Source: a virus (Duplodnaviria > Caudoviricetes). Taken from it: a DNA stretch of 44,286 nt. The translations under genes were made by a program, and so were the position numbers. Below, one piece after another: positions 1 through 44,286 of this stretch. Below the pieces are notes generated by a model that had not been told where the DNA came from, did no database searches, and was given only the letters and a program-made list of their open reading frames with translations. Within the stretch, counting starts at the first letter, position 1; each line of letters begins with the position of its first letter. The stretch lies in IMG/VR virus record IMGVR_UViG_3300012952_000033, positions 1 through 44,286 of that record. One strand, given 5' to 3'.

Positions 1-1
1 A

Positions 2-2122
2 GAATATGATGTAGTTGTTATTAGTAAAACTGGTAAAATTGGTGAGATATATGAAATACAAGGTTTAAAAATAGCTTTACCTTTACTAGAAAAAACGTAT
101 AAAAGATCTAATAAAAAACTAGAACAATATTGGGAAGTGTTTGAATCTCCAAAAGAATTAAGTAAATTAAAAACTGTTTTTGATTGGAATCAAACATCTC
201 TAGATTTTAAAAATAAATGGTATGACTATATTGATGAAGAGTTTAAAAGAAGGGAACAAGGTTTTAGTTTCTATAATAAAGGTATTCCTACCTATATTAC
301 TGGCTCTCATTATATGTACTTGCAGTGGACAAAAATTGATGTTGGCTCTGCGCAGTTCAGAGAATCAAACCGCTTATTCTATATATTCTGGGAAGCATGT
401 AAGTTGGACTATCGATCCTATGGAATGTGTTATCTTAAGAACAGAAGGTCTGGATTTAGTTTCATGGCCAGCTCCGAACTCGTTCATCAAGCTACAATTT
501 CCGCTGACTCGAGGTATGGCATTTTATCCAAGACTGGTGGAGATGCAAAGAAGATGTTCACAGATAAGGTGGTCCCCATTTCGGTTAACTACCCCTTTTT
601 CTTTAAGCCTATTCAGGACGGAATGGACAGGCCAAAGACTGAACTGGCATATAGGGTACCGGCATCGAAGTTTACCCGCCGCAAGATCGACCAGAACGAG
701 CAGGCCGAGGAGCTCATCGGGCTTGACACTACCATTGACTGGAAGAATACCGGTGATAACTCCTACGACGGGGAGAAACTCAAATTACTCGCCCATGATG
801 AATCAGGTAAATGGGAGAGGCCGGACAATATACTCAACAACTGGAGGGTCACGAAGACAACGTTAAGACTTGGAAGTAGAATTGTAGGTAAATGTATGAT
901 GGGTTCTACCTCTAATGCTTTAGATAAAGGTGGTGCTAATTTTAAAAAATTATATGATGCTTCAGACGTTAAAAAAAGAAACCGCAATGGACAGACTGGT
1001 TCAGGATTATATTCTTTGTTCATACCTATGGAATGGAACTACGAAGGATACATCGATTCTTATGGCTTTCCTGTATTCGACACACCAAAAAAACCGATTA
1101 AAGGAATTGACGGAACAACAATTGAAATTGGGGTTATCTCGCACTGGGAAAATGAAGTAGAAGGTTTAAAAGAGGATCAAGACGGTTTAAACGAATTATA
1201 TAGACAATTTCCACGTACAGAAAAACATGCTTTTAGAGATGAAGCAAAAGAATCTTTATTTAATTTGGCAAAAATTTATGAACAAATAGATTATAATGAA
1301 GATTTAAAACACTCTAGAGCTATAACACAAGGTAATTTTCAATGGGAAAGTGGGATTAAAGATACTAGAGTAATGTTTGTTCCTAATAATAGTGGTAGAT
1401 TTTTTATTTCATGGATACCACCTATTAATTTACAAAATAGATATATAATTAAAAATGGTATAAAATATCCAGCAAACGAAGACTGTGGTGCTTTTGGATG
1501 TGATCCATATGATATATCAGGAACTGTAGATGGCAGAGGCTCAAAAGGTTCTTTACATGGTTTAACTAAATTCACTATGGCGGATGTTCCTCCTAATACA
1601 TTTTTTTTAGAATATATAGCTAGACCACAAACTGCAGAAATATTTTTTGAAGATGTTTTAATGGCAATTGTATTTTACGGTATGCCTATACTTGCAGAAA
1701 ATAACAAACCAAGATTATTATATTATTTAAAACGTAGAGGTTATAGAGGATATTCAATGAATAGACCAGATAAAATTTACAATAAATTATCTGTAACAGA
1801 AAGAGAAATAGGTGGTATACCTAATTCTAGTGAAGATATAAAACAAGCTCATGCTGCTGCTATAGAAGATTATATAGAAAATTTTATAGGATTTGATGGT
1901 GAAAACTATGGAGATATGTATTTTCAACGTACTTTAGAAGATTGGGCTCAATTTAATATAAATAATAGAACACTACATGATGCTTCTATAAGTTCTGGGT
2001 TAGCAATTATGGCTTGTAATAAAAATAAATATAGACCTATTGCTGAAAGAAAATTAACAACTGTACCTTTAGGTTTTAAAAAATATGACAATAAAGGAGT
2101 AAATTCAAAAATACTAAATTAG
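2..2122 (+). CDS. terL: Terminase large subunit (5'-truncated; frame is open from position 2)
   Basis: Walker A-like KNRRSGFS, Walker B LLAHDE, RNase H-like nuclease motifs GCDPYD, ILAENN and HDASISSG. Lies directly before the portal gene. Confidence 0.93.
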   Translation, partial: EYDVVVISKTGKIGEIYEIQGLKIALPLLEKTYKRSNKKLEQYWEVFESPKELSKLKTVFDWNQTSLDFKNKWYDYIDEEFKRREQGFSFYNKGIPTYITGSHYMYLQWTKIDVGSAQFRESNRLFYIFWEACKLDYRSYGMCYLKNRRSGFSFMASSELVHQATISADSRYGILSKTGGDAKKMFTDKVVPISVNYPFFFKPIQDGMDRPKTELAYRVPASKFTRRKIDQNEQAEELIGLDTTIDWKNTGDNSYDGEKLKLLAHDESGKWERPDNILNNWRVTKTTLRLGSRIVGKCMMGSTSNALDKGGANFKKLYDASDVKKRNRNGQTGSGLYSLFIPMEWNYEGYIDSYGFPVFDTPKKPIKGIDGTTIEIGVISHWENEVEGLKEDQDGLNELYRQFPRTEKHAFRDEAKESLFNLAKIYEQIDYNEDLKHSRAITQGNFQWESGIKDTRVMFVPNNSGRFFISWIPPINLQNRYIIKNGIKYPANEDCGAFGCDPYDISGTVDGRGSKGSLHGLTKFTMADVPPNTFFLEYIARPQTAEIFFEDVLMAIVFYGMPILAENNKPRLLYYLKRRGYRGYSMNRPDKIYNKLSVTEREIGGIPNSSEDIKQAHAAAIEDYIENFIGFDGENYGDMYFQRTLEDWAQFNINNRTLHDASISSGLAIMACNKNKYRPIAERKLTTVPLGFKKYDNKGVNSKILN
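222..866 (+). CDS. Candidate overprinted gene in the +1 frame of terL (N-terminal hydrophobic anchor, S/T/R/P-rich tail)
   Basis: 214 open codons in an AT-rich genome, coinciding with visibly GC-rich terL wobble positions (~400-870). Begins ...KVFLPILLALIICTCSG. Confidence 0.5.
   Translation: MTILMKSLKEGNKVLVSIIKVFLPILLALIICTCSGQKLMLALRSSENQTAYSIYSGKHVSWTIDPMECVILRTEGLDLVSWPAPNSFIKLQFPLTRGMAFYPRLVEMQRRCSQIRWSPFRLTTPFSLSLFRTEWTGQRLNWHIGYRHRSLPAARSTRTSRPRSSSGLTLPLTGRIPVITPTTGRNSNYSPMMNQVNGRGRTIYSTTGGSRRQR
930..1160 (+). CDS. Second candidate +1-frame overprinted ORF in terL (76 aa)
   Basis: Same frame as 222..866. Host codons here are again enriched in C/G endings (CGC, TAC, ATC, TTC, GAC, TCG). 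Confidence 0.3.
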   Translation: MVLILKNYMMLQTLKKETAMDRLVQDYILCSYLWNGTTKDTSILMAFLYSTHQKNRLKELTEQQLKLGLSRTGKMK

Positions 2123-4531
2123 ATGGTTAACATTAACTATAATAGTGCTTTTCCGGATCAGGTAGTACCTGAAGAAGAGAAAATGTCTAAAGAATATGGT
2201 TTACAAGTAGCTCAAGCAATTGAAGGTGAGTGGTTTAAAAATAGTAGTGGTCAAAATAGATTTATTAATAATTTTCAAAATTTTAATAGATTAAGATTAT
2301 ACTCAAGAGGAGAACAACCTGTTCAAAAATATAAAGATGAATTAGCTATTAACGGTGATTTATCTTATCTTAATTTAGACTGGAAACCTGTACCTATATT
2401 ATCTAAATTTGTAGATATAGTAGTTAATGGTATGACAGATAAAGGATATGAAATAAAATCCTATGCGCAAGATCCTTATGCTATAAAAGAAAGAACTAAT
2501 TTTGCTTTTAATGCATTAAGAGATATACAGCATAAAGAACAAATTGATCAATTAGCACAATTAACAGGTAGAAACTTTTATAAATCTACTAATCCTCAAG
2601 CATTACCTAATGATCCTGAAGAATTAGAATTATATTTACAATTAAAATACAAACAAAGTGTTGAAATAGCTGAAGAAGAAGTTATTAATAATGTTTTAGA
2701 TTTTAATAAATATGAAGAAACTAAAAAAAGATTAGCACAAGATTTAACAGTTTTAGGTATAGGTTGTGTAAAAACTGGTTTTAACTTATCTGAAGGTATT
2801 ACTGTTGATTATGTAAATCCAGCTAATATAGTTTATTCATATACAGATGATCCTAATTTTGAAGATATATATTATGTAGGTGAAGTAAAAAACATGTCAT
2901 TATCAGAGGTTAAAAGACAATTTCCTTGGCTTACAGATAAAGAGTTAGAAGAAATACAAAAATATCCAGGTAGAAACTCTTTTACAGATAGCACATGGTG
3001 GGCACAAAGCACTAAAGATCAAGTTCAAGTATTGTTTTTTGAATATAAAACTTATCAAGATCAAGTTTTTAAAATAAAACAAACAGATCAAGGATTAGAA
3101 AAAACATTAGAAAAACCAGATACTTTTGATCCTCCACCTAATGATAATTTTGAAAGAGTTGGTAGATCAATAGAAGTATTATATAGTGGAGCTAAAGTTT
3201 TAGGTTTAGGTAATAATCTGCTAGAATGGAGATTAAGTGAAAACATGACTAGGCCTTTTGGAGATACCACTAAAGTTAATATGAATTATGTTATTTCTGC
3301 CCCTAGAATGTATCAAGGTAGAATAGAATCTATTGTAAGTAAAACAATAGGTTTTGCAGATATGATTCAACTTACACATTTAAAACTACAACAAGTTTTA
3401 GCTAGAATGGTTCCTGATGGAGTATATTTAGACGTAGATGGTTTAGCTGAAGTAGATTTAGGTAATGGTACTAATTATAATCCAGCAGAAGCATTAAACA
3501 TGTATTTTCAAACTGGTAGCATTGTTGGTAGATCTTTAACACAAGAAGGTGATTTAAATAGAGGTAAAGTACCTATACAAGAATTACAAACATCTAATGG
3601 TATGGGTAAAATATCTTCAATGATACAAACATATCAGTATTATTTACAAATGATACGAGATGTAACCGGATTAAACGAAGCAAGAGATGGTACAACACCA
3701 GCTAAAGATGCATTAGTAGGTTTACAAAAATTAGCAGCAGCTAATTCTAACACTGCAACAAAACATATATTACAATCTTTAATGTATTTAACTGTTAGGG
3801 TTTGTGAAAATATAAGTTTAAGAGTTGCAGATATGTTAAATTTTCCTTTAACAAAACAAACTTTATTATCTAGTATTAATACATTTAATACAAATACTTT
3901 AGATGAAATACAAAAATTAAGTATGCATCATTTTGGTATTTATTTAGAACTTGAACCAGAAGAAGAAGAAAAAGCTGCTTTAGAACAAAACATACAAATA
4001 GCATTACAAGCCGGTAATATTGGTTTAGAAGATGCAATAGATTTAAGGCAAATTAAAAACAATAAACTTGCTAATCAAAGTTTAAAACTAAGACAGAAAA
4101 AGAAGCAAGAATTAGATAGAGCTCAACAATTAGAAAACATACAAGCTCAAGCTCAAGCAAACGCAGAATCTGCTGAAAAAGCTGCTATGGCTGAAGTGCA
4201 AAAACAACAAGCAATGGCTCAAACTGAAATACAAATAGAAAAAGCTAAATCTCAGTTTGAAATAAACAAAATGGAACAAGAAGCATTAATTAAAAAACAG
4301 TTGATGGCTGAAGAGTTTAATTATGATATGCAGTTAGCTCAAATACAAGGACAAGCACAACAGCAAAAAGAAAATGCTATTGAAGATCGTAAAGATAACA
4401 GAGTAAAAATACAAGGAACACAACAAAGTGAACTTATTAGTCAAAGACAAAATGATTTACTACCTAAAAATTTTGAATCAGATAATGATAGTCTTGACGG
4501 TTTTGGGTTAGAACAATTTACCCCAAGATAA
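2123..4531 (+). CDS. Portal protein
   Basis: 802 aa directly after terL, with a C-terminal Q/E/A-rich coiled coil (barrel) as in P22/crAss-like portals. Confidence 0.88.
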   Translation: MVNINYNSAFPDQVVPEEEKMSKEYGLQVAQAIEGEWFKNSSGQNRFINNFQNFNRLRLYSRGEQPVQKYKDELAINGDLSYLNLDWKPVPILSKFVDIVVNGMTDKGYEIKSYAQDPYAIKERTNFAFNALRDIQHKEQIDQLAQLTGRNFYKSTNPQALPNDPEELELYLQLKYKQSVEIAEEEVINNVLDFNKYEETKKRLAQDLTVLGIGCVKTGFNLSEGITVDYVNPANIVYSYTDDPNFEDIYYVGEVKNMSLSEVKRQFPWLTDKELEEIQKYPGRNSFTDSTWWAQSTKDQVQVLFFEYKTYQDQVFKIKQTDQGLEKTLEKPDTFDPPPNDNFERVGRSIEVLYSGAKVLGLGNNLLEWRLSENMTRPFGDTTKVNMNYVISAPRMYQGRIESIVSKTIGFADMIQLTHLKLQQVLARMVPDGVYLDVDGLAEVDLGNGTNYNPAEALNMYFQTGSIVGRSLTQEGDLNRGKVPIQELQTSNGMGKISSMIQTYQYYLQMIRDVTGLNEARDGTTPAKDALVGLQKLAAANSNTATKHILQSLMYLTVRVCENISLRVADMLNFPLTKQTLLSSINTFNTNTLDEIQKLSMHHFGIYLELEPEEEEKAALEQNIQIALQAGNIGLEDAIDLRQIKNNKLANQSLKLRQKKKQELDRAQQLENIQAQAQANAESAEKAAMAEVQKQQAMAQTEIQIEKAKSQFEINKMEQEALIKKQLMAEEFNYDMQLAQIQGQAQQQKENAIEDRKDNRVKIQGTQQSELISQRQNDLLPKNFESDNDSLDGFGLEQFTPR

Positions 4532-4559
4532 TTTATTATTAATTTTATATTATTTTATT

Positions 4560-5825
4560 ATGTCAAAAAAACAAACAAAAAAAGAGGTTGAAGAACCAAA
4601 AAAAATAGAAGAACAAACTGAAGTAAAAGCAAATGAACCTGTAAAAAAAGAAGGTGAATTTAAAGTAAAATCAGTTAAAAAAGTAAAACAATTAGGTGAA
4701 GACAAAGTGCCTGATATAATTAAAGTAGATTTAAGTAAACCTAAAAAAGAAAAAGAAGAAGATGCCGTTCAAACACACAAGACAAATGATAGCGATGCTG
4801 TTGTCGAAAAACCCAAAGACAGTAGCAACAGCGAAGAAGTGGTTGAAGAAGTACGGCAAACCGACGAAGAAGTAAAATCTGATTCACCAATACAAGAAAT
4901 AAATGAAGAAGATAATACTAACGAGACAGGAGTGGCAGGAAGCGATGAAACTACCACTACCACATCGAAACAAAAAGAAATATTACAGGAAGCAGAAACA
5001 CAAAAGCTCCCTGAAAACATAGAAAAATTAGTAAAATTCATGGAAGAAACAGGTGGCACTGTTGAAGACTATACTCGGTTAAATGCTGATTATAGTAAAG
5101 TAGATGACAACATGTTATTACATGAATATTACAAACAAGCTAAACCTCATTTAAATATGGAAGAAAGAAACTTTATAATAGAAGATTCTTTTACATATGA
5201 TGAAGAGGTGGATGAAGAGCGAGATATTAAAAAGAAAAAACTCGCTTACAAAGAAGAAATTGCAAAAGCTAAAAACTTTTTAGAAGGCCTAAAAACTAAA
5301 TATTACGACGAAATCAAGTTGAGACCCGGAGTAACACAGGAACAACAAAAAGCAATGGACTTTTTCAATCGCTACAACGAAGAACAAGCAGCACAAGAAG
5401 CAATACGTGAAAGGTTTGTATCTAATACTAAACAAACATTTAACCAAGAATTCAAAGGTTTTGATTTTAAATTAGGAGATAAAAAGTTTAGATATGGTAT
5501 AAAAGATCCTTCATCAATTGTAAATAACCAAAGTGATATATCTAATTTTGTTGGAAAGTTTCTAGGCAAAAATGGAGAAATTGTTGATACTGTTGGTTAT
5601 CACAAAGCTTTATATGCAGCACGAAATGTGGATACTATTGTTAACCACTTTTATGAGCAAGGTAAAACTGATGCTATAAAAGAACAGTTAGCTAAATCTA
5701 AAAATATTAGTACAGAACCTCGTAAAACAGCTTCTGGAGAAGTATTTATAGGTGGTTTAAAGGTAAAAGCAATTAGTGGTTATGATTCTTCAAAATTGAG
5801 AATAAAAAAGAAAACGTTTAATTAA
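4560..5825 (+). CDS. Putative capsid scaffolding/assembly protein
   Basis: Acidic low-complexity N-terminus and helical C-terminus, located between the portal and major capsid genes. Confidence 0.65.
   Translation: MSKKQTKKEVEEPKKIEEQTEVKANEPVKKEGEFKVKSVKKVKQLGEDKVPDIIKVDLSKPKKEKEEDAVQTHKTNDSDAVVEKPKDSSNSEEVVEEVRQTDEEVKSDSPIQEINEEDNTNETGVAGSDETTTTTSKQKEILQEAETQKLPENIEKLVKFMEETGGTVEDYTRLNADYSKVDDNMLLHEYYKQAKPHLNMEERNFIIEDSFTYDEEVDEERDIKKKKLAYKEEIAKAKNFLEGLKTKYYDEIKLRPGVTQEQQKAMDFFNRYNEEQAAQEAIRERFVSNTKQTFNQEFKGFDFKLGDKKFRYGIKDPSSIVNNQSDISNFVGKFLGKNGEIVDTVGYHKALYAARNVDTIVNHFYEQGKTDAIKEQLAKSKNISTEPRKTASGEVFIGGLKVKAISGYDSSKLRIKKKTFN
4762..4875 (+). CDS. Hidden 37-aa basic peptide in the +1 frame of the scaffold gene (MPFKHTRQMIAMLLSKNPKTVATAKKWLKKYGKPTKK)
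   Basis: Manual translation, ATG 4762 to TAA 4873-4875. Host codons are unusually GC-ending. Resembles MPFK...Q...P...AKKW..KYG small phage proteins (from memory). Confidence 0.55.
   Translation: MPFKHTRQMIAMLLSKNPKTVATAKKWLKKYGKPTKK
4903..5022 (+). CDS. Hidden 39-aa basic peptide in the +1 frame of the scaffold gene, ArfA/BrfA-like C-terminus (MKKIILTRQEWQEAMKLPLPHRNKKKYYRKQKHKSSLKT)
   Basis: Manual translation, ATG 4903 to TAG 5020-5022, with an A-rich upstream context and an NKKKYxRKxKHK motif. Confidence 0.55.
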   Translation: MKKIILTRQEWQEAMKLPLPHRNKKKYYRKQKHKSSLKT

Positions 5826-5841
5826 AAAAAATAAATAAATT

Positions 5842-7296
5842 ATGGGAAGTTTAACTCCACAATTTGGCTCAATAGTTCCTGCTCCTAATCAGCAACTATT
5901 AGCTAGTAATTACCTATCTTTTACAGATGGTAATAATGATTTTGCTCAGCAATATTTACCTGAAATATACGAACAAGAAGTAGAAAGATATGGAAACAGA
6001 ACTCTTTCTGGTTTCTTACGTATGGTAGGCGCTGAAATGCCTTTAACTTCAGATCAAGTTGTTTGGTCAGAACAAAACAGATTACATATAGCTTATGATG
6101 GTGTAGCAAACGGATGTCCTGGTAATTGTGATACTCTTACAATTCCTGCTCCAACTGCTCCAGGTGTTACAAGAAACGTAATATCTCCCGGACAAACTAT
6201 CGTTGCTATGGATGATTCTGGTAATGAATTAAAATGTGTTGTATTAACCTCACAAACAGCTACAGGTGTACTTACTGTTGCTCCTTATACAGCACAAACA
6301 CTTGCTAGTCTTGATGCTACTGTAAAAATATTTGTATTTGGTTCAGAATTTCAAAAAGGAGCTGCAACAAGTAATGCAGCTGCTGGTTTACAAACAGGAA
6401 ATCTAGCTAACCAACCACAAATTACTATAACTCCAGCTTTTCAACAATATAACAACTCACCAGTTATTATTAGAAACGTTTATACAATAAATGGATCTGA
6501 TATGGCTCAAATAGGTTGGGTTGAAGTTGCTACTGAAGATGGAACTACAGGTTATTTATGGTATTTAAAAGCTGAATCTGAAACAAGATTAAGATTTGAA
6601 GACTATTTAGAAATGGTATGTGTTGAAGGTGAACTTGCTACTAACATTGGTGCAGGAGATGCATTTGCTGCTGGTTACAAAGGTACTGAAGGTTTATTCG
6701 CTGCTATCTCTTCAAGAGGTAATGTTGAAGTAGGATTTTCTGGTGCTTCTGGTTTAGATGACTTTGATGCAATACTTAAAAATCTAGACACTCAAGGTGC
6801 TATTGAAGAAAACATGTTGTTCTTACAAAGACAAACAGCATTAGAATTCGATAACATGCTATCAAATGTATCTATCGGTAATAGCGGTGGTACAGCTTAT
6901 GGTTTATTTGAAAACTCTGAAGAAATGGCATTAAACTTAGGTTTTAGCGGTTTCAGAAGAGGTTCATATGACTTCTATAAAACTGATTGGAAATACTTAA
7001 ATGATGCTTCTACAAGAGGTGCTATTGATGGTGTTCAATCAATTGAAGGAGTTTTAATACCAGCTGGTACTTCAACTGTTTACGATCAAATTTTAGGTAC
7101 AAATATTAGAAGACCATTCTTACACGTTAGATATAGAGCTTCTCAAACAGAAGACAGACGTATGAAGTCTTGGTTAACTGGATCAGCTGGAGGTGCTTAC
7201 ACTTCTAATCTTGATGCAATGGAAGTCAACTTCCTTTCAGAAAGATGTTTAGTAACTCAAGCTGCAAATAACTTTGTATTATTCAAAGGTATTTAA
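5842..7296 (+). CDS. Major capsid protein
   Basis: Position after the scaffold gene, biased codon usage typical of a highly expressed gene, crAss-like MCP features (QQYLPEIYEQEVERYG, GFSGFRRGSYDFY), followed by a strong hairpin. Confidence 0.88.
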   Translation: MGSLTPQFGSIVPAPNQQLLASNYLSFTDGNNDFAQQYLPEIYEQEVERYGNRTLSGFLRMVGAEMPLTSDQVVWSEQNRLHIAYDGVANGCPGNCDTLTIPAPTAPGVTRNVISPGQTIVAMDDSGNELKCVVLTSQTATGVLTVAPYTAQTLASLDATVKIFVFGSEFQKGAATSNAAAGLQTGNLANQPQITITPAFQQYNNSPVIIRNVYTINGSDMAQIGWVEVATEDGTTGYLWYLKAESETRLRFEDYLEMVCVEGELATNIGAGDAFAAGYKGTEGLFAAISSRGNVEVGFSGASGLDDFDAILKNLDTQGAIEENMLFLQRQTALEFDNMLSNVSIGNSGGTAYGLFENSEEMALNLGFSGFRRGSYDFYKTDWKYLNDASTRGAIDGVQSIEGVLIPAGTSTVYDQILGTNIRRPFLHVRYRASQTEDRRMKSWLTGSAGGAYTSNLDAMEVNFLSERCLVTQAANNFVLFKGI

Positions 7297-7303
7297 TTTT
7301 TTA

Positions 7304-7341
7304 GTAAAGATAGGGCATCTTTAAGGTGCCCTTGTCTTTAC
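7304..7341 (+). terminator. Stem-loop after the capsid gene (terminator or mRNA stabiliser)
   Basis: GTAAAGATAGGGCATCT-TTAA-GGTGCCCTTGTCTTTAC imperfect inverted repeat; poly-U tail is weak. Confidence 0.7.
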
Positions 7342-7366
7342 ATTAACTATTTAATTATATTATATC

Positions 7367-8134
7367 ATGGCAAAAAAAGAAAAAACAATCTCAAAATCTA
7401 GTTGGGAAATAAAAGATAGAACATATATATTAAATGGACCTCAAAGTCCATTAACATATAAAATACCATCTAAACACACCTCGCGACATGCGTTATTGTG
7501 GTATGATGATAAAACAAAAGAACAGAGAGAAATAAGATATGCAACTAATCAAAACTCTCCGTTTAAAGACGAACAAAAAGGTGAAGCAACTCTAGGACAT
7601 ATAGTATTTAGAGACGGATCTTTATATGTAAAAAAAGAAAATCAAGCTTTACAAAAAATATTATCTTTATATCATCCTTTAAAAGGTAAAAGATATAGAG
7701 AAGTAGATGAAGTAGTAATTGCACAAGATGAACTTGTAGATTTAGAACTTGAAATTGATGCATTAAATATGGCTAGAACTATTGATGTTGATCAAGCAGA
7801 AGCTATATTACGTGTAGAAATGGGATCTAAGGTGGCAGAGATGAGTTCTAAAGAAATAAAAAGAGATTTACTTGTATTTGCTAAGAAAAATGCAAAACTA
7901 TTCTTAGATTTAGCAAATGATGAAAATGTACAATTACGAAACTTTGCAATAAAAGCTACAGAAGCTGGAATAATAAAGTTAAGTTCTGATCAAAGAACAT
8001 TTATGTGGGCTTCAAATGGTAAAAAATTAATGACGGTACCGTTTGATGAACATCCATATTCTGCAATGGCTCAATTCTTTAAGACTGATGAAGGATTAGA
8101 AATCTTTAAGTCTATAGAGAAAAAACTTTCTTAA
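7367..8134 (+). CDS. Conserved virion/morphogenesis protein, function unknown
   Basis: 255-aa ORF with normal codon usage between the capsid and tail genes. Confidence 0.75.
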   Translation: MAKKEKTISKSSWEIKDRTYILNGPQSPLTYKIPSKHTSRHALLWYDDKTKEQREIRYATNQNSPFKDEQKGEATLGHIVFRDGSLYVKKENQALQKILSLYHPLKGKRYREVDEVVIAQDELVDLELEIDALNMARTIDVDQAEAILRVEMGSKVAEMSSKEIKRDLLVFAKKNAKLFLDLANDENVQLRNFAIKATEAGIIKLSSDQRTFMWASNGKKLMTVPFDEHPYSAMAQFFKTDEGLEIFKSIEKKLS

Positions 8135-8144
8135 TATGTAATAC

Positions 8145-8175
8145 TAATAAGGGAGGCCAAGTGCCTCCTTTATTA
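8145..8175 (+). terminator. Intergenic hairpin, probable intrinsic terminator
   Basis: TAATAAGGGAGGC-CAAGT-GCCTCCTTTATTA: GC stem followed by a T-rich stretch. Confidence 0.6.
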
Positions 8176-8190
8176 TAATAAAAAATACAC

Positions 8191-8967
8191 ATGGCTATAA
8201 ACGTAAACACGGTATATCAAACTGTTTTACTTATATTAAATAAAGAACAAAGAGGTTATATAACTCCTTCTGAGTTTAATAGTCTAGGAACTCAAGTGCA
8301 ACTAGAAATATTTGAAAAATATTTTGAAGATATGAACCAACAAATAAGGGTTTCACAAACTGATACTGATTATGCGGATAGAGTTAAAAATCTTGATGAA
8401 AAATTAGCTATATTTAAAACTTTTGGTGATGCTGCTTATACATCAATTACCCCATCTAGTACAAACAAAACACTTTCTTACTGGACACTTCCAGGTTTAG
8501 ATGGATATGGTCAAGAAGTAATATTTTATAGATTAGGTACGGTGTTATATAAAAACCATACTGAAATACAACGAGTTGATAGAGCAGAGTTCTATCAAAT
8601 AAACAAATCTCTTCTTACAAAACCTTCAACAACTTTTCCAATATATTTATTTGAAAATTTTAAACTATATATTAAGCCAGATACAATAATTACAGCTGGT
8701 GATATACAAGTAGAATATATTAGAAAACCAGTAAACCCTATTTGGGGTTTTACAGTTGGTACATTAGGTCAATATTTATATAATTCAAGTTTATATGATG
8801 CTAATACAATGCCTACAGGTTCTGTTGATTTTGATTTACATATATCTGAACAAACAAATCTTATATTACAAATATTAAAATATGCAGGTGTAGTAATTAG
8901 AGATCCACAAATAGTACAAGATGCAGCTCAACAAGTTGCTATTAATGAACAAAACGAAAAAATATAA
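8191..8967 (+). CDS. Tail adaptor/ring protein (P22 gp4/crAss ring-like)
   Basis: Size, position, N-terminal helix (VYQTVLLILNKEQRGYITPSEFN) and a YIRKP motif. Confidence 0.65.
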   Translation: MAINVNTVYQTVLLILNKEQRGYITPSEFNSLGTQVQLEIFEKYFEDMNQQIRVSQTDTDYADRVKNLDEKLAIFKTFGDAAYTSITPSSTNKTLSYWTLPGLDGYGQEVIFYRLGTVLYKNHTEIQRVDRAEFYQINKSLLTKPSTTFPIYLFENFKLYIKPDTIITAGDIQVEYIRKPVNPIWGFTVGTLGQYLYNSSLYDANTMPTGSVDFDLHISEQTNLILQILKYAGVVIRDPQIVQDAAQQVAINEQNEKI

Positions 8968-8970
8968 ATT

Positions 8971-10194
8971 ATGGCCCAACCAAATGGCGGTTTAATTACT
9001 GAGTCTAATTCGCAATATTATGCAGGTGCTCAAATGTTCATTGCTACAACAGATCAAACAACATTTACCACTACATTTAATACAACAATTACTTTTGGTA
9101 GTTCAGATCCTACAGCAGAAGCTTACAATGATAACAACTTTAGAATTTATACTAGTGCTAATGGTAATCCAGGTACATTTACAGAATATACTACCACATA
9201 TACAGTATTAGATAATGTGTTTACATTACCAGCTCAACCAGCTGGAACTTTTGTTGTTATACAGTTATTAAGTGAAACTGGTGGTCAATATGGTAATCAA
9301 GATGCTTTTGGTAAAACTACACAACATAATTATAATAGTTATTCATATATTAAAGTACAAGATTTAGTTAATAACTTTTTAGTGGGATATGTAGGTGCTG
9401 GTAAACTTATACCTAGTGTAAAAAGAACCGATGTAATATTTCATACTAAAAGAGCTTTACAAGAATTTAGTTATGATACATTAAGAAGTATTAAATCACA
9501 AGAGTTAACTATACCTCCTAGTTTAAATGTACCTATACCCCAAGATTATGTTAATTATGTAAATTTATCTTGGGTGGATGATATAGGTATAACACATATT
9601 ATTTATCCTACTACTTTAACTACTAATCCTTATACAAAACCTATACAAGATGCTCAAGGGATAGCAACACAAGATAACCAAGGGCAAAATTTAACTGGCA
9701 CATCGATAACAGAAAAAAGATATAAAGACCAAAACACGGAGATATTACAAGAAATACGTGATGATATAACAGGTAGGCTTGTGGCTGATGGATTATATGG
9801 TTGGTATGGTAATTGGTTTTATGGTTATGGTCAAAGATATGGTTTACAACCTGAAGTATCTCAAATGAATGGTACTTTTACAATAAATGATCGAAATGGT
9901 ACATTTGCTTTTTCTAGTGATTTAAAAGATAAAATTATAGTATTAGAATATGTATCTGATGGATTAGCATATGAAGAAGATATGCGAGTGCCTAAATTAG
10001 CTGAAGAAGCTGTATATGCTTATTTAAGTTATGCTATTTTAGCTAGTAGAATAAATCAACCTGAGTATATAGTACAAAGACTTAAACGAGAAAAAACCGC
10101 AAAACTACGAAACGCAAAAATAAGATTATCTAATTTGAAATCTAATGAGTTTGTTCAAATAATGAGAGGTAAATCTAAATGGCTTAAATTCTAA
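8971..10194 (+). CDS. Tail ring/structural protein with Thr-rich N-terminal domain
   Basis: 407 aa in the tail module. RALQEFSYDT, PQDYVNYV and LEYVSDG motifs resemble crAss-like ring proteins. Confidence 0.6.
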   Translation: MAQPNGGLITESNSQYYAGAQMFIATTDQTTFTTTFNTTITFGSSDPTAEAYNDNNFRIYTSANGNPGTFTEYTTTYTVLDNVFTLPAQPAGTFVVIQLLSETGGQYGNQDAFGKTTQHNYNSYSYIKVQDLVNNFLVGYVGAGKLIPSVKRTDVIFHTKRALQEFSYDTLRSIKSQELTIPPSLNVPIPQDYVNYVNLSWVDDIGITHIIYPTTLTTNPYTKPIQDAQGIATQDNQGQNLTGTSITEKRYKDQNTEILQEIRDDITGRLVADGLYGWYGNWFYGYGQRYGLQPEVSQMNGTFTINDRNGTFAFSSDLKDKIIVLEYVSDGLAYEEDMRVPKLAEEAVYAYLSYAILASRINQPEYIVQRLKREKTAKLRNAKIRLSNLKSNEFVQIMRGKSKWLKF

Positions 10195-10199
10195 ATTAA

Positions 10200-13100
10200 A
10201 TGGCAGAAGTTAAAAATGCTTTTATTAAATCCAAAATGAATAAAGACCTGGATGCCAGGCTTTTACCAAATGGGGAATATCGTGAAGGAGTTAATATACA
10301 AGTAAGTAAATCAGAAGGTGCCGACGTAGGAGCGTTAGAAAATGTTTTAGGTAACAAACTTCTTATAGATTTTAAAACTTTAAGTGGTTGTAATTGTAAT
10401 CTTACAACTATTGGTTTATATACAGATGAAGTTAACGATAATATATATATATTTTTAACTGATTATGATGAAACTTTATCATCGACATATAATTTTCAAT
10501 CTTTAAATTATTCTTCTACAGCAAACAATTATATTTATGTTCACAACACTTCTAGTAATGAAACAAATTTATTAGTTACAGGTGCATTCTTAAATTTTTC
10601 TAAAAATTTCCCTATACTTTCTGTTAATTTATTAGAAGGTATTTTATTTTGGACAGATAATAGAAACCAACCTCGTAGAATTAATGTAACTTTAAGAAAA
10701 GAAACATATGTTGCAACCCCTCCTTATTATAATTCAGAAGATCAACTCTCAGTAGCTACATATGCGCCTTTTCAATCTATACAATTATACCATAAAAGAG
10801 ATGCTTCTTTTTTACCAAACGGAGGTTCTGCTTTAACAGATGGAATAACAACTACAGGTAGCAGCACAATACTATTACAAGCTGATAATAGATTAGGATT
10901 AGCTAGAGAATTAGGTGTAGATAAAACATTAATTGGTGCTACTATAACAGCTGTAGATGCAGCAGGGGTAACTGTACCAGGTATTCCTGCAGATACGGTT
11001 TTACAAAGTTTTGCAAATGGTAATCAAATAACTATAATAGATAGATCTAATTTATCTACCGGTACACCTTTAGCTACAACCACGGTAGATATACCTGCAG
11101 GTACTACAATTTATTTTAACCAAAACACATTAACAGCGCTTACATCACCAAGCTATTGGGTAACAAGTATGGAAGATGCTAGCACGCCGATGAACCCTGG
11201 CGGTACATACAACGAAGACTTTCCTGGTTTAACAACTAATCCAAATTACAACCCAAAATTTAATGGAGATCCTGATTTTTTAGAAGATAAATTTGTAAGA
11301 TTTAGTTATCGTTTCAAATATTCTGATGGTAATTATTCTGTTATGGCCCCGTTTACACAACCAACATTTATACCTAAACAAGATGGTTATTTTATAGGTC
11401 AAACCACACCAACAGGTAATACTACAGATGAGCAAGCTACATATAGAAGTACTGTTGTTGATTTTATGGAAAATAAAGTTAATAATATATTTTTACAAAT
11501 ACCATTACCGTTAGATAAAGATAACAATGGTATTCAAGCTATAAATTTATTTGATACTTTAAAAATATCTGAAATAGAAATTTTATATAAAGAATCAGAT
11601 GCGTTAGCAGTACAAGTTGTAGATGTTATACCACAAACAGGGAATACAGGGTATGAAAGATTTAATACTTCTACAACTATAGAATATAATTATCAAGGTA
11701 GTAAACCTTATAAAACTTTACCAGATGATGAATTAATTCGAGTATATGATAAAGCTCCAGTTAGAGCTCATACTCAAGAAATAATTAGCAATAGATTAGT
11801 TTATGGTAATTTTCAAAACAAACATACTCCACCAGAAACATTAGATTATAATGTAGCTGTATCTGATAAATATACAACTTTTGTTGCGGATGATCCTACG
11901 GTACCACGACCTATTGAAAGAACAGTATCAAGAGAATATCCAATGCACACTGTTAAACAAAATAGAAATTATCAAGTAGGGGTTATATTGTCTGATCGAT
12001 ATGGTAGAAGCTCTACAACTATATTATCGTCTGTTAATACACAAGCAACAGATAGTGATAATTTAACATTATTAGGAGATACTGTTTATTTTCCATATAA
12101 TGAAGTTTCTAACACAACAGCTAATGAAAATAGAATACAACAATGGCCAGGAGATTCTATTAAAATACTTTTTAATACCCCAATAAAAGAAAATGTACCT
12201 GCTAATATTACTACAGGTTGGCCAGGTTTATATAATGGAGATCCTACTAGCGCAGAATATAATCCACTTGGTTGGTATAGTTATAAAATAGTTGTTAAAC
12301 AAACAGAACAAGAATATTATAATGTTTATTTACCAAGCATTATGAATTTTTATCCTAACCTAACAGCTGCTCAACAGTCTACCGCACCTGATCCAGCTGA
12401 TACAGTTTCATTTATTTCTCTTATAAATGATAATATAAACAAAGTACCTAGAGACTTATCTGAAGTTGGTCCAGAACAAAGACAATTTAGAAGTTCTGTA
12501 CAATTGTTTGGTAGAATAGCACCACATGCAAACGCTACACCTACTTATAATTATCAATTTAATCCAGTAAATACTGCTACTAACATTGCTATACCAGATA
12601 CAGTATCAACTATATCTGATCAAAATAATATGTTTGATAATACAACAGGTACTAAATATGGATCTATATATCAAACAGTTTCAAACCCTTCTTTAGCAAG
12701 GGTATCTATAGGTAATTCAGCAGATCCTATTGGTACAAAAGCTACAACTAATGTTACTGATGATCAAACTCAGTTTTTAAGTATTTATGAAACACAACCA
12801 GTTGAATCAAGATTAGATATATATTGGGAAACATCATCAGCTGGTACAGTATCTGAGTTAAACACAGCTATTAAAGAAGGTTCTGCAGTAATTAAAAACT
12901 TTACTACAGATACAAACATGTCTTTAGCTCCTGATACTTGGACATTTAATTTAGCTGAAGATATTACTCCAACTGCATCACCAACAGCAACATATAGTAA
13001 TGGTTTATATACACCTTTACCTTTCTTTCCTTATACATCTGACGCTTCAGGAGTAAAACTACCTGTAATAAATAGCAACATTGATACAACTTCAGGTTTT

Positions 13101-15641
13101 TCAGTTATAAATGGTAATGGAGAAAATGTAACAAATAAGTTTACATTAACTAGAACAGCAGGAGATGGTGTAAGTAATCCTGATACATATTTAATAACTA
13201 TAAATAATACATTTTTTTATTATAGTCCTAATTCACCAGTAGAAGATTCTTTTACTTTTAATTTTACTGTACAAAACAACGATAGTGGTTTACAAAATGG
13301 ATTAACAACACAAATAGCTTTAACAGAAAAACTATTTAATGTTGCGCCTATAATAACATGTACAAATCCTATTATAGCACAACCGGGAGCAACTACAATA
13401 CACGAGTTTATTGGTGTTAATGGTAGTCAAGATAATAGTAAAAACCAAGAAGATTTAACTTGGAATATGACACAAACACCTGTAGATCCTGCTAATGGTA
13501 TACCAGCTTTAGTAATAGATCCTTTAACAGGTATAGTAACAGACCCTACAGCTACGCTTAATACACCAGTAACTTTAACAGTTACATTAAGTGATGCGGG
13601 TACTGCTGACACAACAATAGGTGGGATAGCAGATGGTACTTGTATAACAGTTGTAAATGGTAATCAAGGATATGAAACATTTGCATTAAATGATAGTTTT
13701 TATAGTATTAAAAATATATGTATAAATCAAGCATCTGAATCATCCGGTTTTTATTGGGCTGCAGCTACCACAGGTAGCACTAACCCTGTTACTACAACTC
13801 CTTTACCTCCAATTAGTAGAGAACCTAAAGGTGGTTTATCAAACACCACAGTGGCTGCACCTTGGAGTGTAACTACCAGCGCAACTGATTGTACGGGATG
13901 GACGTGGACTAATTCTAATAGAAATGCTAAAGTAACAATGGGTGAAACTAACTCTGGTTTAGGTTCAACATTATATAATAGCCCTGCTGGCGTAGTGTTA
14001 AACGGTAGAACAGACTGTGCAACAACAGGTGGTAGTAGTGCTGTGCCAGCTGGTATTACAGCAGGCACTACAGATACACCCGGTGGTAGTGCTTATATTA
14101 TTGTAGATTTTGAACTTGGTAACTATAACCAAGCTCCTAATGATAGACCTGGTGTAATATGGCCCACTTATTTACAATATAGACAAGATGTTAATTCACC
14201 TTGGCAAACAGCAAAAGATATAGAAGGTAATACAATTCAGTTTGGAGGTGCACAAGCTAATACATATTATAGAGCAACATCAAATAGTTCAGTAATTATA
14301 GGCGATCCACCTAGTTCTTTTTCAAACACAGGTGTTAAAGATCAATTAAGTTCAGCTATTACACAGGAAGGTACAGGGTCTACTCCATCTAAAAATGATA
14401 GCTTTGAATCTTGGATGGAATCAAAACAAAATGTAACAGATCCAGAGTTAGTAACAATAGGTAGAAAATTATTTGTTGTTGGTAGAAATCAAGCGTTTAG
14501 AGAACCATCTGGAACAGCACCAGCTGACGCCCCTGATCAATTTGGTGAATATAGACTTGTAACAAGGTATCCTTATGGTACTAATATATCACCAACTAAT
14601 TCTATATCAGTAACTAACCCTAAAATACCAACGCTAAGTCCATTTAATTGTCCTATAGATGCTTATTCTGATTATTTAAATGCCCAAGAAAATCAAAGAA
14701 TATATTTAAGTTTTGGAGATTTTTATAATCCAGTTCAACTTGCGTCTAGTTATGGTAATGGAGCAGTACAAGGTGTAGAAAAAACACCACCATCTTCATT
14801 TGCATACAGAATAACAAAAGGAGGATCGGATTCAAGGACAGAGGCAGAAATACAAGCAGTCGAAGATGTAGTATATGCAAGAGAATGGGCATTTAAATAT
14901 GTATCTCAATTTTATGCAGATCCTCAATTAACTGTACATTGGAATCCAGGTACGTCCGGTACTAAATGGTTTGCATATTCAGGAGAAGATAATGGTTTGT
15001 TAAATGTAGAATGGGGTAATGAATATAGTTCTACAAGAAATGGTGCGCCTATATTTACGTGCCCAACTTGTCCTAATCCTAATTACACGTATGGATCATT
15101 AAGTTCAGCAAGAGATATGAAATGGTCAGCTCAATTTGATCAATATGGTAAAAAAATTATTAGAACAGCTCAACCATGTGTAGCTACTTTAGATCCAACA
15201 ACAGGAGGAAACGCAGGTACACCAGCAGCTCCTGCTTTACCACAATTTGGACCAATGACTATAACTAATCAAAGCGCAAGTGGTACAGTTGTTTTAACAC
15301 AAACAGTATCAGCTGCTACTGCTAATTCTACTTGTAATATTAGTGATTTATTTCAAAAAATAACAAATGGCGCATCTTTAGATAGTCAAGCATTAATAAC
15401 GGGTGGACAATCTACTTTTCCACTTAATTTTCAATCACCTAATGCTTTACAAGGTTATCCTAATATAGGTACTATAAATATAGGTTCGAATTCTCAAGCT
15501 ACATATACAACTAGTCCAGGAGGAGGATTTGGTCAAGAAATAGAAGTAAGATTAACTGGGGTAAGTACAACTTTAGGAGCTTTTCAAGCTGGTACTTCTG
15601 CTCAAAACTGGTATATAGCTGGTCCTAACACTTGTAGTTAA
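10200..15641 (+). CDS. Tail muzzle/stabilisation protein (N-terminal part) fused to a long Thr/Pro/Gly-rich Ig/adhesin-like extension
   Basis: N-terminal KMNKDLDARLLPNGEYR..GALENVLGN, LFWTDNRNQPRRIN and FSYRFKY motifs of podovirus nozzle proteins. The C-terminal half is beta-rich and low in charge. Confidence 0.65.
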   Translation: MAEVKNAFIKSKMNKDLDARLLPNGEYREGVNIQVSKSEGADVGALENVLGNKLLIDFKTLSGCNCNLTTIGLYTDEVNDNIYIFLTDYDETLSSTYNFQSLNYSSTANNYIYVHNTSSNETNLLVTGAFLNFSKNFPILSVNLLEGILFWTDNRNQPRRINVTLRKETYVATPPYYNSEDQLSVATYAPFQSIQLYHKRDASFLPNGGSALTDGITTTGSSTILLQADNRLGLARELGVDKTLIGATITAVDAAGVTVPGIPADTVLQSFANGNQITIIDRSNLSTGTPLATTTVDIPAGTTIYFNQNTLTALTSPSYWVTSMEDASTPMNPGGTYNEDFPGLTTNPNYNPKFNGDPDFLEDKFVRFSYRFKYSDGNYSVMAPFTQPTFIPKQDGYFIGQTTPTGNTTDEQATYRSTVVDFMENKVNNIFLQIPLPLDKDNNGIQAINLFDTLKISEIEILYKESDALAVQVVDVIPQTGNTGYERFNTSTTIEYNYQGSKPYKTLPDDELIRVYDKAPVRAHTQEIISNRLVYGNFQNKHTPPETLDYNVAVSDKYTTFVADDPTVPRPIERTVSREYPMHTVKQNRNYQVGVILSDRYGRSSTTILSSVNTQATDSDNLTLLGDTVYFPYNEVSNTTANENRIQQWPGDSIKILFNTPIKENVPANITTGWPGLYNGDPTSAEYNPLGWYSYKIVVKQTEQEYYNVYLPSIMNFYPNLTAAQQSTAPDPADTVSFISLINDNINKVPRDLSEVGPEQRQFRSSVQLFGRIAPHANATPTYNYQFNPVNTATNIAIPDTVSTISDQNNMFDNTTGTKYGSIYQTVSNPSLARVSIGNSADPIGTKATTNVTDDQTQFLSIYETQPVESRLDIYWETSSAGTVSELNTAIKEGSAVIKNFTTDTNMSLAPDTWTFNLAEDITPTASPTATYSNGLYTPLPFFPYTSDASGVKLPVINSNIDTTSGFSVINGNGENVTNKFTLTRTAGDGVSNPDTYLITINNTFFYYSPNSPVEDSFTFNFTVQNNDSGLQNGLTTQIALTEKLFNVAPIITCTNPIIAQPGATTIHEFIGVNGSQDNSKNQEDLTWNMTQTPVDPANGIPALVIDPLTGIVTDPTATLNTPVTLTVTLSDAGTADTTIGGIADGTCITVVNGNQGYETFALNDSFYSIKNICINQASESSGFYWAAATTGSTNPVTTTPLPPISREPKGGLSNTTVAAPWSVTTSATDCTGWTWTNSNRNAKVTMGETNSGLGSTLYNSPAGVVLNGRTDCATTGGSSAVPAGITAGTTDTPGGSAYIIVDFELGNYNQAPNDRPGVIWPTYLQYRQDVNSPWQTAKDIEGNTIQFGGAQANTYYRATSNSSVIIGDPPSSFSNTGVKDQLSSAITQEGTGSTPSKNDSFESWMESKQNVTDPELVTIGRKLFVVGRNQAFREPSGTAPADAPDQFGEYRLVTRYPYGTNISPTNSISVTNPKIPTLSPFNCPIDAYSDYLNAQENQRIYLSFGDFYNPVQLASSYGNGAVQGVEKTPPSSFAYRITKGGSDSRTEAEIQAVEDVVYAREWAFKYVSQFYADPQLTVHWNPGTSGTKWFAYSGEDNGLLNVEWGNEYSSTRNGAPIFTCPTCPNPNYTYGSLSSARDMKWSAQFDQYGKKIIRTAQPCVATLDPTTGGNAGTPAAPALPQFGPMTITNQSASGTVVLTQTVSAATANSTCNISDLFQKITNGASLDSQALITGGQSTFPLNFQSPNALQGYPNIGTINIGSNSQATYTTSPGGGFGQEIEVRLTGVSTTLGAFQAGTSAQNWYIAGPNTCS

Positions 15642-15674
15642 GTAATATTATAAAGAAACATGCAATAATAAATT

Positions 15675-17156
15675 ATGGCGGCAACATTAGAAGTAAAATT
15701 TTTTAATTCTTTTATACTTAGAAAGACTTTAAATGACACCACTAACCCTGCACCGGCTGAATGGAATGGGTCTAGAGGTGATGCTACATATCCTGCTATA
15801 ACAAACAATCCTGATAATGAAAGAGATTGGGCTATAGAAGAATCAAGAATAAGAGGTGGATATAATAATACATATTGTGGTCAAGGTGTAAGAGCTTATT
15901 TAGTAGAAGATAATCCTAATATGTCTTTAAGAATTAACTCTATGATTTATTCTGGTATATTTAATGCTAGAACAGGTATAAATGATACTAATGTATTTCC
16001 AGTTGGAGAAGATATTACAAAAAGTGTAGATCCGGCAAATGGTAGTATACAAAAGCTTTATGCAGAAGATAATTACTTAATTATATTCCAAGAAAAGAAA
16101 GTTAACAGAGCACCTATAGATAAAGACATTATATATACAGCTGAAGGTACACCAAACGTTACCACATCTAACACTGTTATAGGTACAGTACAAGCTTTTG
16201 TTGGTAATTTTGGTATTAGTAAAAACCCTGAAAGTTTTGCTGTATATGGTAGAAGAAAATACTTTACAGATAAAGATAGAAATGCTGTAATGAGACTATC
16301 ACAAGATGGTTTAACTGAAATATCTAATTATGGTATGATTGATTTCTTTAGAGATCAGTTTGCTAATATGGGTAATGGTAAACTAACAGGTGGTTGGGAC
16401 ATATATAATAAACAGTATGTGTTATCTATACAACCTGAATTTTCATCTGTAGATTATAAAACATTATCATTTGATGAACAAGTACAAGGTTGGACTAGTT
16501 TATATACGTATAAACCTGGTATGATGTTGAGTTTAAAAAATAAATTTTATACCACAGGCCAATCAACTGTAGATGCTTTAGATACAGCAGGTTTATATCA
16601 ACACTACATAGCTACACAACCAAGATGTCAATTTTATGGAGTAGACAATGATGCTTCTATAGAATTTATATTTAATCCTAATGTAAGTGTATCTAAAGTA
16701 TTTAAAACAATTAACTATGAAGGTAGTAATGGTTGGGAAGTTGATAGCTTTATATCTGACTCAACAGGTATAGGTAGTATAAATACAGATTTTGAAAATT
16801 ATGCTACAACAAACACTAACGATAGTGTAGCGTTTATAAGAAGTTATAATGAAGGATCATATGATAACTTTGGTAATACGTTTGCAAATTTAACAACAAC
16901 ACCTATTACAGCTAATACTACAGCTTTAATACCACCTATTAATCATGCTGGATTTGACAGAAAAGAAAACAAATATGTTACTAATCTAGTTAATGATAGT
17001 GCAGCCGCACCAGGTGAAGTAGTATTTGGTAATCAAATGACAGGTATAAAAGGTTATTTTGCAACAGTAAAAGTATCCACAGATACATTAACCGATCCAG
17101 GTGGTATGAAAGAACTATTTGCAGTATCATCTGATTTTGTAGAATCAGCATATTAA
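15675..17156 (+). CDS. Tail muzzle/stabilisation protein (C-terminal beta-propeller part)
   Basis: EESRIRGGYN, IYSGIFN, GSIQKL, FGISKNPESFA and KVFKTINYEG motifs resemble the C-terminal half of crAss/P22 gp10-like nozzle proteins. Confidence 0.65.
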   Translation: MAATLEVKFFNSFILRKTLNDTTNPAPAEWNGSRGDATYPAITNNPDNERDWAIEESRIRGGYNNTYCGQGVRAYLVEDNPNMSLRINSMIYSGIFNARTGINDTNVFPVGEDITKSVDPANGSIQKLYAEDNYLIIFQEKKVNRAPIDKDIIYTAEGTPNVTTSNTVIGTVQAFVGNFGISKNPESFAVYGRRKYFTDKDRNAVMRLSQDGLTEISNYGMIDFFRDQFANMGNGKLTGGWDIYNKQYVLSIQPEFSSVDYKTLSFDEQVQGWTSLYTYKPGMMLSLKNKFYTTGQSTVDALDTAGLYQHYIATQPRCQFYGVDNDASIEFIFNPNVSVSKVFKTINYEGSNGWEVDSFISDSTGIGSINTDFENYATTNTNDSVAFIRSYNEGSYDNFGNTFANLTTTPITANTTALIPPINHAGFDRKENKYVTNLVNDSAAAPGEVVFGNQMTGIKGYFATVKVSTDTLTDPGGMKELFAVSSDFVESAY

Positions 17157-17160
17157 CAAA

Positions 17161-17619
17161 TTGAGTATAATAAAATTTAATAATAAAATAGCAACATTAA
17201 CAAAAAATGTATTAGAACATAAATCTAATAAATTTTTAAGCCATAATAATGGTAAGTTAATTAGAAAAAAAGGTCATTGGGGTAAACTTAAACATGAGTT
17301 TGTTCCTGGTATTTATTTAAGACAAATGATTTTAAATGAAGGGGCTTTAATAGTTGGGGCTATCCATAAAAGAGATCACGTTTGGTTTTTACTAGAAGGT
17401 TTTATTACCATTGTAGATCAAAATGGTGAAGAACATTATGAAGCACCATATGTAGGTTTTTCTAAAGCAGGAACACAAAGGGTAATTAGAGCTAATGAGT
17501 TTTCTATTTTTCAAAATGTGTTTCAAAACCCTACAAACAAAAAAAAATTAGATTATGTTGAAAAATATAATTATGCTTTAACACCTGAAGAATATGAAGA
17601 ATATATTAAAAATAAATAA
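17161..17619 (+). CDS. Cupin-fold protein
   Basis: HEFVPGIYLRQM..G..IVGAIHKRDHVWFLLEG.I.I and SKAGTQRVI fit a double-stranded beta-helix. TTG start is uncertain. Confidence 0.6.
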   Translation: MSIIKFNNKIATLTKNVLEHKSNKFLSHNNGKLIRKKGHWGKLKHEFVPGIYLRQMILNEGALIVGAIHKRDHVWFLLEGFITIVDQNGEEHYEAPYVGFSKAGTQRVIRANEFSIFQNVFQNPTNKKKLDYVEKYNYALTPEEYEEYIKNK

Positions 17620-17622
17620 ACT

Positions 17623-18405
17623 ATGATGTGTTTAGAAACATTTGCAGAACCCACAATGTTGTATAGCACTGGAGCAATAGTAGCAGCTTCTATAGGAGCT
17701 GTATCAGCTATTGGTAGTGCAATTTTTGGGGCATCAGCTTCACGAAGAGCTGAAAGAAGAGCGGCAAAAAAAAGAATGCAGTTAGAAGGTCAACTAAGAG
17801 TATTAGAAAATAACAGACAAGAGATTATAAATCCATATGCAGATGTAACAGATCTTTCTAGTATGGTAAAAGATTTAAGTGGAATGATGAGTAATCCTTA
17901 TTCTTCTTTAGGTGTAGCCACAACAGCTGCTGAAATACAAATGGAGCAATCTGATATTGCATTAGCAAACACACTTGATGCTTTACAAGCAAGCGGCGCA
18001 TCAGCAGGTGGTGCTACAGCTTTAGCTCAAGCTGCTTTACAAAGTAAACAAGGTGTTGCTGCTAATATAGAACAACAGGAAGCTCAAAACGAAAAACTAA
18101 GATTAGAAGGAGAACAACAACTTCAACAAACAAAAATGAGTGAAGCTTTAAGGGTTCAAGGAGCATTAATGGGTGAAGCTGCTAGGATGCAAGAGGTAGA
18201 TGTAAAAGGTAAAGAGTTTGTTTATGGAGAAAAAGAACGAAGAGAAACAGAACAATTAAATAGAATACAAGCACAAATTACAGGACAACAACAAGCTCAA
18301 ATGGCGGCAAGACAACAAGGCACAGCTGCTATTACAGGTGGAATGACAGCATTTGCAGGTGTTGCTGGATCTGCTGCTAGTAATCCTGAAATATGGAAAG
18401 GCTAA
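17623..18405 (+). CDS. Putative ejection/pilot (internal virion) protein
   Basis: Gly/Ala-rich hydrophobic termini with a Q/A-rich coiled-coil centre, located before the large internal proteins. Confidence 0.6.
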   Translation: MMCLETFAEPTMLYSTGAIVAASIGAVSAIGSAIFGASASRRAERRAAKKRMQLEGQLRVLENNRQEIINPYADVTDLSSMVKDLSGMMSNPYSSLGVATTAAEIQMEQSDIALANTLDALQASGASAGGATALAQAALQSKQGVAANIEQQEAQNEKLRLEGEQQLQQTKMSEALRVQGALMGEAARMQEVDVKGKEFVYGEKERRETEQLNRIQAQITGQQQAQMAARQQGTAAITGGMTAFAGVAGSAASNPEIWKG

Positions 18406-18416
18406 AAATATAAAAT

Positions 18417-19997
18417 ATGGGAGCATACGAAAATCCAATTACAGTAATAGATACAGAATCAGCTAAAATGTGGCAACAGGCTTCAGCTAACATTGCACAG
18501 TTTTCTATCAATACAATGAATGCTATTAATGCTAGAAAAACAAAAGAAGCTAAAGAACAAGAAGCAGAGGCAACTGATAGAACAGCTATGGCTATAGAAA
18601 ACCAACAAGCTGTTATTGATAGAATTACAAGAGCTGGTGTAAAGAGTGATGCCTATTTTCAATATGGAATGGCTTTAATGGATGATGTTACTAGACTTCA
18701 AGGTGACTTAAAATATTTTAGTGGAACTGAAGAAGAAAAATCCGCAATGCTCAGTGAATTATCTGATAAACAAAAAAACATAAGTCAGTTAGTTACTCAA
18801 GGTGCTGAAGTGCAAGATGCTATAGGAGATTATTTAAAAAGAAGAGGTGTTGGAAAAGACGGAAAAGAAGCTTCACCTGATACACCAAATGGTATGGTTA
18901 TGGTTGGTAATGAAAAAATGGTTCGTTATCATAAAGTAATGGGTGCATTAAGTGGTTTAGATAAAGGTGCTTTAGAATCTGTATATATGAAAAATGGTGC
19001 TTTATATGCAAAAATTGAGGGTGTAGAAGGAGAAGTAAACTTATCAACAGAAACTAAATTTGATACAGGTGAAGTTATTGATTCATCTAAATTAATTAAA
19101 GACGCGTTGGTTGATGGTGGTATTGTAGATAATAAAAATAATTATAATCAAAAAAAGTATTTAAACCAAGATCTTGTAGATGTAGTGACATCAAAAACCC
19201 CTACAGGTAAAACAATTCAAAAAACAGTTATACCTTATGATATAGATAGAATAACAACCGACGCTTTAATGGCTATAAATAATCAAGGTTTAGCAGTATT
19301 AAAATCTCAAGATGAAAACTCAATACGAGGGTGGTACATGTTAAATGCTGGTGAAAATGCTGGCAAATTAAACTTTGTTAATGAAGTAGGTGGTGTTAAT
19401 AAAACTTTAGATGAAGAATCTACAAAAAAATGGTTAGATGTTTGGAATAGAGAAGGTAAAAAACAAATACCTGATTATGTTGAGATAACAGACGAAAACG
19501 TAGATCAATTTAATGACGCAGTGGTTGGACAATATAGATTAAATTTAAAAGCTAAACAAGGTGATGCAAAACTTTTAACGCCTGATGATGATGATACAGA
19601 CAAACCAAAACCATATCAAGTAAGAGCTAGTGAAGACTTTGATGACTTTATAAATAATCCTACGGGTTTTGTAGAAAAATATTTACAAGGAGGTGATACT
19701 ATTTCACAAAATGGTAATATTATAACTGTTTTTACTCAACCAAGAAAAGAAAATGAAAAAGTAAGTAAAGAAATTTATGATATTACTAACCCTAATGATA
19801 TATTTAAACTTTTTTATGATGAAATAGAACAAGGTAATGCTGAGATTGACAACAACTATAGAGCTGAAATACAAAGACTTGCTAAATCGTTTAACAAAAA
19901 AAATCCTGAAAAAAGTTGGAGACCATCTGATCGTTTAAATCCAAAGGGTAAAAACTGGACATATCAAAAATATCAAGTTAACGATAATACACAATAA
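18417..19997 (+). CDS. Putative internal virion/ejection protein
   Basis: 526 aa between the pilot-like and giant genes; stop overlaps the next ATG (TAATG). Confidence 0.55.
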   Translation: MGAYENPITVIDTESAKMWQQASANIAQFSINTMNAINARKTKEAKEQEAEATDRTAMAIENQQAVIDRITRAGVKSDAYFQYGMALMDDVTRLQGDLKYFSGTEEEKSAMLSELSDKQKNISQLVTQGAEVQDAIGDYLKRRGVGKDGKEASPDTPNGMVMVGNEKMVRYHKVMGALSGLDKGALESVYMKNGALYAKIEGVEGEVNLSTETKFDTGEVIDSSKLIKDALVDGGIVDNKNNYNQKKYLNQDLVDVVTSKTPTGKTIQKTVIPYDIDRITTDALMAINNQGLAVLKSQDENSIRGWYMLNAGENAGKLNFVNEVGGVNKTLDEESTKKWLDVWNREGKKQIPDYVEITDENVDQFNDAVVGQYRLNLKAKQGDAKLLTPDDDDTDKPKPYQVRASEDFDDFINNPTGFVEKYLQGGDTISQNGNIITVFTQPRKENEKVSKEIYDITNPNDIFKLFYDEIEQGNAEIDNNYRAEIQRLAKSFNKKNPEKSWRPSDRLNPKGKNWTYQKYQVNDNTQ

Positions 19998-22900
19998 TGC
20001 CTAAATATAGAATTGATAATCAAACATATGATATACCTGATTGGGATACAGAGGCTATTCAAGAGATTGAAAGTGTATTAGGTGTTGTAAAACTTAATGA
20101 AAAAGAAGAAGAAAAAAAAATTAGTTCAGAAGTATCATGGAGCCCACTAAGCTCTATGGGTATGGGTGTTGATAGAGGATCATATAGAAATGTTGAAATA
20201 AAAAAACCAAAAGAAAAAAAGAAATCAAAGTTTAAAAAAGATGATTTTAAAGATGTTGATTTTATAAAAAATATTAGATCAGGTGATTCTCCTTTTGATA
20301 TTAATACTATACCTGAACCTAAAAAAAGTGATAAATGGAGATCTAATAATAATAAAGTTGAAGAGCTTACAAAAAATTATAAAAAACAAGAACAAAGATT
20401 AATTGCTAATTATGATATGTTTTCTTCAGAAGAAGAATTTAGACAACAAGAAAAAACATTAAAAAAAGATTATGAAGATCAATTAAAGTTTTTTGTTACT
20501 GATATTAGCGATACTGATGATGAATTGTTGACATATGAAGATGCATTAAACAATTTAATAAGAGATCCTGAAATAGTAAATGAAAACATAATACCAGAAG
20601 GTCCTTTATTTGGAGCAGCGGGACTATTTGGAGGAAGTGGAGGAAGATCAGTTGATTTTTTAAAACAAATTCCAAGAATTGTTAATTATCATTATGACCC
20701 TTATAAAAATGATCCTAGAAAAATTAGTATAGACAATGATATAAAAGCAAAAGTATTAGATATTGCTAGTGATAAAGAATTACAAAGGCTTGCTAAAAAT
20801 AGAATGAATTTAGAAGATAAAGAAAATTTATTATTTAAAGCAAGAATTGCTGTTATAAATGAAAAACAAACAGATTTTGAAAATGAAGTTACCAATATAG
20901 ATGAACAGTTAAGTGTTTTAACTCAAGGAAAAATGACAATAACAGATTCCTCTGATATTGGAAAAATTAAAAAATATAATTATTTAGTAAAAGAAAGAAA
21001 TAATATACTTTCTAATTTTCAAGAGCTTCAAGGTCAATATGGAATAGACTTAGCTACTGGTATTATTAAAAATGGTTTTAAAGGAACAGATGAACTTAAA
21101 AAGTTTAATGAAAGATATAGTAGCCCAGGGAATAGAAAAAGTCTAGCTGATGATTTAGTTAGTAGATTTAACACTGGTATTGTTAGAACTGTACTAAAAG
21201 CAAACCCGTTTACTCTTGGTGCTACGGGCGTAAGTATGTTAGGAAGTGAAATTACTAATTTAATTTCTGGTTCTAATGATTATAATGTGTATGATGAATT
21301 TACTGATGTTTTATTTGATGTTGCAGATTTTAATTATTTTGGTACTGGTAAAGCTGAAAAATTTAAATTTGACGATGCATCGAGTTATGCAAGGTTAGCT
21401 ACAGATATGTTACCTTATACTTTAGGAATTATTGTTGAAGCTAAACGCGGGAAAGTAGAAGGAATAAAAAAACTTATAGGTAATACAATTGGAGGTAAAG
21501 AAGGTAGATTAAATGGATTATCTTCTAAATTAAAAAATGAAATATTAGTTGCTGATGCTGCTTTTAAAGTAAGCATTTTAGATAATATAAATGAAGCTAA
21601 ACAGTTAGGTTTAGAAGATAATAAAGCTAAAACATATGGTTTTATTAAATCTTTAGGAACTGCAATTACTTCAGCTAAAATTGGTATTGAAGGAAAGTTT
21701 ACTTCTCCTCAATTTTCTAAAGCTAGTTTAAATAATTTTGTTACAAACTTAAAATCTGCAGCTAATGTTGCTGCTACAAAAGAAGCTGGAAAGGTATTAT
21801 TAAAAAGTTATGTAGGTGAAATACTACAAGAAGAGTCAGAGGTTGTTTTAGATTTAGCTGTTAAATCTGCTTTTGCATTATCTTTACCAGGTTATGAAAA
21901 CTCTATACAACAACAAAAAGAATTAATAGCTGGAACTTTAATGTTAACAGGTGGTTTTGGAGGAATAAGAGCTGCTCAAACTTATTCTTTTAATAAAAAA
22001 CTATTATATTATGATGTAATAAAACAAGGTTCTGATTTAATTGATTCTTATAATGTTATAATGAAACACACTAAAGATCCAAAATCATTAGAACAATTAA
22101 AAAAAGGAAGACAGTTTGCTCTTGATATAATGAGAGCTGCAAAAGTATCTCCTGAAAATGTAACAGCTGAACAATTAGAGCTTTTAGTAGAAAAACAAAA
22201 ATTAATAAAAGACAAAGAGGGTGTTGATTCTGCTTTTCATAATGAAATAAACGAAAAAATTAAAGCAATTGATGAAAAAATTTCAAAATCTAAAGTTGCT
22301 AAAACAAAAGAAGATGTTAAAAAGAAAATAGCTAAAGGAGCTAAAGATTATGCTAAGAAAATGGGATTCACAAGTTTTCAGCAATTAACTCAACAAGAAG
22401 TTGATGAACTAATTGCAAGTGATCCTACTATTGAAAAAGAGGCTGGCGAACAATATGGTTTCTTTTATAAAAATAAAAAGGGTGAGATGGTTTTAGTGGA
22501 GAATATTGATCAGTCTTCAAAAGATGGTATTATTACTACTGGCGCTCATGAAACTATACATGCTATAGTAGCTAAAACTATAGAAAATAATCCTGAAGCT
22601 GCGATTGAATTAGGTCAAGCTTTAAAAACAGAACTTGGTAAAATTGATATAAATAATATAACAAATTCTGAATTTAAACAAAGACTTAATAGTTATTTAG
22701 CTGATGATAGTATTACTGATGCACAGGCTTGGGAAGAAGCTTTAACACTATTTTCAGAAGCAGCTTTAACAGGGGATATAAAATATGATAATAGTTTAGG
22801 TGGTAGATTAAAAGATTTATATAATTCATTTTTAAAAGCTATTGGTTTTAAAGGACAGTTTGATACTGGTAGAGATGTTTATAATTTTATTAAAAAATTT

Positions 22901-25900
22901 AATAAAAGTTTATTAAAAGGGGAAGTTGATCAAGAAATTATAGATATAGCAAAAAAAGGAGCTACAGGTAAACTTATTGATAAAAGCTCTGATAAAAAAA
23001 CTAAAAAACCTAAAGATACTAAACAAAGAAAAGGTTTTAGTAAAAAGAAAATTTATGATGAACTTCAAGCAATAGATGAGTTAGAATCTAATTTTACTAT
23101 TACTCCAGATAGTAGAGCACGAAGAGAAGAGTTACAGAAGCAGTTAAAAGACGAAGAGTTACAACCAGTTTATGATGAGCTTCAAGCAATAGAAGAATAT
23201 GAATCTAATTTTAATATTACACCGGAAAGTAAAAAAAGAAGAGAAGAGTTACAAAGATTAGTAGATGATTCTAAATCAATTGTAAAATTCTCTAAAAGCC
23301 AAGTTCAAAATGTTAATAATTTAGCAAAAGAATATATAGAAAACCGTAACAACAAACAATTAGAAAAAAATTTAATTGATCAATATGAAAGTGTAGCTGT
23401 AGCTGCATTAGGTTATGATGTAAGAAGAGGTACTGTAGCTCCTGAAGAAGCATTAAGTTTTGTTAGATCTCAATTTAAAAGTATTATAGATAGGTTTGAT
23501 CCTACAAAAGCAGCATTTACTACACATGTTAATGCTAACATTGTACCTAAAAGACAGCAGTTTTATGATCAGCTTATTGGTGATGATGCTTTTACCACCA
23601 GTATAGATGCTCCTGAATCAAGACAAATAGCAGACACTACACCAGAGGTTGAAACTACAAGAGTTAAAGAAGATAAAAAACCAACAACTAATCCGTTAAA
23701 ATTATTTGGTCTTGATGAAAAAGCTAAAACTAATTTTGTAGAAAAAACAGTTAAAGAACTTAAAAAACTAAATGTTAGCGAACTTACATATAAAACATTA
23801 AGAACATTAGATGAACAAGGTATAGCTGATTTAGTAGGAATACCAGCTAAAAAAATATTTTCACCAACTGCAAACTTGTCACAACCAGAAGCTAGAAAAG
23901 CTTTAATGTTTGTAAATAAAAATGCTAAAGCAATAATTAATTTATTACCTGAAAACAATACAGAAGTAAAAGAAGTAGAAGCTAAAAATAAACCTGGTAA
24001 AAAAGTACCTATTGGTGGTTTGCCTACAGGTGTACCAAGAAATATACAAAAACTATTTTATACTAAAGGTAAAAGAATAGGTAATAACTTTCAGTTTACA
24101 AAGAAAAAAGATATTACAGTTGAATCATTTAAAAAAGCTTTAGGTATTGAAGGTAATGTTAAATCACCTACGTTTAAAGTAAGAAGTAGTACATCACAAG
24201 CTTTAAAAGGTATGTTAGAGCTTATAGGTAGAGCTGCTACAAATACAGCTGCAAGACAATATTTACAAGAAATAGGTACAGATCCTAGAATTATAGAAAA
24301 TATAGGAGAGGGTAGAAATCCTGTTATGTTTAGTAAAAGAAACCAAGATATTATATATAATGCTTTATCTGGTATGCAAGACAGCATAGGTAAAGATGCT
24401 ATTGTAGAAGCTATTGCAGAAGAAATAAAAACAAACCCTAAATTAATTAATAATACAGAATATTTAGAAGGTGTTATTAGTGTTGCGTTGGAAGATGCTG
24501 TTTTAGCTGGTAAAGAAGGTGTTAAATTTACAAAAGAAACAAACAATTTACCTTACTATAGTTTATTAAATAAAAAGAAATTACCTTTTTTGAAAAATAC
24601 TGAATCTTTAAAAACAATAGGTAAAAGAAGATTAAAACCTGAAAACACTAAAGATGTAAATGAATTTATTGGCCACGCTTTAACGTTAGCAGAGGCCATA
24701 CCTACAGAAGGAAAAATTCTTTTAGGCAAAACAAAATCTTTTATTCCAGGCGCCTTGCTTGGTTATCATACTAGAACTACAGGTGACGGAAAGCTTGGTG
24801 ACTTTTATAAAGCTTTAAGTAAAAACACCAATGCAGAATGGATATCACCTAAAACAAAAGAACTTTTAGACAAAGTTAAGACAATAATTCCAGCTAGTAG
24901 ATTTAAAAATATTCAGAAAAAAATTAGTGAAGCTAAAACCGAAAAAGAACAAATAAAAATTGCTAAACAAAACTTACCACTTTTAAGAGAACATCAAGAG
25001 TCTGCTAAAAACTTTTTTAATGCTTTTAATTCTTTACTAAAAGATTATCTTTATAGTTCAAAAAATCAAAAAGAATTGGAAAGCAGATTAGATTACATTT
25101 TAAAATTAAAAAGAGCTAATAGCGATAACGTAAAAGGTGAAAGAGATTTAGTTATTTTAGATGGTTTTTATTTAGGTGATCCTGATGGACCTATAAAGTT
25201 AGAACATGTTAAGTCTAGTAGTCAGCAATCTGTACAGTCTTTAAAGTCTATTGTTTCAGGTACATGGGACATGTCTATTGCTGATGATTTTAAGGGGATG
25301 TTGGGTTATAAAAATAAGTTTGATAAAATAGATGCTTATGGTAAAACAAACACTTCAAAATATTATAGGTTTTATGATAAAAACGAAGCATCAAAATATA
25401 TATTATCAGAGTTTGGTTTCGAAGGAACTGTTTACGATAAAAATTTAATAAGTGCAATACAAGAAGATCTTATTAAATCAGAAAAACTTGCTGCACCTTT
25501 TAATAATGAAAAACTACCTAGTGTTGTTAAGTTTAGTAAACGTCAAGACTATACTAATGATATGGTATTAGGAAGAATGGCAGAATTAGATTTAGAACAA
25601 GCTGAAGCTCAAATTAAATTTAGTAAATCTCAAAATTTAAGTGATGATTTTAATAAAATAATAGAAAACAAAACAGGTATAGGTGCAGAAAAAGTATACT
25701 CAGATGTTAAAGCACAAGTTGTTGGTGCTAGCAAAGGTAGGTTTAATTTCTTTATACCTTCTTCTGCTGAAGACTTTATGGGTTTATTATATAAAACCTT
25801 AGGTAAAGGTAAACTTGGTGATGCTCAAATGGCTTGGTATAAAAAGAATTTATTAGATCCATTTGCTAGAGCAATGGATAATATATCAAGAGATCGTATA

Positions 25901-27646
25901 GCATTACAAAACGATTTTAAAAAGCTTAAACAAGATTTAAAAATTGTACCTAAAAATTTAAGAAAAAAAATACCTGGAGAATTTTATACACAAGAACAAG
26001 CTGTAAGAGTTTATATATGGAATCAACAAGGGATGACACCAGAAGGTATGTCTCAAACAGATATAAATGAATTAGTAAGTTTTGTTGAAAGTAAACCTGA
26101 ACTTGTAACTTTTGCTAATGAGTTAATAAGATTACAAAAAGGAGATTCATATCCTGCTCCTAGATATGGTTGGCTTGCTGGTACTATTACTACAGATTTA
26201 ATGGATGGTATTAATACTATTAAAAGACCTAAGTATTTAGAACAATGGCAGTATAACGCAGATGAAATATTTAGCAATGCTAATTTAAATAAACTTGAAG
26301 CCGCTTATGGTAAAGGATATAGAGATGCATTAGAAAATATATTGAAGCGTATGCGTACTGGTAGAAACAGAGAGTTTAATTCTGATACATTAACGGGTAG
26401 AGTAACAGATTGGTTAACAAACTCTGTTGGTGCTATTATGTTTTTTAATACTAGATCTGCAGTGCTTCAAACTATATCAGCTGTTAACTTCATTAATTTT
26501 AAAGATAACAATATATTTGCTGCAGGTAAAGCGTTTGCTAACCAACCACAATTTTGGAAAGACTTTATGACTTTAATGAATAGTGATTTTTTATTAGATA
26601 GAAGAAATGGTTTAAGATTAAATGTAAATGAAAATGATATAGCTGATATGGCTAAAAAGGGTGGGGTAAGAGGTGTTATAAGTGAAATGCTTAGACTTGG
26701 TTTTTTACCTACACAAATAGCAGATAGTTTTGCAATTGCATCAGGTGGTGCTACGTTTTATAGAAATAGAATTAAGTCTTTACAAAAACAAGGTATGACT
26801 AAAGCTGAAGCTGAAAAACAAGCGTTTGTAGATTTTAGAGAAATTGCAGAAGAATCACAACAATCTAGTAGACCTGATAAAATTAGTCAACAACAAGCAA
26901 GTCCTTTAGGACGCGTTATATTGGCTTTTGCTAACACTCCTATGCAATATGCTAGATTAATTAAAAAAGCCGCTAGCGATATTAAGAATAACCGAGGAGA
27001 TACAAAGACTAATATATCTAAAATATTATATTATGGTTTTGTTCAAAACTTATTATTTAATGCTATGCAACGTGCTTTATTTGCTCTTGGTTTTGGTGAT
27101 GAAGAAGATGAAGATAAGAAAAATAAAAAATATGTTGATGTTGTAAACTCTATGGCAGATAGTATATTAAGAGGTTTAGGAATTGGTGGTGCTATATTTT
27201 CTGTATTAAAAAACGCGGCATTAGCAATAGCAGAAGAAAGTGGTAAAAAACAACCGAAATATGAAGATAAAGTAACAAAAGCATTATTACAAATATCACC
27301 TCCTTTATCTTCTAAAGTTAGTAAAGTACAATCAGCTTTTAGAACATATGATTGGAATAAAAAAGAAATAATGGAAAAAGGCTGGTCACTAGATAACCCT
27401 GCTTATTTAGCGGCTGGTCAAGTAATATCAGCAGGATTTAATATTCCTCTTGATAGAGCATTTAAAAAAATTGATAACATAAGAAAAGCTAGTAGTTCTG
27501 ATTATGAAGCTTGGGCAAGAGTAGCAATGGCTGCTGGTTGGGCTGATTGGGAATTAGGTGTTAAAAAACAAGACGCTAAACCAAAAAAGTTTTATGCTCC
27601 AAGTAGAAAAACTAGAAAGACTAGGAAAAAAAGAAAAACAAAATAA
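19997..27646 (+). CDS. Giant (2549 aa) virion ejection/polyvalent protein with a zincin metallopeptidase motif and a sigma-like segment
   Basis: HETIH at 22547-22561 plus downstream WEE, recurring xFSK motifs, FDPTKAAFTTHV segment, helical C-terminal domain typical of large phage ejection proteins. Confidence 0.75.
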   Translation: MPKYRIDNQTYDIPDWDTEAIQEIESVLGVVKLNEKEEEKKISSEVSWSPLSSMGMGVDRGSYRNVEIKKPKEKKKSKFKKDDFKDVDFIKNIRSGDSPFDINTIPEPKKSDKWRSNNNKVEELTKNYKKQEQRLIANYDMFSSEEEFRQQEKTLKKDYEDQLKFFVTDISDTDDELLTYEDALNNLIRDPEIVNENIIPEGPLFGAAGLFGGSGGRSVDFLKQIPRIVNYHYDPYKNDPRKISIDNDIKAKVLDIASDKELQRLAKNRMNLEDKENLLFKARIAVINEKQTDFENEVTNIDEQLSVLTQGKMTITDSSDIGKIKKYNYLVKERNNILSNFQELQGQYGIDLATGIIKNGFKGTDELKKFNERYSSPGNRKSLADDLVSRFNTGIVRTVLKANPFTLGATGVSMLGSEITNLISGSNDYNVYDEFTDVLFDVADFNYFGTGKAEKFKFDDASSYARLATDMLPYTLGIIVEAKRGKVEGIKKLIGNTIGGKEGRLNGLSSKLKNEILVADAAFKVSILDNINEAKQLGLEDNKAKTYGFIKSLGTAITSAKIGIEGKFTSPQFSKASLNNFVTNLKSAANVAATKEAGKVLLKSYVGEILQEESEVVLDLAVKSAFALSLPGYENSIQQQKELIAGTLMLTGGFGGIRAAQTYSFNKKLLYYDVIKQGSDLIDSYNVIMKHTKDPKSLEQLKKGRQFALDIMRAAKVSPENVTAEQLELLVEKQKLIKDKEGVDSAFHNEINEKIKAIDEKISKSKVAKTKEDVKKKIAKGAKDYAKKMGFTSFQQLTQQEVDELIASDPTIEKEAGEQYGFFYKNKKGEMVLVENIDQSSKDGIITTGAHETIHAIVAKTIENNPEAAIELGQALKTELGKIDINNITNSEFKQRLNSYLADDSITDAQAWEEALTLFSEAALTGDIKYDNSLGGRLKDLYNSFLKAIGFKGQFDTGRDVYNFIKKFNKSLLKGEVDQEIIDIAKKGATGKLIDKSSDKKTKKPKDTKQRKGFSKKKIYDELQAIDELESNFTITPDSRARREELQKQLKDEELQPVYDELQAIEEYESNFNITPESKKRREELQRLVDDSKSIVKFSKSQVQNVNNLAKEYIENRNNKQLEKNLIDQYESVAVAALGYDVRRGTVAPEEALSFVRSQFKSIIDRFDPTKAAFTTHVNANIVPKRQQFYDQLIGDDAFTTSIDAPESRQIADTTPEVETTRVKEDKKPTTNPLKLFGLDEKAKTNFVEKTVKELKKLNVSELTYKTLRTLDEQGIADLVGIPAKKIFSPTANLSQPEARKALMFVNKNAKAIINLLPENNTEVKEVEAKNKPGKKVPIGGLPTGVPRNIQKLFYTKGKRIGNNFQFTKKKDITVESFKKALGIEGNVKSPTFKVRSSTSQALKGMLELIGRAATNTAARQYLQEIGTDPRIIENIGEGRNPVMFSKRNQDIIYNALSGMQDSIGKDAIVEAIAEEIKTNPKLINNTEYLEGVISVALEDAVLAGKEGVKFTKETNNLPYYSLLNKKKLPFLKNTESLKTIGKRRLKPENTKDVNEFIGHALTLAEAIPTEGKILLGKTKSFIPGALLGYHTRTTGDGKLGDFYKALSKNTNAEWISPKTKELLDKVKTIIPASRFKNIQKKISEAKTEKEQIKIAKQNLPLLREHQESAKNFFNAFNSLLKDYLYSSKNQKELESRLDYILKLKRANSDNVKGERDLVILDGFYLGDPDGPIKLEHVKSSSQQSVQSLKSIVSGTWDMSIADDFKGMLGYKNKFDKIDAYGKTNTSKYYRFYDKNEASKYILSEFGFEGTVYDKNLISAIQEDLIKSEKLAAPFNNEKLPSVVKFSKRQDYTNDMVLGRMAELDLEQAEAQIKFSKSQNLSDDFNKIIENKTGIGAEKVYSDVKAQVVGASKGRFNFFIPSSAEDFMGLLYKTLGKGKLGDAQMAWYKKNLLDPFARAMDNISRDRIALQNDFKKLKQDLKIVPKNLRKKIPGEFYTQEQAVRVYIWNQQGMTPEGMSQTDINELVSFVESKPELVTFANELIRLQKGDSYPAPRYGWLAGTITTDLMDGINTIKRPKYLEQWQYNADEIFSNANLNKLEAAYGKGYRDALENILKRMRTGRNREFNSDTLTGRVTDWLTNSVGAIMFFNTRSAVLQTISAVNFINFKDNNIFAAGKAFANQPQFWKDFMTLMNSDFLLDRRNGLRLNVNENDIADMAKKGGVRGVISEMLRLGFLPTQIADSFAIASGGATFYRNRIKSLQKQGMTKAEAEKQAFVDFREIAEESQQSSRPDKISQQQASPLGRVILAFANTPMQYARLIKKAASDIKNNRGDTKTNISKILYYGFVQNLLFNAMQRALFALGFGDEEDEDKKNKKYVDVVNSMADSILRGLGIGGAIFSVLKNAALAIAEESGKKQPKYEDKVTKALLQISPPLSSKVSKVQSAFRTYDWNKKEIMEKGWSLDNPAYLAAGQVISAGFNIPLDRAFKKIDNIRKASSSDYEAWARVAMAAGWADWELGVKKQDAKPKKFYAPSRKTRKTRKKRKTK
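23051..23270 (+). repeat. Tandem 117-bp (39-aa) imperfect duplication in the giant gene
   Basis: YDELQAIDELESNFTITPDSRARREELQ and YDELQAIEEYESNFNITPESKKRREELQ; the two TAT codons are at 23054 and 23171. Confidence 0.9.
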
Positions 27647-28072
27647 ATGGTAAAAAACGGAAGACAAAAAGAAATAAGACATTACGTAGGCGCAATAGGT
27701 ATATTTATACTTGTTGTAGGTATATTAACATTTTTATCTTTTCATGAAATACCAACAGTTAATAAAGATATAATCGTATCTATAATAGGTATGATAGTGG
27801 GTAGTTTATCAGTGGTGATAATGACTGTTATTGGTAGAAATCCAGATGAAGTTAACGAACTAAAAAAATCTAATGAAGGTTTAACCTCTAAAGTAGAACA
27901 TTTAGTACAACAAAAAGATGAACTAGAAAAAATGTTAATTACAGTTCAAACTAATATAATAGATCAATTAACACTTCTTGGTGCAAATGCTTTTGATACA
28001 GTATATAATAAAGAAAAAAAATGTACTTGTGGAAAAAATGAATGCAAGGAAGTAAAATGTGAAGGTGAATAA
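27647..28072 (+). CDS. Membrane protein, two TM helices plus coiled coil (holin- or spanin-like)
   Basis: VGAIGIFILVVGILTFLSF and IIVSIIGMIVGSLSVVIMTVIG, followed by a heptad coil, near the endolysin gene. Confidence 0.55.
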   Translation: MVKNGRQKEIRHYVGAIGIFILVVGILTFLSFHEIPTVNKDIIVSIIGMIVGSLSVVIMTVIGRNPDEVNELKKSNEGLTSKVEHLVQQKDELEKMLITVQTNIIDQLTLLGANAFDTVYNKEKKCTCGKNECKEVKCEGE

Positions 28073-28073
28073 T

Positions 28074-28355
28074 ATGAAAAGTCCATTAAAATTAACAGAT
28101 GCTGCGTATGAAAAATCAAATAGAGAAATGCGTAGCGAATATAAAAGTGAAACAGGTAAAGATCTTGGTAATAGATTAACTAGTGGCACTAATAAACGTA
28201 GAGTTTCTTTTGCTTGTAGATTTGCTGGCATGGCTGGTGCAATGAAAGATGCTAAAGGTAAACCTACTAGAAAAGCAAGAGCCCTTAAAAAATGGGGTTT
28301 CGGTAGTGTTGAGGCTGCAAGAAATTTTTGTCAAAAACATAAAGAAAAAAAATAA
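28074..28355 (+). CDS. Small basic phage protein
   Basis: MKSPLKL... start, RRVSFACRFAGM...RKARALKKWG motif. ATG at 28074 is preferred over the track's 28059. Confidence 0.7.
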   Translation: MKSPLKLTDAAYEKSNREMRSEYKSETGKDLGNRLTSGTNKRRVSFACRFAGMAGAMKDAKGKPTRKARALKKWGFGSVEAARNFCQKHKEKK

Positions 28356-28357
28356 TC

Positions 28358-28504
28358 ATGGGATACTCACAAAGCAAATCTCCTTTTACAAAGAAAAAAA
28401 CATCTTGTTGGGAAGGATATAGTAATATAGTTAATGGTAAACCTACTTTTAAAAAGAAAGGTAAAAGAATGGTACCAGATTGTAAACCTATAAATAAAAA
28501 ATGA
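28358..28504 (+). CDS. 48-aa basic Cys-pair protein (not in ORF track)
   Basis: MGYSQSKSPFTKKKTSCWEGYSNIVNGKPTFKKKGKRMVPDCKPINKK, with the CWxGY...KKG...VPxC phage motif. Fills the gap exactly and its stop overlaps the next ATG (ATGA). Confidence 0.75.
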   Translation: MGYSQSKSPFTKKKTSCWEGYSNIVNGKPTFKKKGKRMVPDCKPINKK

Positions 28505-28854
28505 GACACTTTACTATTACCGAATTTGATTCACCTGATGAGGTAGGTAGTGGTAGATTGATGAATGTAGATTTTTTAGAAAAACTAGATTTAGCTAGAT
28601 CTAAATTTGATAAACCTATTAAAATAAATAGTGGTATGCGCACATCAGCTCATAATGCTAAAGTAGGCGGTAAACCTAATTCATCTCATTTAACAGGCTA
28701 TGCAGCTGATCTGCATTGTAATAATTCAAGGGATAGATACGATCTAATTAATTGTTTATTAGACGTAGGATTTAATCGTATAGGAGTAGGTAATACTTTT
28801 ATTCATGTAGATTCTGATCCTTCTAAATCACAAGATGTAATATGGACATATTAA
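28501..28854 (+). CDS. Peptidase M15-family endolysin
   Basis: INSGMR...HN..VGG..NSSHLTGYAAD...FIHVD zinc-binding motifs. Confidence 0.88.
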   Translation: MRHFTITEFDSPDEVGSGRLMNVDFLEKLDLARSKFDKPIKINSGMRTSAHNAKVGGKPNSSHLTGYAADLHCNNSRDRYDLINCLLDVGFNRIGVGNTFIHVDSDPSKSQDVIWTY

Positions 28855-28865
28855 AAATTATTTTT

Positions 28866-28925
28866 ATGATAAGATATATAGTTATAATAATATTATCAAC
28901 GATTATTTCGTTTTTTATAAATTAA
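28866..28925 (+). CDS. Possible 19-aa hydrophobic peptide (MIRYIVIIILSTIISFFIN)
   Basis: Manual translation directly after the endolysin gene; would be a single TM helix. Confidence 0.35.
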   Translation: MIRYIVIIILSTIISFFIN

Positions 28926-28968
28926 GGAACACGATAAAATGGGCTTCCACACCCCAAAGTTCCTGTAC

Positions 28969-29000
28969 AAAGGGAGATCATTACGGTCTCCCTTTTTATT
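28969..29000. terminator. Intrinsic terminator between the convergent late and replication modules
   Basis: AAAGGGAGATC-ATTAC-GGTCTCCCTTTTTATT. Confidence 0.85.
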
Positions 29001-29258
29001 TTAATCATCTATATATCTGCATACTGTAACATCAAATTTATCATATGCAATTATTTCTCCTTTTAATTTATTTAAACAATAATTTTCTCCATCTTTTCGT
29101 TTTTCAATTGCAACTCTTGTTGTCCAACTTATAGTTCCTGAATCATATATATATTCACAACATAAAAACTTATCAGCTGGTAAGTAATTCCAACTTAAAT
29201 CACCTTGATAATATTCACCACAAGATGTTAATAATAATGCTCCTATTAACCATCGCAT
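29001..29258 (-). CDS. Cys-rich lipoprotein
   Basis: MRWLIGALLLTSC lipobox; start at ATG 29258, overlapping the end of nrdA. Confidence 0.7.
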   Translation of the reverse strand: MRWLIGALLLTSCGEYYQGDLSWNYLPADKFLCCEYIYDSGTISWTTRVAIEKRKDGENYCLNKLKGEIIAYDKFDVTVCRYIDD

Positions 29259-30964
29259 GCTAAACAATTTTCATCCATAGCTTTAGCAGCTATATCTCCA
29301 CGTAACACAGATTCAGTTCTCATATAATATAAAGTTTTAATACCTTTTTTCCAAGCTTCTAAATGTACTTTATTAATCCATTTAGGTGTTGCTTCTGAAG
29401 GAAATGCAAGGTTAAGAGATACTGATTGATCTATATATTGTTGTCTTAAACCAGCTTGTGCAACTAATTCTAATTGATTTATTTCTTTAAAGGTTTTAAA
29501 TACTTCTTTTACAGGTATATCATTAGCAAAAAATATATTATCAAGTTCTTTTATATCTTGTATTGATCCACCATCTTCTAATATTTTATCCCATATTTCA
29601 TTAGTATTTAATTTATGTTTTCTTAATAACTTAATTAATGTAGGATTTTTTCTTATAAATGTACCTTTAGCAGACTGCTCTGTAAATACATTTGCAGCCC
29701 ATGGTTCAATACCTGGTGATATGTTACCAGCTAGTTTACTATTAGAAACTGTAGGTGCAATTGCTCTTAAATGAGTGTTACGCATACCTGTACCAACACA
29801 CCATAATGGCTCACCATAAACTTCAGCTAAAGCCATTGATGCTCTTTCAGATTCTATTTTTATTTGACTAAATATTTTTCTTGTTTCATACTGAGCTAGT
29901 AATCCTTCAAAGGGTAAACCTTTTTCTTGAAGATATGTGTGCCAACCTAATACACCAAGGCCTAAAGCTCTACCTTTTTCAGCAGATCTCACTGAGTTTT
30001 CAAACCCAATTTTACCTTTAGCTTTTTGTATAAATTCTTCAAGCACCCCATCAAGGAACCATATAGCATCATGTATAATATTAGTGTTTTTCCACTCTTC
30101 ATATTTTGCTAGATTTAGACTAGATAAACAACATACAAAACTATGTGATTCATCTGTTTGTAATACTATTTCACTACATATGTTTGTCATATGTACTTTT
30201 AAACTGTTTTTCTTATATGCTGCTGGATTAGCTTTGTTTGTATTTCCTTTAAATAAGATATACGGTTCTCCAGTGGCTTTACGTTTTTGTATAAGTCTTG
30301 ACCACTTTTTTCTAGCTTCTGGATCTCCTGCTTCAAGTTTTCGCATAAACTTATCACCAACGACAGCACACTGGTGCAAGTTAAGAGATTGTCTATTGAC
30401 ATCTCCTTTAGGTTCTCTAATTTCAAGCCAGTCGAGAAAATCGTTGTGTTCAATATTGATATTAACGCTTGCAGCTCCTCTTCTAACGGCGCCTTGGTTG
30501 GTCGCGAGTATAGTTGAGTCATATATTTTGCAAAAAGGGACAACGCCGTCTGAAGTTCCATTACCTGTAATTTTAGCTCCGGCAGGACGAATCATATTAA
30601 CTCCGATACCTACACCCCCACCGTGTTTTGCAAGTAACATCATCTCTAGGTTTTTCTTACCTATATCATTTATACTATCAGCTACATCTATTCCAAAACA
30701 ACTTATTGGTAGACCTCTATCTGTACCAGTGTTAGATAGTACAGGTGAAGCTAAGCATAGCCAACCATTCCATATATAATCAAAAAATTTATCTGCAAGT
30801 TCTGGTTTATATAAACGTTTAGCTACTGTTTTAGCTACTCGCATATAAGCGTCCCGAGGAGATTCTCCATTAAATAAATAACCACCGGATATAGTTTGTT
30901 TATATATATCGTTGTTACCCCATGAAGGATAATCAACACCTTTTTCCCAATCGTTATTCCACAT
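29246..30964 (-). CDS. nrdA: Class I ribonucleotide reductase alpha subunit (short, no ATP-cone)
   Basis: SPVLSN, ISCF, GGGVG, TNICSEI (catalytic N-x-C-x-E), CCLSSLN, IAPTVSNS, KTLYY, C-terminal CLAC. Confidence 0.95.
   Translation of the reverse strand: MWNNDWEKGVDYPSWGNNDIYKQTISGGYLFNGESPRDAYMRVAKTVAKRLYKPELADKFFDYIWNGWLCLASPVLSNTGTDRGLPISCFGIDVADSINDIGKKNLEMMLLAKHGGGVGIGVNMIRPAGAKITGNGTSDGVVPFCKIYDSTILATNQGAVRRGAASVNINIEHNDFLDWLEIREPKGDVNRQSLNLHQCAVVGDKFMRKLEAGDPEARKKWSRLIQKRKATGEPYILFKGNTNKANPAAYKKNSLKVHMTNICSEIVLQTDESHSFVCCLSSLNLAKYEEWKNTNIIHDAIWFLDGVLEEFIQKAKGKIGFENSVRSAEKGRALGLGVLGWHTYLQEKGLPFEGLLAQYETRKIFSQIKIESERASMALAEVYGEPLWCVGTGMRNTHLRAIAPTVSNSKLAGNISPGIEPWAANVFTEQSAKGTFIRKNPTLIKLLRKHKLNTNEIWDKILEDGGSIQDIKELDNIFFANDIPVKEVFKTFKEINQLELVAQAGLRQQYIDQSVSLNLAFPSEATPKWINKVHLEAWKKGIKTLYYMRTESVLRGDIAAKAMDENCLACDG
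30199..30561 (-). CDS. Candidate +1-frame overprinted coiled-coil protein in nrdA (120 aa)
   Basis: Same strand, +1 frame, coinciding with a GC-rich island at ~30350-30630. Confidence 0.45.
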   Translation of the reverse strand: MELQTALSLFAKYMTQLYSRPTKAPLEEELQALISILNTTIFSTGLKLENLKEMSIDNLLTCTSVLSLVISLCENLKQEIQKLEKSGQDLYKNVKPLENRISYLKEIQTKLIQQHIRKTV

Positions 30965-31218
30965 TATAGTTCTAGCTTTTTATCTTTATCACAATCTTTA
31001 CACTCTTCAGTTGTTTCTTCTTTATGTTTTTGTTTTAACTCTTCAACTATAGCATCCCACTCTTCTTCTGTCATTGATATTTTTAAAGCACTTAATGTGC
31101 CATTAGCTATAGACTCTACTGATCCCATATCTTGTATTAAACGTTTCATTATATTTGTTATTGCTAGCATTTGTTTTTCTAGCTTTTTAAATTTTCCTAC
31201 TATTGTACTTTCTTTCAT
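30964..31218 (-). CDS. Hypothetical protein
   Basis: 84-aa ORF translationally coupled to nrdA (TAATG). Confidence 0.7.
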   Translation of the reverse strand: MKESTIVGKFKKLEKQMLAITNIMKRLIQDMGSVESIANGTLSALKISMTEEEWDAIVEELKQKHKEETTEECKDCDKDKKLEL

Positions 31219-31484
31219 TTGAATAAATATATTGTGTAACCTACGATTACATTAAAATTAATAAATACTAAATTCCATTGCTTAGCAACCCACACTTGGG
31301 GTGTACACACAATACCACCTATAATATATGTTATAGCTCCTATATTTCCATATGGTAATAAATAAGGACTTATCATTATAAACCCTGTACCTAAATACCC
31401 AAGTCTATTTGCTAATCTTTCTTTAGGTGAAAGTCTTCTGTTTTTAACTAAATACCTTAAAAATCTTTTCTTAATCATTACCAC
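31215..31484 (-). CDS. Small multi-pass membrane protein
   Basis: Basic N-terminus plus about three hydrophobic segments. Start may be ATG 31478. Confidence 0.7.
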   Translation of the reverse strand: MVMIKKRFLRYLVKNRRLSPKERLANRLGYLGTGFIMISPYLLPYGNIGAITYIIGGIVCTPQVWVAKQWNLVFINFNVIVGYTIYLFK

Positions 31485-31782
31485 ATATCTTCAAAGTCTT
31501 CACCTTCATTAGCTTTCGAATAATCAGTCGGACGCACAGCAAAAAAATCAGTATGAGTGTGGCCCCCGGTAAGATGATAGAACCAGTCAAGATCTTCTGC
31601 TCCTTTTTTGTCAAACTTAAAGTACTCCCGCTCGTCTTTGTAACCGAGTTCAACAATTTTCTCATTGAGTCTTTTTCTAATAAACTGTTTGAGGTCGTAA
31701 GCTTTAAGGTTTTCAATATCTCCTTGCTCGAACATTTTGTCAATATATTTTTCTTCTGCTTTAAGCATTGTTTTTGCTGCAT
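31471..31782 (-). CDS. Candidate +1-frame overprinted protein in the nrdB 3' end (103 aa, C-terminal TM)
   Basis: +1 frame, GC-rich host wobble positions at ~31490-31740, hydrophobic segment ILTGSIILPGATLILIFLLCV. Confidence 0.45.
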   Translation of the reverse strand: MQQKQCLKQKKNILTKCSSKEILKTLKLTTSNSLLEKDSMRKLLNSVTKTSGSTLSLTKKEQKILTGSIILPGATLILIFLLCVRLIIRKLMKVKTLKICGND

Positions 31783-32446
31783 CTAATATATCTTTTTTAC
31801 AATTAGTTAATAATGTTTTATCTTCTTTACACATATGACGGAATAAAGCACAACCCATCTTACTATGCAGTGATTCATCACGCACACTCCATTTCATCTG
31901 CTGCCCAATACCTTTTAATAAATTTCTGAGCTGAAAACTATATAAAACAGCAAAGGCAGAATAAAGGCTAACACCTTCAGCGAAGGCGCTAAATATAGCA
32001 ATGCTTCTTGCAATTCCTGTGGGTTTATTTCCATCATAACTAACTAAATTATCAAAGCGTTCCATTGTTGCTTCGTCTTGTAAAAACGCTTCAAAATTTT
32101 CAAGACCAAGGGTTTCATTTAAATATGAATAAGCTACAGCGTGTATTGTTTCTTGTGATCCAAACATCATAGCCATTTGTTGTATTTCGTGTTTTGGAAA
32201 CCACGTTACAACTTTTTGTGTCCAATAATCTGATACTGCACATTCTGTTTGTGCAAACCCAAGTAAGATATTACCAACTAAGTTTTTCTCACTTGGTGTA
32301 AGCTTTTCGTTCCAATCTTTTACATCACTAGACATAGGTATTTCCGTGTGTAACCAAAAAGCTTGTGCTTGTTTTAACCAACCTTCTGTATAATACTCTG
32401 GATATTCAAAAGGTTTATAAGGTATTCTTTCATCAAATAATCCCAT
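31478..32446 (-). CDS. nrdB: Class I ribonucleotide reductase beta subunit
   Basis: FWLHTEI, QETIHAVAYS, EGVSLYSAF, RDESLH and DFF motifs of the diiron/tyrosyl ferritin-like fold. Confidence 0.95.
   Translation of the reverse strand: MGLFDERIPYKPFEYPEYYTEGWLKQAQAFWLHTEIPMSSDVKDWNEKLTPSEKNLVGNILLGFAQTECAVSDYWTQKVVTWFPKHEIQQMAMMFGSQETIHAVAYSYLNETLGLENFEAFLQDEATMERFDNLVSYDGNKPTGIARSIAIFSAFAEGVSLYSAFAVLYSFQLRNLLKGIGQQMKWSVRDESLHSKMGCALFRHMCKEDKTLLTNCKKDILDAAKTMLKAEEKYIDKMFEQGDIENLKAYDLKQFIRKRLNEKIVELGYKDEREYFKFDKKGAEDLDWFYHLTGGHTHTDFFAVRPTDYSKANEGEDFEDMW
31915..32037 (-). CDS. Candidate +1-frame 40-aa membrane peptide in nrdB
   Basis: MMEINPQELQEALLYLAPSLKVLAFILPLLFYIVFSSEIY; host codons AGC GCC TTC and CAG CTC are unusual for this genome. 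Confidence 0.3.
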   Translation of the reverse strand: MMEINPQELQEALLYLAPSLKVLAFILPLLFYIVFSSEIY

Positions 32447-32447
32447 A

Positions 32448-32597
32448 CTATTCTTTATCTATTTCTAAGCAAATATCTACAAAAGGTAGATATAATACAT
32501 GTTGTACATATTCTTTTTCTGTATAAGATCTTATACCAAATAATATACCTGGATAAAATCCTACACTTAACTCCCAACTTTTATTAAAATTAATCAT
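32448..32597 (-). CDS. 49-aa hypothetical protein (not in ORF track)
   Basis: MINFNKSWELSVGFYPGILFGIRSY...HVLYLPFVDICLEIDKE; fills the gap just before nrdB. Confidence 0.75.
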   Translation of the reverse strand: MINFNKSWELSVGFYPGILFGIRSYTEKEYVQHVLYLPFVDICLEIDKE

Positions 32598-32763
32598 AAC
32601 ATTTTATATTAAACTTATTTTGCATTTCTACTAAATCTTTATAAAGCATGTAGCCTTTAGTTTGCATTCTCCATTTTACCCACTTATCTATTTGCCGCTC
32701 AGCATACTTTTGTCTTGCTAATTGTTTTTGGTTTCTAATATCAATCTTACTGTTGCGTCGCAT
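32590..32763 (-). CDS. 57-aa hypothetical protein (not in ORF track)
   Basis: MRRNSKIDIRNQKQLARQKYAERQIDKWVKW...; overlaps both neighbours in the tight packing typical of this genome. Confidence 0.6.
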   Translation of the reverse strand: MRRNSKIDIRNQKQLARQKYAERQIDKWVKWRMQTKGYMLYKDLVEMQNKFNIKCYD

Positions 32764-33167
32764 TCTTTTTGATTTTGTGGTTTATATAAAGTAACACCAG
32801 GTAAATGGTTTACTACATATCTTTTAAACATTTTCCAACGTAAAGGGAAACTTTCATTAGCTCTACCTTTAGTTTCTATTATAAAACCTCTGCCTATAAA
32901 ATCAGGTGTATATTTAATATTAAGTATTTTTTTATTACCTCTATTTTTATATTCTCCTTTTCCATTACCACATCTTTCATAAGAAAGATTAGGAAAATCA
33001 AATCCAGAAAATATTTCATAGGTTTGGCCTTCATATACAGCGGGTATTTTAGATTTTTTTAATGCCATATACATATACCTTTCCAATCCTGATGAAAAAG
33101 TAATTCCATCATATGTTATTTTTTTAGATTGTACAGGTCCTTTTTTACGTCTATATTTATTTTTCAT
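32718..33167 (-). CDS. PD-(D/E)xK endonuclease, T7 endonuclease I/Holliday junction resolvase-like
   Basis: FSSGLE, YTPDF and IIETKG motifs. Confidence 0.8.
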   Translation of the reverse strand: MKNKYRRKKGPVQSKKITYDGITFSSGLERYMYMALKKSKIPAVYEGQTYEIFSGFDFPNLSYERCGNGKGEYKNRGNKKILNIKYTPDFIGRGFIIETKGRANESFPLRWKMFKRYVVNHLPGVTLYKPQNQKECDATVRLILETKNN

Positions 33168-33417
33168 AAACGTGTTTTAATATAGCATCTTCTACCTCAT
33201 CTCTCAAACATCGTTTAGCTGCTTCAATATATAGTATTGCATCCATTAATTCTTCTTGCACATCTACTAAAAACCTATTAAGATCTTTATCTTGGTTTTT
33301 AATTTCTTGCATCATGGTAGCACCATACTTTTTCTGGCCAATAAGACTACGCTCATCCATTTTCCTTAAAACAGCTTGAACTATTTTATCTTCTGTTTTA
33401 ATTCTCATCTTTAACAA
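33157..33417 (-). CDS. Small MazG-like all-alpha protein (possible dNTP pyrophosphatase)
   Basis: R..IGQKKYG and QEELMDAILYIE motifs. Start probably ATG 33408. Confidence 0.55.
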   Translation of the reverse strand: MLKMRIKTEDKIVQAVLRKMDERSLIGQKKYGATMMQEIKNQDKDLNRFLVDVQEELMDAILYIEAAKRCLRDEVEDAILKHVYEK

Positions 33418-34162
33418 ATGTACCGTTAATCATTTTACCTTTTCTTTTTTCAATCTGTCTATAAGCTTCATTAATACAAGTTTCAATAGTAACATGTCTC
33501 ATATGTGCAAGATTAGTTAATACCACAACCATATCGCCTATTGCATCTACAATTTCAGGTTGATTTTCTGTAAGCAAAGCTTTAGCTAATTCACCTGCCT
33601 CTTCCATTAATTTTACATACTGTGTTTCAGTATTTCCTTTATCATATAAACCTCTTGATTGGGCCCAAGCTCTTATTTTATCAAACTTATTACCATTTTG
33701 TGGTGTGTGTAATTCATTTAAAAAAGCTTCATAATAAGCTTTATTATATATATAACTTCTATTTTCATTATACATTGACGTTTTAGCATTAGCTATTATC
33801 CATTTAATTGTTTTATTAGTAACAGCAAATTCTCCATGCGAAGTCGTCCACTTAAAAGCATCTACAACTTGCTCTAATTCATTAGGTAGATCTTCTAATG
33901 AACAAGGAAATGTAGTTGTTTGTTCTGTAATATTTACGTTCATTTTATTTGATTTTATTAATTTATTATACTTTTGTCTATCAACTCTATAACCAAAAGC
34001 TTTTTGATACTCAATTTCTTTATCAGATATATAATCTATATCATCACTAGATTCAAGTACTTCATATTCACCTTTTTTATATCCTTGTATAAGGGTAACT
34101 CTTGTATTAAGATTACGGGTGACACCTATTTTTTTACCAGGTATATGGTATAAATAATACAT
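33398..34162 (-). CDS. MazG-like NTP pyrophosphohydrolase with N-terminal GIY-YIG-like segment
   Basis: C-terminal KLMEEAGELA..EIVDAIGD...CINEAY..I..RKG; N-terminal YYLYHI...KIGVTRNLNTR. Confidence 0.75.
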   Translation of the reverse strand: MYYLYHIPGKKIGVTRNLNTRVTLIQGYKKGEYEVLESSDDIDYISDKEIEYQKAFGYRVDRQKYNKLIKSNKMNVNITEQTTTFPCSLEDLPNELEQVVDAFKWTTSHGEFAVTNKTIKWIIANAKTSMYNENRSYIYNKAYYEAFLNELHTPQNGNKFDKIRAWAQSRGLYDKGNTETQYVKLMEEAGELAKALLTENQPEIVDAIGDMVVVLTNLAHMRHVTIETCINEAYRQIEKRKGKMINGTFVKDEN

Positions 34163-34173
34163 ATTATTTTTTT

Positions 34174-34824
34174 TTAAATTTTATTATTATATAAATGTAA
34201 ATTATGTGCGAAATGATAATAATTTCCAACATCAATAGACAGCCTGTCTGCAACTAATTTTTGTAATTGTGCAAAACAATACTGATCATTGCAAAAGCCG
34301 TACCAGAGATCATTAGATCGCATCAGAACAGCCATATTTAATACATTTTCAACTATACTAAACTGCACAGCATAAGTACACGGTGTATCTTTACGATAAG
34401 TACTTATTTCTTTACCATCATAAATACTTATTGCAGCTTGTCTAGTATCTTTAATTTCTTGTAACATACCTACAACATGATCTAATTGATAGTTTCTACT
34501 CCATTGATAACCATAGTTTGATCTACACTTACCTTCTGAATCTTGCATCTTTTCCCATATAGGAGGGATTGAACCATATATTTCACCTAATTGTGTTATA
34601 TGTGGATCTTCTGTTAGATACCATTCCCATTCAGCTTGAGCATATTCTTTATTCCACTTTCTGTCAGGGTGGGTTATTTCCATATCTAACGGGTTTTGTA
34701 AATAAAACCCAACATTAAATAAAGCTTTTGTATCACCATAAGGTATACCATCTATTTTTATTTTTTTATAAAAATATCTAAAAGCTTGATTAGCATTATT
34801 AAAATTATTTTTTACGTTTATCAT
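34174..34824 (-). CDS. Thymidylate synthase-fold enzyme, probable dCMP (hydroxy)methylase
   Basis: DTPCT catalytic Cys, MRSNDLWYGFCND (Asp at the E. coli ThyA N177 position), NLHLY. ATG 34824 is preferred as start. Confidence 0.8.
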   Translation of the reverse strand: MINVKNNFNNANQAFRYFYKKIKIDGIPYGDTKALFNVGFYLQNPLDMEITHPDRKWNKEYAQAEWEWYLTEDPHITQLGEIYGSIPPIWEKMQDSEGKCRSNYGYQWSRNYQLDHVVGMLQEIKDTRQAAISIYDGKEISTYRKDTPCTYAVQFSIVENVLNMAVLMRSNDLWYGFCNDQYCFAQLQKLVADRLSIDVGNYYHFAHNLHLYNNKI

Positions 34825-35077
34825 AATAATATTTACACATTTGATAATAAGTAGGATAAAGAGTGTCTTTATCATATATATGAGGTGACATATAAGGCGT
34901 TTCACCTTTTTTATATGGCCCTATATTTACACCAATTTTCCATTTACCTGTTTCGTCTTCAACTGGTATAGTACATATTCGTATATCATTATTAATACAA
35001 TATCTGTACCATTCAGCTTCATCTGAATCAGCTATATAACTAGGTAATAAATTTTTTTTACGTTTTTTATATACCAT
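34805..35077 (-). CDS. Hypothetical protein
   Basis: 90-aa ORF directly after the primase-helicase gene. Confidence 0.7.
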   Translation of the reverse strand: MVYKKRKKNLLPSYIADSDEAEWYRYCINNDIRICTIPVEDETGKWKIGVNIGPYKKGETPYMSPHIYDKDTLYPTYYQMCKYYYDKRKK

Positions 35078-35078
35078 A

Positions 35079-36788
35079 TCAATCCCAAGGCATTACATCA
35101 TTAATTTGCTTCTGATCTAAATGAGGTATAAAACAACCTGACTTAGGTTCCCATTTAAAATAAGCTTCTGCTCCATTTTCACCTAAGTTTTGAAACTTAA
35201 CTTTTAAAACTTTAGCTTTAACAGTTTTAGCTTCATAATCTCTATGTACTAATATACCGTGGTAAGAAGCATCATACCATTCACCACCACCTTTTATATT
35301 ATACATATTTGGTTCTTCAATTTTACCATCTTTGTCTTTATACATTTTAGTTGGATGTGCAACTATAAAAACTAACACATCAAACTTTTTTGCAAACACC
35401 TCTATTTTAGTAAGATATTCCATTGTATACTTATTAACATCTTCAGTATTACAATCAACATCTCTAATTTTATTAAAAGGATCTATAACAAGACATTTAA
35501 TACCTTTACGTTTAACTAATTCAGCACCTTTACGTAATACCGATTCAAGAGTATATCTTTCCATATCAATAAAAAAGAAATTATCATTAATATGTTCTGC
35601 TACTTTTTTCCATTGACTAGTATTTATATCACCAGGGGTTGGCATACCTTGCCAAACTTTACGCATTAATTTATGTGCATGTAAATATGTTGGTGCATTT
35701 TCAGGCGACGCAAACGCTGTTTTCCATTTATAATTTATGTTATACCCAACAACAAGCTGATCAACAAAATCAGACTTACCAGAAGAAGGTATACCTGTAA
35801 CAGTAATAAATTGTCCTGTATAAGTTGAAAAAATTCTGTCAAAGTTGGATAAACCAGCTTGGTAACCCGGTTTAAAACCATGTTGTACAAAGTCTGTAAC
35901 TTCACTTTCAATATCATTAAAAGTGGTAACGTTTTCAAGAGGTACTGCTTTGGGGTGTTGGAGAATATTTGAAAAAGCTTCTTTACCATGTTTAATTAAG
36001 TATTCATTAGCATCTTTACAATCTTTAAAATCTATAATATAGCAAACTTCTGCACCTAATCTTCTAATTAACTCTTGTTGTAGTGCTTGGCCTGCTTCAT
36101 CATTGTCAACTGCTAATATTATTTTATTTTTATTTTCAAAATAATCAATACAATTATCTAAGTAATCTAAATTATTAGAGTTTAAAGTAGCTCCATTAGG
36201 GACTGATATAACATTAGTAATCCCCACTTCATGAAGAGATAAAGCATCCATCTCTCCTTCCACAATATAACATTCATCATAACCAATAATGCTATCAATA
36301 TTATAGAAGATTTTTTCTGCACCTTTATATAATTTAAAGTTTTTCCTACCATCTCTATATTTTATATTTATAAGTTCACCACCCATCATGTAGTTGAACT
36401 TTATTGTGTTTTCAGTCTTACTTGTCTGTGGCATAAACTCAGGACCCTCAGATACATTTAAATCATTAAGGGTCGACTGAGATATACCTCTGTCATTAAA
36501 CCATTTAACTATTTTGCTACCTACAGGTTTGTGACTTTTGAATTCTGGACGAATATAATTTTTTTCACTGTCTCCTTTACGCTTGTAAGTGTGTAGTTGA
36601 AATGTTTTATTACAGTTATGACAAGTACCGAGACCACGTTCCCAATCATAAGAAGCACATTTAAGCTTTTTATTTTTAGGTTGTCTAGTGTGTGAGCATA
36701 ATGGGCATATTCCTTGAGACTTACCCTGCTCTAGACCATGTTGATTAAATTTATCAATCACAAATCCATTGATCTCTGTTATTTGCAT
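35079..36788 (-). CDS. DNA primase-helicase (T7 gp4/Twinkle-like)
   Basis: Zn finger CPLC...CHNC, TOPRIM VEGEMD and DNDEAG, Walker A GIPSSGKS, VIDP, VAHP. Confidence 0.93.
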   Translation of the reverse strand: MQITEINGFVIDKFNQHGLEQGKSQGICPLCSHTRQPKNKKLKCASYDWERGLGTCHNCNKTFQLHTYKRKGDSEKNYIRPEFKSHKPVGSKIVKWFNDRGISQSTLNDLNVSEGPEFMPQTSKTENTIKFNYMMGGELINIKYRDGRKNFKLYKGAEKIFYNIDSIIGYDECYIVEGEMDALSLHEVGITNVISVPNGATLNSNNLDYLDNCIDYFENKNKIILAVDNDEAGQALQQELIRRLGAEVCYIIDFKDCKDANEYLIKHGKEAFSNILQHPKAVPLENVTTFNDIESEVTDFVQHGFKPGYQAGLSNFDRIFSTYTGQFITVTGIPSSGKSDFVDQLVVGYNINYKWKTAFASPENAPTYLHAHKLMRKVWQGMPTPGDINTSQWKKVAEHINDNFFFIDMERYTLESVLRKGAELVKRKGIKCLVIDPFNKIRDVDCNTEDVNKYTMEYLTKIEVFAKKFDVLVFIVAHPTKMYKDKDGKIEEPNMYNIKGGGEWYDASYHGILVHRDYEAKTVKAKVLKVKFQNLGENGAEAYFKWEPKSGCFIPHLDQKQINDVMPWD

Positions 36789-36824
36789 ATATATATTATC
36801 TAAATGTGTTTGTATTTAGTTTGT
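36788..36824 (-). promoter_or_regulatory. Putative phage promoter ACAAACTAAATAC-N11-GATAATATATATA (copy 1, primase-helicase)
   Basis: Identical 13+13 bp and identical 11-bp spacing to the copy at 42888-42924. The last A is the A of the primase ATG. Confidence 0.7.
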
Positions 36825-37135
36825 TAAAAGGGTAGATCAGGTTCTTGAGTTGGTTCAGCTTTAGCTGCTGCTTTTGGCTGATCCATTCTAGGTGCTGCTT
36901 CTACATTCATACCGTTAGTCCAAACAACTTTTGCATTACCTAAATAAGTTTTAGATGCTTTTGTTTCTCTTTCTTCTTTTGTTTGTTCTACAATAACAGG
37001 TCCATTATTACCAAATTGGTCTACTTCATCATTTAGAGTTAAGCTTATAGGTAAATACTTACCTTTAGCTCCTACAATAATTTTATCCTTAGGGATATTA
37101 TTTAAATTAATACTTGTTTTTATTATTGATGCCAT
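36824..37135 (-). CDS. Single-stranded DNA-binding protein (putative)
   Basis: Small beta-rich domain, flexible tail ending in DLPF, next to recombination genes. Confidence 0.7.
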   Translation of the reverse strand: MASIIKTSINLNNIPKDKIIVGAKGKYLPISLTLNDEVDQFGNNGPVIVEQTKEERETKASKTYLGNAKVVWTNGMNVEAAPRMDQPKAAAKAEPTQEPDLPF

Positions 37136-37866
37136 TATAAAGTTTCTGTTTTAAAATATTGTTTAGGGTCAAAGTCTTTTGATTTAAAAAATAACTGGTA
37201 TTGTGATACTGCTTCTTGTACTTTACGTTGACCCCTTTCGTAAAATTCTTCAGAGCATTCACAAATTTTTATTTGAAGAGTTTGTTTATCAATAACAATA
37301 AACATCATTTCATAATTAAATAACTGATTATAAATAAATGCTTGACTGTCATAATTATATTGGTTTGCTGAATATTTAAATTTATCAATATCTGAAGTAG
37401 TTTTTAAATCTACAATTAACCTTTCATCATGATTAATAATATCAGCTTTACCTTTCCACATTTCTCCTTCAATTTCTTTTACTTCTGGCACTTCATACTC
37501 TACATTTTTACTTCTAATGAGATCTTTGCAAACATCATTTTGCATTATTGTATCTACCATTAGATCTATCTTATCTACTTCGTGTTGTAGTAAGCATAAT
37601 TCGCCATCTGAAATCTCTTTATATGCCTTCGTATTTCTAGTGGTAGATTCTATTACTTTATACTTTTTTAATTTGTTTGGTTCAAGTATAGCAGTGTGTA
37701 GGTATCCACCAACTAGAAATGCAGCTGAAGGTTTACTTGGTTTTCCAAGTGCTAAAGGATTTTTTAATAAGGTTTTAATATCTGAATTACTAAGAAACTT
37801 TTTACCAAAATTTCCATAATAATCCTCGTCATTTTTTAACCTTTTTAAAATATCTTCTTTGTTCAT
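37135..37866 (-). CDS. RecE/exonuclease VIII-like PD-(D/E)xK nuclease
   Basis: LSNSDIK, G..LHTAILEP, KGKADI, IVDLKTT, Y.YDSQAFIY. Confidence 0.85.
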   Translation of the reverse strand: MNKEDILKRLKNDEDYYGNFGKKFLSNSDIKTLLKNPLALGKPSKPSAAFLVGGYLHTAILEPNKLKKYKVIESTTRNTKAYKEISDGELCLLQHEVDKIDLMVDTIMQNDVCKDLIRSKNVEYEVPEVKEIEGEMWKGKADIINHDERLIVDLKTTSDIDKFKYSANQYNYDSQAFIYNQLFNYEMMFIVIDKQTLQIKICECSEEFYERGQRKVQEAVSQYQLFFKSKDFDPKQYFKTETL

Positions 37867-38382
37867 TTACAGTGTTGTAAGTTCTTGTTCTAATTTAGGG
37901 TTAATATTATATTTTGCTTTAATAGTAGCTAGTTTACCGCCAGATTTTAAATATTTTTTAGCTTGTGTTATTTGATCTGGTGTCATATTTCTGTTATGAT
38001 CATTTACAGCATCACTGTCTTGCGTGTCATCGATTAAGAATAAATTTCCTAATGCGTATTTCTTCCCATAACTTGAAGCAGAACCAAACTGCTGTGGTGT
38101 TTGCATGCCTTTTTGCAAAAGATCTACACCAACTAAAGCTGTTGCTTTAATTGCATTTTTACCATCAGATATGGTTGCTATACTCTCAATAATAGGCATA
38201 GGTTTACTTTTAATTAAATTTTCATTTAATGTTATTGTAACTCCTAATTCTAATAAAAAGGGTTTAGTTGCTTCGAGAATGTCTTCGGCAGAGCGGAAGT
38301 AGTATTTGCCGAATGAATTAAATCTACTTTTTTTCGATTTAAACTTAGTCTGAATAGTTGCTAACTTATCGTTAAGTGTCAT
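37867..38382 (-). CDS. erf: ERF-family single-strand annealing protein
   Basis: FNSFGKYYFRSAEDI and QQFGSASSYGKKYALGNLFLIDD..D.D signature. Confidence 0.88.
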   Translation of the reverse strand: MTLNDKLATIQTKFKSKKSRFNSFGKYYFRSAEDILEATKPFLLELGVTITLNENLIKSKPMPIIESIATISDGKNAIKATALVGVDLLQKGMQTPQQFGSASSYGKKYALGNLFLIDDTQDSDAVNDHNRNMTPDQITQAKKYLKSGGKLATIKAKYNINPKLEQELTTL

Positions 38383-38443
38383 AGGTTTAAAGGGTTTATA
38401 TTATATATAATTACATATTAAAATTGCTATTTACATCTGTATA

Positions 38444-39196
38444 CTACAGATAATCAAGCACTTGCGAGTGATCTACATTATCAATTAATTTTCTTACAGC
38501 TTGTTTTTTAAGCTCAGAAACTCTAACATAACCACTAGGTCCCTTGATATTAATTTTATCAGCTATTTGTATAGCAGAATGCTTATCACAATCAAGGCCA
38601 TATGATAGTCTTAAGACTTCATATTCATTTTTTTCTAAATGTTTTTTCATTAAACTTTTTAAATAACTATTTAGAATATTAATATTATATGGTTCAGATT
38701 CATCAGGTATTTGATACACCATATCTTCATCACCTGTCATTGTTTTTTTATCTATACTTAAAAATATAGAATTAAAAAACATTTCAACCATCTTTTTATC
38801 TTTTGGATTTTTACGTATTTCATTCATTTTATGTTCAGGTATTCTTATATTACCTCTATTATGATCTATAGCTCTACGTATAGCACCCTTAATGCGTTTG
38901 AAAAAAAACGATTTTAATGTTTTTTCTTTATCTTTTGATTCAGATAATACTGAATAATCTAACTTATCAACTGCTTTTACAAGTCCTATTGATCCTTCTT
39001 GTATTAAATCAGTTATATCTAATATTCCTGATGCTTGTTGTGAAGTTGAAAATTTTCTTGCTATATTTTCTACTAATGGTAGAAATTTATTTATTAAATC
39101 ATTTCTATTATAGTCAACAATATTACTTAATATAGGTTGAGATTCCTTTACGTCTTCTTTGTATCTAATATAATTAGATATATTATATTTCTTCAT
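38444..39196 (-). CDS. Sigma70-family RNA polymerase sigma factor
   Basis: LPLVENIARKF, DLIQEGSIGLVKAVDK (region 2), IRIP (region 3), VLRLSYGL...RVSELKKQAVRKL (region 4). Confidence 0.9.
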   Translation of the reverse strand: MKKYNISNYIRYKEDVKESQPILSNIVDYNRNDLINKFLPLVENIARKFSTSQQASGILDITDLIQEGSIGLVKAVDKLDYSVLSESKDKEKTLKSFFFKRIKGAIRRAIDHNRGNIRIPEHKMNEIRKNPKDKKMVEMFFNSIFLSIDKKTMTGDEDMVYQIPDESEPYNINILNSYLKSLMKKHLEKNEYEVLRLSYGLDCDKHSAIQIADKINIKGPSGYVRVSELKKQAVRKLIDNVDHSQVLDYL

Positions 39197-39791
39197 TTAA
39201 ATTAATTTTTTCAATTTTTAATTTTTTATTTAAATTACGATAAACAGTTCTTACAGAACAGTTTAATAGTTTTGCAACCGAAACCCATGTTATCTTTTTA
39301 TTTGATTCGTGTAAATTTAACATGCATTGATAAATATCTTCTTTTTTTACAACTGAAGATCTACCAATTAGTTTACCTACTATTTGTAATTTTTCGTTTG
39401 TTGTTAATTTAGTTTGTTGATTAAACACTACCTTTCGTTTTCTATTAACCGGTGGTCGATCTATTTCTAAATTATCCAACATGTCAACTAAATACTTTTC
39501 TTTTATATTAAAAGTAATAAAATTATTTTTTTTATTTGTTATATAATATGCAAGATTATTAAAATCTTTATCTTCTAGCTCTGGGTTTAAATACTTTAGA
39601 ACTAACAAGTGCCATTTAAGTGATTTAAAACTAGTTATTTTTGCTTTACTTTTAAATAACTCATAGCACTCGTATGTTCCATTTTCATAAAATTTACCCC
39701 AGGTAAATATTTTTGTTGGCTTATCAGTTATAGGATCTCTATTATATATAATTCTATTCCTATTTAAATAATCTATTTTCCTGTATGACAT
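39183..39791 (-). CDS. DNA-binding protein with C-terminal HTH (possible replication initiator or regulator)
   Basis: ITWVSVAKLLNCSVRTVYRNL helix-turn-helix. Confidence 0.7.
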   Translation of the reverse strand: MSYRKIDYLNRNRIIYNRDPITDKPTKIFTWGKFYENGTYECYELFKSKAKITSFKSLKWHLLVLKYLNPELEDKDFNNLAYYITNKKNNFITFNIKEKYLVDMLDNLEIDRPPVNRKRKVVFNQQTKLTTNEKLQIVGKLIGRSSVVKKEDIYQCMLNLHESNKKITWVSVAKLLNCSVRTVYRNLNKKLKIEKINLNEEI

Positions 39792-39830
39792 TAGCCTATT
39801 ACTCTATTAAATATTACTACCTATTGTCAT
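39785..39830. promoter_or_regulatory. Inverted repeat overlapping the start of the HTH gene (operator or origin candidate)
   Basis: ATGACATTAG ...26 nt AT-rich... CTATTGTCAT (9/10 match), with internal TATTACT direct repeats. Confidence 0.45.
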
Positions 39831-40033
39831 CTTAAGGTAGGAGTCTCTTGAAACTTTTTAAGTTTCTCAGAGTACTTTATAATCAATTCTGCTTTGTGAT
39901 CTAATTTATGTAGTTTTATACGTTTATTTTTCGCTTTACATTTTAAAACATAATTAGTTATATCTTTACGTAACTCATATATTGAGTTCCATAAATAATC
40001 TCTATGTCCGTTTTTTCTGTTTTTTATTAGCAT
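39827..40033 (-). CDS. Hypothetical basic protein
   Basis: 68-aa ORF in the early/middle gene array. Confidence 0.6.
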   Translation of the reverse strand: MLIKNRKNGHRDYLWNSIYELRKDITNYVLKCKAKNKRIKLHKLDHKAELIIKYSEKLKKFQETPTLR

Positions 40034-40109
40034 TTTGTTTTCTTTTACGTTTTGCGTTCATATTAAATAAATTCACACTTATCATATGATTAAATAGTTT
40101 TCTACTCAT
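40002..40109 (-). CDS. 35-aa basic peptide (not in ORF track)
   Basis: MSRKLFNHMISVNLFNMNAKRKRKQNANKKQKKRT; starts just after the upstream stop codon. Confidence 0.5.
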   Translation of the reverse strand: MSRKLFNHMISVNLFNMNAKRKRKQNANKKQKKRT

Positions 40110-40110
40110 T

Positions 40111-40353
40111 TTAATTACAATTAGTTAAATATCCTCTTATTACCTCTTCACAATATGCTCTTCTTGAATAGGTTAACCAACCTACACTTCTTGTGCCCGG
40201 TTGTAATTTAATAACATCCCATTTACCTCTTTCTTCATCATAATATACACAATCACAGAGGTTATCTGGAACGACATATGTAGGCATATCTACATCGTCT
40301 ATATAGCAACTTTGCAATGCTAAAGCTGCGCAAATTAATTTTATTTTATTCAT
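40111..40353 (-). CDS. Cys-rich lipoprotein
   Basis: MNKIKLICAALALQSC lipobox followed by acidic YIDDVD. Confidence 0.75.
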   Translation of the reverse strand: MNKIKLICAALALQSCYIDDVDMPTYVVPDNLCDCVYYDEERGKWDVIKLQPGTRSVGWLTYSRRAYCEEVIRGYLTNCN

Positions 40354-40630
40354 TACTTAAATATTTTTGATATAATATAAATGATACTATTTTAAATATA
40401 GTACCTAACATAACACCCATCATCATTTGTAATTTAGAGGTTTCTATTGCATAGTAACCATATAATGTTACCATATCAAATATAAACATACATATTAAAG
40501 GTATTATTATTGTTTTTCTAATATAATCAGCAATAAGGGCTACAGCATAACCGCTAAAACCCATAGTTACTGCTATCATAAAAGGTACAATTAAATCTAC
40601 TAGTTTTGTCATAATTCTTCGTATTCCCAA
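40346..40630 (-). CDS. Small membrane protein (about 3 TM)
   Basis: Mostly hydrophobic 94-aa ORF. Confidence 0.7.
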   Translation of the reverse strand: MGIRRIMTKLVDLIVPFMIAVTMGFSGYAVALIADYIRKTIIIPLICMFIFDMVTLYGYYAIETSKLQMMMGVMLGTIFKIVSFILYQKYLSNE

Positions 40631-40863
40631 ACCACACCAGGTGGATGGCTGTTTAATATATCATTAATTACTTTTTCTTGTATAAACGGTTTGACCTCTT
40701 GATTAATTAAATACTCTTGAGGTCCCCTGTTGTACACAATTAATTTACCCAAAGGTTTATTCATAATTTCTAATAGATTTAAATAGAGGATGTCTATATG
40801 ATCCTCTAGGCGTCTTTTGAAAGTATGTAAACGTAGCTGTTTTGCCAATATAATCTTTGACAT
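40609..40863 (-). CDS. Hypothetical protein overlapping the ligase 3' end
   Basis: ATG 40863 in the +1 frame of the ligase gene; fills the gap to the next gene. Confidence 0.6.
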   Translation of the reverse strand: MSKIILAKQLRLHTFKRRLEDHIDILYLNLLEIMNKPLGKLIVYNRGPQEYLINQEVKPFIQEKVINDILNSHPPGVVWEYEEL

Positions 40864-41614
40864 TAACAAGCATCATTGCCATAGTGTCATAATCTTCCAT
40901 AACAGGCATGCCGAAATTGATGCCATTGCTATCAACAGCCAAGAATTTGCCAATTGTTCCGCTTCTTTTACCTTTGCCTTCAACATAGCCAACAATTGTC
41001 GCTTCTGTGTCATGGAAATCTTTGAATTTTTGTAAGTTGTAACTTCTTTTTTGTTCATAAGGTTTGTTGTTTCTAATTATACTACCTTCATAACCATCTT
41101 TAATATAGTGATCATGCCATAATTTAGCTGAATCAAGTAAAGATACTTCATATGCTTCAACTGGCACGATTGGAAATTTTAAGATTTTATGAAATATGGA
41201 TTGCAGCTCTGTTACGTTTAGTTTAATAAGCTGATGTCTTCTTCTATATGTTGCAAATTTATCACTTGGGTTGTAAAAGTCATACCAATGAAACTGTATA
41301 TACTTTTCAGCTTCAGCTCTATCTTCATCAGTTAGCTTTTGTTTTCTCACAAGGGATATAATTTTATTGAAGTTGTCTTTAAATTGGTGGTTGTAGAGTT
41401 CACCGTCAAGTATTATATCGGGTGCCAATTCAAATATAGGTTTAAACAGATCTTTAATGTGATCTACAGTTTTAAACTCTTTATGGTTGCGGCTAAATGC
41501 GCCGTCTTTAGTTATGTAGCATCTAACACCATCTAGTTTTGGCTGGATAAAAGAGTCTTTATCAAACGCTTTTTTGCCATATGGGTGTGCGAGCATTACA
41601 TTAAAATCACTCAT
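40757..41614 (-). CDS. ATP-dependent DNA ligase
   Basis: QPKLDGVR (motif I), LDGELY, GYEGSIIR, LQKFK, C-terminal OB fold ending YRHP.F. Confidence 0.93.
   Translation of the reverse strand: MSDFNVMLAHPYGKKAFDKDSFIQPKLDGVRCYITKDGAFSRNHKEFKTVDHIKDLFKPIFELAPDIILDGELYNHQFKDNFNKIISLVRKQKLTDEDRAEAEKYIQFHWYDFYNPSDKFATYRRRHQLIKLNVTELQSIFHKILKFPIVPVEAYEVSLLDSAKLWHDHYIKDGYEGSIIRNNKPYEQKRSYNLQKFKDFHDTEATIVGYVEGKGKRSGTIGKFLAVDSNGINFGMPVMEDYDTMAMMLVNVKDYIGKTATFTYFQKTPRGSYRHPLFKSIRNYE
40873..41058 (-). CDS. Candidate +1-frame membrane peptide nested in the ligase gene
   Basis: C-terminal WLLIAMASISACLLWKIMTLW; host codons are GC-ending (GGC, AGC, TTC) at ~40880-41030. Confidence 0.4.
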   Translation of the reverse strand: MNKKEVTTYKNSKISMTQKRQLLAMLKAKVKEAEQLANSWLLIAMASISACLLWKIMTLWQ

Positions 41615-41859
41615 TTTTTACGTTTTTTATTTAATATTTCTAGTTTTTTCTTAACAATTGCAGCTTTTTCATATTCTTCTTGATCTTCATATTTGAACAA
41701 TAGCTGTTTAAGTCTTGATATTTCAAAATCTAGTACATCTTCTTCAGTAGGTCTAAATGCCTCTAAAGGTTCTTGTTGAAATTCATAATAATCTACGAAT
41801 TTTTTAAGTACAAGATCAGCTACTCGTGCTGCTAATTTGTTTATCTCTTTGTCTGTCAT
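41611..41859 (-). CDS. Hypothetical protein with C-terminal UVR (UvrB/C)-like motif
   Basis: EDQEEYEKAAIVKKKL. Confidence 0.65.
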   Translation of the reverse strand: MTDKEINKLAARVADLVLKKFVDYYEFQQEPLEAFRPTEEDVLDFEISRLKQLLFKYEDQEEYEKAAIVKKKLEILNKKRKK

Positions 41860-42289
41860 ACTTTTTAATTAATTTATCTGGTGTACCTACAAATATAACT
41901 TCATCATCAAAGTTTTTATAAATAGCTACATATGTAGGTTCATCTGTTTTAGGATATAAAGTATATATATATTCCGCATCATATTTATAAGGTTTTCTTG
42001 GATATAAATATACATTACCAACATCTGTTTTTAATTGTTTAACTAATTGTGCTGCTAAACATTCTGGGCCATTAGCCAATTGTGGAAAATCTTGCAGAAC
42101 TAAGTTAGAAACACCATTTTTAACTTTATAAGGTAATAAAAACTTAGCTAGTTTAATACCTAAATACTCAGGGTGACCATCGAAATGGTTGTATATATTT
42201 ACTAAAGACTCTTCTACATAGATATGTCCTTTGTCATACGCAATACCTTCTTGTCTGGGTATGACTCTTATTAATGCTCTAGTTGCCAT
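41816..42289 (-). CDS. Conserved phage hypothetical protein
   Basis: MATRALI...IYNHFDGHPEYLG..L and EYIY pattern of a widespread phage early protein. Confidence 0.75.
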   Translation of the reverse strand: MATRALIRVIPRQEGIAYDKGHIYVEESLVNIYNHFDGHPEYLGIKLAKFLLPYKVKNGVSNLVLQDFPQLANGPECLAAQLVKQLKTDVGNVYLYPRKPYKYDAEYIYTLYPKTDEPTYVAIYKNFDDEVIFVGTPDKLIKKYDRQRDKQISSTSS

Positions 42290-42614
42290 CTTTATCTTCT
42301 AACCAATCAATAGTATCTTGTTCAGGTAACCACTGCTCAGTGTCCATATATATTTTAACTTCACCGCCAAAACCCATATCATCAACTGTTTCATGTATTC
42401 TATCTATAATGATATCAAAACTTGGTTCATAATAGTATACATCATTTTCCCAATCAATGTTTCTAGCATCATTTGTCATAACATACACTGTGTAATCATC
42501 TGCAGTATACCACTCAGATAATTCTAAATCGGGGTTATTTAAATTTTCACCGATTTTAACTAAGCAATCATATTTATCGCCTAGATACTTTTCTAATTTA
42601 TTTATATAATCCAT
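42279..42614 (-). CDS. Acidic hypothetical protein
   Basis: 111-aa D/E/Y/W-rich ORF downstream of the tRNA. Confidence 0.7.
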   Translation of the reverse strand: MDYINKLEKYLGDKYDCLVKIGENLNNPDLELSEWYTADDYTVYVMTNDARNIDWENDVYYYEPSFDIIIDRIHETVDDMGFGGEVKIYMDTEQWLPEQDTIDWLEDKDGN

Positions 42615-42633
42615 TTATTTAATTTAAAGTTAG

Positions 42634-42707
42634 GTGCGCGGGGTGGATTCGAACCACCGACCTCGAGTTTATGAGACTCGCGAGCTGACCATCTGCTCTA
42701 CCGCGCA
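42634..42707 (-). tRNA. tRNA with CAT anticodon (Met/fMet-like; Ile2 not excluded)
   Basis: Cloverleaf: TGCGCGG/CCGCGCA acceptor, GAGC/GCTC D stem, CGAGT-CTCATAA-ACTCG anticodon arm, GGTGG-TTCGAAT-CCACC T arm. CCA is not encoded. Confidence 0.92.
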
Positions 42708-42716
42708 ATATAATGT

Positions 42717-42870
42717 GGAAGTGGACAAAACTGGAATGACAAAGATGCGCTCAGCGCCTTATACTCTTAATCTGTTTATATTGTCTTTCGCTCGTGCACT
42801 TGCTTCCAGACACTTCCTGCGGTACACCTCGTATGCATTGGTATTTTAAATTGTACCACATACGCCCGCA
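42717..42870 (-). ncRNA. Putative structured non-coding RNA upstream of the tRNA
   Basis: GC-rich intergenic stretch with nested pairings 42717-23/42811-17, 42731-36/42804-09, 42818-22/42866-70, 42831-35/42859-63 and 42839-43/42854-58. Confidence 0.55.
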
Positions 42871-42887
42871 TAAATAATAACAATATG

Positions 42888-42924
42888 TATATATATTATC
42901 GTAAGTTAATCGTATTTAGTTTGT
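42888..42924 (-). promoter_or_regulatory. Putative phage promoter ACAAACTAAATAC-N11-GATAATATATATA (copy 2, ncRNA/tRNA)
   Basis: Identical to the motif at 36788-36824; lies just upstream of the structured RNA and tRNA. Confidence 0.7.
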
Positions 42925-43193
42925 AATTTATGCCAAGTTTTCTGTGTTGGTAGTTCATGGTCCATATCATGCCATATTAATTCATTGATATATTCCCATA
43001 TAGCCAACTGTTTTTCGCTTGACTGTAAGCAAGTTTTTAATAGTTCTACTGGAATAGTACCATCTCCACCTACTCTTATTTCTTCTTTTTGTCTTACAAT
43101 ATCTTGTTTAAGATTATATATCTGCGATTGAGCTTTATCAAACGCATCATTGTTAAGTTTTTGTCTTATTTCTAATTCGTTATTCTTATCCAT
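42906..43193 (-). CDS. Hypothetical protein
   Basis: 95-aa coiled-coil-like ORF in the early array. Confidence 0.7.
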   Translation of the reverse strand: MDKNNELEIRQKLNNDAFDKAQSQIYNLKQDIVRQKEEIRVGGDGTIPVELLKTCLQSSEKQLAIWEYINELIWHDMDHELPTQKTWHKLQTKYD

Positions 43194-43420
43194 GTTAATC
43201 CTTTATAATTATACCATTTACTAATACCTTGCTTTAGTTTTAATTCACCTTCCTCATCATAATCTTCGATCCATTTCTTGCCAAATGTAGGTGGTAAATC
43301 ACCAAGCATATATCCTTTGTGAGGTAACCCATCAAAGAACATTTTAAATTTATCTGATGTTTTCTTTATTTTTTTCATATTATCCGCAAATTTCTCTTGT
43401 TCCATCCATATTAATATCAA
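43172..43420 (-). CDS. Hypothetical protein
   Basis: ORF with a KWYNYKGLTWI motif. True start is likely ATG near 43378-43381 rather than the track's start. Confidence 0.6.
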   Translation of the reverse strand: MILIWMEQEKFADNMKKIKKTSDKFKMFFDGLPHKGYMLGDLPPTFGKKWIEDYDEEGELKLKQGISKWYNYKGLTWIRITN

Positions 43421-43628
43421 TTCTTCTTAAATCTTCTGTTACCTCTTTAGGGTAATCAAATTTTATAGCACCATCTTTATGGCACATCCATTCACAATTA
43501 GTGATATTATGGCCTTTATCTTCTAAAAACTGTTCACATGCTTCTGTTTGCATGTCCCAATCTGCTATGTCATATTGAAATACACTACCTATTTCAAAAT
43601 CTAATACTGTTATATATCCTTGTTTCAT
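43380..43628 (-). CDS. Hypothetical protein
   Basis: YITVLDF..G.V.QY...FL...GH....CEWM pattern. Confidence 0.7.
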   Translation of the reverse strand: MKQGYITVLDFEIGSVFQYDIADWDMQTEACEQFLEDKGHNITNCEWMCHKDGAIKFDYPKEVTEDLRRIDINMDGTREICG

Positions 43629-44045
43629 TTATTTATAATTTTTATTAAAATTCTTTTTATTATATGAATGAATAAAGAAATCTATATCAAATTCTTGTTT
43701 AGGCACTTGTTTTAAGTGTCTTTTGTTATAGATTAATTTACCTTCATAGTTGTCAATTAATATTGCTATGCAATCTTGTTGGAGTATATCGCATAAATCT
43801 TCAACTTTTTTTATTATTTCTTCTTTTGAGGCAATAATTGAGCTAAGACCTACAAAAGTAGGTTCATCTTCGCCAAGGTATTGACCTGTTGTTGCGAAAT
43901 AAACGTCATCATACATTTTAAATCCAGCTTGCTTTATTAAATTAGCAACACCATTTTCAGTGTACATATGACCATCAAGTCCAATATTGAACTCAACTTG
44001 AGTGATTTTTACACCACTACCAATGCAATTTTCTATATTATTCAT
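43629..44045 (-). CDS. Probable S-adenosylmethionine lyase (T3 SAMase-like)
   Basis: TGQY.G..EPT ... LC..LQQDCIAI ... GKLIY parallels T3 SAMase TGCY...EEKT ... EQDCVLV ... AGLVY (recalled sequence). Early-region location and similar size. Confidence 0.65.
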   Translation of the reverse strand: MNNIENCIGSGVKITQVEFNIGLDGHMYTENGVANLIKQAGFKMYDDVYFATTGQYLGEDEPTFVGLSSIIASKEEIIKKVEDLCDILQQDCIAILIDNYEGKLIYNKRHLKQVPKQEFDIDFFIHSYNKKNFNKNYK

Positions 44046-44199
44046 CTAATTCATCTATTTTTTTACTTAATTCTTTTAATTTTGCTCTTAATTCAAGAGG
44101 AGTTAATCCAGTTGGTTTATTCATATTTAACATAAGTTGATTCATTACTGAATTTTTATGTTGTTTAATAAGCTTTGGGTCTATTCTTGTAAATCTCAT
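44038..44199 (-). CDS. 53-aa hypothetical protein (not in ORF track)
   Basis: MRFTRIDPKLIKQHKNSVMNQLMLNMNKPTGLTPLELRAKLKELSKKIDELDE, with an A-rich upstream context. Confidence 0.65.
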   Translation of the reverse strand: MRFTRIDPKLIKQHKNSVMNQLMLNMNKPTGLTPLELRAKLKELSKKIDELDE

Positions 44200-44211
44200 T
44201 TTTTTTATTTT

Positions 44212-44286
44212 TTAATAATTAATTGCATTACATCTATCTTCTAATTCGTTACACAAAGCATTTATATTTTGTTTGTGTTCTTTAAT
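44212..44286 (-). CDS. 3' end of a gene running off the window
   Basis: Open frame IKEHKQNINALCNELEDRCNAINY* ending at TAA 44214-44212. Confidence 0.5.
   Translation of the reverse strand: MKEHKQNINALCNELEDRCNAINY

Follow-up and report, generated by a model that had tools for sequence, protein, structure and literature searches.

The window analysed here, the whole 44,286-nt stretch of IMG/VR virus record IMGVR_UViG_3300012952_000033, is from an uncultured marine phage related to Flavobacterium/Cellulophaga podoviruses, and similarity alone suggests a host of the Bacteroidia type. Relatives of this tailed dsDNA phage have genomes of mostly 60–70 kb, and an estimated 16,000 or so terL stretches of the family are stored in IMG/VR. 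Several of its core genes contain same-strand open reading frames (ORFs) in the +1 frame, which the initial annotation had tied to islands of C/G-ending codons in an otherwise A/T-ending genome and had read as a hidden layer of small genes. The mean GC3 was 0.146 over the genes examined, in agreement with the A/T bias, and all ten ORFs described were present, although the 76-aa ORF in terL starts with GTG at 930 and not with ATG. A sigma-70 promoter scan of the window stayed at chance level (34 vs 28.9). RNA runs, at contig level, had word shares of 0.05–0.09 and carry no reading-frame information.

Synonymous shuffling was applied to the window genome (1000 shuffles per gene, 31 genes) with the longest +1 run as the statistic. 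This run went beyond the shuffles in terL (220 codons), nrdA (130 codons) and nrdB (101 codons; each p<0.001), was marginal in primase (86 codons, p=0.03) and was not significant in ligase (p=0.095) and scaffold (p=0.69). Seven ATG-started +1 ORFs of ≥60 aa were observed vs 1.1 expected from the shuffles; at ≥28 aa there were 31 vs 27 expected, and short ORFs are thus at chance level by length alone. GC3 was elevated under two terL ORFs, terL-1 (101/205) and terL-2 (19/66), compared with 22/407 in the rest of the gene, under the 37-aa scaffold ORF (14/38 vs 41/309 in the rest) and the 39-aa one (11/40, p=0.03), under the nrdA ORF (31/118 vs 38/428) and under the 103-aa nrdB ORF (29/95 vs 23/166). 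It was not raised under the 28-aa scaffold ORF, the 40-aa nrdB ORF, the ligase ORF or three primase ORFs (p 0.16–0.35); the islands mark some +1 ORFs only, not all of them as had been proposed. The frames were then compared among relatives chosen by likeness to the proteins of the window, which are related to one another, over ORF intervals picked with the data already in view. In the stop-specific test, xTA codons were counted in all aligned sequences at sites where a +1 stop would result and at sites where it would be harmless. For g8, g13 and g29 relatives were too scarce, and g9–g12 were outside the comparison.

The terminase large subunit gene terL (2..2122, + strand; phrog_6681, E 9e-153) is cut at its 5′ end by the window edge, its frame being open from base 2, and full-length relatives have about 735–758 codons. 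The first nested ORF, terL-1 (222..866, +; alternative ATG at 234), encodes 214 aa with a basic N-terminus, a hydrophobic leader ending in CxC and a S/T/R/P-rich tail. It was open over codons 78–222 in 64 of 102 aligned sequences where 0.0 were expected, and xTA was used at 160/918 stop-making vs 649/1053 harmless sites, compared with 2069/3224 vs 1293/1982 in the control. The distribution was bimodal, with 45 of 81 sequences lacking any +1 stop in codons 78–221 (null mean 7.8, maximum 16), a split-half test gave 3/204 vs 204/328, and the opportunity columns still varied among non-stop codons (109 changes at 8 columns). An ATG directly after the codon-76 stop was found in 20/21 open vs 8/28 closed sequences. 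In the open sequences the leader carried Leu at three positions (57/64, 63/64 and 63/64) and Cys at a fourth (57/64), and the same positions scored 8, 14, 10 and 11 of 36 in closed sequences, showing that the leader residues are under selection. The end of the ORF varied from codon 223 to 289, and GC3 dropped at each lineage's own +1 stop, from 0.61–0.64 inside the +1 frame to 0.24–0.27 beyond it for identical host codons. Close-pair substitutions that are synonymous in the host frame and change the +1 product were not lower in terL-1 (0.286 vs 0.288 in the control), and tree-based 4-fold counts showed no reduction. The terL-1 protein search returned 27 matches without genomic context, and the 12 inspected were all +1-product-like or host/+1 chimeras. 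The second ORF, terL-2 (954..1160, +; 68 aa from ATG, 76 aa from GTG 930), was open in 94/105 sequences (expected 19.7), with xTA at 15/203 vs 241/476 sites and 4-fold changes of 11.7 vs 27.2; its start position varies in relatives, and 10 of the 94 open frames have no early ATG.

The ribonucleotide reductase genes gave comparable results. The nrdA gene (29246..30964, − strand; PF02867, E 6e-94) contains a 120-aa +1 ORF (30199..30561, −) with fixed start and end. This frame was open in 99/110 relatives (expected 0.0), with xTA at 62/1498 stop-making vs 480/856 harmless sites and 178 changes among non-stop codons at 13 opportunity columns. Its ATG was kept in 98/99 sequences vs a background of 106/134, with G and not A at −3, and its end lay at codon 254 or 258 in 99/99. 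The 4-fold changes were reduced (15.3 vs 26.6), and the close-pair rate was not lowered (0.312 vs 0.329 in the control). The product is predicted to be a helical bundle (model pLDDT 73.6) for which Foldseek gave no match at E≤0.001, structural matches were to generic helical bundles only (best Z 10.7) and the ESM Atlas held no usable match. The protein search gave 33 matches without genomic context, of which 9 were inspected, all +1-product-like or host/+1 chimeras; the ORF is absent from immuto, phi14:2 and six other nrdA loci. A 7-bp GC stem predicted by RNAalifold from 94 sequences (30580..30623, −) ends about 19 nt before the ATG; its pairing codons are enriched in ORF-bearers and its changes are one-sided only, and it is a possible aid to internal initiation. 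Such a conserved stem was looked for upstream of the terL, nrdB and primase +1 starts and was not found. In nrdB (31478..32446, −; PF00268, E 3e-56), the C-terminal 103-aa ORF (31471..31782, −) has a conserved 64-aa core from ATG 31665 with one hydrophobic segment by hydropathy. The core was open in 108/110 relatives (expected 0.6), with xTA at 5/573 vs 77/137 sites, and its upstream extension in 52/110 (expected 0.0). A hydrophobic 40-aa ORF in the middle of the gene (31915..32037, −), the start of which varies in relatives, was open in 100/110 (expected 2.2; xTA 14/506 vs 105/241). The two close-pair rates in nrdB, 0.335 and 0.372 vs 0.31, were not lowered.

The primase-helicase gene (35079..36788, −; phrog_239, E 6e-83) has three +1 ORFs. 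An 84-aa ORF with a hydrophobic C-terminus (35735..35989, −), which lacks a GC island and was absent from the initial annotation, passed the relatives test: it was open in 34/72 sequences (expected 0.2), its ATG was present in 34/34 open vs 17/36 closed sequences, and xTA occurred at 150/728 stop-making vs 193/320 harmless sites, with a close-pair rate that was not lowered (0.373 vs 0.378). Tree-based 4-fold counts showed no reduction in primase or in the nrdB core. The 56-aa ORF (36182..36352, −) is tentative, being open in a minority (14/72, expected 0.9), and the 42-aa ORF (36521..36649, −) is ambiguous, with few stop opportunities (33/70 open, expected 11.6). The 61-aa ligase ORF (40873..41058, −) is unsupported, being open in only 3/64 relatives (expected 0.8). 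Likewise, a 63-aa ORF in g7 was open in 1/24 relatives, and a flagged capsid window had an open count of 11 vs a null of 12.9. A resolvase +1 run was open in 17/110 vs 2.3 expected, with no clear stop-specific avoidance (0.50 vs 0.64), and one early thyA window was flagged among the mazG/thyA windows listed. No window was flagged in the portal, three virion, holin-like, lysin, exonuclease, Erf, sigma or SSB genes. The enzyme-nested products had no significant match in Pfam or PHROGs.

The nested genes of a different kind lie in a scaffold-like gene (4560..5825, +), which has no family match and is named by its place between the portal and capsid genes. The first, scafA (4762..4875, +), encodes a basic 37-aa protein of the MPFK-type, phrog_1375-like family, with a pN/pS of 0.17 in the +1 frame vs 1.30 in the host frame, and is carried by 78/110 scaffolds. 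Among its members 19/45 matched phrog_1375 at E≤0.05 (best E 9e-6); the window copy had no direct match to phrog_1375 and scored 5e-13 against a profile of relatives built without it. Homologues are annotated as free-standing genes in Streptomyces phage FlowerPower (gp48) and phage 023Pt_psg01; matches to PDB sequences were repeat artefacts, and the ESM Atlas gave no usable match. The second, scafB (4903..5022, +), encodes a basic 39-aa, phrog_6310 / DUF7230-like protein (pN/pS 0.18 vs 1.46), is carried by 25/110 scaffolds and is represented by 463 protein clusters. Its members matched phrog_6310 in 13/22 cases (best 3.7e-5) and DUF7230 in 53/62 at E≤1, where the window copy, at 15.3 bits, fell short of the cut-off of 27; PDB sequences gave no match. 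Thus, scafA and scafB are conserved protein families under protein-level purifying selection. A third, weak 28-aa ORF, scafC (5197..5283, +), was open in 18/110 (expected 8.7) and is probably passive.

Taken together, stop-specific codon avoidance was found and start codons were tied to the open state, and there is a good probability that this phage family keeps +1 frames open in terminase, scaffold, nrdA, nrdB and primase that are translated from internal starts into small accessory proteins. Since the +1 frames in five core genes are stop-free in relatives, about seven small extra proteins are likely made. The initial observation was thereby partly confirmed and its interpretation supported: relatives avoid +1 stops specifically, as expected if dual coding shapes codon choice, +1 stops are not scattered through the islands of the main ORFs, and seven of the ORFs in terL, scaffold, nrdA and nrdB are kept open, while the ligase ORF is not and the 28-aa scaffold and 42-aa primase ORFs are weak. 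The expected depression of synonymous variation held for 4-fold changes in nrdA and terL-2 but not for close-pair rates in most enzyme overlaps, and conserved starts and stops held for nrdA but not for the starts of terL-2 and the middle nrdB ORF. Site-level constraint was seen in nrdA, terL-2 and the terL-1 leader, not in nrdB or primase. The enzyme-nested ORFs look newly born; for terL-1 and the nrdA ORF, no free-standing homologue was found among the matches inspected, and the distribution is narrower than that of the host gene.

What is maintained in the enzyme-nested frames could instead be the act of translation (mRNA protection, coupling, ribosome traffic) and not the protein, leaving functional proteins to the scaffold genes only. 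The undiminished close-pair rates in terL-1, nrdA, nrdB and primase, the variable terL-1 ends and products that are about 35–60% alike among most relatives fit this reading, which we nevertheless consider unlikely given the residue-level selection on the terL-1 leader, the nearly frozen columns and fixed length of nrdA and a composition shift that spans the whole ORF. Entry into the +1 frames by programmed +1 frameshifting or slippage, yielding truncated host-enzyme fusions, is very improbable. A +1 stop lies 1–3 codons before the conserved ATG in 21/63 terL, 30/34 primase and 51/99 nrdA sequences, this ATG is specific to open sequences, and the few host/+1 chimeric database proteins that favour fusion (P0008; 9 inspected) differ in where they join; these, and one locus (L402) with scafA in the scaffold frame, may be assembly errors. 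Recombination from higher-GC donors, with long +1 ORFs as a by-product, was the competing origin named for the islands. The terL alleles do recombine, since explaining the open and closed states takes 12 changes on a tree from outside the terL overlap vs 6 on a tree from within it (about 30 when shuffled). However, xTA use is unchanged where no +1 stop arises, GC3 falls at each lineage's own +1 stop, primase-84 has no island, and high GC by itself is not enough to open the frame: a 40%-GC relative with a regional GC3 of 0.49 has seven +1 stops, and in the MW202828 terL (GC3 0.42), which like the Elemovirus terL lacks terL-1, the +1 runs reach at most 46 codons. The donor reading is thus already largely refuted for the main ORFs, and we give it hardly any weight. 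The last reading, extremely unlikely as a general one, holds that wobble bases are constrained by mRNA structure or by some other signal in the nucleotide sequence, with xTA codons lost by accident; it draws on the nrdA stem and could account for terL-2 alone, with its low synonymous rates and few stop opportunities, but mean folding z-scores, taken over 12 sequences per gene, lay between −0.9 and +0.6 for the terL, nrdA and nrdB ORF windows, and the base after xTA decides whether the codon is avoided, in just the way expected of stop codons.

Under the favoured reading, translation of the nested frames as proteins, Bacteroidia-type ribosomes would have no need of a Shine-Dalgarno sequence and would initiate at AUGs preceded by adenines, so that internal AUGs in a 70% AT mRNA may yield low-level +1 products open to capture by selection. 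Two routes are proposed. In one, the acidic N-terminal part of scaffold, which is under little constraint, would have taken in small basic genes that were already old; in the other, conserved enzymes would have been overprinted by new genes, which lineages gain, extend and lose. Coding in the +1 frame probably brought about the GC-rich islands, because the host wobble base is the +1 middle base and T to C/G changes make the +1 product less hydrophobic. The +1 products would be co-expressed with their host genes; in the most likely roles, terL-1, the nrdB core and primase-84 would be membrane-anchored accessory proteins, the nrdA product a soluble helical protein, and scafA and scafB nucleic-acid- or ribosome-binding peptides.

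ArfA binds non-stop ribosomes and recruits RF2. The scafB protein resembles E. coli ArfA in a basic Y-x-R-K-x-K-H stretch and differs in lacking the GKGS segment (hhalign probability 3.7, E 0.011); matches to ArfA (PF03889) came from 0/62 and 0/22 members and from nowhere in the window, leaving a lead only, and 80 arfA loci were excluded from the comparison as too alike. A pelagiphage copy of this ribosome-rescue factor is reported in PMC12753301. The small phage proteins of phrog_1375 (MPFK-type) and phrog_6310 / DUF7230 are free-standing elsewhere and nested here, and against their profiles the window copies give low scores or none. PMC6139136 describes embedded two-component spanins, in which Rz1 of lambda lies within Rz in the +1 frame; as here, a whole gene is nested in a phage gene and overlooked by gene callers. 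The cysteine-containing hydrophobic leader of terL-1 also recalls Rz1. In contrast to Rz1, the nested frames here sit in terminase, reductase, primase and scaffold genes and not in that of an i-spanin, these genes lie outside the lysis cassette, and there are at least seven nested cases in one genome. The terL-1 leader does not clearly fit the consensus lipobox ([LVI][ASTVI][GAS]C), with Leu at −3 in 63/64, Thr/Ile at −1 and a first Cys forced by the host sequence; deviating lipoboxes are reported among spanins (PMC6139136). By location terL-1 does not fit an embedded o-spanin, its host being terminase and the endolysin lying at 28501–28854. For Microviridae, PMC9865509 covers overprinting (B, E and K of phiX174; OG63 in reekeekeevirus Rep) in which the genes are likewise detected by conservation and selection tests and not by gene callers, and apparent amino-acid change is high in the overprinted frame; those are 3–6 kb ssDNA phages, unlike this tailed dsDNA phage with lineage-specific gain, extension and loss. 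As in the de novo overprinted viral genes outlined in a review (PMC8227390), restricted distribution, unusual codon use, a bias to disorder-promoting residues and weak purifying selection when young recur here. The benchmark set of that review is from eukaryotic viruses; in scaffold the order is the other way round here, with conservation in the nested frame. No description of these +1 ORFs was found in the literature searched, mostly non-subscription papers without supplements.

From tailed phages, nested +1 genes are known mostly one at a time, Rz1 being an example, compared with at least seven across five core genes of one genome here. Should they be translated, a class of proteins escapes the annotation of these phages, and the synonymous positions of the common marker genes terL and nrdA would not be neutral. 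Open, extended and closed alleles coexist, making gene origin by overprinting testable in natural populations. On balance, we lean towards seeing an abundant marine phage family with a fast-turnover +1 coding layer, in which Shine-Dalgarno-free starts would make core enzymes gene nurseries, thousands of genomes showing directly how new proteins are born, extended at the C-terminus, exchanged as alleles and lost, and in which the scaffold linker may be a slot for interchangeable small genes.

The record is linear (44,286 bases, CheckV completeness 69%). Its + strand bears terL, portal, scaffold-like, capsid and virion genes; nrdA, nrdB, primase-helicase, ligase and others lie on the − strand, as does a tRNA-Met gene at 42633-42707. 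TerL shares 65% identity with that of an uncultured phage from freshwater and 47% with those of Flavobacterium Elemovirus phages. We infer a host among the Flavobacteriia because 85 of 87 TerL-matching records bear the name of Flavobacterium, Cellulophaga or Tenacibaculum and one that of Maribacter. Passages of PMC5332604 describe uncultured groups of Flavobacteriaceae phages that are abundant. At 29001-29267 (−, adjoining the endolysin) and 40111-40353 (−) lie two small genes whose signal-peptide-like leaders end in Ser-Cys; they likely encode ordinary lipoproteins.

All ten same-strand +1 ORFs that the initial annotation described as ATG-initiated lie where it placed them, except that one begins with GTG (terL-2, 954-1160 (+), 68 aa, or 76 aa from GTG 930). 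The GC-rich island proposed under each was seen as raised GC3 in six of the ten, and not in scaffold-28 (5197-5283, +), nrdB-40 (the middle nrdB ORF), primase-42 or the ligase ORF (61 aa). Lengths clearly exceeded the synonymous-shuffle null for terL, nrdA and nrdB only, and within one genome; short +1 ORFs occurred in the window at the chance level of such shuffles, and comparison with relatives was therefore needed. IMG/VR was scanned six times, giving 454 loci of relatives, and homologous coding sequences (drawn from 142 nrdA, 214 nrdB, 119 scaffold and 117 portal matches) were aligned by protein guidance with near-duplicates removed, at most 110 per set. The main source of a +1 stop is a Leu, Ile or Val codon ending in TA when the next codon starts with A or G, and the same xTA codons before C or T, which give no stop, served as a built-in composition control.

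The results showed that, counting every aligned sequence (the window included, the sequences mutually related and the intervals chosen post hoc), the +1 frame was free of stops, or open, at terL codons 78-222 in 64/102 (expected 0.0), nrdA codons 135-253 in 99/110 (0.0), nrdB codons 260-320 in 108/110 (0.6) and 134-163 in 100/110 (2.2), terL codons 318-365 (terL-2) in 94/105 (19.7) and primase codons 267-340 in 34/72 (0.2). The ligase ORF, predicted to be kept open likewise, was so in 3/64 (0.8) and is unsupported as a nested gene. Avoidance was specific to stop contexts: the share of xTA codons in stop and in control contexts was 160/918 and 649/1053 for terL 78-222 (0.64-0.65 in both contexts outside it), 62/1498 and 480/856 for nrdA, and 5/573 and 77/137 for nrdB 260-320. 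The open state persists despite much codon turnover, with parsimony counting 178 changes from one non-stop codon to another over 13 columns of nrdA and 109 over 8 of terL. In terL the state is bimodal (stop-free in 45/81, null maximum 16), and the openness of one half foretells that of the other (3/204 vs 204/328). Portal and most other compared genes had no window of such +1 openness.

Further overlaps were noted. A 54-codon +1 run in the resolvase gene (32894-33058, −) was open in 17/110 relatives against 2.3 expected, stop-specific avoidance not being clear. The gene 3′ of ligase (40757-40869, −) starts about 35 codons inside ligase in the +1 frame, its ATG being present in about 80% of relatives. 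Some relatives (e.g., L113, L131, L093, L094) have more long nrdA +1 ORFs with fixed starts, absent from the window, at host codons 2-100 and 287-418/446 (open in 35/110 and 44/110); these occur together (32/35), but never with the long C-terminal form of nrdB (0/13 and 0/15). An nrdB +1 ORF at codons 5-70, open in 13/110, is also absent from the window. The nrdB C-terminal ORF extends 1-37 codons beyond the nrdB stop in some relatives, and in some loci it finishes in a shared acidic tail, possibly the small gene that comes next.

The terL GC island tracks the +1 stop of each lineage: at the same host codons, leaving out Leu, Ile, Val, Met and Trp, GC3 was 0.61 under the ORF (n=35), 0.27 after its stop (n=26) and, where the frame is closed, 0.26 (n=36), and farther downstream 0.64 under the ORF (n=19) vs 0.24 (n=41). 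A high GC content is not by itself enough to open the frame, as a 40%-GC relative (L003) with 7 stops shows, and MW202828 likewise. Within islands the T share at four-fold sites dropped from 0.51 to 0.29, with C and G increasing, so that the +1 product becomes less hydrophobic, in agreement with the bias of overprinted proteins to disorder-promoting residues given in parts of PMC8227390; T is kept in the hydrophobic terL-1 leader. Folding z-scores did not point to RNA structure across the overlaps. In virion gene g8 (about 11100-11300, +) GC3 rises slightly near codons 300-370 (0.2-0.4 across ~60 codons), but no long +1 ORF lies there.

The best-proven nested genes are the scaffold 37- and 39-aa ORFs, scafA (4762-4875, +) and scafB (4903-5022, +), though chance-like by length. 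Among 110 scaffold genes, scafA is carried alone by 62 and scafB alone by 9; another 16 have both, 4 have a third type and 19 have none of these. pN/pS was 0.17 in the +1 frame vs 1.30 in the host frame for scafA (36 pairs) and 0.18 vs 1.46 for scafB (11 pairs). Profile searches matched 808 protein clusters and phrog_1375 for scafA, and 463 and phrog_6310 for scafB. Nested copies account for 77 of the best 80 IMG/VR matches of scafA (3 are not nested) and 89/89 of scafB; free-standing annotated scafA homologues occur in Streptomyces phage FlowerPower and phage 023Pt_psg01. By the pN/pS values, profile matches and free-standing homologues, the nested gene is the conserved partner, through which the scaffold reads; it would descend from an older small gene that became nested there. 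Both products are short and basic, that of scafB weakly resembling ArfA.

Also at this locus, L434, L443, L451 and L453 have in the same slot a third +1-frame peptide that is conserved and basic (MLSK-type, 43 aa). In L402:4769-5813 the frame of scafA is continuous with that of the C-terminal part of the scaffold, owing either to a natural frameshift or to misassembly. FlowerPower gp48 (L615:1501-1719), the free-standing homologue, is flanked by peptidase and holin genes; in P-RSP2, S-CBS2 and C75C1 the stretch matching scafA is unannotated as a gene on that strand. Many scafB homologues (including P0151, P0161, P0170, P0182 and P0193) end in a similar C-terminal tail past the conserved core, perhaps through read-through into a shared element downstream.

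Three of the nested ATGs appear to be under selection. The nrdA +1 ATG is present in 98/99 open sequences vs 106/134 in matched context (also in 9/11 closed), the primase ATG in 34/34 open vs 17/36 closed, and, in terL sequences with a +1 stop at codon 76, an ATG at 77 or 78 in 20/21 open vs 8/28 closed. Entry into these frames by frameshifting is disfavored, and initiation favored, because the stop directly precedes the selected ATG. Passages of PMC6847099 report that Flavobacterium johnsoniae initiates without Shine-Dalgarno pairing, helped by adenines at -3, -6, -12 and -13 and low structure. Patches rich in A lie upstream of the nested starts and may help initiation there, although position -3 of the nrdA start is G. 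About 19 nt upstream of the nrdA ATG is the end of a predicted 7-bp stem; the codons that pair in it are commoner in open sequences (Pro CCC 84/99 vs 1/9; Gly GGC 82/99 vs 1/9), and two-sided, compensatory-type changes were absent among the compared sequences.

The enzyme-nested ORFs look newly born, since the cultured relatives compared lack them and the database matches inspected (12/27 for terL-1, 9/33 for nrdA) were the +1 product or host/+1 chimeras. Evidence for protein-level selection is mixed. The depressed synonymous variation expected of dual coding appeared in tree counts at four-fold sites for nrdA (15.3 vs 26.6 changes; 27 and 23 columns, p<0.001) and terL-2 (11.7 vs 27.2), but not in those for terL-1, nrdB and primase, nor in close-pair synonymous rates, equal to control in terL-1, nrdA, nrdB and primase. 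In 99/99 sequences the nrdA ORF stops at one or the other of two codons; the leucines and one cysteine of the terL-1 leader are almost invariant where the frame is open and vary freely where it is closed; and the nrdA product (30199-30561, −, 120 aa) is predicted as a putative helical bundle (mean pLDDT 73.6, pTM 0.61). Such weak constraint leaves room for, and is compatible with, a role in which translation as such matters rather than the product; weak constraint is also expected of young overprinted genes according to parts of PMC8227390. Returning to protein products, terL-1 (222-866, +, 214 aa), the nrdB core (64 aa within a 103-aa ORF) and primase-84 (35735-35989, −) each have a single hydrophobic stretch (best 15-residue mean hydropathy 2.4, 2.7 and 2.1), which suggests putative membrane-anchored accessory proteins. 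T-ending host codons yield hydrophobic +1 stretches passively. The terL-1 product resembles a lipoprotein, although it has no consensus lipobox and is not sited as a spanin.

Nested +1 genes are already known, as passages of PMC6139136 and PMC9865509 describe, and part of PMC7017920 gives overlaps over 50 nt as annotated in 61% of dsDNA virus genomes. The window differs from known cases in their number, in the conserved-enzyme hosts and in visible turnover, and no description of these ORFs was found in the literature searched; terL-1 ends anywhere from codon 223 to 289 across relatives. The proposed hidden layer of small genes inside core genes thus extends, ligase apart, across the family: the two scaffold genes are almost certainly real, family-wide nested genes, those in nrdA and terL-1 very probably so, and the nrdB, primase-84 and terL-2 frames probably so.
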